Positions 1 to 64,000 of a DNA stretch of 64,000 bases are shown piece by piece. The stretch is from the NCBI GenBank assembly GCA_003971905.1, contig RSEE01000050.1:310001-374000 (forward strand). The letters are read 5' to 3'. This stretch comes from Moniliella sp. 'wahieum' (lineage: Eukaryota). The notes under the pieces are model-generated. The model was not told the origin of the DNA. It did no database searches and was given only the letters and a program-made list of their open reading frames with translations. Each line of letters begins with the position of its first letter. Position 1 is the first letter of the stretch. The position numbers and the translations under genes were made by a program.

Positions 1-1499
1 AGGGAAGATATCACCTCCACGTCGCCAACTCCCCCTCCTCCACACCAGAAAGCTTGTCTAAACAAGAGCAAGGTGGAGAAATAGAGATCGGTCAGCCGGC
101 ACAGCTACGGAGCATGTTAAGAAAGAAAAGAGTCGTCACTATAATGGTGGCAGAACCCACACCATCAAATACGACGCCAAATGAAAACCCGAAGGAGAGG
201 GGCAGCAGTACGGTCGGCGATGATCATGCAGCGCATCAGGCCTCCCTGTGAGGCCTCCTCAGCCTCAGGCCTCAGGGTGCTACGAGCAGAGAGATGAAAA
301 TAACACGAACGCTTGCTTACCGAGCTCACTCGGTACTCAATCAGATCGTCAGTTCGATTGTGCCATACCAGGTCATACCATGTATTTATACACTCCGTGG
401 ATGGGCTCAGAAACGGGGGGATTCGAGGACCATGTGTGTTGCTCAGTCCGAGCCTTGTCATACATCATGTTTCAACTGTAATGCGTAACGGAACGGATCA
501 TGCAGTACCCCAGCGTACGGGCGCTTCAAGCTTCAAGCTTCAAACTTCAGCGGTTATGCGAAGAGCGGCCACGGTTGGGGAAGCTTTATGATAAAGCAGT
601 ATCGGGGGGGCTCTCGGGGCTTGAACAACTAATAGTACCTAGTAACAAAACTTACTCCCGAGGAAAGGATCAAAAACGATAAGGCAAATCCATGCGCCCA
701 GGCAAAGCGGTGAGCGAGAGAGAGGACGGGCCTTTGGGGGCCAAGCGCCAAGCGCAAAGAAACAATTAGTACAGTCCTTTTGATATTCTTCTTTGTGTGA
801 TAGTAGATCGAACACGACGGAAGAGGCTACCTTCGAGACGTCTTAGTAGTTTTTCTGAAGATCAGTCCATTTAGTGAGCATTTCTTAGCCCATGTAGAGC
901 GGGAAAGAGGGAAGGTGTTACGGGGCGCTCCGGTTATCTCCGGACGCTGAGCCCCGCATGTCGTAGACATCTCAGCCCAACATGCGTCAGTCCGGTTAGA
1001 CTAGCGAGAGAGAGCCAGTTGACATGTGACATGTGACACCTTATCCTTGCTGCGGATATCATCCGCGGCCCGTCATGGTCGCATGGGCTTATCGGTACGA
1101 TGCTTTGTGCCTATTGCGCCCAGTCTTGTCAGAACCCTTCCTGCTGCGCCCGACTACGCAGCGTCAGCGCCTTGGGAAGCAAGGGCTGTGTATTAGTCTT
1201 TTCCTTTCTGGGAAGTGCCCCGCATTCTGTCTATACCTGTCATGAGGCACTTGTGGCCTGGTTCCTTCTGCTGAATATAAGCAGCCATGTCTAAGGCTTG
1301 CTAGCTGTGGTCCTTGTCGACCGTCCTGTCTATTACCGTTGGTCTCCCCGACTACCAGTTCCTCTCTCGCCCTTCCACCTTCTACCACCCTTACGCTTAC
1401 GAATTTACGACTTACGTCGAGTGCACTGCAGGCCGCGGTTACTCTCACCAGTAGCGCTTGCTCTTCTTTAGGACTCTGTCTGTTCCCGCCAGCTACAGC

Positions 1500-2140
1500 G
1501 TACCAAGTGTGGTAACGCTGTGAGGAACAGAGTAATTCCGGAGCTCCTGGACCCCTTCAGCTGGTCTAACGACCTACGTGCACGGCTCCTACCTCGGAGG
1601 GTCTGGACTGCGATATTTGCACGCAGGCAGCCACCCAAACTAGAAGGTCTCTCCCTAGCCTCTACACCCGCTCGGTTCAACCAGGATCTGGAGCAGGACC
1701 TAACGTACGAGCACCGAATGATCTGTCCAAGGGTTTATACCCCTAAACTACAGGGGGGGTCCCATCTCGGGACCCCCCCCATGACAGAAGGGGACGATCT
1801 GATAGTCGCGAACATGCAGCCATTGTAGCTACCCTCTATGCCAGCGAAGGCGAGAGTGTGTATTTTGGATTGGGGGGAAGGTGCGGCATTACATGCCCAT
1901 CCCCTTTATATAAAACACAGAGGACGTTCTGACGCTCTGACCTAATAGCACATGAAGCCCAGCCATCCCCCGATACAGCGGATTATGCACATGGGTGTGA
2001 TAAAATCCCTCCAGCGTGGAACGGTGGACCGGTGGCTAAGGTGGCGAAGGGGGAACGGTGGCTACGGTGGGGACCAAGCAAAAATCAAACACCAAGCTGG
2101 GGCGAAGCCCCAGCTGACCGGGCCGTAGGCCCGGTGGTCT
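1500..2140 (-). mobile_element. Non-coding TE-like relic carrying three perfect hairpins; has a diverged copy at about 11640-11780
   Basis: Perfect hairpins at 1753-1779, 2095-2115 and 2117-2135, and a TATA-like TTTATATAAA at about 1904-1913. The reverse complement of 1729-1748 matches 11644-11663 at 18/20, and patchy similarity continues for about 130 bp. No coding homology was recognised. Confidence 0.35.
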
Positions 2141-3447
2141 TATAGTGATCTCAATAAGCTCGGGCGGGACAGAAGAGGCCGATGGGGCGATTCAGCGGCA
2201 CGCAGCCGCGAGCAAGGTAGGAATCCATATCCGTAAGAGTCCGTGAAAGAAGCGAAGACCCCTTGGGAGAACGTTACAGAGGGCAGGCGAGAGTTTTCTG
2301 TTCTTAGTCCAAGTAGCACAGTAGAGATCGACATCGAACGGGATTACTCAAAGGGACTCTTCTGTCTAAAGGCAGGCGGCGCGTCAATAGCGGCAGCCAC
2401 CAGCGATATATAGACAGGTCATATCCGACAGCCTGCCGCCGCCCACAGGATGACGTTTCCTCTTAATAGATGTGACGACTTACTGAATAAAAAAAGGTCT
2501 TGGCCTTTCGTCGCGCAGGGACGCTACGGTCAACATAAGCCGAACTCAGTAGTCATTGAAGAGCCGAACCACAGAGACTTTGAATTGAGCCACTAAGCAC
2601 CAACCGGACGGAGCACAGACCACGGAAGAGGCGCGCACTTTGAATGTGTACAGCACATGATATAATGGATGACAGCATTACAGTTGGCATGCTGCCTCTC
2701 CAATTTTGTGGTTAGGCCCAGGTGAAAAAGAGTGCGGCAACACCACATGTCGCCAATGAGAAGTCCCAGCCACGGGAGCACTGAGGTCCTGCGTTATCCT
2801 GAGAAATTAGCAGTCATATAGACGGTCGCGTATGTTGGCATGCTGGAAGAGAGGTGGGGCGAGGAGGAGACACGGAGCAAGGGTGACGTCTCGTCGACTT
2901 CATGGAAAGACCGCCGTGGAGACTTGCTCGCGAGAAAAATGAGAAACTGGATGGCTTTGAGTGCCTGGGGATCCTCGTCGAGAAGCCACTTGAACAACAA
3001 CTTTCATCCAGCCCGGCCGCGAGTCAACAGGCAGGAAAGGCGGCGGCTTGATACGTTTTTGCCTTGGTGCTACACCGCTAAAGCTGCCCTGTTGCCGGGT
3101 ATTTGTGTATCTTCGCTAGCTTCAGCGCCTTCGGCACGCTACACCTGGTCCACCTTGGTTATCTGTTCGCCAGCTTGAATTTGAACTCATCCCACAGCAG
3201 GGCATTGCCTTTCGTTTCGCAGTCAGTCGCGCCAAGGACGTTCGCGTATTCGCACAGCTGGGATAGGCTGGGATACTTACGCGTCCCGCATCATGTGCAT
3301 CACGCATCATATATCCTACTGCCTCCGAAACATCATGCATCACGCGATCTAATGTGTTGGTACGTTGAGCTAGGTGACCTGTGACGCACGTGACGCGCGT
3401 GACGCGTGAATGCGAGGTTGCCATGGCCTTCGCACAAAATGGCATCA

Positions 3448-3503
3448 ACCCTAATGTTCGCGTCTTCAAGAGTGGAATTTATTGCGCCCTTCGAACCCTA
3501 CCC
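3448..3503 (+). promoter_or_regulatory. Homol-E-like (ACCCTA) ribosomal-protein promoter motifs
   Basis: ACCCTAA at 3448-3454 and ACCCTACCC at 3495-3503, 100-150 bp upstream of the RPS18 ATG. They resemble the S. pombe RP-gene Homol E box ACCCTACCCT. Confidence 0.4.
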
Positions 3504-3600
3504 ACTGTTCTAGTGCGACCGCACCCACCCGGACGCAACTCAGTGGGTGTGGACAAGTTGGCCAATTCCGCTAAGCTTACACACCCCAGTAATTGCCAAG

Positions 3601-4191
3601 ATGTCCCTTGTTCCTATGGATGCATCGCAGAGCTTTGCGCACATTTTGCGCTTGCTCAACACGAATGTTGATGGCAGGGTCAAGATTATGTACGCTTTGA
3701 CCCAGATTAAGGTGTGGGTCGTCGCTTTGCCAACATGGTGGGCAAGAAGGCCGACATTGACTCAACAAGCGGTATGTGGCTCGCCCGATTCCCTTTTGTC
3801 ATCCACGGACGTCGTAGGCGATGCCCCATTCGCCCCGTCCCCTCCTACCTCCTCCTCTCCTCCCCTACCCATTCTGTCGTGAACGTGAGCTGACGCTGTC
3901 TCAGTGCCGGTGAGCTCAACTCGGACGAGCTGGAGCGCGTGGTCAACATCCTCAGAACCCGCAGGAGTTCAAGATCCCGGATTGGTTCCTTAAGGCCAGC
4001 GCGATGTGACGAGGGCAAGTCGTCCCAGCTTGTTCGAACAACATTGACTCTGCACTGCGTGAGGACATTGAGCGCTTGAAGAAGATCCGCGCTCACCGCG
4101 GTATCCGTCACTACCCAGCTTGCGTGTGCGCGGACAGCACACCAAGACGACCGGCCGTCGTGGTCGTGCCATTGCTGGCAAGAAGAAGTAA
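3601..4191 (+). CDS. RPS18: 40S ribosomal protein S18 (uS13), 2 exons, with apparent sequencing frameshifts
   Basis: Translates as [55 protein letters not shown], then intron 3772-3904 (GTATGT..GCTGAC..TCAG), then [68 protein letters not shown] with TAA at 4189-4191. Confidence 0.95.
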
Positions 4192-6759
4192 ATTCTTGTT
4201 TGCTCCGTTACATGCTTTGCTGTACTATTCGTACGTCCCTGTTTGTTGGGGCAGGAGTGCCTTGTCTGTCCCTCTCTCTTGCAAACGCCGCTATGCCCAT
4301 TCCTCTCGATACTCCCGACCTCTGTACCCACCCCATCCCATCCCCAAAATGGCACATGCCTAAAGAGCCACCAGTCTGCCTGGCCTCCATCCATATAGCT
4401 GTCTCATTATTCCTGGGTCGGGTTGCACGTCGCCTTCATTGCCCTGCAATTCAGGGCATGATGCATCAACGTTCAACCTTGAAGCTTGACTATCAACAAA
4501 CTGCACCACTGGGTAATATGAAGAAGCTTGGCTATTTTGCTACTTGAGAGGGCCCTTCTGTTCTCGGTGTGGGAGGGGGGGCTGTCGGCAGTATCGGCCA
4601 ATCAACAAAAGCGTATACTATACTGAGTACTGAGAAACCTTGCGCCAACCCGAGAAAAGGTTGGAAGTGGGCCTACCCGGTTGCTCCGTGGATCTACTAG
4701 TGTTACCTAGTAACGCGCAAAGCGTGCGAAGTGCGGCAGGGTGCGGCCTGAGGCCTAGGGCTTCCGCCTCCCTAAGCCGATGGGACAGGGAAGCTCATGT
4801 GGCACGACATCAGATCCGCCAATCTTGCAAGTATCATGAGCGCTGAGTACACGAGTAGTTACTAATGGAGACTGAGTACTGAGTCCTGCTAAGTGTACAT
4901 TTCCGCATTCCCTCCCCCCCTCCAACCCACTTTAGGTATATATAGCAGTACCCAGCCTGCATCGGCGAATATGAATCAATCATGTGCAGACGCAGAGTAT
5001 CGGCAGCAGGTATTATAAGTGTTGGCGGAAGACGCGTAGAACCACAAGTACAGTCAAGGAGACAAATGATTCGTTGGTAGAAAAGAGCAGACATGTGGCT
5101 AGGAAGGAGATGAAGGATTGCTTATTGCGGATTACCTAAAGGCCTAAGGCATAACAGTAGGACCGTAGCACGTGAGTGTGACAGGTACGGATGGAGGAAG
5201 AAAGGGCAGAGCGAAATAGTCAGGCTCTGGCGCGAGGCGCCGAGGGGGCGGAGGACCTGAAAAGCCTACTACTACTGAGTATTGAACACCGGAAAACGGT
5301 TGCGGTAGTGTTGCAGCTATCGAGAGTCTCGCAGCTGAGTCACTCTCAAACACTGGCGCGACCTGAATCGGATAGGATGATGTGAACGTTGACGTTGATG
5401 ATCGAATGAAGCCAATCTGCTCATCTCCATCGTCGCTGCAAAGGAGGAATGAGTGGCAGCGTAACACGTTAAGCGTAACCGGTAACCCATCAAGTGCATC
5501 AAGGAGGCGTAACGCGTAACGCGTAATGTACGAAACAGATGTCAGACTCGGTGCTCATCGACATCATGCATCTGCATCAGGCCTCAGGTTGAGGCCGAGG
5601 GCCCCTCAGGCCTTAGGGCCCTTGGGCGGATTTCACGCGTGAGGCCACCCCCCTGAGTGACCGGTGACCACCTTGCTCTGCCACCAGTTCCAATCCAGCG
5701 CCTCTTAAAAGCACGCTGGCGTTCAGGTACTATAATCGAGGCAAACGACGTATCAATCTGCCAGGGTGTGGTGATGCCACATGAAGTACATCCAACGCTC
5801 AGCATGCGGCAAAGGCTTAAGGTCCAAGGTCCCCTTTTGTTCAGCTCAACATTCAACACGCTCAGCGTTGGGGGTTCGGCGCTCTGATAGGCCCTAGGCT
5901 CTGATCTGCTTGGCGAATTGGCGAGCGTCCTGAGCCCCAAAGGCCTGAGGGCCTCAGCCTGACGTGTGCGGAACGCTGGCGTCGGGGCGCATGAAGCTTG
6001 AAGCTTGAAGCTTGCAGTCGAGACTATGGTCACATGGTGCATCACACACAGGTGCATGATTCATTTTGCCTGCGTTGGACCAGGGTAGGCCACTGGTAGA
6101 CCAGGGTAGGTGCCCCTGCGCAAGTCTTCATCGACAACATTCGCGCGAATTGTTATATCTTGGTATGGAAGTGGTCCTGTGCTGGTGTCTAGTAGCTGAT
6201 AATCGATAACGCTTCGATACCTGCGTCATTTGCCCGAATGGCCGAAGACTGCTCTCACGCTGCGAAGTTTTCCCCGCGAACGGGGTGATATATTGGGGTG
6301 TTTGGGCGGTGGGGCCGAGACAGCGTCCGAGGTTCAGCGGCTCAGCGCACTGAGCCTCAGTGCAGAGCCGCTCAGCTTGAGAACTTGGACGCCCTACTCA
6401 GCGGCGGAGGGCGCACAGCCTACTCAGCCGAGGCAGTAGGGGAGTCCCCGCTGCGGTTCGAGAGGTAACCGGTAACGCGTAACGGCAGAACGCCTCTGGT
6501 CCTGGTCATGCATGACGAATGATGAGCGCTGAGCCAGCGAAACCGCCCGCAGCGAGAGCTACGGGCCTGCTACGGCGCGCCACGATAAGACAAGCCCCAC
6601 TCTCCACAGGGGGTGTGAGGCGTGTGAGGCATCAGCTGATGATGCTTGTTGGTTCGGTAGGAATACCGTGGCTGAATATGGGGCCTATGCCTCTCGTCTC
6701 AAACAGTTCGGCCTGCCCCCGTTCACTACTCACTTCCCTACCATCACCACACCAACATT

Positions 6760-8439
6760 ATGTCTGCTTCTACCATCGAAGAGACCGTGAAGCTCCCTTC
6801 TTCCCACCTTAACAAGGAGGAGAAAGATGAAAAGCGGTACGAGGGCGAGGGAGACGGGGCCCGAGTGGACGTATACGAGGTTGGGCATACCTATCCCGAA
6901 GGCGAGGAGGACGTGCTCGGCGAGGATAGCGAGCTTCGCCGAATGGACTGGAAAGAAGGTGCCGTCGTGGCTGCGAAATCCCAATCGGAAGTACGTCCCA
7001 CATTCCTCTTCATTGTCCCCATCCTCTTCCCCACTCCCGTCCCTGTTCTCGTATATGAGAGGTGATGGAAGATTGACTCGGCTTTGGTAGTTGGTATCCT
7101 AGGTATTCCCGCCACTTTCGGGACCCTGGGCTTTGTACCGGGCCTCATCTCCCTTTTGCTCTTATGTGCAATCACCACTCTCTCGTCATGGTACATTGCC
7201 AAGATCCGCATGCGCTATCCCCATATCCACTCAGTTGGCGACTTTGGGTACATGATTGGCGGTCGTGTGGGCGGGGAGGTGTTTGGCTGGAGTTATTGTA
7301 TTGTATTCATCCTCTTTGCCGGTTCGGCTATTGAGTAAGTCATCTTCCTTCCTTCCCTATTACGGCTATGATCCCCTGATGGAGAGAGATATTAATGCTT
7401 TGACAGGACTTTGACCATCGCTTTTAATGCGATCACCCTCCACGGGCTCTGTACACTCGCATTTGCGGGTATTGTGACCGGCTTTGTGTGCATTATCGGA
7501 TCAATCCTGCACGAGATGGAACGAGTGGCAATCCTGTCCTATATCGGCTTGACATGCGTTATCGTATCAGTGTGGGTGCAAACGATTGCCATACTTGTCA
7601 AGGGCAAAGGCCAGAGCCGCCCTCCTGGTGCGGGAAACGAAGTCCAGGCTGCCGTACGCTACCCTCTGTACAAGGCTATGAACGCCGTTTCAACGCAGCT
7701 CTTTGCCCTAATGGGAACCCCTGGTTTCTTCTCCATCTCGGCCGAGATGAAGAGACCGGAAGATTTCCTCAAGTCGGTCTATGCGGGACAAGGCTTCGTC
7801 TGCATCACGTACGTTGTGATTGCCTGTCTGGTCTATGGGCGGGCGGGCAAGTGGCTTTCCTCCCCTGTCCTCGCCACGGCTGGGCCAACACTCAAGATTG
7901 TGTGCTATTCAATCGCTCTGTTTGGATTGTTTGTTAGTGCTCTTCTCCTGTCGCACATCGGTGCCAAGTATATCTTCGTGCGTGCTCTACGCGGGACACG
8001 CCACCTGAACCACTCTACCCCTGTACACTGGGTCGTCTGGTCGGCTTCCTTTTGCACCGTACTCATTCTCGGCTTTGTGCTCGCATGTGCGGTACCAGTG
8101 TTTGACGACTTGCTTTCCCTCATTGGCGCTTTGACGGGCGGATTCTTGGTCGTCGGTCTCACTGGCCTTATGGGGCTGTACATGCTCTCCCTCGAGTTTG
8201 CGCATCCTTCCACAGGCACTCTTGTTACGCCTCCAGGCAAAACTTGGCTGCAACGGGCTTGGAACCGTTCGTTCCACCATGGGTCCAAGAAAGACCAGAT
8301 GATCTTTATCTTGAGCGTTGTTCTCGTGGGTGCAGGGTGCTTTGTTACGGGGTGCGGAACGTATGCCGCTGCTGTGGCAATGGCCAAGGACTCTTCCACC
8401 TCTGGGCAACCTTTCTCCTGCAGGGACAACAGCGTCTAG
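6760..8439 (+). CDS. Neutral amino-acid permease, AAAP/Aa_trans family (Mtr-like), 3 exons
   Basis: Three ORF pieces are joined by introns 6991-7090 (GTACGT..TAG) and 7335-7406 (GTAAGT..CAG). Motif W.EGAVVAAKSQ(I)GIGILGIPATFGTLGFVPG needs one missing A near 6984. Also FFSISAEMKRPEDF, PVFDDLLSLIGAL, and about 11 hydrophobic segments. Confidence 0.9.
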
Positions 8440-9156
8440 TTTCCTCGATCTCATTTCTTCATCTAGTTGTGAATACTGGAGTGCTTGAACCCCCTACATA
8501 TTGCATCGAATCCCGGGTTCGCACTCATGACACAACAACACCCACAGCTGCGCCATCTACGACCCTGAGCAGCAGAGCAATATACGGCCAATTGGCCCCA
8601 ACTGTCTTTTACTCACGTCTTTCATATTACTGGGCTCACAAGACCCCTTCTCTCCGTACATTATGAGGGCGACTAACCAGCCTATCGTACTAATCGGCGA
8701 GCGTCTTTCCCTGTATGACCTAATGAGCCCGATGAGTTGCCCCATTCATTTTTCGGAACAATTGCCTGAAGCTGTTTTTTTATAATGCAGAGACAGATCT
8801 TGTCTGAGTGTTAAGGGTTAACGAATTTTAGAGACTGCCAGGAGTGATACTAAGTATGCCACATATACCTATTGAACTTGTTCTTGTCTCTAGTAGAGAA
8901 GACCCATTGAAAGCCAGTTTATAGATACCCTAAACCTCCACTAGCGTAGATTCAAAAGAGGGCACGAAAAGCACGCAGGAATAGCACATGTTGTGCCTTT
9001 AGCGGTCCGCAATTTCAACGACATACTAAGACGGGTGGTATGAATTCAGCATGTTGACGAAACCTCTGATATCTGTGTGGTAGCAGACACGAAAGTGGGC
9101 GAATGGGCTTTGAAAACAATCCATGGCGAAAGAAGATCTCATCCATCACAGGTCCT

Positions 9157-10676
9157 TTACACTTGGTGCAGGCTGTGAGACATGGGAGGCCCTTGGCTCG
9201 AATCCAGCTGGGATCCACGCTTCGTTATGATGCTCAGCCGCCCCAGACGCGTTCCGACTCCAGGCCGCTTTTCCTCGTCTTCATGAAGCTCACTGGAAAC
9301 CGGTGGGGATAAGCCACCGGCAGATTGCGCGGGGCCCTTGTCCATATTGGGAGGAGTCTTGGGAGTGAGTCAGAGATTTCCCTCACTGTCAATGGGGGAG
9401 ACCTTGCCCACCGAGCTGAGGAAAGTGTTGGTTGCCGAGGGGGGCGTAGGTGCGCTGCTTTCCCTGTTCATTGTGTCACTCGCAAAAGCCGATAAGATGA
9501 GAGGGTCTGCAGAACGGTGCGTTGTGTCCGAGCCATGGGATAAATGGGAGTGGTGGGGCACTGTCGGCTGAGACACGCTTGCGTTCGCTGGCTGCGCCGC
9601 ATGGATGTTCATCCCCGCATCCGTCGGCAACGGGGGCGCGTTTGTAGGCAAGGACGTCTTTTTGTGGAATAGGCTCGAGGCGCGCTTGCTGAACGACTGT
9701 CGACGCTTTTTCGACTTGACCGGTGACTCATTGTCCGTCGAAAGGGGCTTCTCTTCCGCATCATGACGGTGCAAACCGAAGAACCTGGAAGAGCGAGGAC
9801 GAGGAGAGGGCGTGGCTCGGGAGGGGCTACTAGGACTGTGCCAATCCGATTCGGGCGGTTGTGAGAGAAAGGGATACGAGGAGAGTTCTGGGGTGGCATG
9901 GGGAAACTGCTGTCCTTTGCCTTGGACACAGGTGTCCGTTCGAACGGGGGAGTGGATGTTCTTTCTCCCCGATTCGATGGCTCTTTTTCCTCACGTGATG
10001 CTGATTGGTCCACACGCGTAATGCGCGGGTCCTGTTGTGTGCTCCTGCGGGCCGTCGGTGGCGTGCTGGGGATTTGGTTTGCCGTCTTGCTCGCTTCGGG
10101 GGGAGCCCAGTTACGGTGACGGAGACAACAGGATGATCATCCTCTTTCTGGAGGGGAAGTATTCTCGGTGCTGTGGGAGTAGAAAGGGCGGGCGACACTG
10201 CAGGCATATCCCCCATGACTTCTAACGTAGGCGCAGGACACTGGGACGGAGTCGTATCTGACTCGAGAGTTCCTCCTGAGAAGGAAGCAGGTATGGCTGA
10301 TGGTACGGTTTCCAGGCCGGTAGGATTTGAGGCAGACTCCAGGTCTGGCCGAGGGTCAGTGATGAACGTGGAGCGAAGATATAGAAAACATACTGATTGC
10401 TCCATTGGGTATCGCAGGCAACTCTTCTTTCGTAGTGGCGGTAATAGGAATGTCTTCATGAGCCATTGGTCCGTCATGATGCTTCTCCGGTGTCGAATCG
10501 GTCTCGGGTCCAAGGTTAAGGAAGGTGGTGCGCGTACTGTGTTGGCCCTTTCCCTCCTTCTTGTCCTTCTTGGACGGAGGTACGCGGGAAGTGCGCCACA
10601 GGGCATATCCTACAGCCAGGATCGAGATGCCGGCAACGAGAGTAAAGGTGAGCAACGGCTTGTCTTGCACCAGCAT
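9157..10676 (-). CDS. Hypothetical protein with N-terminal membrane anchor and long Ser/Pro/Thr-rich disordered tail (3' end uncertain)
   Basis: Starts MLVQDKPLLTFTLVAGISILAVGYALWRTSRVPPSKKDKK, a single TM segment followed by a basic patch. There is a clear intron at 10393-10345 (GTATGT..CTGAC..CAG), then overlapping low-complexity minus-strand ORFs down to about 9157. Confidence 0.55.
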
Positions 10677-11639
10677 TGCCAACAGGTGTGAACGTGAAGA
10701 TGGTGGATGAAAGAGTAATGCACAGTTAATTCCAGGTCGTTCTTTGCTGGCCTCCAATGCTGAGCGATGTCAGCGGCACCTGCTATATTCCCCCGGATGA
10801 CAGTATGTGGATAACTACTAAACCGCAGCACATCCGACGGCTCCATGTTGTTTCTGGGTTTCCCATGTCAGCCCATACGCGCCACCCCAATTATGGCATC
10901 TCACCCGCACTACAGCCTTTTGGGAGATCCTGAAATGTGATGTTCCCCCTGCTCGACACCCGTGACGCGTGACGCATGACTCCGGCCCGGCTTTGTCCGA
11001 GATGGGCCCACTCTAATGTGTGGGGCCCCGCCTACGCCGGCGCTCAATTAGCGCGTTTGATCTTAGGAGACAGAGGACACCGGTCACATGGAATACTAGG
11101 ATGCGACCGGTGATCGGAACTTAGCGCCGGCTTGGGTTCCCTGTATCGATGTATCTCCTACTCACGGTTGCTTTGGCATTTTCCTAATGGTGGGGACAGG
11201 TCTCGGCGATCAGGCTGTCCAGGTCCCTGAGATCTAGTCGCTCAGGTTACATACTTTGGTAGCGTGGGGATGAAGGGGTTTTTGGCGTCACAAAATCCGT
11301 TATAGAGGTCAATCCTTTTTGGAAACTCTCCCATCGAGACGAAGCAGTGTTGCGGTTAAGCCCATCCTTGGGTAATACGGAAGACCGCAGGCTCGAATCT
11401 CCGTTGAGTTATCTTTTCCACTTCCTTTTCTACCCTGATGGGTCGCCCGTCTCACACAATTATACCGTAGTCATATCCTTTTGTCAGAGCAGTAAGGCTG
11501 GGACAAAGAAATGTTACCCTTCTAAACGGTGGCCTAATAAACTGGCCACCTAACTGCGGTTGCCCCTTACGCGTTACGCGGTATGGCTGAGACCACTGAC
11601 AGTATCACGCACGGGCGTGCGCCGCCAGGGGGCCCGCCC

Positions 11640-12500
11640 GGGGGTTTAGGGGTACAATCCCTTCGAGAACCTAAGGCCGACTCACGGTAGTTACACGCTT
11701 TGGCGATTGGTGGGTCCGAGTGGGGTTAGGACAAGGAGAGGCCTCTCAGCGTATAGCAGAGGCGGGTGCAAGTGAGGCTGCGTAGCACCGGCTTGGGCGG
11801 CAGTAGCGTGTCTGAAGCCTTCGGGCTCAGGGACGTAGTGGAGGAGGCAATGGGCGACCTACGTTTTGTGCTGTGGACTGTTGGAGCTGGACTGGGAATG
11901 GGGGTGCCGTGGTTGTAGGCGGGATCACACGCGGCTGAACTGAGCTAGGTTTCAGGGTGGCATCTGTGAGTCCCGCGCGACCTGGGTGAGCTGAGGAACG
12001 GGAAGCTGAAGACGGGAGTGGGAGGAGCAATTAAGAGGAAGAGTTGCTTGTACTGGGTTGATCAGAATTGACGAGGAGAGTAGGGGGAGACGTCAATGGA
12101 CCGTGAGGGAAAACCACGAATCGTCATTACTAACAGATAAAATGATTAAAAGGGAAACAAGGCGACATGCTGAAGGAGGAGGAGAATGGAGGATGTGGTT
12201 CTGAGGAGAGGTACAGGAGGCAATGAGAAGGGTAGGGCGTTATATAGCCGAGAGGCTTCCCGGGAAACAGAGGGAGCGTCAGGGCCAAGCCCCGCTACGA
12301 TCGTATGCGGACGAGGCGTTGAAGAACGGGCACGGCAGAGGTTCCGTGGTCGAGCAGCCCCGCCAACCTCGTGTGGAGAAGAGGCTGTTGGCCTGGGGGA
12401 CCAGACGGGCCGAAGGACGCGGAGAAGTGATGGATTGGAGTCAGAAGAGTTGGGACTGGATCATAGAGAAGCCTCTATACAGGAGGCCGTACTAGGCCCA
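11640..12500. mobile_element. Degenerate retroelement-derived non-coding relic(s)
   Basis: 12040-12140 (GAGTTGCTTGTACTGGGTTGATC..GACGTCAATGGACCGTGAGGGAAA) aligns by eye with 30372-30480, which abuts the Gypsy pol relic. 11644-11780 resembles the 1.5-1.75 kb element. Confidence 0.45.
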
Positions 12501-13551
12501 GGGCCAGTGAGGCACATACGAGAGAATGCAGGGCACACAGGGACAGTGCCACGCGCTGTGGGACGATACCCGAAGCATTTTGGGGCAGCCGAAGCGTACG
12601 ATGTTCCCGTCCAGAAGGCTGGGAGAGGGAATTCCCCGCATCTCAGCTGGTTACAACAACCATTTCGAACCGCGTCAAGAGTTTGACCCCTCTCCCGCTA
12701 TCGGAGCCCAGTTTCTAGTTCATACAGTACACTACTCAGTTACTCACCAGCTACACTCTGTTGCACTACCTAGTCCTCTCTGCCTCTTGAAAGCTTGACC
12801 GCTGAGTACGCTGAAAGACGAACGTATTGATTGACGTGACTGGGATCTGCCGCATGGAATATCGACGCCTGAGGACGGTAGCCTCCAAGGGCTTTTCCTG
12901 GCAAACGAGGCAAAATGGTTTACGTTTAACGTTTATGGTGCCAACGTACAGGCTCATCTTTGCGCTGACCGACGATCCAGTCCATCCTATCCAATGCCAA
13001 GACTTACCGATTACCCCCGGGCAACCAACAAACCACCTGCAGGGCCTGCGTGGGCTCCTGAGTCACTGCGAAGAGATAGCTGTTTATATTCAGTTTGCTT
13101 CTGTTTCCCTCTCACCCGTGCTTCACATTGAGCGATGCATGCCCCGCACCTGCAGCATCATCTCCACAATCTCTACGGTGTTGGGCACCTCCGTACCAGC
13201 CCGAACACTCCAAACCCCCGGGCTTTGCGACGCGTGGGACTAGTCTACGCGTCATAACCTGCATACACTGCTGGTCCTTACTCTCTGTGGTACCATGGAG
13301 CACGTCGGTCCTCCGCCAGACCCATCGAACGGCTCCTTCCACATCATCACCCTATCTCGACAAGATCTAGAAGCGTCTTGGTTGGAGCGGGACAGAGTCA
13401 CGTTCCTGTGCATGGCGATGACGTGCGCTCGGCGCCAAACGTTGAATTGCATGGCGATGGCGACCCTGAGCCATTTGGGTGGGGGACCTACAGCGGCGCG
13501 CGCATTCAGGCGAAGGACAGTGGGTCACTCCCAGCACCCCCCTGCCCATGC

Positions 13552-14136
13552 TCAAAATCCAAAGTTGGCATCCTCCTCCTCAGCAAAGAAAGCATGGTAC
13601 GTGACCATCGTCGCGTACACCAACGCCCCCCCTACAATCGACATGCCACACGCCGTTGTGGTGATCACGCCGGCGTGGGCGAGGGCCAAGGGAAGTGCCA
13701 CCCCACTGACAACCATGATGGAGGTGAGAAAGTTGCCTAGGTCGACAAAGGCCGTGTTGTAATCCGCTGAGTAGTCGTCATACCCGGCCAGGCGGGAGCA
13801 GAGCGAATTAGGAATCGGGGCGAGAACGAAAAGGAGAGCTGCGAACACAAACAGAACAGGGGAGGCGGATTAGCAGTCAGAAACATGCGTAGCAGATCGC
13901 CAGCCGAACCAGCTGAGCAATACGTGGGCCAAAGATTTGATGACGGGTGGAGAACCAGGGGTGCACGTACCAACCAGAAGGGGGTACCAGTTGGACCAAA
14001 GTGCACACGAAAGAATCAGCAGCAAAAGCCAAACGCCAAGACAAACGCGAGCCAGATGACAGCTACCCATCATACAAAACATCAGTAGCTATTCGGCAGA
14101 GGCAGCATACCACGTACTGCGGATTCCAGACGCCAT
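13552..14136 (-). CDS. VPS55: Vacuolar protein sorting 55 (OB-RGRP/Vps55 family), 3 exons
   Basis: MASGIR, intron (GTACGT), TVIWLAFVLAFGF(L)LLILSCALWSNWYPLLV, intron (GTACGT), ALLFVLAPIPNSLCSRL..DLGNFLTSIMVVSGVALPLALAHAGVITTTACGMSIVGGALVYATMVTYHAFF..*. One T is missing in a homopolymer near 14025. Confidence 0.9.
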
Positions 14137-17099
14137 CGTTCCAAGATCGAGCACGGCGCGAACAAAGGGAAAGAAAGCGACTCAAACAACCGCCAGAGTG
14201 GGCGGGTGAGGTTTGATGGGCTGTTTGATGGCGTCGTAGTCGCCTCGGTGGACAACGCCAGCGGCAATGTTACCTAATCCTCAGGTGGGCCATGTGTGAT
14301 ATGTTTCAACTGTTCAGCGTTCATTTGAACGTTCAAATTCTCAGAGACGTCCCATCCCCGGCCCCTTTATTCATTTCGGGGCGTTTTGCAGGGCATTGCA
14401 TGAGAGGTCGCGCGGGAGCTGATCTTCCAACTTGTGCGCACCACCGGGTACACATATTTTCAATGATGCGACGGTGGAGGAAGACGAGGAAAAACTGGGG
14501 GGAAGCAAGACCAGACGCACGGACAAGCGAGAGTGTTGCCGTGTGACACCAGGACATCCTCATTTGTATAGTGAGTGGCTCGGGTCCAAAAAGGAGGCCA
14601 TGAAGGTCACTTACAGGCAAATAGCATGCGAGGAGACGGAACCCCTTGGGCAACGCCGCGAGAAAGGGTGCATGGACTGGTGTGGAGCAAACGTAATGAT
14701 GCGACAAGAAAATACCAAGTATTATCAGGGACGCACTCGCGACCTGTCCTTAATTCCCTCTGGCCATGGTGACACGAGGAAGGTAGTACTATGTCACACA
14801 CCGTCGAAGACGGCCAACAAGATGTTTGAGCACATGAAGAATCTTACTGAAGAGTCTCATTGGAGATGGTTCTTCGCTCACATATATGTCTTTCAAACTT
14901 ATTCGTATCCACTCACACTGCATCCGGTTTTGGGAAGCAGCTGTGGCGGGGGACAAGAAGTTCTGACGTGTGCGCGACTCCACTGGCCTCCTCTAGTTAT
15001 TTTGGTATACGTGTAAGCAGCACATGCCGGCTCATATTGAGCGAGCTCGGTAGGTGTAGCATTTCGCTATCCCTAATATCTTACGCTTTGCAAATGATGA
15101 TAGTTATCAGGTGTAGTACCGGACATGTATTTAACCCTCGCCCCAACAATGGTTTACATCGTCGATTGGGCACAATTAAGGCAAGCCATCTCAATTCGCT
15201 TTGATGAAACGCTTGAGAGAAGCTTCAGGAGTCCTTCATTGGGACTGTGTTCGAGGTACCACATCTCGATCTCTAATGATATCATTGACAGAGAGCTTAA
15301 GGCTGAGACAAAGAAACGCTGGGCCTAAACTGTTGACCTGTTAATCTGGTGTGCCTTACTTGTTGGCGTCAAACCCCTTTAGGAAACCAGAGAAACCGCC
15401 ATCAGATCAGGACTGCAACGGGTGAAGATTAAGTCGCCTTGATCAAGTCGCCTTGTACAACCACCTCCAACCCCTTATTGTCCCTCTCGCTTCTCGGCTT
15501 CTCTCTCCCCCTCCTCCTTCCATCCAGCGACGGGGGTACAGGGCAACCCTCTTCTCATTCGCACGCCCCTCTGGTCCGAGTCAAAGTCGTCTTGGGAGCA
15601 GGGGAACGGAGGAGGTTCGGCGCTGTTGGCCCGCTGGCCAATGCTCGCCTCTTCTGGGACTTGGGGAAAAGTATATGAGCTCCGCTGGCCCGCCTGCCAA
15701 CGTTCGCTCGCACGAATACAAGGTCCGGGGGACTGCTAAGAGGATCGGCGCTCTCCGCTGGCCCCCGCCAGTCAGTTTTCACCCGTCACAAAAAGGGTTC
15801 TTGCGTGCGAACCCGGGTACTATATAGACGTTCTTGTCCCATTCAGATTATTCCAAGAGTCGAAGCAGCTTCTTCTCGTGGCGTTCCAATGGCGTCGCGG
15901 TGCTCTTCTCGTGTACCACCCTTCCGTACGCAGACAGCGCCTCCCCGTTCCCGATCTCCACAAAGTGAGGTCTTTCTCCATTCTTTATCCTCCGAAGGCT
16001 TCAGGTCTCAACACTCGGTAAGTAGTCAATACGCATCGTCATATCCTTCCACACCTCGCCCCATCATTGTCCCCCCCTTAGTCGGCTTGTGGATGTGGTA
16101 GTGGGGGATGGATCGCCCCAGTGGAAGAATGGGAACCTCATGAAATGCACCAAAATTGGACTGGGTGAGGCTGAAGCCATGATGTGCTTAAGCGCGGACA
16201 TGACACGACACACTGGCCCATGCTGTGCGTGGAACGGCACAACAAGGTGCGGAGTTGGAGACCAATCTGAACCTTCTTTGTTTGTGAGCCGAAGGCACAC
16301 AGATCATGGGACTGAAGAGAGCCAGGTGTGATTCAGCGCGTTGCTGTGTGCTCGACGACATTGCGACCGTCGGCATCGTCGAGCTTCTTGGGCACTTCCT
16401 TCCGGCTCTTCTCCCACCTCCCCTGACAGCGCTTGGGCCGCGTCGTAAATGCGTTCGTCGTGCGTGCGTCTAAAAAGGGGGCAATAAAAAAGTGGTAACG
16501 ACTAATAAAAGAGAGTATTAGCCGTTGACCTCATTAGCGGGCTGCCGCATCCTCCCATTCAAAGAGGCAAGCTCACGAGAATATGTCAAAGTCATCGTTC
16601 GTCGTGCCTTGGGAGTTCTATTTACTTCGGATCTGTGGGAACTCCGTGCAGATGAATGCGTTAATCTCGTGGCCAGCATTCCTTTAACATCTCCTTTCGC
16701 CACTTAGTGTCGCTCTTGATACTTCACGCAACAACTTTCCCCGCTCCTCCCTTCCTGCTTCGCCCCCGCCCATTTATTGGTTCTAGCACTACGGTTCGCA
16801 CCATCCACCCTCATCGATCATCAGGCCTCAAGGGCCTCAAGCGCCACTACATGTCTCAAACGGAATGCACATCGGGAGAGTCGCACTCCGTCCGAGTCAT
16901 TTTCTTGCATAGAATACTGCTTTGGCTATGAATGTCAGTATTCGGTACAAGTATACTCGATTCGTACAAAGTGTATTAGTCACAGCCGTATAATGCTCGG
17001 TCTGAGCACTCTCTGAGCACTCAGAGATGGGTGTGACTGATGGGATGAGTATTACTCAGTAAATCCTCTGTATTTCTTATAGTCTCCCTCCCATCATCT

Positions 17100-19250
17100 T
17101 GTTTTTTTCATCGACCATCGATGATCGATCGATCATCCCCACTGCTGTTCTGTTCTTCCAACTCTGGCCTAGGGCCTCAGGCTGAGGCCTCAGGTCTCCT
17201 CGGTCTCTTCGGCCTATCAGATGCCGGCAGTCGAGAGCAGCAATCTAAGCCCTCTTGTATCCCTTCGATCGCATCCATAGCCCCAGAAACGGGCCAGGCC
17301 ACAGTGTCTCAACAGGCTTCAGGCCCTCGCGAGCCTCTTCGAGAGGTAGGTCACATCAAATTAATCTACCCCTTTTCTTCACGGTCTTGGCGTTGTGATG
17401 CAAGCTAATACTACTAGTATGTGTTTAATGCAAGTTTTTTTGAGCGCTCTCTCAGAACGATTAAGAATATCAGTGGTCCGGAGGGCTCAAACTTCCACCA
17501 CAGGCCATCTTTTGTTCCACCTTTCGCCATCCCGATACCACAGTAGGTAATCAAGTGCGAGAGGTCTCAGAAAATCGATAGGGGTCGATTATTACTGCAG
17601 TGGCGAGCGTTCTCACATGTTCAGGCTCAGGCTGGGCGATGAGTATACTGAGTGAAAGTAGAGAGAGGAGCAGCGGCAGTGAGGAGAGGGTGAAAGGCAG
17701 TGAGATAACTCTGGGTATATGTCTCTCTCCTTTGCAGCCCATTGCGATAGGAAGTTGAGGTGTGAAGCTTGAAGCTTGAAGCTTGAAGCTTGAAGCTTGA
17801 AGAGGCCTGAGCCTGAGCCTGAGGCCCTGAGGCCCTGAGGCCTAAAAGGAGAGCCTTTGCCTGTCCATCACCCACACTCTGCAGTATCTTTTTCCTTCCC
17901 CCGTTACGCGTTACGCGTTGCGCGTTACGCGTTACGCGTTATCAGGCGTTACATATGTCACTCCTCGTTTGCAAGTTACATGCCCTATTACATCCGCCAT
18001 ATGCTCCCCCCATCTAGTACCACAGCCTGCCACAGCCACATCTTTTGCCACAACGGAAAAATGGGTCAATGTGCTCAACGCGCTCAACGCGAATCGGTCC
18101 ATGCCCCGCCAACGTCCAACGCTCCGCCATGGTCAAGCCGGTTAGCGCGTAACGTCGTCTTCTTAGATCTTACTGCACGCAAATCCTACAGATCATTGAT
18201 GCATGATGCATGATGCAAGCAGTTGATGCAGTTGATGTTACCTCCAGACAATTACGTTACACACGTACTGTATGGTTTTCGATCGATCTCACATCTCATC
18301 TCCGCGCTCTCAGATCTCAGACCTCAGATTCTTAGATCTCATGTCTGACACGTGACGGGCGACGCGTGACGCGTGACGGCCCTTGTGATCACCGATCATC
18401 GATCCTTACCAAAGCCCTTTAGGCCTTAATTAGGCTTCCTTAGGTCTTATTACATGTTCCTCCCTTGTACCATGTACTGCATGTACACCCTCTTTAAATT
18501 TGACCTCCGACGCCCACACGTGTGTATACATTGGTTTCTTCGAACCCCTGTATCTCCCCCAACAGGTATGGCTTTGCCTGGTATAGGCATGATGTGCATG
18601 ATGCATCATGCATGAATTTGGAAACCTGCCGCGGCCTCCTGCCGGCCTCCTGCCTCATCTTCAAGCTTCAGGGGCATCATGCCATTCACAAGCAGACCAC
18701 CACCACCACCACCGTTGGATTGCTCTATGTAGTACTTCTCCAGGGGTTCCCTTACAGGCTTCGGCGAACGTTCATCTGGCCTTAGGCCTTACCTTAGGCT
18801 TAGCTTGTTGTACTTGTAGGCCGTGTTTTACAGGCCCCTTTTGTACACAACTTTTTAAGCTTCACACTGCGCCTCATTGATATGGAGGGGCTATCCCACG
18901 TTCAAGCTTCAAGCTTCACGTAACGCGTAACAGTCTTCAGTATGCTCAGGCCTGAGCCTCAGGTTCCAAATGTTCCTGGTGTATATAAACCTCCGAAAGT
19001 CCGCGACATTATGGCCTGCGACGCCGCAAAAATGTCTCTCAGACGTTACTTCTTCCGACTCGCCGTCTGCATGAAGCTCAAAAGCGCTTTTAGGCTTAAA
19101 CTTATTCGCGCTCTTAAGCTCTCAGGATCTCAGATCTCAACAGATCTCAAGCATCAAGCCTTCGTCAGACCTCAGGGTCAGGTCTCATGTGCGCTCCTTC
19201 AAGCTTCAGTCGAGCTTCAGTACTCAGTCTGAGTACTCAGATCTCAATAT
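17100..19250. repeat. Cluster of short 7-bp (TNA + 4-bp palindrome) tandem repeats
   Basis: (TGAAGCT)5 at 17763-17797, (TTACGCG)n at 17902-17941, (TGATGCA)3 near 18197, (TCAGATC)n at about 18309-18340, (TGACGCG)n at 18361-18377, (TCAAGCT)n near 18902. Confidence 0.9.
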
Positions 19251-21049
19251 TCAATTCCGAAAATTCCTATACACATCTCGATACTTCTGCAGTCTATGGT
19301 TTCTTGATCGTAACCTGATGAGACCTGGAGTCCGGATGGTCCTCGAGGGTGATGCAATCGCACTGATGGTGGTGGTGGTGGTCTAAGCCAACCAGCAACG
19401 CCTACTGAGGAACATCATGCAGCGAGTCGCCACCAGGGGCTAAGCTGCGGAGAACAAGGAAAAACAGGAGAGAAAACAACGGAACTCCTAGGCCTGAGGA
19501 GGAACTGAAAGGACATTGGCCAAATCACGAGCCACCCGGTGGCTCAACATAACCTCTTGTGGGAGGGCGGGAGGGAAGCGTTTCGCGGCCACTGATGAGG
19601 CGCTGAGGTGTTGAGTAGGGACCAAGAGGGTTAGGAAGCAAGCAATTAAGAAAAACTGTACCCATCATGATGCACCCTAAAGAATACCTGTGTAATGCAT
19701 GTAATGCTGCTACGTCGTTACCTGTGGCGGCGTCTGACGCGGCTGATTAGTAGTAATTGTGAAAAAGAGTTACAGACCCTAGAGTTGCCGCGCCCAGACC
19801 AGCAGATCACGTGTATACACTCTGTCCCACTGTTGCTTGTACTGCCCTATTCTCCTTCTCCTTTTCTCTTCCCTTCATAGTACCTATCGCTCACCTTGTT
19901 GATAGATTCTCACTCGCTGATTGTCATTGTCGCACGGGCATGGCCACTCGGGTCACCGTACATGGTTTAACGGGTCATATCATCAAACTTGGTTGGACTT
20001 CTCAGTGCGCTCTACTGGGCATGTGTAGAGCAGGCGGGACTTAGCTTTGATCAGGCCATCTCATATCCAACGCAGCCCGTACACACTGTGATCGTTCTAT
20101 GTACTTTATAGAGACTAGGTGTTTCCCAGGCCAGAGCCTAGCTTGCGCGTTGCCAGTAAAAACGGTAAAAGAGAGGCCAGGAAGCTGTATATCTAGAGCG
20201 CGTCGTAACTAACTTGTGACTGATAATTGTTGCGGGACAGCTCTGTTGGTGCACGCATGGTACATTTGCCTTCCTCCACCAGTGCAAAATGCATGGGTTT
20301 GCTCTTGGTATGTGTGTGGTTCACACATAACCAACGAAAATGTCTAACCAGCTGGTATAGCGTCCAAATACTGTGGCGCATCAACAGCCGAAAGTCTGGT
20401 TCCCTCTCCCCTTTTATACAGTAAATCATATGCACCTATCCCGTCCCCACGGAAGGCCAAATAATATTCTTGGTGGCTTCCGTACTCTCGTGTATACATC
20501 ATCCAGCTAAGTACACCAACTCTAGCTGCCTGGTCTCCCAAACAAATGCCCTCCTTTGCATACCCGTACACCCAACCAGTGCCCAAAACGTGCAACAGGA
20601 GATCTCACAGGCCCTATAGGGTCGATGGGGAATGTTGACGACTTTTTGAGACTGACATAGATGTGATGCTTGTGGTCCTGCAACTGCTCCGATCCCGGAT
20701 CTCGATAGCGCGTCCCCTGGCCAATATGCAATAGACAACAGTAAGGTGTTTGATACCCATTGGAGCCATTCTTTCCCAGAAACTACCACCCCCGCGGACA
20801 GCAAACCTATACACCGTAACGATGTAAAAATGCAAGGTGTTTACCTTTGCTAATCGAATGCTGAGTGGCATATATTGACGCATTGATACACCTGAATGTC
20901 TGAGTGTTTCTTTTGAACTGAACAGCCGTTTTGAACTGCTTTTAAATACTGTTTCTTTGCCCCCCTTAGGCTCTCTGTCAATGATACGGTCCCAAAATAG
21001 AGATATGGGAGGATGTAACAGTCGGGCTAAACGAGGGAGACCAAGGTCC

Positions 21050-21192
21050 TGTCAGAGGCGGGGGGAAAGGCAGATCGTTCGTGGGAGGAAACAGAAGGCA
21101 TCAGGCAGAGAACAGAAGCAAAAGGGAAGGGAAGAGCGAGAGACACAGGATGCGGAATTGGAAATTGGAGCGAGCTTAGTCATTCGGTGACA
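21050..21192 (-). mobile_element. Solo-LTR-like fragment related to the Gypsy 3' LTR at 28.8 kb
   Basis: 21086-21192 (GAAACAGAAGGCATCAGGCAGAGAACAGAAGCAAAAGGGAAGGGAAGAGC..GGAAATTGGAGCGAGC..GGTGACA) aligns by eye with 28790-28883 and ends at the same GTGACA terminus. No target-site duplication was seen. Confidence 0.5.
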
Positions 21193-21489
21193 GAGGATGG
21201 TCGATGACCTTAACGATCTTAGTTATATTGTTGTGGTAGTGCCTATCGGCAAAAGATCGACTACCAGTCTACTAGGGGTACGGAGATCTTTGGGGAGCCC
21301 AGCCAGAAGCTTTAGCGGCCGACCAGGGGGGAAGGGAGGTGGAGAGAGTCTTGGGCGAGAAGTCAAATTTCAAAGGTGAGGGGCCTGAGGGTTAGACGTT
21401 AGGGTTAGGTCTGAGGGTCTGGGGGCCAGACGCACTGATGTGCTGACGCGCTGACGGCAGAGGCTGTGCTGTGGCTGCGGCACTGTCGT

Positions 21490-24000
21490 AGCCACATGCA
21501 CATGTCATGCATGTCACATGCCGTGTCTTGAAGCTTGATGCAGTGGCATGGTTCCGTAGCGCGGCCGTAGCCCACAACAAAAGTAAAAGGGCCAAATCGG
21601 GGGCTCAACGTACGTGCTCAACGTCAACGTGTTCAACAGTCCGCTGCAAAGCCGCATGCCCCTGGGACCTGATATACTGATACTCCATGAGATCTGAGAT
21701 CTGAGATCGATGAGGGGATGGGCCGGCCTTGGGCCTTGAAGCTCTTGAAGCTTGAAGCTGATTCTCAGATCTCTCAGATCTCAGTACCCCCAGGAAACCC
21801 CCAGGAACTCATCAGCACTATCAGCAATAGTATCAGTTGCTCAATACACGTCCGTGAAGCTAGTGACTAATGACTTAATGACTACCTCAGGCCCCTGGGC
21901 CTGAAGCTTGAGCTTGAAGCTTGAAGCTTGAAGCTTATCTTGAAGTCTGAACTCGCTGACTATCGTCGATGATCTCGATTATCGATTATCGGAAGCTGGA
22001 AAGGTTGCATCAACAACGTTATCGATTATCAACTAACAGAGACAGAAGAACCTAGCTTGTTTCCGCTTCATTATCATTAATCATTGGTAACCGGTGAAAC
22101 CAGTAAAGCTAGGAATCGATAATCGGTACCCGGTTAAACCCGAGAGCTCACATGCGCTCTAACAGAAAAGGGCTGCAGTTTCTCTGCCTATGATGAACAG
22201 TAGGCTGTCAGGCTATGGATCTGGGGCTTGCTGGGGCCTGTCCTGCTGCATGTAGCACGTGCAATAGCAGCTGTAACATGTAATAGGCTATAGTCCGCCA
22301 ACGGCCTCAGCGTATGAGCTGAGCGCCAGCGAACTGACCGTTGCACCGGCTCAGCCAGAATGGGCTCTGGCCGAGTACTTGACTGGGAATTGCCAGGCAT
22401 TGATTGATCGCCTGGTGCACAGGTTCTAACCCATGCACGTTGCTCTCGTCGATCTCCTCCTTCCCCACAAGCATCACAGGCATCACATGTCACATGTCAC
22501 ACATCACGCGTCACGTGGGTCCTGGTCCAATTGGCACGTGGCGTGTGGCACGTGGCACACGATGACCCATTCGTATAATCATATCACGCGTCACGCGTCA
22601 CCTGCCACCGATGATTGATCATACATCATCGACATCATCGATCATCGATCATCGATCACCGTTCATTTGGTCACACGTCGCCGCGTCACCGGTCTCCGGT
22701 CAGTGAGACTTGCAGCATGCCACTAGCCTCGAGACTAGCCCCTCTGCCCTGATGCATGATGCATGATGCATGATGCATGATGCATGATGCATGATGCTGA
22801 TGCATGATGCATGATGGCATGGCATGCATGATGCAGGAGGACATGAGGTGCATGAGGATACCAGAATGGGTGGATGAACTCGATGAACGTAACAATGATC
22901 GATGAACGATCGATGAACGTTGAACGGTGGATGCTTCTCAGGCGCCCCACTAGGCACTGCAATACATACCACGGTCGATCGAGATTGATCTAATTAAGCT
23001 TGACAGATCTGCGATCACTTCGAGCTTGAACAGCTTGAACTTCAAGCTTCAAGCTTCAAGCTTCAAGCTCAAGCGATCCGGTCGCCGGTCGCCGGGTCAC
23101 ATGCATCACGCGTCAGGTGTCAGGCTAAGGCCTAAGGCCTAGGCTTAGGCCTAAGGTCCCACAGGCATCAGGCCGTCAGGGCCTCAGGCCTCTACACGTA
23201 ACGCGTAAACTGTTGACTTCTTCAGCGCTGAGCCGCTTAGCGCTTACGGGTTACCGGCTAAGTGCGCACGGAGCCTGAGCGGCTCAGCGGCTGCGCGCGC
23301 AGCGCTGTGCGATGCATGTTGCATGTGACATGTGACATGTGATGCATGATGCATGATGCACGATGCATGAGGCCGAGGCTCAGTTCTTAGGCCCATTGAA
23401 TATTGAGTAACTGAGTACTCAGACTGAGTGGTCTGAAGCTTGAAGCTTGAGGCCTGAGCATATCGACGTCGAACGATGACATTGAACATTGAACGGTTGA
23501 ACTGAACATAGATGGTACGTTGATGTGCGTTGATGTCTGGCTGCCGTGCCCACCGGCCACCATTCATGTCGCCGTCGGCACCGAACTGAATCGTCCTTGA
23601 CCTGCGACAAGGCAATTCCAACACAGCTCTTATAGCCCCTCCCACCGTTCCGCGCTCAGCCTCAGTGTCAATAGGCTCAATACCGACGACACTCAGTGCT
23701 CAAATGAGCTGTACTCTTCGTTCACAACGTTCAACGTTCAACGTTCAACTGAACGTTGAGTTCAACAGAGCCTGAACGTTAGGCGCGAGCGCTGAGGCTC
23801 AGCGCTCAGGCTGAGCAGTAGTGCCAGCTCGTTCAGCCGCTCAGCCTGAGTGAGCGCTCATCGCGCGTTCGCACGTTTCTTATTCTCCTAGTTGGCATAG
23901 ACCCGCGACAATTGCATGCCTATTACTCAGGGTGTGAAAGTCTTTGGATGCATTCGATCCACCAACGCACAATATAGCCCTTAGGCCTTAGGCGTTATGC
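21490..24000. repeat. Densest cluster of 7-bp TNA+palindrome tandem repeats, upstream of the Velvet gene
   Basis: (TGAGATC)3 at 21688-21708, (TCATCGA)3 at 22635-22658, (TGATGCA)6+ from 22750, (TCAAGCT)4 at about 23042-23070, (TAAGGCC)n at 23126-23156, (TGACATG)n at about 23323-23342, (CAACGTT)3 at 23725-23745. Confidence 0.9.
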
Positions 24001-24729
24001 ATTACGAGCTTCCGCGCTGCTCCCGCCTGCCCAGTCTCGATCGTTGCCTCCCCGATGCGCATGGGCGATGGCAACAACACGGGTGGCGGCCCTGTCGCCA
24101 GCCTTTGCGCTCGGACTGCGTCTGAGTATATATTGGGCATACGGGGTACTGAGTCTCAGTTCCTGTGGGTAGTGTGATTGTTGCACTGATCAGTCGAAGG
24201 CGCACAATGCACACAAGACGCCACACATGCCCCCTGCGGTTCTCTGTGTAAGCTGCACGCCTCTGGCTTCACGCTTCGCACATCCGCAGCAGCTGTGGCA
24301 TCTTTTTTTGATGCCGATGATGCCTGCAGTGTGTACATATATATTTACACCTATTTCGATCCATCCTACCCACGCGGGCGCTCATCGATCGGAACGATTC
24401 CGAACGTGCGCGACGCAAAGTTCCCTCCTTCCCCACCATCCATCAGTTCGTCATCACCGTCGGTTTCTTTCTCAGCCTCAGGGCGGCTATTAGCTACCCA
24501 GCACGCACCCCTATCGTGGCTGTCATCCAGCCTCAACCCGCGCCCTGTTCTTGCCTCTCGCTGCAAAGCTGCTGCCACGCAAGCCTCATTTGCGGCTCGG
24601 TACTGCGGTAGCGAATCTGGATCTGATACTCATTACTCCCCCACCCCTCTCTTCTCCATCCGCCCTCCGTCTCCCCACCTACCATTCCCACCATCGCCTC
24701 CTTCCATTCCTCTTGCGACCGTTGTGAGG

Positions 24730-25640
24730 ATGAGCTCTTCCAATCCACTAGATGCGAGCGCTGGTTCGACCAGTGCCTCCGCCCTCCCCTCCGAATCAAC
24801 TGACCAACGGCCAAGACGCACTCGTCTCCTACGCCCCGGGAAGATCAAAATGCGAGGTGAGCCTCCCCCTTCGCGCCTGTCAGATTTGATAAGAGACACT
24901 GACCCCCCCCCCCCCCCCCCCCCCCCGCCCTCCTTCCCCTGCCGCCCTTCCTCATTCCCTCTGCATTCAGCCGCAAGTACGAGCTCACCATCCTTCAGAG
25001 CCCCACCATTGGCCCAGCCTACGAGGCAGATCCGCTCCGTCGTATCTCAGTTCAACCGCCGCTTGTGGCTCAGATTACGATCAGGGATCATACTGGCCGA
25101 GCTTGATGGGTAGGTCGCCTCATGCATCATCCCATTTGGATGTAGTTGGCTCACATTTTGCCTGTCATTCCGATGACGCCTTCCTCGTGGTGCTGTCAAT
25201 TTGATCACAGAAGATCGTCAACCCGCCGATACACTTCTCCCTTCCCCTTCGGTTTCTGCTGATGCACCCAGCGTACTCCAACCCCCCGAAACCTAACAGA
25301 CCAACGTATACCGGCGGCTCCTTCGCTTCGGGGAACCTTGCGCCCGCTCGCATGCTCGCCGGTTCCATCAATACCAATGCGCAGCGATACCAAGACCTGA
25401 ATGGCATCAACCGCATCTTCCTTGTCTTCCCGAAATTAGTGTTCGACCGTCGGACGTTACTTGTTGGAAATCCTCCTTTTCCGTATTACCTTGTGAGATC
25501 CCTCCTCCTCTTGGGTTTCCATACTAATGTGGTCAACGTCCAACGTCCAGTGGTGGTGCAAACACCTCTAGCCTCGCAGAGGCAGTCACCCCCCACGTCA
25601 TCCAAATTGTCCCATAGTCAACTACGTCGCGCCTGGTAGT
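24730..25640 (+). CDS. Velvet-domain transcription regulator, divergent; multi-exon, 3' end uncertain
   Basis: After intron 24857-24970 (GTGAGC..CTGAC..CAG) the frame reads RKYELTILQSPTIGPAYEADPLRRISVQPPLVAQITIRDHTG (velvet consensus YEL.V.QQP..RRPIDPPP.VQL). It continues FLV.AVNLITED (F..V.LWS.D) and RMLAGSINTNAQRYQDLNGINRIFLVFP(E)ISVRPS(G)RYLLEILLFRI (RNL.GS.....L.D..G..GIFFVFPDLSVR.EG.FRL). After intron about 25494-25549 comes LAEAVT. Several 1-nt corrections are required. Confidence 0.75.
24903..24926 (+). repeat. Poly-C homopolymer (24 nt) inside the first Velvet intron
   Basis: Run of C directly after the CTGAC branch-site motif. Confidence 0.8.
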
Positions 25641-28600
25641 GTCTGTCTTGCCGAACGTGTGCCGTCCTACCCCCCTCCCGCGTTTGCTGCCTCCAGAACC
25701 GACGGACCTCTCGGTCCACCTCCAACGCCAAGGCGCGGACAGTTGACTCCCTTCCTTGATTTGCAAGAGTGATGATATTGTTGAAACCCATTCACCAAGC
25801 TACAAGGTGTCGTTGCGATATGTTAAGCAATATGCCCCTTTGCTTTATCCCCCTAACTTTCTCAGATCTTGATCGCATTCATGCCACCATTTCCTCCTCT
25901 GCTGTCTTCTCCCCATATACGCCGTTTCGTTTGCCTACCAGTCCACATCTCCTTTGCTATTCCCGGCGTCTACCTTGCTCTCTCTCATCTGTCACATTAC
26001 CTACGCCCTGTTCCCCCCCACCACAGTCATTTGGGGTGTTACAGCATATTCCTGTATTCCGTGGGCAATGATACATGATAGGTATTGGACGCACATCTCA
26101 GAATTGCATCTGTTGTATGTAGGGTCTTCTATTGCGCTGCGATCCGTCACCATTCTGCTCTTTCCATGGGCAAACCGACATTCAATGATCTGTTTCATTG
26201 GCTCTGGCCTTGTCCTCAAATTTGGTACACACTTTGACTGAGTATATACTGAGATAATCAAATCCGATACTGTCTACCCGATCATTGTCAAGAGAGACCC
26301 AGACAAGATTTTACCACCATTGTATCCCTCCGCCCTCTTCGCCTATGGGAACATGAAACCATTTAGCAATCTGGCTCTGACTCAAAACCTGCTGGCCGCG
26401 TCTTCCTATGCCACCACTCTGATTCCTGTCGTCATAACAGGTCGGACCTCCAACAAGAAGGGCTCACTTACTTTTCCTTGGTGGAGCTTGCTGCGAGGCG
26501 ATAACAATGTGAACCTCTCGGTCATTTCATTTGCTTTCAGACGTGACGCTGAACCCAAGGCCTTTCCATTCTTTTCTTGAGTTCAAAGACACACTTCTTG
26601 AGAGCAGGGAGCGTGCATTTTCTTCTTGATCGACTGACTGTGGCTGGCGACTTTACACAAGGGGGATTATAGGTGAGCAAAATCACCCTACCTCTACTGT
26701 GCGACGATCTTGTACTCTTGTGCTCGTAATTCGATTGAGTTCGATTGTTAGTATGTGCCTATGTGCTCTTTGATCGTCTGGTCGTACGGCGATATGTTTT
26801 GGAAACTCTGTTTCGCCTTCGTCGTTGAACTTCGTAACGAACCGCCTTCAGTGTGCAGTGTTTACGAATGGTATTGTGAGAGTGTGCGAGCATGTCCCTC
26901 CTCAAGATCTTTCCAATCTGAATTACTCACCATTGTTGCCAAAAAAGGGGATACTCCACGCCAAGACTCCTCTATACTGATTGTGTATAACATAGTGTAA
27001 CAGCGATATTTTTTGCCTCATTCGTCCCCTATAATAACATGTACAACTCTTTGCCGTTGTCTTATTTTAATGGATCTGCTCCGCGCGAAGAGGAGAGTAT
27101 AACTAGTAAAGGCGAGCTTAAAGATCGCATGGGGCAGTCCGGCACAATCCGCTTGACGATCATTTAGCGGGTAGGTGATACATAGGTATGTAACATGTAA
27201 GGGTAGTAGCAGCAGAGGGCGCTCAGAGCGGGGATACTACAACAAATGATTAATTCGATTAATGACATCAAATGCTAGAGTGGCCCTGAGGCCCCTGAGG
27301 CCTGTGGGCATATATATATGTAAGAAGAGAGAGATAGACTCCACTGAGACTCGGCATAGAACAGGCCGAAGGAAACCGTGATGCACATAAATATGCACGA
27401 TGCCTTCAGAACGAACTGAACGGCAATTGTTCCCAATCTCCATGTTGGGAGAACGAAGCGTCACGCGGTCATCACGCCGATCACGCCGGTCACGCCGGTC
27501 TCTCACGCGCTCACGTCTAGTATACCGGAGCAAAACAGCCGTAGTCCGCGGGAGTGAGAGAGGGTGCTGTTTTACGCATCACGATAATACCTGTTTTCTC
27601 TCTCTCTTCTCCTTTTGTGCGGCATTTTCCAGTGTGTACTGCATATTCCTGTCGCGGTTCTTTGACCCATTTTCTATCTTCAGGCCCCTCCGGCCTCAGG
27701 CTGAGGCCTCATCCTAACCTCACTAATTCCTTCTCACTTGTCACATGCTATTCTTACTCCATGCATTCGTTTCCTGGTTCCCGAACTTTCCTATTGTTTC
27801 GGCCTCCTTTTTATTCCCGTGCCTCGCCACAGGAAGCACTCCAGTATACATTGCCTCTCCCGCCTACTCTCCCCCACCCTCAGGCCTCATTGTTCTAGTA
27901 ATTCTCCCGCTTCCATGTCCTACCCTGTGTCCCGATTTGAACTCCATCGATCATCCCAGTTTCAGGATTAGCACAGGGATGTGGTCTCAGGCCTCAGCTT
28001 CAGGCTTCAGCCTGAGCCTCTCAGGGCTCATGCCGGTCTCACACCTCAATTCCATACAAAAGTAGGTCCTATATCTGTTAACCCACAGCAGCCCCATCTC
28101 CCCCTGGACGGACCAGCCCAACTATATATTCAAGTTCCCCATTTTCCCCACCTTATGATATACCTATCCATCCGTGCAGCTGTCTGCTTCGTCGCCCCCA
28201 CCAAAAATGGTTAAATGTGCTCGGGTACATATGCTTATAGTCTGACATCCCAATACCGAACCGAAGGCACCGGACGATGCATCGGCTTCTGTAGCTCTCT
28301 GCCCCCTGAAAAGTCACCAGCACAGTGCATTGTTCGTGGGAGGAAGGTTCAACTCCTCCGTCGTCCACCATGGAGGGGAGCCGGTCGGTACGCTCTCTCG
28401 GCTCGTTGGACCGCCCCGCTGCAGATCGGAAGGCCCACTGTTGGTATATCGATGTAATACTGCCTGCTTGATGCTGGGGGCAAAGTGGCGCACGAGGCTG
28501 CCCATGGACATTGGCTGCGCCCTTTGCCAGCCGACTTTGGTCCACCAGCTCAGACCTAGGCTAGCTTCAGGGGGTGCGGTGTGGGGTGCTGGGGTGCTGT

Positions 28601-28789
28601 TGCAACATGGCTGGCGATAAGACAGTTAGCCAAATCATCTGCGCGCATTTCCCTTTTCCTCTCGCCACCACATCTCTCCTTCCCCCTCTCTTTCGCTCGA
28701 CTTGATACTTAATCAATATAATACTCGCTGATCGATCGTTTTAGCCCAAGATAGGTGACTGGAAGATCGTGTCCCTCTGTGTGACGTTC

Positions 28790-30480
28790 CAGAAACAAGA
28801 GGCATCGTGCAGGGAACAGCAGCACAAGGGAAAGGGAAGAGCCAGGTGCAGGAAATTGGAGCAAGCGTCGTCAATTGGTGACATTGCCCCCTTTCAGACC
28901 TCACTTCCCCAGGATTGGGCAAAGCGAGTAAAAGCAATACGACGTGCGCCGGAATCAGGATCGTCTTAAGGACGGATCGGCCTCATGGGACATATCCGCA
29001 ACCAGTGGCACTCACTCCCGCTCGTGGACAGCGTAGCTCTTGAATGGAAAAGGCACTCAAGTACTCAAGACGTCCTCAACCCTTACAGCGGGAGTCAAGG
29101 ACCTCCCGGACCTCGTGGTGAACCACCCTAGTATCGTCAGCATACTCGGGAAAAGTCGGAGAGGACTGGCGGGCACCGCCCGCGACACAATGGACCGTCA
29201 AGCGCTCGAGCAAGCCGTCAGCTGAGTGGCTCGAACTGCAGGGAATTGGCACCACCAACTTGGACAGCCGATCAACCACCACCAGTACCATATTGAGCAC
29301 CTCACCCAAACTCCCGTCCTCCTCCAGCAGAGGCCCGAAGTGATCCATACTAAAACTGGACCAAGGGCGAGCTGGAATCTCCAATGGGTAGAGTAGACCT
29401 GAGGGATGCTGGCGGCAGCTCATGGCGGTTTGGCATAGTGAGCAAGTATCTACGTAACGACGCACATCAGAGACTATTCCCGGTCAATAATACCAACGCG
29501 CCAGTGGGTCATACGTGCGCTCTCTTCCCTGGTGCCCAGTCTCGAACTCTTCGTGGTGGTCGTGAAGTAAAAGGTGTACCGTAATAGAGCTTCGGATTCG
29601 GGCACATATGCCTCTCCTGGAAGTAGAGAGGCCCGTCGCGCCCCTCATAGACCTGCAGCGCATAGCCTTCCTCGACTCGCTTCACAATGGCCTCATGTCC
29701 TCCGTCGTGCTCTCTGAGCTCTTGGATTGCCTCAATCACTTCGCCTTCGGACGAACGATTGTGGTGCAGTGGCTCTTCGGCTGCTTCTACTTCTCCAGCA
29801 TGACCATCGACATCGGCGAGGATCAACTACTGCGAGGGAAGCAGCGAGAGGGACACACATATTCATCATCATGTTCTTCCGACTAGGCTCGAAGGATAGG
29901 CTGCTTGCGCCACCATTACGCCGCGTCTCGTCGGCCGCGCCTTCCATCATTTTCTTGTTCCACCAGATCCAGCCGACAGGATAGGCCGTTCGCAGTACCG
30001 TTCTTCGAGCCGGGACGCTAAATCATCAATGGTTGACCGAAGAAAAACGCACCACAGCTTGCTTGCCGGCGGTTGCGCTGACCCTCGTCGTTGTAGCCCA
30101 CAAGATTCTTGTGGTGGGTCACTAACTCCAAGTCCCGGGCCGATTCCACCAAATTCCGGAAAACCTTGAGCGCCGTGATGATGGGGAAAGAATTCCTGAT
30201 CGCCACTCCCCAAGGCTGCTCGATGGGTGTGGGCTTCCCAGTGGACCAATGGGCTATTGGGCTGCGTCCCCCGTGAGGTTGAAATAAAACCGCTTCCACG
30301 GCATAGCCACTTGTATCCGACTCGATCTGAAAAGGCTTGTTCTGGTCGAAGGGTGAGAAACAACTAAGAGAGGAAGTTGCCTGTACTGGGTTGATCCAAC
30401 TGGCAAGGACAGCATATGGGAAGACGCCAATGGACTGTAGGGAAACTCACGCATCGAATCTCATTTTGCTTACTGACAAG
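28790..30480 (-). mobile_element. Degenerate, internally deleted Ty3/Gypsy LTR retrotransposon (RNase H, integrase, PPT, start of 3' LTR)
   Basis: RNase H reads PFDQNKPFQIESDTSGYAVEAVLFQ..PIAHWS..ELVTHHKNL..NRRQA at about 30355-30050. Integrase reads YVDTCSLCQ..PSGLLYPLEIPARPWSSFSMDHFGPL..VLVVVDRLSK at 29465-29200. The RNase H-then-integrase order is the Gypsy arrangement. PPT GAAAGGGGGCAA (28895-28884) is followed by TGTCAC at 28883. No RT or gag was recognised. Confidence 0.85.
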
Positions 30481-33035
30481 GGTAATCAAGAAACAACACA
30501 CGCAGTAGAGGAACAACAGGGATCCAGGGAAAACAGGAGGGGTGGCTGCTGCGCGGGCAACGTAGAAAGGTAAATGGGCACGGGGCGACTATCGTCGCAC
30601 AGGAAGTTAATGAAAATTGGGTACATCCGGTGGATACCAATTCATTGGGCGAAAGGCGACTATGGTCGCGCGGATACGTAGAACTGATGATCGCGCTGGC
30701 GGGCACGCTGCCCATGATCCGACTGAGTTGAACGTACGTTGAACCTGGAAGCGCGCTCTATTGTTGGAAAGAGCAGACTAACCTCAGCTGAGGCGCTGAG
30801 GTCTGAAATTGGTTCAGATCGGAACTGACCCGATGACCAACCTCGGGTCGGAGCTATAGGAAGACGATGGGAGTGCATAGGCTCTTCCCTGGGCATGCCA
30901 GTCAGTTTTCGACCGTGACAATGTGAAGGCAATCATGCATTAGGACTCAGGTGGCACTTCCGACAGCACAGACGATTGGAAAGGGTCCCAGGTAGCGATA
31001 AAATCCAAACTGTCGGAAGAACATTTGGGTGCATAGGTCATAATGCATAACGACGGACCAAGCCCGGTTGACCGACTTCAGAAGAGTCGGCCTCGGTGCA
31101 TGTGCGATACTCCTATCAGCGTTGTACCGATGCACCCACAGGCAGTCGCGGCCAAGGCGAAATTGCCGTGCCGGACGCTGCCTCTGGCGCCTCTGGCAGA
31201 GGGTCTCCGCTCAATCCAGGCCGTAGCTCCGAAGACCTTCGTCCTTGGAGAGCGAGCTTGGCCATAGGGTGGCATACTAAGAATCGCTCGTCTGTCACGG
31301 CGTCATCGCGTCATCTGTCATCGGGTCTTCCCTTCAGGCATATTGATACCTACTATAAGCCCCACAATCCCAAAACACCAGGGCGTACTCCAATGATGGA
31401 CCTTTTACGACTACTAATGTATATGACGGCTGCGCGAATTGCAAGTGTTGCTGTGAAGTGCGTTTAATATTTGCGCACTGTTTGGCATTGACGGATGTTA
31501 TAGTTTCGACGATCCGAGGGGACAAGAACCCACAGACGTTATAGAGGGGCGATCCCTTTGATATGCCATATAATGAACCTTCCTATTTGAAGGGAGGAAG
31601 TGGTTGCCCACCCTACTGTATAATGTTTGTTTCACGCATACGTGCGTGCTGCGGCCAAGGAAATAAAAAACGACCATACATCTTATTATACCACTCTCGT
31701 TATACCCCCCCATGCACGGATGTACACACTCGACGAACACATTCATACGACGCAACGCAAGCTCTCAAAAGAATGTGGGAGAAGACTCGGCAGGAGCTAT
31801 CCAATTGAAAGAAGCTTAAGGCGGCCCATGGAAGCAATGCGTGGTCGAGCGCAGCAATGCGTTCAACGAATACACTTGACTTTCCTCGAAGCCAGCAGTA
31901 CCTCGAGCTCACCGATAAGGAGGTTCAGTTCGATCTCCAACTCCGTACCCTGTACTGCTCCTTTCAAATAGTAGCAAGTGTAAATGAGGTTTAACGACAT
32001 CGCTTGAACACACCCTTTTGGCTTGCACGCGCACCCAGTTCAAATTTGGCGATGATTGCGTATCGGAATGCGGTGATATACACGAGAGGGAACCGCAACG
32101 CACTTGGAAGACCGCGGAAGGAGCTGTTGATTCGACTCTGTCGGAGCAAGCCGAGTGCGACAAAAGAATTCCAAGTACCAATGAAGCATTAAAGTGCCAT
32201 TCTTCTATTTGGTAGTGATGATGCGCGGATACTATGTCACCAACATGGCCAGCAAGACGTTAGGGCACTGGAATGACTGAAGAATCCCATTGGAGATAGT
32301 TCACATGGTACGTTCACAGCTCATGGGTCTATCATATGCTCATTCGTATCCAGATGCGCTACTTCCGGTTTGAAAGCGAATGGAGGATGTCAGATGGTCC
32401 AGAACTGCTGGGGATTCCATTATTTTACCAATCAGTGGTTTGACAGGAACAATTTACAAGTAACACTTCGGAAGAACCAGCCGCTTAAGCACGGTACCTC
32501 CTTGTCCTAGCCTTTTGTATAAACTCAAAGAATGCACAGAATACCAAGAAAGATACTGCTATTCTTGAACAGAAGGCTGCAACCCCCTCCTCAACGTGAC
32601 TTTCTGATGCCTGAGTCGGTTGGGGCCCGAGTACTTGCCTGCGATGACATAACACCACATTCGTCAAAATATCTGAACGTGCCATAACTTCATTGGAACT
32701 GTAGACGCGGGTCCCTTCCGACTGCAAATCATCAGTCCGTAGGTATTGTCACGTCTCGTTCTCGTCTGTGCGGTGTAAGGGCCGCCTCCATCCAGAACAA
32801 CTAGGTAATACATTAAATTCCCTTACACATGCCATTGAACTTCTCTCAAATCCACCTCCGCACAAAAAGGAGAAGTAACACATATAGCTCTCTCATCCTT
32901 TTCTGTGTTTTTATTATGCAGTCGTCCCACACAGGCATGGACTTTTCTTGGCACGGACCACATCTTTATGTAGGAACGCATCCCTGTTGGTCTCTATTAT
33001 CGCGTGCGGTCTATCTTGATGCTTCTCAATGCGAC

Positions 33036-35320
33036 GGACTGAGGACTGAGGACTGAGGACTGAGGACTCCTTCTCTCGACAAATCTTTATAGGATCAAAA
33101 CTTGGACAGGGGGGATGAGGAAACGTAACCGGCGTTACCGGCGGCGTAACCATGACTGCCCCCATCAATTTCTTCCGGCGCGCAGCCTGTGAACACGCAC
33201 ACAATTATGTACACCACGCCAATAATTAAAGTTCCTCCTCTCTTACGTGCTTACGCTCGATCACTAACAAAAGGGGTAACCGGTAACCGGTACCGGTAAA
33301 CCCGCGATAGTCAAGGTCTGTCAGGGCTTCTCTGACGCTTATAACGCGTAACGGGTATTCGGTACGGCCGGTGACATGTGACAGATGGTGTGCAACGTCT
33401 ATCATATATCAGGGCCCATATCTATAGGGGTTATACCGGTTATTGCCGGCTTGACTAGTGACTGTGGTCACTTGACCTACTGTCACACGTCACGGTGGCC
33501 GCAGTGAAGCTTGAAAAGGAAGCTTGAAGCTGGGAGGGAGACGGGAGCCCACAGAGAAGAAGGCGGAAAGTGGTGATGAGAAACAATTATGCCATTTGGG
33601 GGCGAGCTTCAAAAGCTTCAAGCTTCAAAAACTTCAGCCGCCAGCGCTTAATAGCGCCAACGTGTCCAACCAGCAACTCCTTCGCGATCGATGAGCATGA
33701 TGATCGATGCGCCTCATCGCTGAGCCGCTGTGAGCAACACAACATGTGTCACATGTGACAGGTGTGATACGATTGCCCCGTCCCGAATGCCCCACGATCG
33801 ATCTGGGACGTAGTGTGCCAAGTGTGCTCGATAAGCACACCATTACCGGCGGTCTACCATTCTCTGCAGAGGGACAAGGCTGGCAACCTACCCCCAGTTG
33901 CGGGCAGATCTTAGAGCGACGCCCCTGAGCCTCAGGCACTCAGATCCCTCAGAGGCTTGAAGCTACCTTCAAGCTTCAAGCTTCAGAGCTTCAGAGGTCC
34001 CTCTCTCGGATCTCAGTCTGAGATCTTAGACCGTACTGGCAGCTCTGCAGTGCAATTACAGTTATACATGTTGCACGTCGTTCTCTCGGTGAAGTATAAT
34101 ATAGGTCTCGTGAATTTCATTTGTAACATGCTTTCTTCCTTGCAAAGCACACGCGCCGAATGAGGGATGGTCGATGAGTCGACGAGGCCTGCCTGGGGCC
34201 GACCCGAGGTCAGCCAGTCTAGTGCGAACCGTTTCTGCCTATAATGCCTCTTGTAAAATGATGTGGATGGCCCTTTTCTTTCGCATTTTCACACATGTGT
34301 TGTGTGGAGATCTCAAGTTTGGATCGAGCGCCACACATGCATCATGCATCATCCATTGAGAGAGTGTGTAGTGTGGTAGGTGTGGATACCAGAGGTACGA
34401 AGGAGGGGTGGGGGTGGGTGGGCATGTGGAGCATGTGGATACCATCTAAAGTGCCCCCACCACAACGAGGAGGTCGACTTGGATACGATTGTGGAAAAGG
34501 ACAGCAGTACTGATGGCGCGATTGCATTCTGATATGGATGGTGGCTGAGCCGCTGATGATGGAAGAAAAACGGATCCGTGATCCTGAGATCTGGGAGGCC
34601 TTAGCCTTAAGGCCTTACTGTGTGTGGCCTGAGCCTCAGGTGTGACGGTGCCGCGTGACCGACATGTGGCAAGCGTCATACAGGCTGTGATGTGCGTGAC
34701 ATGTGAGAACCGATGAGTGACCCCGTGACAGAGCGAATGTATCACATTCGGATCACACCAGCACTTGTCCCAGCCACACGCCACCATTCCACCTTCGCCG
34801 CAGGCGGCCGTAGCGCTGTTAGTCGGATGCCTGGTGTGGGAGCTTGCAACTTCTCCCCGTTTAAAGTCTACGGCCTTAGGATCTTAGGAGTTAATCGTTA
34901 CGCGTTACGCGCGTTGCGCGTTACTAGTTATAGCCCCTGCAACAGTTGGGTGCGTCACACAGGCCATATGCCGGTGCGGACACATCACCTACTGTCACAC
35001 TATCACATGTGATGCATGTGATTCCCATTCTAATTCTACATTTTAGCCCAACTGAGGGCGGGGAGTACCCTCCATACTCAGTCTGAGTACTGAGCCTCAG
35101 TCTTCAGTGGCAGAGCGGGATGGTGCATCTCGCATCATGCATTATGCATCATGCACCAAGCTTCAAGCTTCAAGGCACCACAGCGCACATGTTGTCTGTC
35201 GCATGTCTTAGATCTGAGTCCCAATACGCACTGGGCCAGTATGCAGTACGGTCCCCAATGTATTTTGACACAGACACAGTGCCCTGTGTGACATGTGACG
35301 CATGTGACCAAGGATGCTGT
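33036..35320. repeat. Cluster of 7-bp tandem repeats upstream of WC-1
   Basis: (TGAGGAC)4 at 33036-33068, (TAACCGG)n at 33275-33299, (TCAAGCT)n near 33610, 33970 and 35160, (TTACGCG)n at about 34897-34924, TGAGTACTGA at 35084-35093, (TGACATG)n near 35288. Confidence 0.85.
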
Positions 35321-36556
35321 CGGGTACTGCAGAGCCAAATCTTAATCATGAATCATAGATCAACTGCGGAGGGCAAGTGTGGTAGCTCCTTGGCAGTCAT
35401 AGCGACCCCGTGCAAGGAGCACCTCCGGAGGCGTATAGCGATCCGAAGGCCGTCGATGCCGACGCACGGCCATTCACCGGTCACCATGCATCCGAGCTCC
35501 ACGTTTGCATGCTCTCTCCCAAGCCCTTCTCTTGTTGGAGCCGAGCACTTTCCTCTTTCTTGCCACCGCTGTGACCATCGCTGCTCTCCTCTAGCACACG
35601 TCTCTGAGGCACATCTTTTCGCTGCTGCTTTCGCAGCTGCTGCTGTTGGCTACACCTCCTCAGCCCAGACACGCCGCTCCGACTCCTTCGCTTCGCCTCC
35701 CTCTTGCCTACCCCTTCTAGCCGAGCGTCCGTCAACTCTTTCTGACGCCCTCGAAGACACTCTCAGTGACAACGTTCTGCCCCTGCTTTTGAACGCGAGC
35801 CCCACTACCGATCTCCCCCGCCCACCTTCCACTCCCCTCCTCTTCCACCCTCTCACCCCTTTCTTCTCCATTTTAGGCAGCCGATTTACGCTCTGCCGCA
35901 ACTCCCCTCATCCGTCTTAACAACTCCCCCACACACTTCCACAGCCTCGACCCGTCCCGTCCCGTCCCGTCCCTATCTCTGATTCCATTATATTCTCTTC
36001 CTTTCGCCTCCTCTCGCACCCCAAGAATTTATCCTGAAAACTCCAGCCATTTCAGTGCCTAATACTCGAAGACGGCAACGAGCTTCTCTGTTTTGATACT
36101 CGTTGTTATTTTGGCCACTTGATGACCCACTAAGCACATTTCTCTCCAGCTCTCTGACCTTCCGTATGTCTCACTTCGCGAACAGATTCGCTTCCTCTGC
36201 TGTTGTCTCCCTCTTTATTGCTCAGCCCATGATTGACCCTTCATTTCCCTCATCTAAGGATTTCGTCAAGGTCGTCTCAAGGTGTCCTTTGTTGGCTTCC
36301 TCTAGAGAATCGTGCTTCTGCTCTAAACTCCCCCTCAACGCACGTATTTGGTTGATTTCACCCGCTTTTCGGCCTGCTTTGACACGAAGCTTTTTTGCCT
36401 GTACTTTGCTTCCAGGGCCTCCCTTCGGTAAAGTACTTCTTTTTACTGTTTCTTTTTTGGCGTCCGGTATCGCTACGCCTCTCTATTACGACTCCCAACC
36501 CTCTTCTCCACCCGTATTCCTTTCTCCTCCCATCCTCCAACATTCAAAGCTTAACC

Positions 36557-39500
36557 ATGATGGATCCTACGCATTTCGACCTCACGCCTTGTTCGATATG
36601 TCCGACCCAACGGGTACGATGTTCCCTCCTCCTCAGCCCGAGTCGGAGCAAACATCTTCGATGGATACATTGGTTAATCCGTCACACTTGGGCAGCGATG
36701 ATATCTCGTCTCTCCTGCATGGTACCGACGGCATCGACGGCCAGTTTGATCCGGATTGCATCCCGAGGCGGCGGTACCAAGTCCATTTTCGACCTCCCTC
36801 TTGATTCGCTTGGACAGATTCTGTTCCCGGACTCCACCACGGTTCAGCAAGGCGATTCTTTGGTCTCGACCATGTCGTCTTTTAATGCTGAACCCCTAAG
36901 TAACGGCGCTGTTGGAACTGCAGGATTCCCCATCCAAGGTTCCTCCACGACTCCTGCTGCTCACAGCCGGGACTCGGACATGATGGCTGCATTCCGCCCC
37001 ACGTCCTCTCTGTCCGTGACACAAGACACCCTTCCCCTCGATCCAGCCAGAACAGGACAGGGGACAACGGCGCCACCGTTTGCTACGAATTCTCAAAGCG
37101 ATGCGCCGAGCCTAGTCTCTGCCCAGCCTACCGAGACAACGCACCCAAGTGACAACAACGCGGATTATCATCAACGCGTCCTCCATTACCACCGTACGCT
37201 CGTGCAGCACAAGCTCCAGCGTGCGACCTTGCCCGCAGCTCTTCCCAACACAGCAGGGACAACAGCAGTGACGGCCGGGGCGCCGGAGGCTCGGCCGCAT
37301 TCTAAGATGTCACTGCAAAACGTCGGCGTCAACGTCGCCTCCAGGAGCAACAACAGATCCTTATGGCTCACCAGCAGCGTCGATCCCAGCTGAATCGATC
37401 TGTTTCTGTGGCGGGAGGGCAGACGAATACGAGGAAGCGTCCTTTGTCCCGCACAGAATCCACCCCTGATCTGCATCCGCCCTCAACGAGCCGCCCACGG
37501 ACGGGAAGGAGTTTCCAGCTTGGTGCTTCCTCCCTCAAACCGTCGAATCATCGATCCCACACCTCCATCCCGAAAGGACGGGACGAATCCAGAGACGGTG
37601 TGGGGTTCGGCGTTGCTACCGGATTGCCCGGCACGCATTATCGCGACAGTACAATCCAACTCCCCAACGAGCTCACCCCTAACAAAGCTTATTCGTCCTC
37701 AGGATTTGACGTCCTTACTGCCTGGCTAAAGTAGCCGCCCGTCCCAACCCGATGGTCACGATTGGACCAGTGGACGAGTCGTGCTCTTTTACGATTGTGG
37801 ATGTGGATCTACCCGACCAGCCTATCGTGTACTGCTCTGCCGACACTTTCCTTCGATTGACGGGGTACGACAAAGAATCCTCGGCAGAACTGCCGTTTCC
37901 TTCAAGCACCTGCTGGACTTGTGATAAAAGGTTCCGAACGTCTGCGACGACCAACTCGCGGTCCAACAATGGCTTCCTTTGTGGCTCAAAAGAAAGAGTG
38001 CCAGGCAAGTTTGATCAATTATCGCAAGGACGGCCGACCCTTCATCAACTTGGTTACCATTGTGCCGATCGCGTGGGACGACTCGGACCGGATCAAGTAC
38101 ATGGTCGGTTTCCAGATTGACTCGATTGAGCAGCCTGGGTCGATTGTGGAAAAGATGCCAGACGGATCAACTTTGTCAACTACTCGTCCTTGACCCCTTC
38201 CCTGACCCCCATCAAGTCGGCACGCTCACTACCAGCTCCATTGGGAAAAAGTTGGCTTCTGGACCTCCGTCCGGGGATCCACCCGTTGTGGTTAGACGAG
38301 GAGGAGCTTGCTGCTGAGCGGATTCTAGAGAATGGGTGCAACGTATCCGACGCGGTGAGAGGGGTCATAACAGACCGACAACGTTGGGCCCACCTAATCC
38401 TCGAGAACTCTCATGATTTGACCTATGTCTTGTCATTAAAAGGCACCATCTTTTATGTTTCTCCCTCGGTCGAGCAGATTCTTGGGTTCAAACCGTCCGA
38501 CTTGATTGGTTGCTCCATTGCCAACTTTACTCACCCGTCGACGTGGTGCCTGTCTTCCGTGAGCTCAAAGACTCCACTCCAATGCTTCCATTGCAGCTTC
38601 CGCACGCGCGGCATCGCACCGTCGTGGACGCAGTTTACGAGACGCTGCACCCCCGCGGTCAACCTCATGTTCCGTATGCGCTGCAAGGACGACACCTACC
38701 GTTGGATCGAGTCGTCGGGCAGACTTCATCTGGAGCAAGGCAAAGGACGTAAAGTTGTTGTCTCGACGGGCCGTCCCCGACCGGAGTACCATCTAGCGGA
38801 GCAGATTGTTTTGGATGCGGCTTCTTCGCACGTGGGATTCTGGGCACGCGTTTCGACCGATGGGCTCTTTCTCAATGTGCTCTCTCCCATCACCAACGTT
38901 CTGCGTCTCGCGCCCTCAGACTTGATGGGCCGTGGGTTTAAGGACGTTTGCGATCCGTTGGCCGTGCCTGCCCTGACGCGGACCGTACGCCTGCAGTCCC
39001 CCAGCTCGGTCTTGCACACCCTTCCGGCCAGCGACGGCTCTAGGGTTCACGTCCTATCGAGCTTTTATCCATCCACTTCTACGCCCCTTTCTCCCGAGTC
39101 CACTTACCGCCCTGCTCGGAACGTGAGCGTGTGGGTGCACATTGCTCGTGCCACATCGGAGCAACTGACCGATCTGGTGCCCCATGTGGTCATGGACATG
39201 GATCCGACCACCAGCCTCCCGATCGCGCCAACACGTTTGCTGAGATGGCGACGCTGCGCAACTCGAGCTGGTGCTATGAACTGCATCAGCTCAAGAATAC
39301 CAATCGGCGGCTTAAGGAAGCCATTCGCTTGGCTCATGCTGGTGCCCGCCTCGCCTCCGGCCACGCTTCTCCCATGGCCTCTCCCCTTGCTCGAGCTCGT
39401 CAGGCCGAAGGAACCGCCGCAGCACCAAGTCGGCCACCCTGACCGACGCAGCTATCCGTGACATGATCTACTGCGCGCTTCAGACCCAGCGAGGCGAGGC

Positions 39501-40082
39501 GGGTGGGTTCCCCTCGACGCGCCCGAGTGCTCGGCAAGCCCCTTGGTCGGTAGGGGAAGAGGGAGCTGTGTCGATGGCGGCCGGAGGTCGGGCGGGTCGG
39601 GATCCAACTCGGGATCGGGTTCAGGCGCTGATTCAGGATCTGGCACAGGATCTGCTTCGAGCGACGGGACCAGCTTGGGCTTGGGTTCTGGTGGGCTATC
39701 TTCTACCACCGCCACCTCGACCAGCCTCACGCCGGGCTTGCCTGGATCTTCCCATTCACACGGGCTACTTCCGTGCCACCCTACTGCGAGCAGAGTGGGA
39801 AAGATCCTAGCAATCCTCATTTGACGTGCACTTCAGTTTCCGCGGCCAATCCCCTTTCTCATCCGTTTGCAGGCGCTCGGTCCACCATCGGATCGGCCAC
39901 GCGATATGGTCGGTTCCTCGCTGGGTAACGGATCGACGAATTCGTCCTTGGCCTTGGGCGCCGACTTTGCTTCTTTCAACGCGTCGGCTCAACGGCCCCG
40001 CCTGAAGAAGCGGCACACTCCCTCTCCCTTGTCCCGCGATCTGTCTTCCGGCTCGGGGTCAGGGATGGGTGGAGATGAGTAA
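36557..40082 (+). CDS. wc-1: White collar-1 blue-light photoreceptor (LOV + 2 PAS, no GATA zinc finger)
   Basis: YSSSGFDVL..LAKVAARPNPMVTIGPVDESCSFTIVDV...PIVYCS.TFLRLTGY..ILGR(N)CRFLQAP, with the photoactive Cys at 37891-37893, then QASLINYRKDGRPFINLVTIVPI..VGFQ. PAS-B reads ENSHDLTYVLSLKG.IFYVSPS..HPSDVVPVFRELKD..GRLHLEQGKGRK. PAS-C reads FWARVSTDGLFL. C-terminal SSWCYELHQLKNTNRRL. The start and last exon are approximate. Confidence 0.92.
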
Positions 40083-40882
40083 GGCTCAAGGTCTTAGTTG
40101 TGCATTCTTGAGGGATCGGATGGATTTGGCTGGAATGCGCCCGTGCCCTCCCTCTTGCCCTCCCAGCTCTCTTCTATCTCCCACCGCCATCAACTTAATC
40201 TCTTTTTGCATTGTTGCTGTTCCCGCCTTCCCCCCTTGTTTCTTTTCTAGTTCTCTGCCGTCTATTCCAATCCTGCTATCATCATCTTTCTTCCGTACCT
40301 CGTTCCATGGCATCCTCGACGGTGTTGCCATGCATGGTTTTGACGTAGTAGACTCTGTTCGACTACGAGCCCCTCTGTGCTCGACGTATTCATTCATGTC
40401 GCTATACTAACTGCCAGTCGTCAGTGCAGATACTCCTAGCGGTAGTACTGCCCTTTTTCATTTTGGTCTCCTACAGTATAGATCCCGTTCCTCAACATTC
40501 CCTCATCAGACCTCGACCGGGATGGTTTGCGAACAGACAAGAACCAACGCTGAAATTGAACGAGATTGTCCTCGTGCCCATCTTGAGCGTCTCTCTACCA
40601 AGCCCACGACCACTACTCTGCACCAGCCTAAAGGGCTGGGCAAAACGCTGCGGGAAAGCTAGCTACACCAGTGGTATGCGCATCATGAGAACAATTGCAG
40701 AGTAGACATGTGAGGGAACCAGCAGGGCGGGCGTCTGGCCAGCACAACGCCCCAAAATGTGAAATCCGGAATCCAGGAGGTAATAGGAGTGAAAGAAGAG
40801 GGAGCATACAGTCAAAATGTATACGTGGCCTCTGTTTGGATCGACAAGCTCCTAGCATGGAAAAGCGCGGTGCCGGGCCTCC

Positions 40883-42894
40883 CTATCCGGCTCCGGATTG
40901 AAGCGTGGGGTTCACTTTCAGTGGATCGCCTCGTACGCATAGGAAGAGACGAGATCCGGTGGACGGGTCCGTTGTCTTTTCAGAAAAGGTTGGTGCGAAG
41001 TGTGCAGGCGAGGAGTGTGCGGCTCCCATTGGGCCTGGGACCATCGCGCTATCGGGGGGATGAACCAGAGAGGTCGAGCTGGGATGGTGACCGAAGAAGT
41101 CGGCGTCGGCATAGGCAGCCGAACCTCTCCCACCGTTTCTCTTGGGGGTAGTCGTGCATGTCATCAAGGTAAGCCGAGGAAGTCAATGGAGCCGAATGCG
41201 AAGGTTGTTCGTGCTCTGCAGGTCCACTCGGGAAGGGCAATTGATTTTTCTTTTTCCAGAGGAAGCAAACCCAGGTTCGGACTGGTCGGGTAGGCGGGAG
41301 GAGGGTCCAGCACGTCCGCCGCCCTGGACGACGTCCTGCTTGCTTGGGACGCTGACCGAATGGGCGCAGTGAGATCGGTACGTGAGCCCCCCAAGGGAGA
41401 TGGACGGGGGGAACAAAGCGGGTGGACGACTGGGGGAGGGAATCCTCTTGGGCGCCACGAACCGGTTGCCTGCCTTGGTCCGAGCAATGCCCTCGGCGCG
41501 TACCAAGGCGCTGGGTGCCGAGGTGGCGCAGGCAAGGACCAAATGTACACTTTGTAGTCTTCCGCCATGCGCTCGTCGCTGCTGAGATCTTTAATTCCAG
41601 CCAGCTCCATCGATTCCATTTCTTCTCCGGCGTCAGGGAAGTTGGAGACGCTCGCCATCGTCCATGACCAGTTCCCTATGTGGGATTGAGGGCTCTGGAT
41701 CGACTGGGACGTATCCGCATCGCCAGCGAGGTCAGAGGGCGTGGCTTGCGCCACGCCCGACTCGGCAGCGGCCAGGGCTTGGTACAATGCCTGTGCCTCG
41801 TATGGCTTGCGCACCCGCCCATCCAGCACGTCTCGCCCGCCACACCGGGCCAGTGGTACACCCGCTCATTCTCGTCGAACCGAGTGAGGTAGATCATGGC
41901 CATGCCCTCAAATCCCGCATAAAACCCGCGGTTGCGAGTGTAGGAAAATAAAGGCGGTGGTGGCTTGGCCACCTTGGGTTTCTGCCCCTCGGGCAGTTGC
42001 GAATTGGAGTTGGTCCAATCCACCCCATTGACACTCATGTCCATTGAAGCGCCCGTACCTACCGGTCCTGCCGCGATGGCCGTCTCCGCGCCCAAAGTCA
42101 CCTTGTGCGTCTTGAACCCTTCCAGCGCCGTGTCGGACATGATCAACAGCACCACATCGTACACATCCAGTCCAAACATCAGACCGGCCGAGACGTTTTG
42201 AGGGCGATAAACGAGGGAGGCGACCACGACCCGTCTGGCAGACGGGCCATCACGAGTCCCGAGCCACCAGAGCCACCAAAGGGAGCCATACCACTGCGCA
42301 TGGACGTATAGATGGCGATCCCACGAGCCTGTTTGAGAACCTCGGGGGGATCTACCACGAGGAAATCAATGCGTCCGGGCCAAGGGTAGTGTTAGTACAG
42401 AGGGCAACGTGGCGCAACAAGACACAGGCAAGCCAAGACGGACCTTACGGATGATTTTGACCTTTTTGATGTGGCGCGTGATCTTTTCTGTGTGGGTTTC
42501 TTCAGGGGCCAGCTTGGCTGCCTCCTCTTTGGTGATGGGCTTGCCATCGGGACCAATAATCTGCTCCTCCACCACGTCTTTGCCATTGGGATCGTCCTCG
42601 GCACGACCTGCTCCTCTCTTCGTGCACAAACCCATCCTTGGTGAACCCGGTCACGATCCGCACACACTTTTCAATCTCCTCCATAGTCGCCCGAGCAGGG
42701 CCAGAAACGCTCGGCACCAAAGTGATGGCTCATGCCGTTGATGTAGCCGGCGGCCCAGTCGAGATCTTGACGCTCTTGCTCACGCCCGTGTTGGCCCAGC
42801 CGGCCCACTTGGACTGCTTGGCATTGCGGCCGGTGGTTGCGGTGGAAGTGGCCGAGGTGGCGCGGCCGGTCGAGGGAGTGACGAGCCCGCTCAT
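40883..42894 (-). CDS. SYLF/Ysc84-domain (Lsb3/Ysc84-like) actin/lipid-binding protein; 3' end uncertain
   Basis: GAERFWP..EIEKCVRIV..FT, then an intron near 42445-42352, then VLKQARGIAIYTSMRSGMAPFGGSGGSGLVMARLPDGSWSPPS..AGLMFGLDVYDVVL..KVTLGAETAIAAGPVG..FSYTRNRGFYAGFEG...RFDENERVY. No SH3 domain was recognised. Confidence 0.85.
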
Positions 42895-44331
42895 GGAGCT
42901 GGCACCTGGCAAGGGAAGGAGGGAAGGAAGGAGGTGCGGAGTGGGGGGGGGAAGAAGGAGGACGGGTGCTGTGGCAGAGCGTGTGCGAGGCAAGCTTCGC
43001 GTTGCTGCAGCCAGCTGAGCTTAGCCCGGCACGGGGCGGCTGGGCAGCTGGGCAGCTGGGCGGCTGAGCAGCTGAGCAGCTGAGCGACTGAGCTCAGGGC
43101 AGCACTCGGGATGGCTGATTCATGAGGAGTACGGAGTACTGACTCGGGCAAGTGACGCCGAGTACGGCATGGCACTACTGCTTACCTACGCGTGCTGCCC
43201 CACGTGTGCCTGCCGGCTGCCCAGCGCCCCGCCGCAGCCGCAGCCGCCCCGTGCTCCGATCGGCACACCGCCGCCGTCTGCGTGCAGATGCCGTCCCTGC
43301 GCTGCGGCATCGTCCCCATCATGCATCATCCACCCCATGCCTCACCCACCATCCATCCAGCCGGGGTTCCGGCGGCGCCGCGTCACCGGCACCACGCCTG
43401 TCACACGCCTGCTCCACGTCAAGCGGGCGTCGAGCTGCCGAGCCAAACGCAGCACGAGCTCAAGCATCCGCGGTACGCAGCACTCCGCACCCGTGGCACG
43501 TGCTGGATGGAGGCTTACATCAGCGCTGCAGCAGCGCCCTGGCGGTGGGTGGTCAGCTGGACAGTGTCCCACATGAACGTTTCATTGTTGGCATCTCGAG
43601 GCCTGGGCATGGTCGGTGATTGGTGAGTAATGCTCGACGTGAAATGTGAAACGCGAAGCTGTGACATGTGAGCAACAATGAAATTAATGCTGGGCTGGGT
43701 AGTCGGTAGACGCCACCGACCTCGCAGTCGCAGCAGGGACGTCCCTGCAGCAGTGAGCTGCTCGGCGCACGATGTGCGAGAGCGAGCAGGGAGGCGGCGG
43801 CGGGCCAGGTGCAGCAGCAGGCGGCAGTGGCTAGTGGGCCGGAGCGCAGCGTGCTGTGGTGCGGCACCCGCAACTGCGAGCAGCTAGCCGCCTGCTGGCT
43901 GCAGCGTGCGTCCCATCCGAGATGCTAGACCAATACCATGGAGAACAATGCACCACACAGCCGCGGTGCTGCGGCGGCGCGCAGGCGTGGGGCACGGACA
44001 AAGGACAACAGTGCCAAGCGCTCTGGATCCGAGGCACACCTGCAAGGCAGAGGCGCTGCAGGGCGCCTGTCGCATGCCAGCTGCCAGCGGTGCGGTGCAT
44101 GCGCCAGGCATTGCGCATTGTTCACGCTGCGTCTCCCGTGCCCACCGGTACACTTTTGCCTAGCTTCCGATCTCAGATCGCAGAGCGAGCCGCGGGCAGA
44201 CATCCCCCGTACCTGGCCTGCCCCCCCGCCTCACCGCCCCTCCATGCCCGCCCCCTTTTCTTGTTTCTTCTCTGCTTGCTCTCTGTCTTGTCCGTCTCCT
44301 GCCACCACCCCCTCCCTCCTCCGCGCCTGCG

Positions 44332-45875
44332 ATGCCTCCGCGCTACCAGCTCCTGGGCGGCGTCGCCTCCTCCGACGGCCCCCCCATGAGACTCGCTCTC
44401 AATCCTGGCTCCAGTCGCTCCTGCGCCGTCCGATGCGCCTCATCGCCCTCGCCCTGGGTGCTGTCTGCCTCGTCAGCCTCCTGTCCTGGCTCGGTTTTAG
44501 CGACACGGGCAACGAGCGCGCCCAACAATGGGTCCAGGCAGCCAAGGGCGCCGCCGGTGGCCATACTTCCGCTTGGTCCGAACCCCCACCCGCTTCCTCT
44601 TCCGTGCCCTCTTCCCCGCCCCCACGCCCTTCCGCCACCGTCCTCGTCGAAGGCGGCGAGGTGAGCCCAGCCGACTGGCTCTACTCTGCTCCCGCGGGGC
44701 GCCACCAGCGACATTGGACGAACTGACTCGCTGGGCGGAAAAGGGCACGGACGGCAACCTCTACCCACCTGCGTTTGTGCCTGCTGCAGCCAACAAGGCC
44801 ATGCGCGCCAAGGCGGCATTTATTACCCTGGTTCGCAACGAGGAATTGGAACAGATGCTCAGTTCCATGCGCGACGTGGAGGAGAAATTCAATCGCAAAT
44901 TTGGCTACCCTTGGATCTTCCTCAACGACAAAGACTTTACTGGTTCGTTGTCATTTCCGTGCACTTTGTTCTCAATCCCCCCCCCCATCTGTCATCTCCG
45001 CCGCGTGCTTTTCAGGCTGACTCGAATGTTCCCTGGCCGTTCCCTTGCCACCAGATGAGTTCAAAAAGGGCGTGCGGTCCATGACGCGGTCGGAGATTCG
45101 GTTTGGCAAAGTGGGTCCGGAACATTGGGGGTACCCCTCCTGGATCAACCAGACCAAAGCGGCCGAGACGCGGGAGAAGATGAAGGACATCATTTATGGC
45201 TCTTCCGAGTCGTATCGGCACATGTGTCGGTTCCAATCCGGGTTCTTTTTCAAGCATCCGCTCACGCTCGATCTCGACTATTACTGGCGGGTCGAGCCGG
45301 ACATCCACCTGTACTGCGACATTGATTTCGATCCGTTCTTGTTTATGCAGATGAACAACAAGACGTATGGGTTTACCATGGCCGTGCACGAGTACCCGGA
45401 CACCATCCCAACCTTGTGGGACGAGACGAAAAAGTTTATGAAAAAGTACCCGCAGTACTTGGCCAAAGACCATGGGTTGCACTTTATGACCGACGAGCCC
45501 GAGCGGCTGCTCGAACCCGGGTACAACATGTGCCACTTTTGGTCCAACTTTGAGATTGCCGATTTGCGCTTTTGGCGCAGCGAAGCGTACCAAAGGTACT
45601 TTGATCACTTGGACAAGGCTGGTGGCTTCTTTTACGAACGATGGGGCGATGCCCCCGTGCACTCGATTGCAGCGGTCTTGTTTTTGGATCGCAGTCGGAT
45701 CTACCAGTTTGACCAGATTGGGTACTACCATACACCCTACAAACATTGCCCGACCAACCCCAAGTACCACCAGTCGGGCCAGTGCACGTGCCAAGCAAGC
45801 GAGTCGTTTGACTTGGATGGCTACTCGTGCTTGAAGGAGTGGTGGCGTACCTCGATCGAGGGCAAACCCGAATAA
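44332..45875 (+). CDS. Alpha-1,2-mannosyltransferase, glycosyltransferase family 15 (KRE2/MNT1/KTR-like), 2 exons
   Basis: N-terminal TM segment (MRLIALALGAVCLVSLLSWLG), then AAFITLVRNEELEQMLSSMRDVEEKFNRKFGYPWIFLND, intron 44943-45054, then SYRHMCRFQSGFFFKHP..YYWRVEP..YNMCHFWSNFEIADL..GGFFYERWGDAPVHSIA. Confidence 0.95.
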
Positions 45876-47093
45876 AACCAGCCCCACTTCATTTTGTTCA
45901 TTCCTGCTTAATCTCAATCCCACCTCACATACGCCCTCTTTCTTTTTTCTTTTTCGTTTCGTTTGGCTGCATTGTGGAGCGGTCTGCTCGCCTTGAGCTG
46001 GACGAGGGACCTCCTGGGCTGGGCTCCCACCCTCGTAGCGTCCATGAAGCTGTGGGAGGCGAGCAAGGCAGGGGAAGACGTGGTGGTGATGCAATCCCGG
46101 AGGCACAACAAGGAAGGGCGGAAGAGAGACGGGAGCCGCCTCGCACAGGAGCATGCTGGGCTGCACGTAAAACGTGCGCGGGTTCACCGGACTTGAGGCT
46201 GGGCACTCTTTCTCATCAAGGTACAAACCTGCAAACCTGCAAGCAAACAAAAGGCTGCCAGCTCGAGACTGCGAAGCCATGCCAATAGGAGCTCCCAAAC
46301 ACTGGCCCTGCTACGCTTGGCCTAGCGGGGGTAATAGCAACCAAACCATTCAATTCCAGGGCGGCTTTGGGTTGGGATTGAGGTCGGGGATGATGCTTTA
46401 ATGAGGGGGGCACCGGTCCCCCTGAAAACCGGAGGTGCATCAGTGGGAACGGAAATTGGGCCCTTGCCGACTGGGTCGGACAGGTGGGAGAGGGATGCAG
46501 GACAAGGGAGTACCGTGAAGCGTCGTGGACGTGGGGGGTCAATGGGTAGGCCTTTGGTCATACTGTAGGGAGGATACGTGAAAAGGGGAAGAAAAGAGGA
46601 GGGTGGGAGAAGGTGAAGATGCCAGGAGGTTCGACGAGGGACGCCTTAGTTATACGGAGTACTACCTGGCATGTTTGCCATGGGCATAGTATCGACGATC
46701 GCTCGCCCGACGTAGCAATCCACCCGAACTCAATCCCGTCCCAACAGGTCCCATCCTCCATGAGCTCACCCAAGTCCATCCTCCCATCACCAATCCATCG
46801 ACAGAACTTCATGGTTTTGCCACGATCACGTCCATCGCGGCACGGTAGATCTGAAGGTGCGCATGCAAGCTCGGGAATGGAAACCCGTTTGTCTCACGTT
46901 TCGGCCCTCGAGCATCATCGCTGTACCACACCTTTTCTCGGCCCTGGCAAGAACCAAATTAGCTTTGTATTGCACAATGGGGGAGGCGCGTCGGTAGGAG
47001 CAATTCAACAACTTCAAGGAGGCTGAGTGCTGTTGGAGACACAATGCGGTGAGAAGAGAAGGATATACACGACGACACAACAAAAAAGTACAT

Positions 47094-48562
47094 TCATACC
47101 GCGGCAGGGCTTGCAGAGCGGGAGCAGGGGGTAGCGGAGAGGGGGGGGAAGGGTCTACTTGCTCGGCTTAGTCTAGCGAGCATAACGGGCGAACCGTCAG
47201 CGGTTGTGTTGACGTCGGTGGACAGTCTGCGGCGCTGCTGGGTACGGTGGAGGGAGGGAGGAGGCAAGAAGCCAGGATGGTCCAGGGTGGGCGTCTTGTC
47301 GGGAGCTTCGAGGGGAGTACGCTCCGATTGGGCTGGGGCCACCTCAACCTCACGTGCCTGCCTCTGCGTGCGCGCCTCGGAACGGTACGGTTGTCGTGTA
47401 TCATAGGGAACCTTGGTGAACAGCACACTGATCGACTCGCCATGATGCGCCCGGCGAATCGTCTCGGCCAGCACATGGGAAATATCAATCTCCTCCAACT
47501 TGGGACACAGCGCCTTGTTTCGCGCCTGAGGTAGCGTATTGGTTACCACGAGCGATTCCAGGGTTGAGTCACGGATGCGTTCGAGCGCCGGCGAGGACAA
47601 GATACCATGGGTGACGAGGGCCAAGACGCGTTTGGCACCGTGTTGGGTCAAGTTGCGTGCGGCTTGGTCCAACGTGCCACACGTATCGGCCATATCATCC
47701 ACGACTACCGCCACTTTGCCCCGTACGTCGCCTACGAGGACCATGCGCGACACTTCGTTGGCGCGTTGGCGTTCTTTGTGGAACAAGGCAAAATCCACAT
47801 TCAACGGACCGGTCCGCAATCGACGTGGCCCGCTTGGCCCCGCCCGCATCGGGCGAGACAATCACCACCTCGTCCAAGTCGAGCATTTCGCGAATGTATT
47901 GCAACGTGGCCGGCTCGGCATAGAGATTGTCCACGGGCACATCAAAAAGCCTTGAATCTGCGACGCGTGTAGGTCCATCGTAATCACATGGTCGCACCCA
48001 GCTTTTTCCAACATGTTGGCCACGAGCTTGGCCGTGATGGGCGCACGCGACTTGTCCTTCTTGTCTTGCCGCGCATAGTAAAAGTGCGGCAGGACCGCCG
48101 TCACGCGCTTGGCCGAGGCATCCTTGCACGCCTGGATCAGGATCAGCGTTTCCATCAAGGACGTGTTGGGCGACAAAAAGTGGTTGCCACTCCCGGTTGG
48201 GTGGGTGGTGGGGGTGCAACAGGAGGTATTGAGAATGTACACATCGTGGTCGCGTACACTCTCTTCAATCCGCTCTCTGCTCTCTCCAGCCTCGTTCCGG
48301 GCCACGAGGGCATTGCCTAGGCGCAAACCGAGCCTGGGAGAGAGTGGGGGAGGGGGAGCAAAGAAAAACAAAGAACACAGTATACGGTGTCAGTAGCGAG
48401 CGGATCCTTCGGCTGACGGGCCTTTCTGTGGGGGGGGACCACAGAGCAGCCACAGAGCCCAAAGAAAAGGGGCAGCACAACATACCGCTTTGCAATCTGG
48501 TGCGCCAGCTCGGGGTGGGAGGAGCCGGCAAAAAGCTTGATGGCGCCAGAGCCATGTTCCAT
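47094..48562 (-). CDS. PRS: Ribose-phosphate pyrophosphokinase (PRPP synthetase), 2 exons
   Basis: [19 protein letters not shown], intron 48485-48334, then [124 protein letters not shown]. Confidence 0.95.
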
Positions 48563-49626
48563 GGTGGCAGGAGGGAGAGGGGCAGAAGGCGATGGTGGGG
48601 CGGATGGTCGTGCCGGGGATGAAGGTGTGGGGGTCGGGACAAGCCACAAGCCGAGTGCCCGCGACCTATGGCTGGTTGTGGCTGGTGGGGCTGGGGAGGC
48701 AGGATGCTAGCCAGATAGAGGGGTCCTAATCCAGAATCATCCATCGTGAATATTGTTCCGTCGAGATTGCGTCCACTGAGGGCTATATTCGGTACTGAGG
48801 CTCTGGCAGTAGTACTCAGGGAGTGGCCCGAGGCTCCGGCCTGAGCGTCAGGTTGGGCCAGCTGGTTGTGCTAACTTTTTGGCGACGGGGGGGGCACGCG
48901 GATACGATCGATGGCCAGCGCGTAGGTCGCTTTGGTCTTGGTGTTCGTGTGTGTGGCGTGGCTGCTCCGCCCAGCTGGTGCGGCCTTGTGACCCGCTCGT
49001 GCTCCCCAGGCTGGGCCTCAACGTCATCGAGGTCACCGGTCACCGGTCACCGGTCATCCCATTTACCGTCGACATCATCGACCATGCGCGAGAGTGACGT
49101 CATCTCTCTGCCCCGCCTCGACCATCCATGCATCCATGCATCCATCCATCCATCCAAAATCCCCTCCACGTGGCTGCGACCCGGGGGAACTGGCGGGGAT
49201 ACTGGCAGCCGCTTAGCGCAGGCTGGCAAGGGCTGGACATTGGCAGGGTGAGGCGTGTGGGGGAGCGCAGGGGAGCGCTGGGCCGGTGCGGAGCTACTCT
49301 CTGCGGTTGGGCCACCCTCCTTGCATGCTCAGCGCTCGCTCACTCAGTACTCACGTGTCACAGCTCACAGCTCACAGCCCCCAGGAGCTGCGGCACAGTG
49401 CTGGTGCGCAAGCTGTGGCGAGAGCTGCACGCGGGGGGCACACTGGCGCCTGCTCTCCCGGCGCCAGGCCCCACCACGCCCCGCATCATGCATCCGCCAT
49501 CACCGACCAATCATCCACAGCAGCGGGGGTGCGGGCGGGAGCGGCGCAGAGCACCACACGCTCCCAGCCCCATCCATCCAACCACCGCCCGACGCCCCGA
49601 CCCCTCCCCTCCACACCTTGCCCGCG

Positions 49627-50188
49627 ATGGTACGCCAGCCGCTTGCCCTGCTGTGCCCGCACTCCCCCCCAGTCCCCGTTGCGTAACACCCCTCTCCCGG
49701 CTCCCCCCTTGGCCAGGATGACGACGAGAAGCAACGTCGAGTTTGAGTCGGCCAATGCCGGCGCGTCGCTCACGTCCCCATGCAGTGCTCGGCGCTGCGC
49801 AAGAACGGGCACGTGGTCATCAAGGGCGTCCGTGCAAGATGTGGACATGTCGACGTCCAAGACGGGCAAGCATGGACTGCCAAGGTGCACCTGGTTGCTA
49901 TCGACATTTACGGGCAAGAAGCGGAGGACATCTCGCCTTCTACCCAAACATGGAAGTGCCCAATGTGTCGCGCACCGAGTAGTACCAGCTGGTCAACATT
50001 GATGATGGTTTCCTCAACTCCTCACGGCCGACGGGGACTCGAAGGACGATGTCCGTGTGCCCGACGGCGAGCTCGGCGACCAGATTCAGGCCGACTTTGA
50101 TGATGGCAAGGATCTGATGGTCACCATTGTCTCGGCCATGGGCGAGGAGTCGGCCCTGGCGTTCAAGGAGGCGCCCCAGGGCAAGTAA
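49627..50188 (+). CDS. TIF51: Translation factor eIF5A (ATG-only first exon; many apparent sequencing indels)
   Basis: ATG at 49627, intron 49630-49716 (GTACGC..CAG), then DDDEK..FESANAGASLT.PMQCSALRKNGHVVIKG..VDMSTSKTGKHG (hypusine Lys)..AKVHLVAIDI..NMEVPNVSRTEYQLVNIDDGFL..VTIVSAMGEESALAFKEAPQGK*. Confidence 0.93.
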
Positions 50189-50480
50189 CGACCCTCTTCC
50201 TCTCGACGTTCTTTGCGTCGGATCCCGATGGCTGTCGGGCATGGCATGTATTCACCATGAACCCCCCCCCCCTCACCTTCCCCTCCGCATCAATTGGTCT
50301 CTTCCATCCCACCTACGTACATAGGAGTCGGTATTTGACTCGTAGTTTTCTCGTCACTACCCCCCCCCCCCGCCCCCCAAAAAACTACACACCATGTCGG
50401 CACCCCCCCCCATCTGCTCCATATACAGGCACAAGTGACCAAGCAGGAGCCAGCGTTGAATTGGCAAAAAATAGCGCACA

Positions 50481-52469
50481 TCACACAGCGTACAGGTCGT
50501 CCGCATTGAGAGAATCAGCCTCCACTTCCGCCACAGGCTCGCTGGGCGGATCGGTAGTCTGCGCGGGAGCCGAGGCAGTAAACACGGCCGAAGCATTGGC
50601 CGCGGGCGCCCAGCGCATCTGCACCTGTCCAATCCCAGGTACGTTACCGCCACTCCAAACGGCCTTGTCCCCTTCGTGTCGATTAGCCCACTGGATGGCC
50701 CAGCCGCCCTTGTCAGGGGTTACCGAGACGAGTGGGCCAAAAGACTCAAAGTGTTTGACCAGCTGCGCTTCCGTTCCTTCCTCGGTCGCTGTGCCTGGCG
50801 GCAGACTGACCCGCATCGTGGTCGGACGCAAATCCAAGTGCCCGCCGCCGGGGCGGTAGGAAGCACGGAACGGTTTGCTCCGAGGTGGTTCGGGCGGAGC
50901 AGCAGCGAGATCGGCTTGGGCCTTCGTCGCCTTTTCGGCAGCCTCCATGGCTCGCCTGGTGTTTTTCTTAATTTCGAGTCCCAACTTGCGCAGCTGAGTT
51001 AAGGTGGCACTTCGGTCCCCCGTCGTATCGCCCGGCGCGGGCAACTGTTCCAGCAAGGATTTTTGCATCTCCAGCTGCGCTTCCACCCGCAGCCTGTTTC
51101 GCCCGGGCATCCGCCAGGAGCATCTTGACGTCGGCAGGCGTCAAGCGCGGCGGTCTAGGGGGGGCTGATGGACGAGGGGGGCGTGACGCAGCCACGGAAT
51201 TGTGATGAGCATCAGCTTGACCTTCTTGCTGCCCCAACTCCTGCCCTTGCCCATTGCCCTGGCCATGAGCTCCGGGTCCGGTACCCCCGTACCCAGGACC
51301 ACCATGCCCCGCACCTTGTCCCTGACCCTGGCTCCACTCGGGCCGGTCGCGCTGGAAAAATACCTTGACAAAGCGGTCGCCAAAGAGAACCGAGGGATCA
51401 TTCTTGGCATTGCGTGCGTGCTCGGCTGTGGTAAACTTAACCACGGCCCGACGTGCCAACGGGTCAACAGAGACTTCGGCCAGCGGGCCAAATTGGGCAA
51501 AGTGAGCCCGCACCTGCTCTTCCGATGCGGAGGCAGGGGGATCCCTTGGACAACCAAACTGGTAGCAGCCCGTCCAGGCCCCGGCGCGTGGGCACCTGCG
51601 CCATACTCGCGCTGTCGGTGCTGACGGAGGGACGTTGGACCAAAGGGCCCTGCAGAAGAAGACTCCATAGATTGGGAGTACCCTCCCCCCTCGCCCGGGG
51701 AGAAACCATACGCCACCTGCCCTGAACCATCTTGCCCAGCTGGCCAAGCGGCCTGGCTGCCTCGCAGGGGCGGCCAAACCGATCCCGCTCTCGCGGCTCG
51801 TGCGATCGCCCCCCCTGCCGCCGGTAAATCCCTAGCAACGTCGGTACGTCCAGTGGCGCATGGGAGAACTTGCACCCCACCCCGCGCCCACATGCACCAC
51901 GCACATGGTAATCGCGACACAAGTTGGGGGGCAACTTGCCTTCGTAAGCGGGTTGCCCATTGGGCTCGGCGGCAAGCGCGGCCTTGGCTGCGGGAGGAAG
52001 CTCCAGGTGGCCAGAGGCAAAGAGCGGGTTGGGCACAGGTACAATCTCCTTGTTCCACCGCTCAGCGCCAGGTGCGCGATCGGAGCGACGCGGCGCATGC
52101 GCCGGGCCTAGCCGGCCCGATTTCGACGCCGGTTCCGCGCCGGGGGAGAGGGAGCGCTTGCGCTTGATCCGCTCCTCCGAATCGAGCGATGGGATGGCGT
52201 GGGACGGACGAGGAGGCACAGCGGTCGGTGCAGGTAAGTGGGTAGGCTTCTCGAGTGCATCGGCAACGAGCGTGGCAAAGCCTGGGGTGGCGTCGCCGAG
52301 AAACTCGGTGAGCTGGTCGGTAAGGGCAGTGATGGTGCTGCTGCGTGGGTCGCCGGGACGGATGAGGGCAAGGACATAGTCCGCCAGCACGTCGGGGCGT
52401 CGTCGCTGATGGGCGCGAGGGCGGCGGCGAGCCAGGGCTTGAACGTAGCCTCGTCGGGGGAGGGGGCAT
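50481..52469 (-). CDS. RBM26/RBM27-like (Rmn1-like) RNA-binding protein: PWI + CCCH zinc finger + 2 RRMs
   Basis: PWI: FKPWLAAALAPISD..PDVLADYVLALI..LTDQLTEFLGDATPGF. CCCH: CRDYHVRGACGRGVGCKFSH. RRM1: SEEQVRAHFAQFG..AVVKF..VLFGDRFVKVFF. RRM2: LDLRPTT..LVKHFESFG..IQWANRHEGDKA. Confidence 0.88.
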
Positions 52470-52921
52470 GGTGGAGCGGGCCAAGACGATCGATGGGTCG
52501 AGGACGGGGGCGACAGCTTCGATGGGCAACGCATCCATGCCGGGCGACGAAAAATCATCAGCACTGTCCCAGCCCTCGCTCGCACACCTCTCCAGCCGGG
52601 TCGAGGGCGGAATGCGCCGTTCCGCCGGGGCACCTCGCCTGCTGCCACCGCAGGGCCGCGGGCGGAATGGACCAGCTTCCGCCCGGGGCGGCCGTGTCCG
52701 AGTCTGCGGCCTGAGGCTCTAAAGCGCAGCGCTCCAAACCACCGATTCTGCAGTCGGGGGGAGAGCGCTCCGCTGCGGCTGACGTCAGCCTGGTCTGGCC
52801 AGAGGGCGGGATCATCGATCATCGATCAGCGGTGGCTGATGCTCAGGAAGCGAGCAGCCGCCCCGGCCCCCTTCTTCCATTCCCCCACCACCCCCACTCA
52901 CCCCCACGCACCCTTGCCCCC

Positions 52922-54037
52922 ATGCCCCCGCCGCCTTCCAGCTCCCCCCCCTCTACATCGGCCACATCAGCCCCGATGTGCGCACCGATGACCTCGAGGC
53001 CCTGTTCAAGCCCTATGGCCGCATTGTTGACCTCCGTCTCATGGGCGCCTTTGGCTTTGTCGAACTCGACTCGCCCGCCGAGGCAGCTGCCGCCATGGAA
53101 GCCCTCAGCGGCCACGAGTTGAAGGGCGACCGTCTGGTTCTCGAGCCCGCCAAGCCCAACCCGCGCAACGCCCGTGCCCCCCGCGGCCCGCCCACCGATT
53201 CCTACGGTCCCCCCGGCCGGGACGACGCGTGGGGCCCGCCGCGCGCGTGAGCGCAACGACCGCGCTCCGCTGCGCCGCGCCCAGTTCCGCGTGCTTCTCT
53301 CCCGCCTCCCGCCGGGCATGTCGTGGCAGACCATCAAGGACTTGGGCCGGCCCCATGGAACGGTTGTGTTTGCCGACGTTGACCCGGCTCGGGACGACGA
53401 AGGTATCCTCGAGTACAACTTCCGTGACGAGATGGAGGCCGCGGTTCGCGCCATTGACGGATCGGACTACCGCGGTAGCCGTTTGCGTGCGGACCCGGTC
53501 GAGGCGCCCCCGCCCCCGTCGCACTACGAGCGTGAGGACCGTTCCCGCGGTGGGGACGGGGGTACGATCGTTCCTACGACCGTGGCTACGACCGTGGGTA
53601 CGACCGTGGCGGGTACGATCGCCCGCCTCCGCGCCAGTCGGACCGGCGCGACCGGTACGGCGACCGCCGCCGTGAGGATCGGTATCGTCCGCGCAGCCCT
53701 CGCCGGGACGACCGCGGTGCTCGCGGTGACGACCGCCGTGCGGATCGGGCGCGCCCCCGGCGACGACGAGCGCGACGAACGCCGTTCTCGCGAGCGCTCG
53801 CCTCGCCGTACCGACGATCGTCGTGAAGAGCGTCGTTCTCGGGAGCGCTCCCCGCGCCGTGAGGAACGCCGGTACGACGAGGACGGGGCTCGTGAGGAGG
53901 AAGATCGTCGGTACGACGAAGATCGCGCGGAAGAGGATCGGTACGACCGTTCGCCGCCGGTCCCGGTGGTGCCGCAGCCACGTACACCCTTGCGTGGTGG
54001 TTCGGATGTGGAGGAGGCGGCGATGGAAGATGCGTAA
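52922..54037 (+). CDS. SR-family splicing factor (RRM + pseudo-RRM + RS/RD/RE-rich tail; Srp2/SRSF4-6/Npl3-like)
   Basis: LYIGHISPDVRTDDLEALFKPYGRIVDLRLMGAFGFVEL, then FRVLLSRLPPGMSWQTIKDLGR..VVFADV..EGILEY, and a C-terminal ERRSRERSPRR tract. Confidence 0.9.
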
Positions 54038-54294
54038 GGAGGAGTGGGATGGCGTGTCCGAGCGCGGCCGGTCCTCCTCCTGTGCTTCCCCTTTTTTTTC
54101 TTCTCTATCGCTGTGGTCGCGCCTTCTCGGCTACTTCTGCATCTCGTATCTCATGCTGCAGAACAAAAGATCAAGGCTTTTTGTCTCTTTTCCCTTGCCT
54201 CTAGCCAAAAGACCTACCCCCTCCCTTAACCTTTCTCCCACACATTTTGATCGTCTCTTTCAACCTGTTAGCCCTTATCATCCTTTTCTCTCTC

Positions 54295-54425
54295 TTGCCC
54301 CCTCCCCTCCCTCCCCTCCCCTCTCCTGTCCTGTCCTCTCCTCTCCTGTCCTCTCCTCTCCCCTCTTTCTCCCCCTCTCCTCTCCGTTCTACCCCCTGTC
54401 CCTCCCCACTAATCTCCTCTCTCGT
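54295..54425 (+). repeat. Polypyrimidine/(CCTCT)-like low-complexity tract downstream of the SR gene
   Basis: About 130 bp of nearly pure C/T with CTCTCCTGTC and CCTCT repeats. Confidence 0.75.
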
Positions 54426-56020
54426 CCTTGATCGATTCTCGGCGGTGAAAACGGCAATGATGTGCTCCAAGTCCCAAGTCCCGTGTGTGAGAACGGTGAC
54501 GTTTCGCGTGTTTGTTCCTCGATGTCGATACTTTCCACCCATCCTGCGTCTTTTGCTCGTATTCGGTCGTATTGGGGGGCGGGCAAGCGGATGGGCGGGC
54601 TGCTGCATGCTAGCCAGCCTTGCTCTCGTTCTCGTTCGTATCCTCGTCTGCTATTCGTATCATCATCGTTCGGCGGGAAGGAGCAGGAGGACAGAAGGTA
54701 CAACGGCCCGTGATGGACGCACCCAAGTCCGTTCGTCCCGCCCACCCTCGTGTCTGGGAAAGAGCACGGAGGCGGGATGCGCGCTGAGCTGGTACGGCCT
54801 GGTATGGCTTGATCGTGGTGCGAGAGGGAGAACGGGATGGCAGAACGTACTTATCGAAAACTTGACACGCGCCTTGCGATGATGCTTTCCCATCATGCCG
54901 TGGTACATGTTCTCGGTGGAAGAGCCAACTGCCTTCGTGGGCGGGACGGGCGAGGCGAGCGAGACCAGCGCACTGGACACCTAGGAAGTGTGGTGAACTG
55001 GGCAGGCGACAGACGCACGCGAGCAGGCCGGGCTCGGGGTTCTGACGCTCCCTCTGTATACTGACCCGGTAGACGAGCATTCTGTTTTGCCTTGGGCGGA
55101 CTGGGCCAGAGAAAGATTGAACCGAGGCTCAATACTCTCAGGTACGTTCCTGCGTCCCTGCACCCCCGACTTGATTGATCGTCGGGAGCGTGGCTATAGT
55201 GGAATGATATGGAAGGGAAAAGGGAATAGGGTAATTAATCATTGTATCCTGGAACTTGCTAGAACCCCATCCCTTTTCATCTACTGTGATGCATGATGCG
55301 ATGCGAAGGCCGAAACGTTCATTGGGGCACAGGAGAAACGGTCTGTGAGACGTTTCCCTCCTTTATGAGTCGCCGTGATCTCACAGCCCGGAGTCACTAG
55401 TCACTCTCAGTATCCCCACTAGTCACTACCCATGGTAAGACAGAGAGGCTATTCGATTCGTACTTCATCGCCTCCGTTCCTGCGCCTCCCCATGTCCATC
55501 TTGTTGAGGAAACCTGTTCCACATCGACCCACAGCGGAAGCCTGGCAGCTTCCTATCTCTTGGGTATGGGTTTGAGGGCGAGATGGACCACTTGCCGCCT
55601 CTCTTGGTGATTGAACGTTCGACCAACCGAGCCGGTGTCGACATCATCGTAGCTCAGTAACGGTTTCGAAGGTGGTGGGGGGGGGTTGCCCGTCTTTCGC
55701 GCTTTCGCCACCGGCTCAGCGCTCGCCCTGAGTCGGCACCTTGTCTTTCCTATGTACAGGCCTGAACCCTGAACGTTGAACGTCGCATGCACCTATGAAC
55801 CTGGCTGAAAACAAAAACATTCAAAAGCAGCAATGGGCTTGGTGAGATTCTGACCAATCACTAGAATCACTGATCATCATCACCGATCCAATTGAGAACC
55901 TCCAGCCGATCGTTGATCGGTGCAACGGGACCAGGCCAAATTTTTTGATTGGAGGGTTCTGACGCTTGCCGTCCCACTCCCCACCGCCCACACCATCAAC
56001 CAACCAACGTGAGCCACCCG

Positions 56021-58861
56021 ATGGCTCGTCGCACCTCATCGCGCAACGAAGGGGGGCGCGCGCCGTGAGCGCAAGCGCCCGGTCTCAAGTCGGAGGACGA
56101 TCCGCGCACAGTGGCGGATGTGTACGATGCTGCTGTGGCTGATGTCGAGGCGCAAGGTCGCAAGGGCAAGGCTGCTCTCCGCGCCGAAGCGTTCCAGCCC
56201 AGCGACTCGGACGACGATGCCGGTTCGGACGGATCTGATCAGGGGTATGATGAGTCAAGCTGGAGTTTGATGGGAATGACGAGGAGATTGATTCGGATGA
56301 CGCCTTTGCGTCAGGGGATGAGGAAGCCTTTGATGGCTGGCAGTTCCGCGCGAGCAAGTCCCATGGCTCCAAGCGCCCCAAGCCCTCCGCCAGTGGTTCT
56401 AAGCGCAAGCGCGACCAGGAATCCGAGTCGGATGCGGATGATGGCGAATTTACCGACTATGACGAAGACGACTTGATGGACATTGATGCCCTCTTTGATG
56501 GTGCGGGTGGCTCGGACGATGGGAAGCAACAGGACCTGTCGGCCGATTCGGACGAGGACGATGAAGATGATGCATCCCAATCTGATGATGATGATGATGG
56601 TGCTGTTGACGAATTTGCTCGGCAAGTGGACGAAATGGCAAGCAAACAAAAGGAAGAGGAGCGTCCTACCAAAAGGAGGAAGGAGGAAGCGCCTGCGCCT
56701 GAGATGGAAGGTTCAACGGCCGTTAGCCTGCAAGATTTACTGGCTGGCGTGGAGGACAATACGGCTCTGGCCGGCGTACGCAAGAATGCGCAGAAGTTGG
56801 AGCAGCTCACGTCTCACAAGTCGACAGGGGGTCTTGCTTCGGCCAAAGGAACAGGAACCTTGGCTGCCCCACTCCAGACAGTGCATCAAGAACGATTGGA
56901 TCGCGAAGCAGCCTATGAAGTTGCCAAGTCTGATGCCCACGGCTGGCAGCCAACAATGAACAAGATCCGCGACGCGGAGACCCTCATGTTTCCCCTTCAA
57001 TCCCAGCCTGTGCCTTCCACCTCTGTCAAGAGTCTGACAGCCCCTCGGAAGCAGGAGAAGCCGAGTGGGCCAGAGGCCGACATGGAGGCCCTTTTGGCTG
57101 CGGCTGGTGTGGGAGAGGAGGCGCAAGGCGAAAAAGAAGCACTTGCTTTGGCCAAGCTTGACCCCGAAGAGGTCAAGAGGCGCCATGTGGAACTCATGCG
57201 TATGCGTCACCTCATGTTCCGCTCCGAAGAGAAAGCTAAACGGGCTGCTAAAATCAAGTCCAAGGCTTTCCGCAAGCAACAACGCAAGGAAAAGGAGAAG
57301 CAAGCTCAGCAATCTGCTGACTTGGCGGAGCTGGCTCGCCTTGAAGCAGCAGCCCGGCGCAGATGGGTTTACCGTCGTTGATCCCGACTCGATCGATCAC
57401 GAGGCTGGGTCGGACGATGATCGTCTGAAGGCTGAGCGGGACCGTGCGCTGGAGCGCGCGACTCTAAAGCACAAAAACACAGGCAAATGGGCCAAGCAGC
57501 AATTGCGCCGACGCGACCTGGACGAGGGAACGCGGCGTGCTCTTGCCGATCAACTTCAACGCGCTGCCGAACTGCGCGCCAAGGTGGCAGGCGGAGATGA
57601 GTCGAGTGATGACGAAGACTTTGAAGACGACGAACAAGGTGGCGGCAACGACCGTGCCTTTGATGAACTCCTTTCTGCTGAGCGAAGTCTGGCAGAGGAA
57701 GCGGCAGCGACCTCGGCCCAGGCAGCTACTGGACCTGGCAACAAGTCGGCCATTATGGACATGGCATTTATGCGCAATGCGCGTGCTCGCCATGTGCAAG
57801 CGGCTCAGGAGGACTTGCAAGCTGCACGCAAGCAGCTTGAGCGGGATGACTCGGACGAATCCGAGGTGGAGGAGGAGAACCCCAACGTGCTCCGTCTCTC
57901 GAAAAATGGCGGGCGTGCAATGTACGGAACGGCCAAGCCACAAGACTCCCTACCCGGCGTCCTAAGGGACAAGCGGATGCAGCTCCTTCAGTTGTTGCGG
58001 CGCCCCAAGCTAAACAAGGGAAGACCCAGGCCGGGAAATCTGCGTGGCAACGGCGAATCTCGATGCGGCCGACTTGGCTGTTGCCGCAGCTCTGCGCACC
58101 CAAAGCACCAAGCCCGGGCCTGGGAAGGACAAGAGTAAGAGCAGTTGGTTGTCTGCTGCGCCTCAGGGTGAGGCGGGCGATGACGATGGTTGGTTTACTC
58201 CGCTGGACTCCAAGGACTCCAAAGCGAGCAAGGTGAGCAAGGCAGATACAAAAAAAGCAAGAAGGGCAAAGAGGCTGCGATCAAGCTGGACGCCCATGCC
58301 CAAGCTGCGCTTTTGGGCTCGGATGATGGGAGTGGTTCCGATTCCGAAGCCGGCTCCGAGGACGAGGAGGAAGATCGTCGTGGTGAGCAAGCGGCAATCC
58401 TAGCCGAAGCCTTTGCCGGGGAGGATGTGGCGGCGAACTTTGAGAGTGAAAAGGCAGACCTGGTGGCGGCGGCCTCGGCGGTCAAGGGAGATGGGTGGGA
58501 CGACGAGGCGCCCGGGTGGGGCGAGTGGGGTGGTAAGGGCGTTAAGGCCACGGCGGCATCGCTGAAGCGTAAGGAGGCTAAGCGCCAAGCCCGCGAGGCC
58601 GGCCGCGGCCAAAGCAGCGGCTCGGAAGGATGCCAAGCTGTGCCATGTGATCATTGACGACGGCGCGGATAACCGGAGTGCGGCCAAGTACACCGTCAAC
58701 GACTTGCCCTTCCCCTACACCAACAAGCAGCAGTACGAGGTGGCGCGCAACACTAGCCTGGGCAGGGAGTGGAACACCAATCGCAGACGATGCGTCTCAA
58801 CATGCCCAAGGTACAGACGAGGATGGGCCAGATCATCCGGCCTCTCCAGCGTCACTTCTAA
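56021..58861 (+). CDS. UTP14: U3 snoRNP/SSU processome component Utp14
   Basis: LAAPLQTVHQERLDREAAYE, KAKRAAKIKSKAFRK, RALERATLKHKNTGKWAK, PGWGEWGG, KYTVNDLPFPYTNKQQYE..LGREWNT..MPKVQTRMGQIIRPL. Joined across several indels. Confidence 0.92.
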
Positions 58862-59094
58862 GATGCAACACACCTGTACTCTATCTTCCTTGATCCATTT
58901 TGGTTGCCCCGACCCTGGCGGCGGCACGAAGTTGTATACCTGTCCCACATCATAGTTGTTAGATATTCAGTCCACCCGTACAGAGCGAATCGGTTGCAGC
59001 TTCCTTCGCTTTCTTCCTCCATGTGCTCGAGCGACGGAAGCACGTTCATAAAATACCGGGAGCTGCGCCAGCACGCGGCTGCCCCCCTGCCGCC

Positions 59095-59931
59095 TTATTC
59101 AATGTATGGTGGTGGCTCGTAGCCTGGAGGTGCGTCACGACGAGCAGGGTTGGACAAAACAGCCTGCTCTTGCGTCTCGATCTGCTGGGTCAACATGGCT
59201 GTTTCCACATCGTCCCTGGCGGAGGATTGGAGGATGGGTGTGGAAGTGCTGCTGGACTCGCAGCATTCGACCCAGCTAAAGCCGCTGACAGGCCGGCCGA
59301 TCCAGTTGTATCGGGGGTGTACTGCGGAAGCGACTCAAAGTACGACGGTTGGCTCTGTCCTCGGGCCTCTTCAAACCGGGCCTTGACCTCCTCAATCGCA
59401 TTGCGAAAGTCGATGCCCCCACCTTGGTTGAAGTACGTGGTCAACAGGCCCGTTGGGGCGGCGCCAGGCGTCGCAGGGTCCTCCGCGCTAGGCAGTCCGC
59501 CGCCAACGACGGGCACCACAGTGGCTTCCAAGTAGGGTGCACCGAAAATAGGAATCATGTAGCGCGTGTCAATGTAGTTGTCGAGGGGCACAGTAGCGTA
59601 GCCAGCGGTGCAGCCAGGTCGGCATGGGCCTTCCCCTCGACGCGGAGAGGGGGGTTGCGGACAAAAATAAGCGCTGGTTGGTGACATAGGAGGTTCCCGA
59701 TGCTTTCCAGGAGTGCTTCTTACTGCCAAGCTTCCAGGAGAGTCTGGAGAGGGGGTGAGGTGGTTAGTGTGGGTGCGTGCTGGAGGCCATGTGCGTGCTC
59801 ATGCCACGCATCAGCAGGGGGGGAGGGGCGTACTCGACGAGGCATCCGGGGGCCGAGTAGAAGATCTTCTCTTTCTGGAGCGGGACAGGAGCCGATCCTG
59901 CCTCGTTCGTGAGGGCCCAGTTGAGTGCCAT
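59095..59931 (-). CDS. WBP2-like (PH-GRAM domain + PPxY) protein, probably 2 exons
   Basis: MALNWALTNEAGSAPVPLQKEKIF..WKASGTSYVTNQRL..YATVPLDNYIDTRYMIPIFGAPYLEATVVPVVGGGL..FNQGGGIDF..ESLPQY, ending PGYEPPPYIE*. Confidence 0.75.
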
Positions 59932-59985
59932 GGCGGGTGGTGCGTGCGCGACGGTGGTGGTGGCCTCGGCTGGTGGCGAATGAAA

Positions 59986-60029
59986 TTGGTTGGCCAATCA
60001 GGAGAGGCAGCGGAAGCGATCACGTGACC
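59986..60029. promoter_or_regulatory. Compact bidirectional promoter core: opposed CCAAT boxes and an RTCACGTGAC E-box
   Basis: ATTGGTTGGCCAATCA at about 59986-60000 and ATCACGTGAC at 60019-60028, within the 231-bp gap between the head-to-head WBP2-like and RhoGEF starts. Confidence 0.5.
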
Positions 60030-60162
60030 TACCGGACGCGGCAGGGCTGAAACGCGCCGCAGCGGAACTTCCACTGAGTGCTTTGTTGCTCGCGCAGCCC
60101 CGCACTTGGACAGCACCCACGCCCACCACCCCACATCACCCGCCTCAGCCGGCCCCTCCAAC

Positions 60163-63100
60163 ATGCCGTCTCTGCGGCCCCGGCACTGGCCCTCCCCATC
60201 CCGCCCCATGTCGCCCTTCCGCCCCCGCAGCCCGGCGCCCGTCTCCCCGACGATGGCGATGGGGATGCCGACGACGATGGCAGTGTCCACGGCAACGGCG
60301 GCAACGCGGACGACGACCGCAACATGCTTCTTCGTCTCGCCCGTCTTCCCGCACCGCATCCCGCTCTGCCTCACCCACCCGCCTCTTCCGCCCCTCATCT
60401 CCCACTCGTCCTCGCTCAGCATCACCCTCCAACCCCCGCTCCAAGCGCCCGCTCAGCCAGCACCTCTACCAAAAGGTTGCTGCCATCACCCGCCAACCCA
60501 CCGCGACGACGCCGGCCCCCACTAGAGGAGCGCTACTCGCATGCTACATCTGATCCCCATCCGTATGACCTGATAATCGAACTCATCCGGCCGGGTCGGG
60601 CCAAGTTCCCTTTCCTTCTGCTCCTGTCACGGCTGACGCCACGCTTTGCGCCTTCTTTGACGTGGTACTTGAACATGAGGACGAAATGCTCAACGAGAGT
60701 GCCCACACCGCTGGATCTGGTACGTTAGGGTGCTTCTCGGCGCTGCTCACCATCTTGATCCGGTCCTGACTCTTTTTATTTAGCCGTCTTGCTGCCAGAG
60801 CTGGGCATGGAAGAGCACACCTCTGTCCTCGCGGCTAGCTCCTCTTTTCCCGCCTTGGCCGACGAAGTTGGGTCCACCAGCATGAGCGTCACTGCCCTGG
60901 CTTTTGATGACCCCAAGTCTAACGAATACAACTTTCCCCATCTCGAAAGACCTTTGAGGGAATTGCTCGAGACGGTGAGTATGTGCTCCGCATCAAAGTA
61001 ATCAACAACGTGAGTTTTTCTTTTTCCTTATGCACGGAATCTCCCTTTTCTTTTCCAGCCTTACTGATCCGTTTCTCTCTACCCTCTTTATCTACAGGAG
61101 TATGCCAAGCCCCTCCGCGCTCCAGGCAACACGCTCATTTCGCCTGAGGATGCCCACACCCTCTTCAGCAATATTGGAGAGATTGTCGCTGCCCACATGA
61201 CGTTCTTGGACGAGCTTGAGGGGTTGATGAAACTTGAGACTCTGATGTCATCGAGGGGTTGGGGGATGTAATGCAGCGCCTGATGGTCTGCTCCTCGTGC
61301 TACGCCGAATACATGGCCAATGCACCGGAAGCATCCGCTCTGCTCCGCAAGATGAACAAGAAAGCGCGTTTGTCGCTTTTACAGATCGGGTCAAGGCCAA
61401 AACCAGTGCTGTCGGCCGTATTGGACTGGATGAGCTGTTAATGGCACCAGTGCAGCGGATGCCCAGGTACCAATTGCTGATTGCTCAGATGCTCAAGTAC
61501 ATTCCCTCCGGCTCACGGCCTAGGCAGCGTCTCCAAGCCGTCTCTCGAATGGCCGTACAATTGCCCTGCGCGAGAGAGATGCGGAAACCAAGCAAGCTGC
61601 TGTTCGTTGGAGTGTGAACCGGCACGTTGAAGGGGTACCCCCTGAACTATGGTCGTCCAAACCCCGCTTGCTGGGATCCGTTGATGTGAACGACTTTCCC
61701 TTGGCCGCTGACGAGGCCAGTACTGAGCTTGAGACGCTGGCAGTAACACTTCTCTTATTTGACGCGTTCCTGTTGATTGTCCAACGCGCTCCCGAATCCA
61801 GCGGAACAGCCGCACTCGGATTGGGAGACTTGAATTCGTTAGCCGATCTCATGCTGGCTGCTGCCCCTGGTGCTAACGTTTCGGTAGCCGACCAAAGCAT
61901 CCTCACGGCCGGCTTACTCCAGCATACTGATGCTGCTCAACTGACGTACAAGGGTCGCGTTGACCTTATGGACTTCGAAGCTCGTGATCTGGGCGGCCCT
62001 GACTTCCAGGTCCGCCACACTGACAAGGGCGTACAGTCGGGTTCAACCGCTTTGAGTGCGCGCTGGGCCCATCGACCCGTACGCCAGTATGCCGTTGTTG
62101 AGCCTCCGGCCCCCAACCAGGATGTCAGGCGCGCGGCTCCCTCTTCACGGTCTCCTGCTCGTGTCCAAAAAACTGCCTTTCTTGAGTCCATCTGGCGTGC
62201 CCAGGCCCGTAAACTCGCCTGCACATCGCAGTCGGTAAGGCGAGAAGTTCCCCCGCCACCTTTGACCCTGTAACTGGCGTCCCCATCCGTCCACGACAGA
62301 TCATTTACTTTCTTGTGTATCGCCGCACAGCCTGGGAACCCATCGTTCGCAAAACCCCCGTTGCGCTTCATGTCAACATTGCCAGCACCCATGGCCGCTT
62401 GCATGTTCCAGATCATCGCGTGCCTTCGTCAGGCCCCCATGCGGTGGTGGAGCTGACGGCAATCGATAAGCAGGGTCGCTGCTTTGTCCGCACCCAGTTG
62501 CCTGGCCAGGTTCAGAGTGACGAGGAGGTGGTTCCGTTGGGCATGATTACCGAGTACGTCCAGAGAGTTCACCAACGCCTCCCGCCCTCCCTGGCTACCA
62601 GCTTTGTCTCCCCGCGTGTTCGTTTGGTGAGCATCAATTCATTGGGGCCCCTCACGCCCCCGCGGGGGTGACAGCACAAGGACACGGCTTCCCAGGCACA
62701 AACTCTGCAAGTTCTAACAACAGCCCCCGCGTCTACGCGATGTGGGTCGTCACCTTCTCTCGGCTGGAATGACTACGCTTCGTCGTTCCGCCTCGCCCGT
62801 AGTCGAGTGGACCAAACGAATTTGCCTCGATGGGGCATCGCCGGCACCGCTCCCGCGCCGGATCATCCACCGGTGGTACTGCGACCTCCAGCGTCTTTGG
62901 TGGATCCATCTCCACCTCCAACTGGGGATCGACGATGACTTCGTCGGACCACACTCGAGGTACGGTTGCAACCACGTTAAGCGCCGCCAGCTCCTCCTCT
63001 GCCCACTCGAGCCCCAAGCGCGGACAGGCCAAGCGTTCTTTCCACCTTCTAAACCGGACACGTGCGGGCCCGAACAGTTCGGAGCACAAAACTGAGCCTG

Positions 63101-64000
63101 CCCCAGACTGAAGGGACCTTGGGCCACCTCCGCTCCCCGAGAAGGAGGTTGGAGAAAAATCAAATGGCTCGGTTACGCCCACTCCGAGCCCTTGTCCCTC
63201 CTACGGCAAACCCATTGAGCCAACTCTCGAAGCTGCTGCTGTCCCAGAAGTCAATACGACCATGGGTGGACATGACGTTGAAGATGATGGGGAGCACGCC
63301 AGCCACCAGCCTGCCCGGTGCAGCACTCTTCTTCCTAGAGCCCAGCGCGGGCTCGACCGTCGCGAAACGACCATGGGTCCCCGCCCGCTCCGCTCGACTC
63401 GTCTGCGAGCCCATCCTCCTGCGCCCGTTCCCTCGGTCCCATCCAGCTGTCAGACGCAGCCAGCACCAATTCGAAGCGGGTGGCGTCGGACCGTTTTGCT
63501 GACGAAGTAGATGAAAACGAGGGCATGGATGACCGTCCGTCCAAGCGCGTTTCGGTTCGGTCCAATCGCTCCAATCCTTCGGCCAACAGTCGCTCCTCCT
63601 CTCTCCGCAATAGCTCCGACAGTGCCCCTCCCCGTTCGGCCAATGCAAGGATGGCCAAGACCGACGGATTCGTCGCGCCCTCTCCCGGGCCAGCAAGCGC
63701 CCGCAAGCGTTTTGCGATATGCGCAAGTATCTCACTGATGTGCGGCAACAACATGACCAGGAAGCCTTGGATCCCCAATACCTCTCCACCCTTCTCGCGC
63801 AACTGACAAACTGGCTGCAAGATGCCGAAGCCGACTCGGTAGCGGATAAGGAAGAGCTCGATCTGCTCGTCTCTTCGGCCCTTGCCCCATCTTCCTTGTC
63901 TGATCCAGCTTCGGAGGGACAACTGGAAGTGGAAAACGCTAAACTTCGTGCAGAGCGGGCAGCGCTACAGAAGCATGAGCAGGAGCGGTTGAAGGAACTT
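60163..64000 (+). CDS. Dbl-homology (RhoGEF) domain protein, multi-exon, runs off the window end; start approximate
   Basis: LRELLET..., then after an intron ending near 61097: EYAKPLR..TLFSNIGEIVAAHMTFLDEL..CYAEYMAN..GLDELLMAPVQRMPRYQLLIAQMLK (DH conserved regions). A Ser/Pro-rich tail and the start of a coiled coil follow. Confidence 0.8.

Follow-up and report, generated by a model that had tools for sequence, protein, structure and literature searches.

Excision of Ac/Ds transposons in fungi leaves copies of the target site together with palindromes of hairpin-derived P nucleotides; the same report gives 28 different footprints among 128 excisions, and describes hAT scars as palindromes whose centre is the complement of the base next to the element (PMC5873905). 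Two transposon groups with 7-bp target-site duplications, hAT7 and Kyakuja (termini CA..TG), have been described from basidiomycetes in a paper whose main text does not contain the word 'Ustilaginomycotina' (PMC12730594). The triplet TNA is a known target of transposases related to PIF/Harbinger (PMC4482050), and heptamer repeats are reported to be in excess in bacteria (PMC4692102).

The stretch analysed here (hereafter the window) is 64 kb of Moniliella sp. 'wahieum' DNA. The initial annotation, made from the letters alone, had guessed a basidiomycete, and protein matches point to Ustilaginomycotina.

A common rule for the period-7 repeats

Perfect tandem runs of length at least 2p+3 were counted in the window for several periods p. 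There were 34 runs of period 7 (749 bp), against 2 of period 6, 5 of period 8 and 1 of period 9, the mean for period 7 in 20 dinucleotide shuffles being 0.0. According to the initial annotation, whose 16 quoted strings were all found in place, such arrays share a unit made of a hexamer palindrome A-xxxx-T plus one base, equivalent to TNA plus a 4-bp palindrome. Runs that fit this unit in some rotation (chance share 448/16384 = 2.7%), hereafter grammar runs, made up 104/227 of the runs of at least 12 bp, 46/69 of those of at least 14 bp, 30/34 of those of at least 17 bp and 14/16 of those of at least 21 bp, with binomial p values from 1e-20 to 1e-98 over the four length classes. Hence the shared unit holds for 30 runs of at least 17 bp and fails for the remaining four, e.g. 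GGACTGA at 33036-33068.

The proposed enrichment over a dinucleotide-matched shuffle was also observed, TNA standing before a 4-bp palindrome 398 times versus 181.9 ± 11.1 expected (50 block-wise dinucleotide shuffles). TNA was the sole enriched triplet of the form XNY, the other 15 of 16 lying at 0.81-1.15 of expectation. TNA-core-TNA with the same N was seen 140 times versus 2.6 expected, and the spacing of grammar words peaked at 7, 14, 21, 28 and 35. Each of the 16 palindromic cores, and not 13 as first listed, was found in the form TNA-core-TNA. Among the runs of at least 14 bp, only 2/69 have units of a 6-bp palindrome plus one base in which the outer pair is not A..T. The N base was G or C in 75% of the grammar words, versus 72% in all TNA triplets. 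Arrays had been said to switch core and strand in phase, and 13 in-phase core switches and 6 in-phase N flips were indeed present among 62 adjacent word pairs; by our count, 9/13 core switches change one symmetric base pair (chance 40%). Two or more units were joined in 41 chains. Period-7 runs without TNA numbered 71 versus 40.4 expected (at least 12 bp) and 16 versus 3.0 (at least 14 bp). Isolated palindromic words showed no enrichment once short periodic runs had been masked (ratios 0.99-1.19), and Rfam models gave 0 matches to the sequence at gathering thresholds.

An ordinary microsatellite, with one seed slipping, does not fit the single grammar shared by 46 runs of at least 14 bp, as the initial annotation had argued, nor the excess of TNA-core-TNA seeds. 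The TNA plus palindrome grammar is real and far beyond chance; what is observed directly is the sequence signature, how specific it is for TNA, its statistics and where it lies.

Fine structure of the minimal elements

Most elements are single 12-mers. These smallest elements have the form TNAxy-y'x'-TNAxy or its mirror form, and 27 twelve-base elements were found: in the 12-bp peak of grammar runs 12 start at T and 15 at y', against 2-3 in each of the other five phases. Boundaries of the type TNAxy..TNAxy, or the mirror form, delimit 34/104 runs (4.2 by chance). Of the 84 isolated TNA-core-TNA elements, 65 have a palindromic core of which one half is identical to the dinucleotide flanking it (both flanks 13, left only 30, right only 22, neither 19), the chance of at least one match per element being about 12%. 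In these 65 the junction bases are the reverse complement of an adjoining flank, as in an excision footprint, and the direct-repeat copies on either side measure 5 bp in the 12-mers and 7 bp in the period-9 class. Since palindromic words are at chance level when isolated, palindrome and duplication arise together.

The period-9 class consists of a 7-bp direct repeat, ab-TNA-xy, whose copies are joined by 2 palindromic bases (P2). There were 47 period-9 runs of at least 16 bp versus 4.1 in shuffles, and 23/47 fit abTNAxy plus P2 (chance share 6.6%); exact 16-mers with a non-palindromic W start at 5488, 22842, 22873, 27248 and 55856. The TNA-centred footprint spectrum comprised p2/d2 (80 and 86), p2/0 (8 and 10, with 0.00 expected by chance) and p2/p2 (1), and when the same tests were recentred on ANT, CNG or GNC no count exceeded 3. 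TNATNA, the outcome in which both overhangs would be lost, was not enriched (59 versus 47.6). Neither the direct-repeat part, which resembles a target-site duplication, nor the period-9 class, nor the clustering into islands had been recognized initially.

Distribution of the elements in the window

The coordinates of the islands and of representative elements are collected in Table 1. The largest island belongs to some 20 kb of ORF-poor DNA in which remains of retroelements are also found. The 24-33 kb stretch around the Ty3/gypsy-type pieces holds only 4 grammar runs. On one side of the second island is a fragment resembling ribosomal S13, on the other a gene for an amino-acid transporter. 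Avoidance of coding DNA, another initial claim, was upheld on two sets of ORFs: none of the 104 grammar runs lies in Pfam-supported ORFs (8,787 bp; 14.3 expected) or in ORFs of at least 300 aa (16.5 expected).

Table 1. Islands, arrays and single elements in the window
Feature	Position	Strand	Remarks
Main island	16800..24000		51 TNA+palindrome runs of at least 12 bp (perfect period 7), 11.7% of bases; ORF-poor
Second island	4400..6700		15 grammar runs, 8.8% of bases
Third island	33000..35500		16 grammar runs, 8.9% of bases; beyond degenerate retrotransposon
Array (TGA AGCT) x5.7	17763..17802	+	Starts at T of TGA, ends TGA+AG; boundary class TNAxy..TNAxy
Array (TGA TGCA), about 12 copies, small indels	22750..22835	+	Longest array
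Array (TTA CGCG), one unit changed to TTG	17902..17941	+
Array (TGA CCGG) x3.7	49031..49056	-	PRPP-synthetase gene on one side, eIF5A-like ORF on the other
Array (TGA TCGA) x2.7	52810..52828	-	Divergent CCCH zinc-finger and RRM ORFs on either side
Minimal 12-mer TGAGC-GC-TGAGC	6523..6534	+
Minimal 12-mer TGACT-AG-TGACT	33452..33463	+	Rare core CTAG
In-phase core switch GG TAA CCGG TAA CGCG TAA CG	6464..6485	+
W-P-W 16-mer CATCAAG TG CATCAAG	5488..5503	+	7-bp repeat centred on TCA; TG is reverse-complementary to the initial CA of the right copy
W-P-W exact 16-mer GATGAAC TC GATGAAC	22873..22888	+
W-P-W exact 16-mer AATCACT AG AATCACT	55856..55871	+	Palindromic bases from left copy
Period-11 element GT TGA ACGT ACGT TGA AC	30727..30744	+	Two predicted 4-base palindromes retained, each fitting its own flank
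Contrast array (GGACTGA) x4.7	33036..33068	+	Outside the grammar, non-folding
Degenerate Ty3/gypsy-type retroelement pieces	29079..30446	-	RNase H, integrase zinc finger

Possible origin of the heptamers

The heptamers are best explained as a mutational signature and not as designed sites, namely a TNA-centred 7-bp duplication similar to a target-site duplication, with additions similar to P nucleotides. It is conceivable, if somewhat less than probable, that they are excision scars of a cut-and-paste transposon, or of a nuclease derived from a transposase, acting with a 7-bp stagger and hairpinned flanks. Stagger, hairpin and joining route, like the transposon itself, are inferred. A cut at ab-TNA-xy, with a 7-bp stagger centred on T-N-A, would place a copy of the heptamer on both ends, which would then become covalently closed hairpins. 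Opening of these some 2 nt away from the tip would leave self-complementary 3' overhangs of 4 nt, xyy'x' at one end and b'a'ab at the other. If one overhang were lost and the other joined to the opposite recessed 5' end, the product would be ab-TNA-xyy'x'-TNA-xy, a net gain of 7 corresponding to one TNA plus palindrome unit. With the second copy kept whole the product would be abTNAxy-y'x'-abTNAxy (net +9), and retention of both overhangs would give +11. In an existing unit the TNA lies inside a perfect palindromic heptamer, so that the two overhangs would be identical and able to anneal, and a new hit would add exactly one unit. Arrays might also lengthen by ordinary slippage, aided by their fold-back. 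The likeliest agent would be a DNA transposon of the cut-and-paste type, with 7-bp target-site duplications and with flanks that are hairpinned on excision, or a nuclease derived from it; local hopping of this agent, which may occur, would account for the islands.

Two elements are as this model predicts: the +11 element at 30727 fits both flanks, and the core switch at 6464-6485 uses two flanks, its first core being the left flank GG plus its complement and its second the right flank CG plus its complement. Several observations count against the scars. Their density is very high for excision footprints (104 runs, the islands adding up to roughly 12 kb), and the 41 multi-unit chains far exceed random double hits, so that a putative preference for scars, or putative slippage, must be added. 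The spectrum of outcomes is narrow beside that of the Ac/Ds excisions and dominated by P2 with a 2-nt loss; 19/84 isolated elements fit neither flank, and the TNATNA outcome lacks enrichment. The ancestral (pre-scar) states are putative. A search of the window for terminal inverted repeats next to a TNA or 7-bp duplication yielded no element, the only matches being those of one array against another, and a Pfam scan of 227 ORF translations detected no transposase domain.

A hAT-type footprint, with odd junction symmetry, was considered and rejected: the junctions are even (xy|y'x'), and hAT-type products with a 7-bp duplication, derived by hand, reproduce neither the 12-mers nor the 16-mers. 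Given these even palindromes and the single-base centre of hAT scars, hAT7 is no simple fit.

One alternative, which we consider rather unlikely, is a replication-based origin without a transposon, in which slippage or microhomology-mediated tandem duplication makes the heptamers, expansion favours units that fold back (6/7 bases self-complementary, the tip being a TNA triloop), and quasi-palindrome template switching keeps the cores palindromic. As DNA, the grammar arrays do form hairpins, in which TNA makes up the loop and each unit contributes one mismatch (z -1.8 to -4.3), and the GGACTGA array does not fold; TNA itself is nevertheless left unexplained, other centre pairs folding equally well and yet being confined to two runs of at least 14 bp. 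Plain 7-bp duplication would yield runs of at least 14 bp, and not a 12-bp peak with new complementary bases. The milder enrichment of period-7 runs lacking TNA and the frequent change of one symmetric pair at core switches speak for this alternative. Palindromic seeds are not enriched beforehand, and stems at the first event would be just 2-3 bp. Heptamer arrays are common in bacteria too, but those beside (TGAAGCT)n are off-grammar. Selection for a structural or protein-bound element, the second option in the initial annotation, appears improbable, whether read as TNA half-sites arrayed every 7 bp or as cruciform-forming DNA, bound by protein or shaping chromatin at promoters and in a gene-poor (centromere-like) island. 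Some arrays do lie between divergent genes (49031, 52810), the largest island is ORF-poor and phase is kept across core switches, but 'any palindrome' is unreadable by a protein and every core occurs, single words are at chance level, N tracks availability, the flank rule points to copying and not to convergence on a motif, and single 12-mers prevail. Selection for a protein-binding element is therefore poorly supported, whereas the other option offered there, a mutational process with a hairpin step, is supported by the flank-built cores (65/84), the run boundaries (34/104) and the chance level of isolated words.

Scars of PIF/Harbinger-type elements, with a 3-bp TNA duplication and a 4-bp core made of two bases from each inverted terminal repeat, are very improbable. 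The NuwaII group, present also in fungi, has TNA target-site duplications with any N (PMC4482050), but the repeat reaches 2 bp past TNA in the 65 flank-matching isolated elements and is 7 bp long in the period-9 class; to account for sixteen cores, many families differing in their termini would be required, and there is no preference for C-TNA-G (first core base A 25, T 19, C 34 and G 25 in our tally of loci per core). No such MITE was found in the 64-kb window, and mPing excision sites are described as repaired precisely (PMC4561436). A duplication of TNA only was accordingly rejected, the repeat being longer than TNA and TNATNA being near expectation. A sequencing or assembly artefact is scarcely credible: the elements are perfect and diverse, restricted to non-coding DNA (0/104 in Pfam-supported ORFs) and obey a flank-dependent rule that, to our knowledge, no base-caller error model would yield.

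A further reading, more doubtful, is that a new TNA-centred, hairpin-forming DNA cutting activity, from a new transposon lineage with 7-bp duplications or a domesticated transposase, is chiefly responsible for the microsatellites of this fungus, building palindromic heptamers de novo from the dinucleotide beside the cut, preferring its own scars and filling non-coding islands with a self-complementary lattice, which may have been adopted as a structural element if these islands correspond to centromere-like or origin-like regions. If the excision-scar reading holds, the window would be a natural record, unusually clean, of a single pathway of DNA breakage and repair, with more than 100 events in 64 kb and the target, stagger, hairpin-opening point and joining choice visible for each. 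Excision scars, besides polymerase slippage, could seed and shape microsatellites, and a transposase target rule would be readable from a genome no longer showing the element locally. The countable signature, abTNAxy giving +7, +9 or +11, can be searched in other fungi for the responsible element and for dating its activity, and a large share of the intergenic tandem repeats in this genome would be accounted for in annotation.

Comparison with known systems

Bacterial heptanucleotide repeats share the period of 7 and units that change along the array. At least 121 stretches of bacterial DNA contain (TGAAGCT)3, many being from Pseudomonas and relatives, but the adjoining units (AAGCTGC, AAGCCAG, GCTTGCA and others) are not TNA plus palindrome. 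A common unit rule was rejected, 3/142 neighbouring period-7 runs at 121 bacterial loci fitting it. Short direct repeats of rDNA spacers, attributed to 'transposon visitation', are interpreted as duplications from insertion and imprecise excision that fill spacers, described without a palindromic junction rule, fixed period or specific target triplet (PMC10319768).

The NuwaII group of the PHIS superfamily (PIF/Harbinger-ISL2EU-Spy) shares the target T-N-A with free N, but is reported with 3-bp duplications and a preference for C|TNA|G, whereas the repeats here are 5-7 bp long without the C..G preference (PMC4482050). hAT7, of Pucciniales, and Kyakuja, of the KDZ group in Agaricomycotina, share the 7-bp duplication and the phylum; the accessible text describing them states neither a target consensus nor excision scars (PMC12730594), and the window holds no copy or transposase of either.

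Closest in form are the footprints of hairpin-forming transposons (Ac/Ds and other hAT elements, with P nucleotides of the V(D)J type), in which two target-site copies are joined through short palindromes copied from the flank (PMC5873905). Compared with these, the candidate scars of the window, which contains no element, have a 7-bp repeat centred on TNA, even junction palindromes and one dominant outcome, and they are stacked, with as many as about 12 units in one array.

Statistics of the heptamer repeats

Tandem Repeats Finder returned numerous period-7 rows in the window, and every string quoted in the initial annotation was located at its position. Counting perfect runs no shorter than 2p+3 bases gave 34 for period 7 (749 bp), 2 for period 6, 5 for period 8 and 1 for period 9, and no period-7 run of this length was present in 20 dinucleotide shuffles. 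A run was accepted as fitting the grammar when it could be read as TNA plus a 4-bp palindrome (the core) in some rotation, the chance share being 448/16384 (2.7%). The grammar fitted 104 of the 227 period-7 runs of at least 12 bp, 46/69 of at least 14 bp, 30/34 of at least 17 bp and 14/16 of at least 21 bp. The word TNA plus palindrome was observed 398 times versus 181.9 ± 11.1 in 50 block-wise dinucleotide shuffles, so that the enrichment supposed in the initial annotation held against this control. Among the 16 XNY triplets preceding a 4-bp palindrome, TNA alone was enriched, with the other 15 at 0.81–1.15 times the expectation. Palindromes of odd length with TNA at their centre and 6-bp palindromes bounded by A..T were both enriched about 2-fold, and the same count in the window revealed no enrichment of 8-bp even palindromes.

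TNA-core-TNA elements with the same N numbered 140 (2.6 expected) and those with complementary N numbered 17 (2.3 expected); the distance between words peaked at multiples of 7. The earlier figure of 13 of the 16 palindromic cores proved too low, all 16 being found. N was G or C in 75% of the words, a share close to that of TGA plus TCA among all TNA triplets (72%), indicating that N is not chosen. A strand polarity that depended on whether N was a purine or a pyrimidine, apparently significant in 46 arrays, disappeared in the larger set, where N in oriented elements was G 14, C 13, T 5 and A 2 times.

Junctions, flanks and sister classes

With x' and y' as the complements of x and y, the length of grammar runs showed a sharp peak at 12 bp for starts at T (12 runs) or y' (15 runs), versus 2–3 runs of 12 bp for each of the other five start phases. 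These 12-mers have the form TNAxy-y'x'-TNAxy or its mirror image, that is, a 5-bp direct repeat enclosing two bases reverse-complementary to the adjoining two. The same boundaries were found in longer arrays at 19, 26 and 40 bp, and the boundary class TNAxy..TNAxy or mirror comprised 34/104 runs (4.2 by chance). In 84 isolated TNA-core-TNA elements, the dinucleotide beside TNA was compared with the corresponding half of the core. Both sides were identical in 13 elements, only the left in 30, only the right in 22 and neither in 19. No clear rule was found for the 17 flip junctions, and TNATNA, the outcome with both overhangs lost, was not enriched.

A sister class of period 9 comprised 47 runs of at least 16 bp (4.1 in shuffles), 23 of which could be read as a 7-bp repeat ab-TNA-xy (ab being the two bases left of TNA) together with a dinucleotide complementary to one of its ends (chance share 6.6%); several of these are exact 16-mers in which the repeat is not a palindrome. 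A rare period-11 form carries a pair of palindromic tetramers, and each agrees with the flank on its side. With short periodic runs masked, isolated TNA plus palindrome words, odd heptamer palindromes and A-palindrome-T hexamers were at chance level (ratios 0.99–1.19); stricter masks were used here, the first having covered 77% of the sequence. This indicates that the palindromes did not pre-exist and expand, and that they arise together with the duplication.

Host genes and placement of the runs

The best protein matches of the PRPP-synthetase ORF were from Tilletiaria, Malassezia, Melanopsichium, Sympodiomycopsis and relatives (top match with 80% identity over 55% of the query), which points to a basidiomycete of the Ustilaginomycotina as the source of the window. 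The other host genes recognised by Pfam encode an amino-acid transporter, Vps55, a PAS protein, Ysc84, a mannosyltransferase, CCCH and RRM proteins, Utp14 and RhoGEF. The region of about 15–36 kb has few ORFs and contains degenerate Ty3/gypsy pieces.

None of the 104 grammar runs lay in Pfam-supported ORFs (8,787 bp; 14.3 expected) or in ORFs of at least 300 amino acids (16.5 expected), which bears out the avoidance of coding DNA noticed previously. Apart from three clusters (islands), the 24–33 kb retroelement stretch has 4 grammar runs and the gene-dense 36–64 kb has 10, all intergenic or at ORF edges. Coordinates are collected in the table.

Positions of grammar islands, neighbouring repeats and other features (window positions, except for bacterial loci)
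Position	Feature	Description
4.4-6.7 kb	Island	15 grammar runs
16.8-24 kb	Island	51 grammar runs, 11.7% of bases
33-35.5 kb	Island	16 grammar runs
5488	Period-9 element	CATCAAG-TG-CATCAAG
6464-6485	Core switch	Two cores built from two flanks
30727	Period-11 form	GT TGA ACGT ACGT TGA AC
17805-17842	Periods 6 and 8 around TGA	(GCCTGA)x3 then (CCTGAGGC)x3, right after (TGAAGCT) array; suggestive of variants of one process that differ in junction length
43034-43093	8-bp arrays	GGGCAGCT / GCTGAGCA, ~7 copies, including CAGCTG and GCTGAGC palindromes; GC-rich DNA near uncharacterised ORFs; may be period-8 relatives of the grammar
49031; 52810	Grammar runs	Each between divergent ORFs
49122-49156	Microsatellite	(CCAT)x8.8 near (GGTCACC) array, PRPP-synthetase / eIF5A-like intergenic region
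53563-53610; 53699-53741	12-bp and 21-bp repeats	~70% G+C, overlapping RRM-domain ORFs; probably coding repeats
24903-24951; 50360-50378	Long C-rich homopolymer-like tracts	28 and 19 C, few interruptions
28700-32300 (ORFs 29079-29483 -, 30021-30446 -)	Degenerate Ty3/gypsy-type retroelement interrupted by stops	RT RNase H domain and integrase zinc-finger fragment; flanked by two islands, itself nearly free of grammar elements
12017-12063; 30350-30396	47-nt stretches	79% alike
38130-39461 (+)	ORF with PAS folds	Candidate white-collar-type sensor of light or oxygen
L062 2433-2620; L025 2405-2523; L039 2499-2594	Strings of heptamer arrays	Examples among bacterial loci L001-L121

Origin of the repeats

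A rule admitting any palindrome is unreadable by a protein and is the mark of complementary-strand copying, while the restriction to TNA is the signature of a sequence-specific enzyme. The combination found here, a direct target repeat with junction bases complementary to the flank, is what hairpin-forming transposon excision leaves. In the model, staggered cuts 7 bp apart and centred on TNA would be made in the target ab-TNA-xy, and the hairpins would be opened 2 nt off the tip, giving 4-nt palindromic 3' overhangs. The 7-bp unit would be added when a single overhang is joined to the opposite, recessed 5' end, retention of the whole second copy would yield a gain of 9 and retention of both overhangs a gain of 11. 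The resulting scar would be a perfect palindromic heptamer, hence able to gain exact units. The footprint spectrum agrees with this stagger-hairpin model: two palindromic bases added at one end with a 2-nt loss at the other scored 80 and 86, the same addition with an unchanged end 8 and 10 (0.00 expected) and addition at both ends 1, versus at most 3 per footprint test for the control centres ANT, CNG and GNC. Since several footprint states coincide inside palindromic arrays, the informative counts are the flank matches among the isolated elements. The model also accounts for the core switch.

That the repeats are transposon or nuclease scars is nevertheless held tentatively, as a possibility short of even, because the ancestral states are inferred and several results count against it. 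In the window, neither TNA-flanked MITE-like elements with inverted termini nor inverted-terminus elements flanked by any 7-bp duplication were found beyond array-versus-array matches, and no transposase was among the Pfam matches of 227 ORF translations, which yielded host genes and Ty3/gypsy remains only. The element density is very high, and there are 41 chains of at least two units, for which scar preference or slippage must be added. The spectrum of outcomes is narrow next to that published for Ac/Ds, the even symmetry of the junctions departs from the description of hAT scars, and the absence of TNATNA enrichment and the elements matching neither flank weigh in the same direction. Derived by hand, neither hAT-type offset hairpins nor 3-bp PHIS scars reproduced the elements. 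Rfam gave 0 matches at gathering thresholds. Larger dispersed repeats in the window were limited to the arrays and a single 47-nt retroelement-like pair; hence the arrays do not belong to a copied element.

The main rival is an origin by replication only, through slippage, hairpin-favoured expansion and quasi-palindrome correction. It gains from the ability of the arrays to fold and from a mild general excess of heptamer runs, but it leaves both TNA and the 12-bp peak unexplained, and we consider it unlikely. Selection for a bound or structural element, conceivable for the large island, is quite improbable as a general explanation in view of the arbitrary cores, the chance level of single words and the flank rule.

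Comparison with known systems

In the literature searched, which covered few subscription journals, no description was found of a TNA plus palindrome grammar or of a 7-bp, TNA-centred target. Beyond this, a search yielded only loosely related work. The nearest idea is that of transposon visitation as the process that loads spacers with direct repeats (PMC10319768). The reading that excision or repair scars form a palindromic microsatellite grammar has a signature that is clean, abundant and open to testing. For the scar reading, the relevant parts of PMC5873905 describe Ac/Ds footprints in fungi as duplicated targets with deletions and P-nucleotide palindromes, explained by hairpins that form and are then opened; in yeast, the Artemis-related Pso2 is implicated. 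Transposons of Basidiomycota with 7-bp duplications (hAT7 and Kyakuja) appear in portions of PMC12730594, and TNA targets among PIF/Harbinger relatives in portions of PMC4482050.

(TGAAGCT)3 was present in at least 121 bacterial stretches and, among the matches listed, many were from Pseudomonas, Stutzerimonas and Xanthomonas. These and other bacteria carry strings of heptamer arrays whose unit changes along the length (AAGCTGC, CAAGCTA, GGCTTGA, AGCTTGA, GCCTGAC, ACGCCTA and others, many with AAGC). Heptamer arrays are numerous in these genomes, but only 3/142 period-7 runs adjoining (TGAAGCT)3 in the matches listed fitted the grammar. This indicates that the bacterial arrays follow a different rule, and that it is the grammar, and not period 7 alone, that is special to the fungus.
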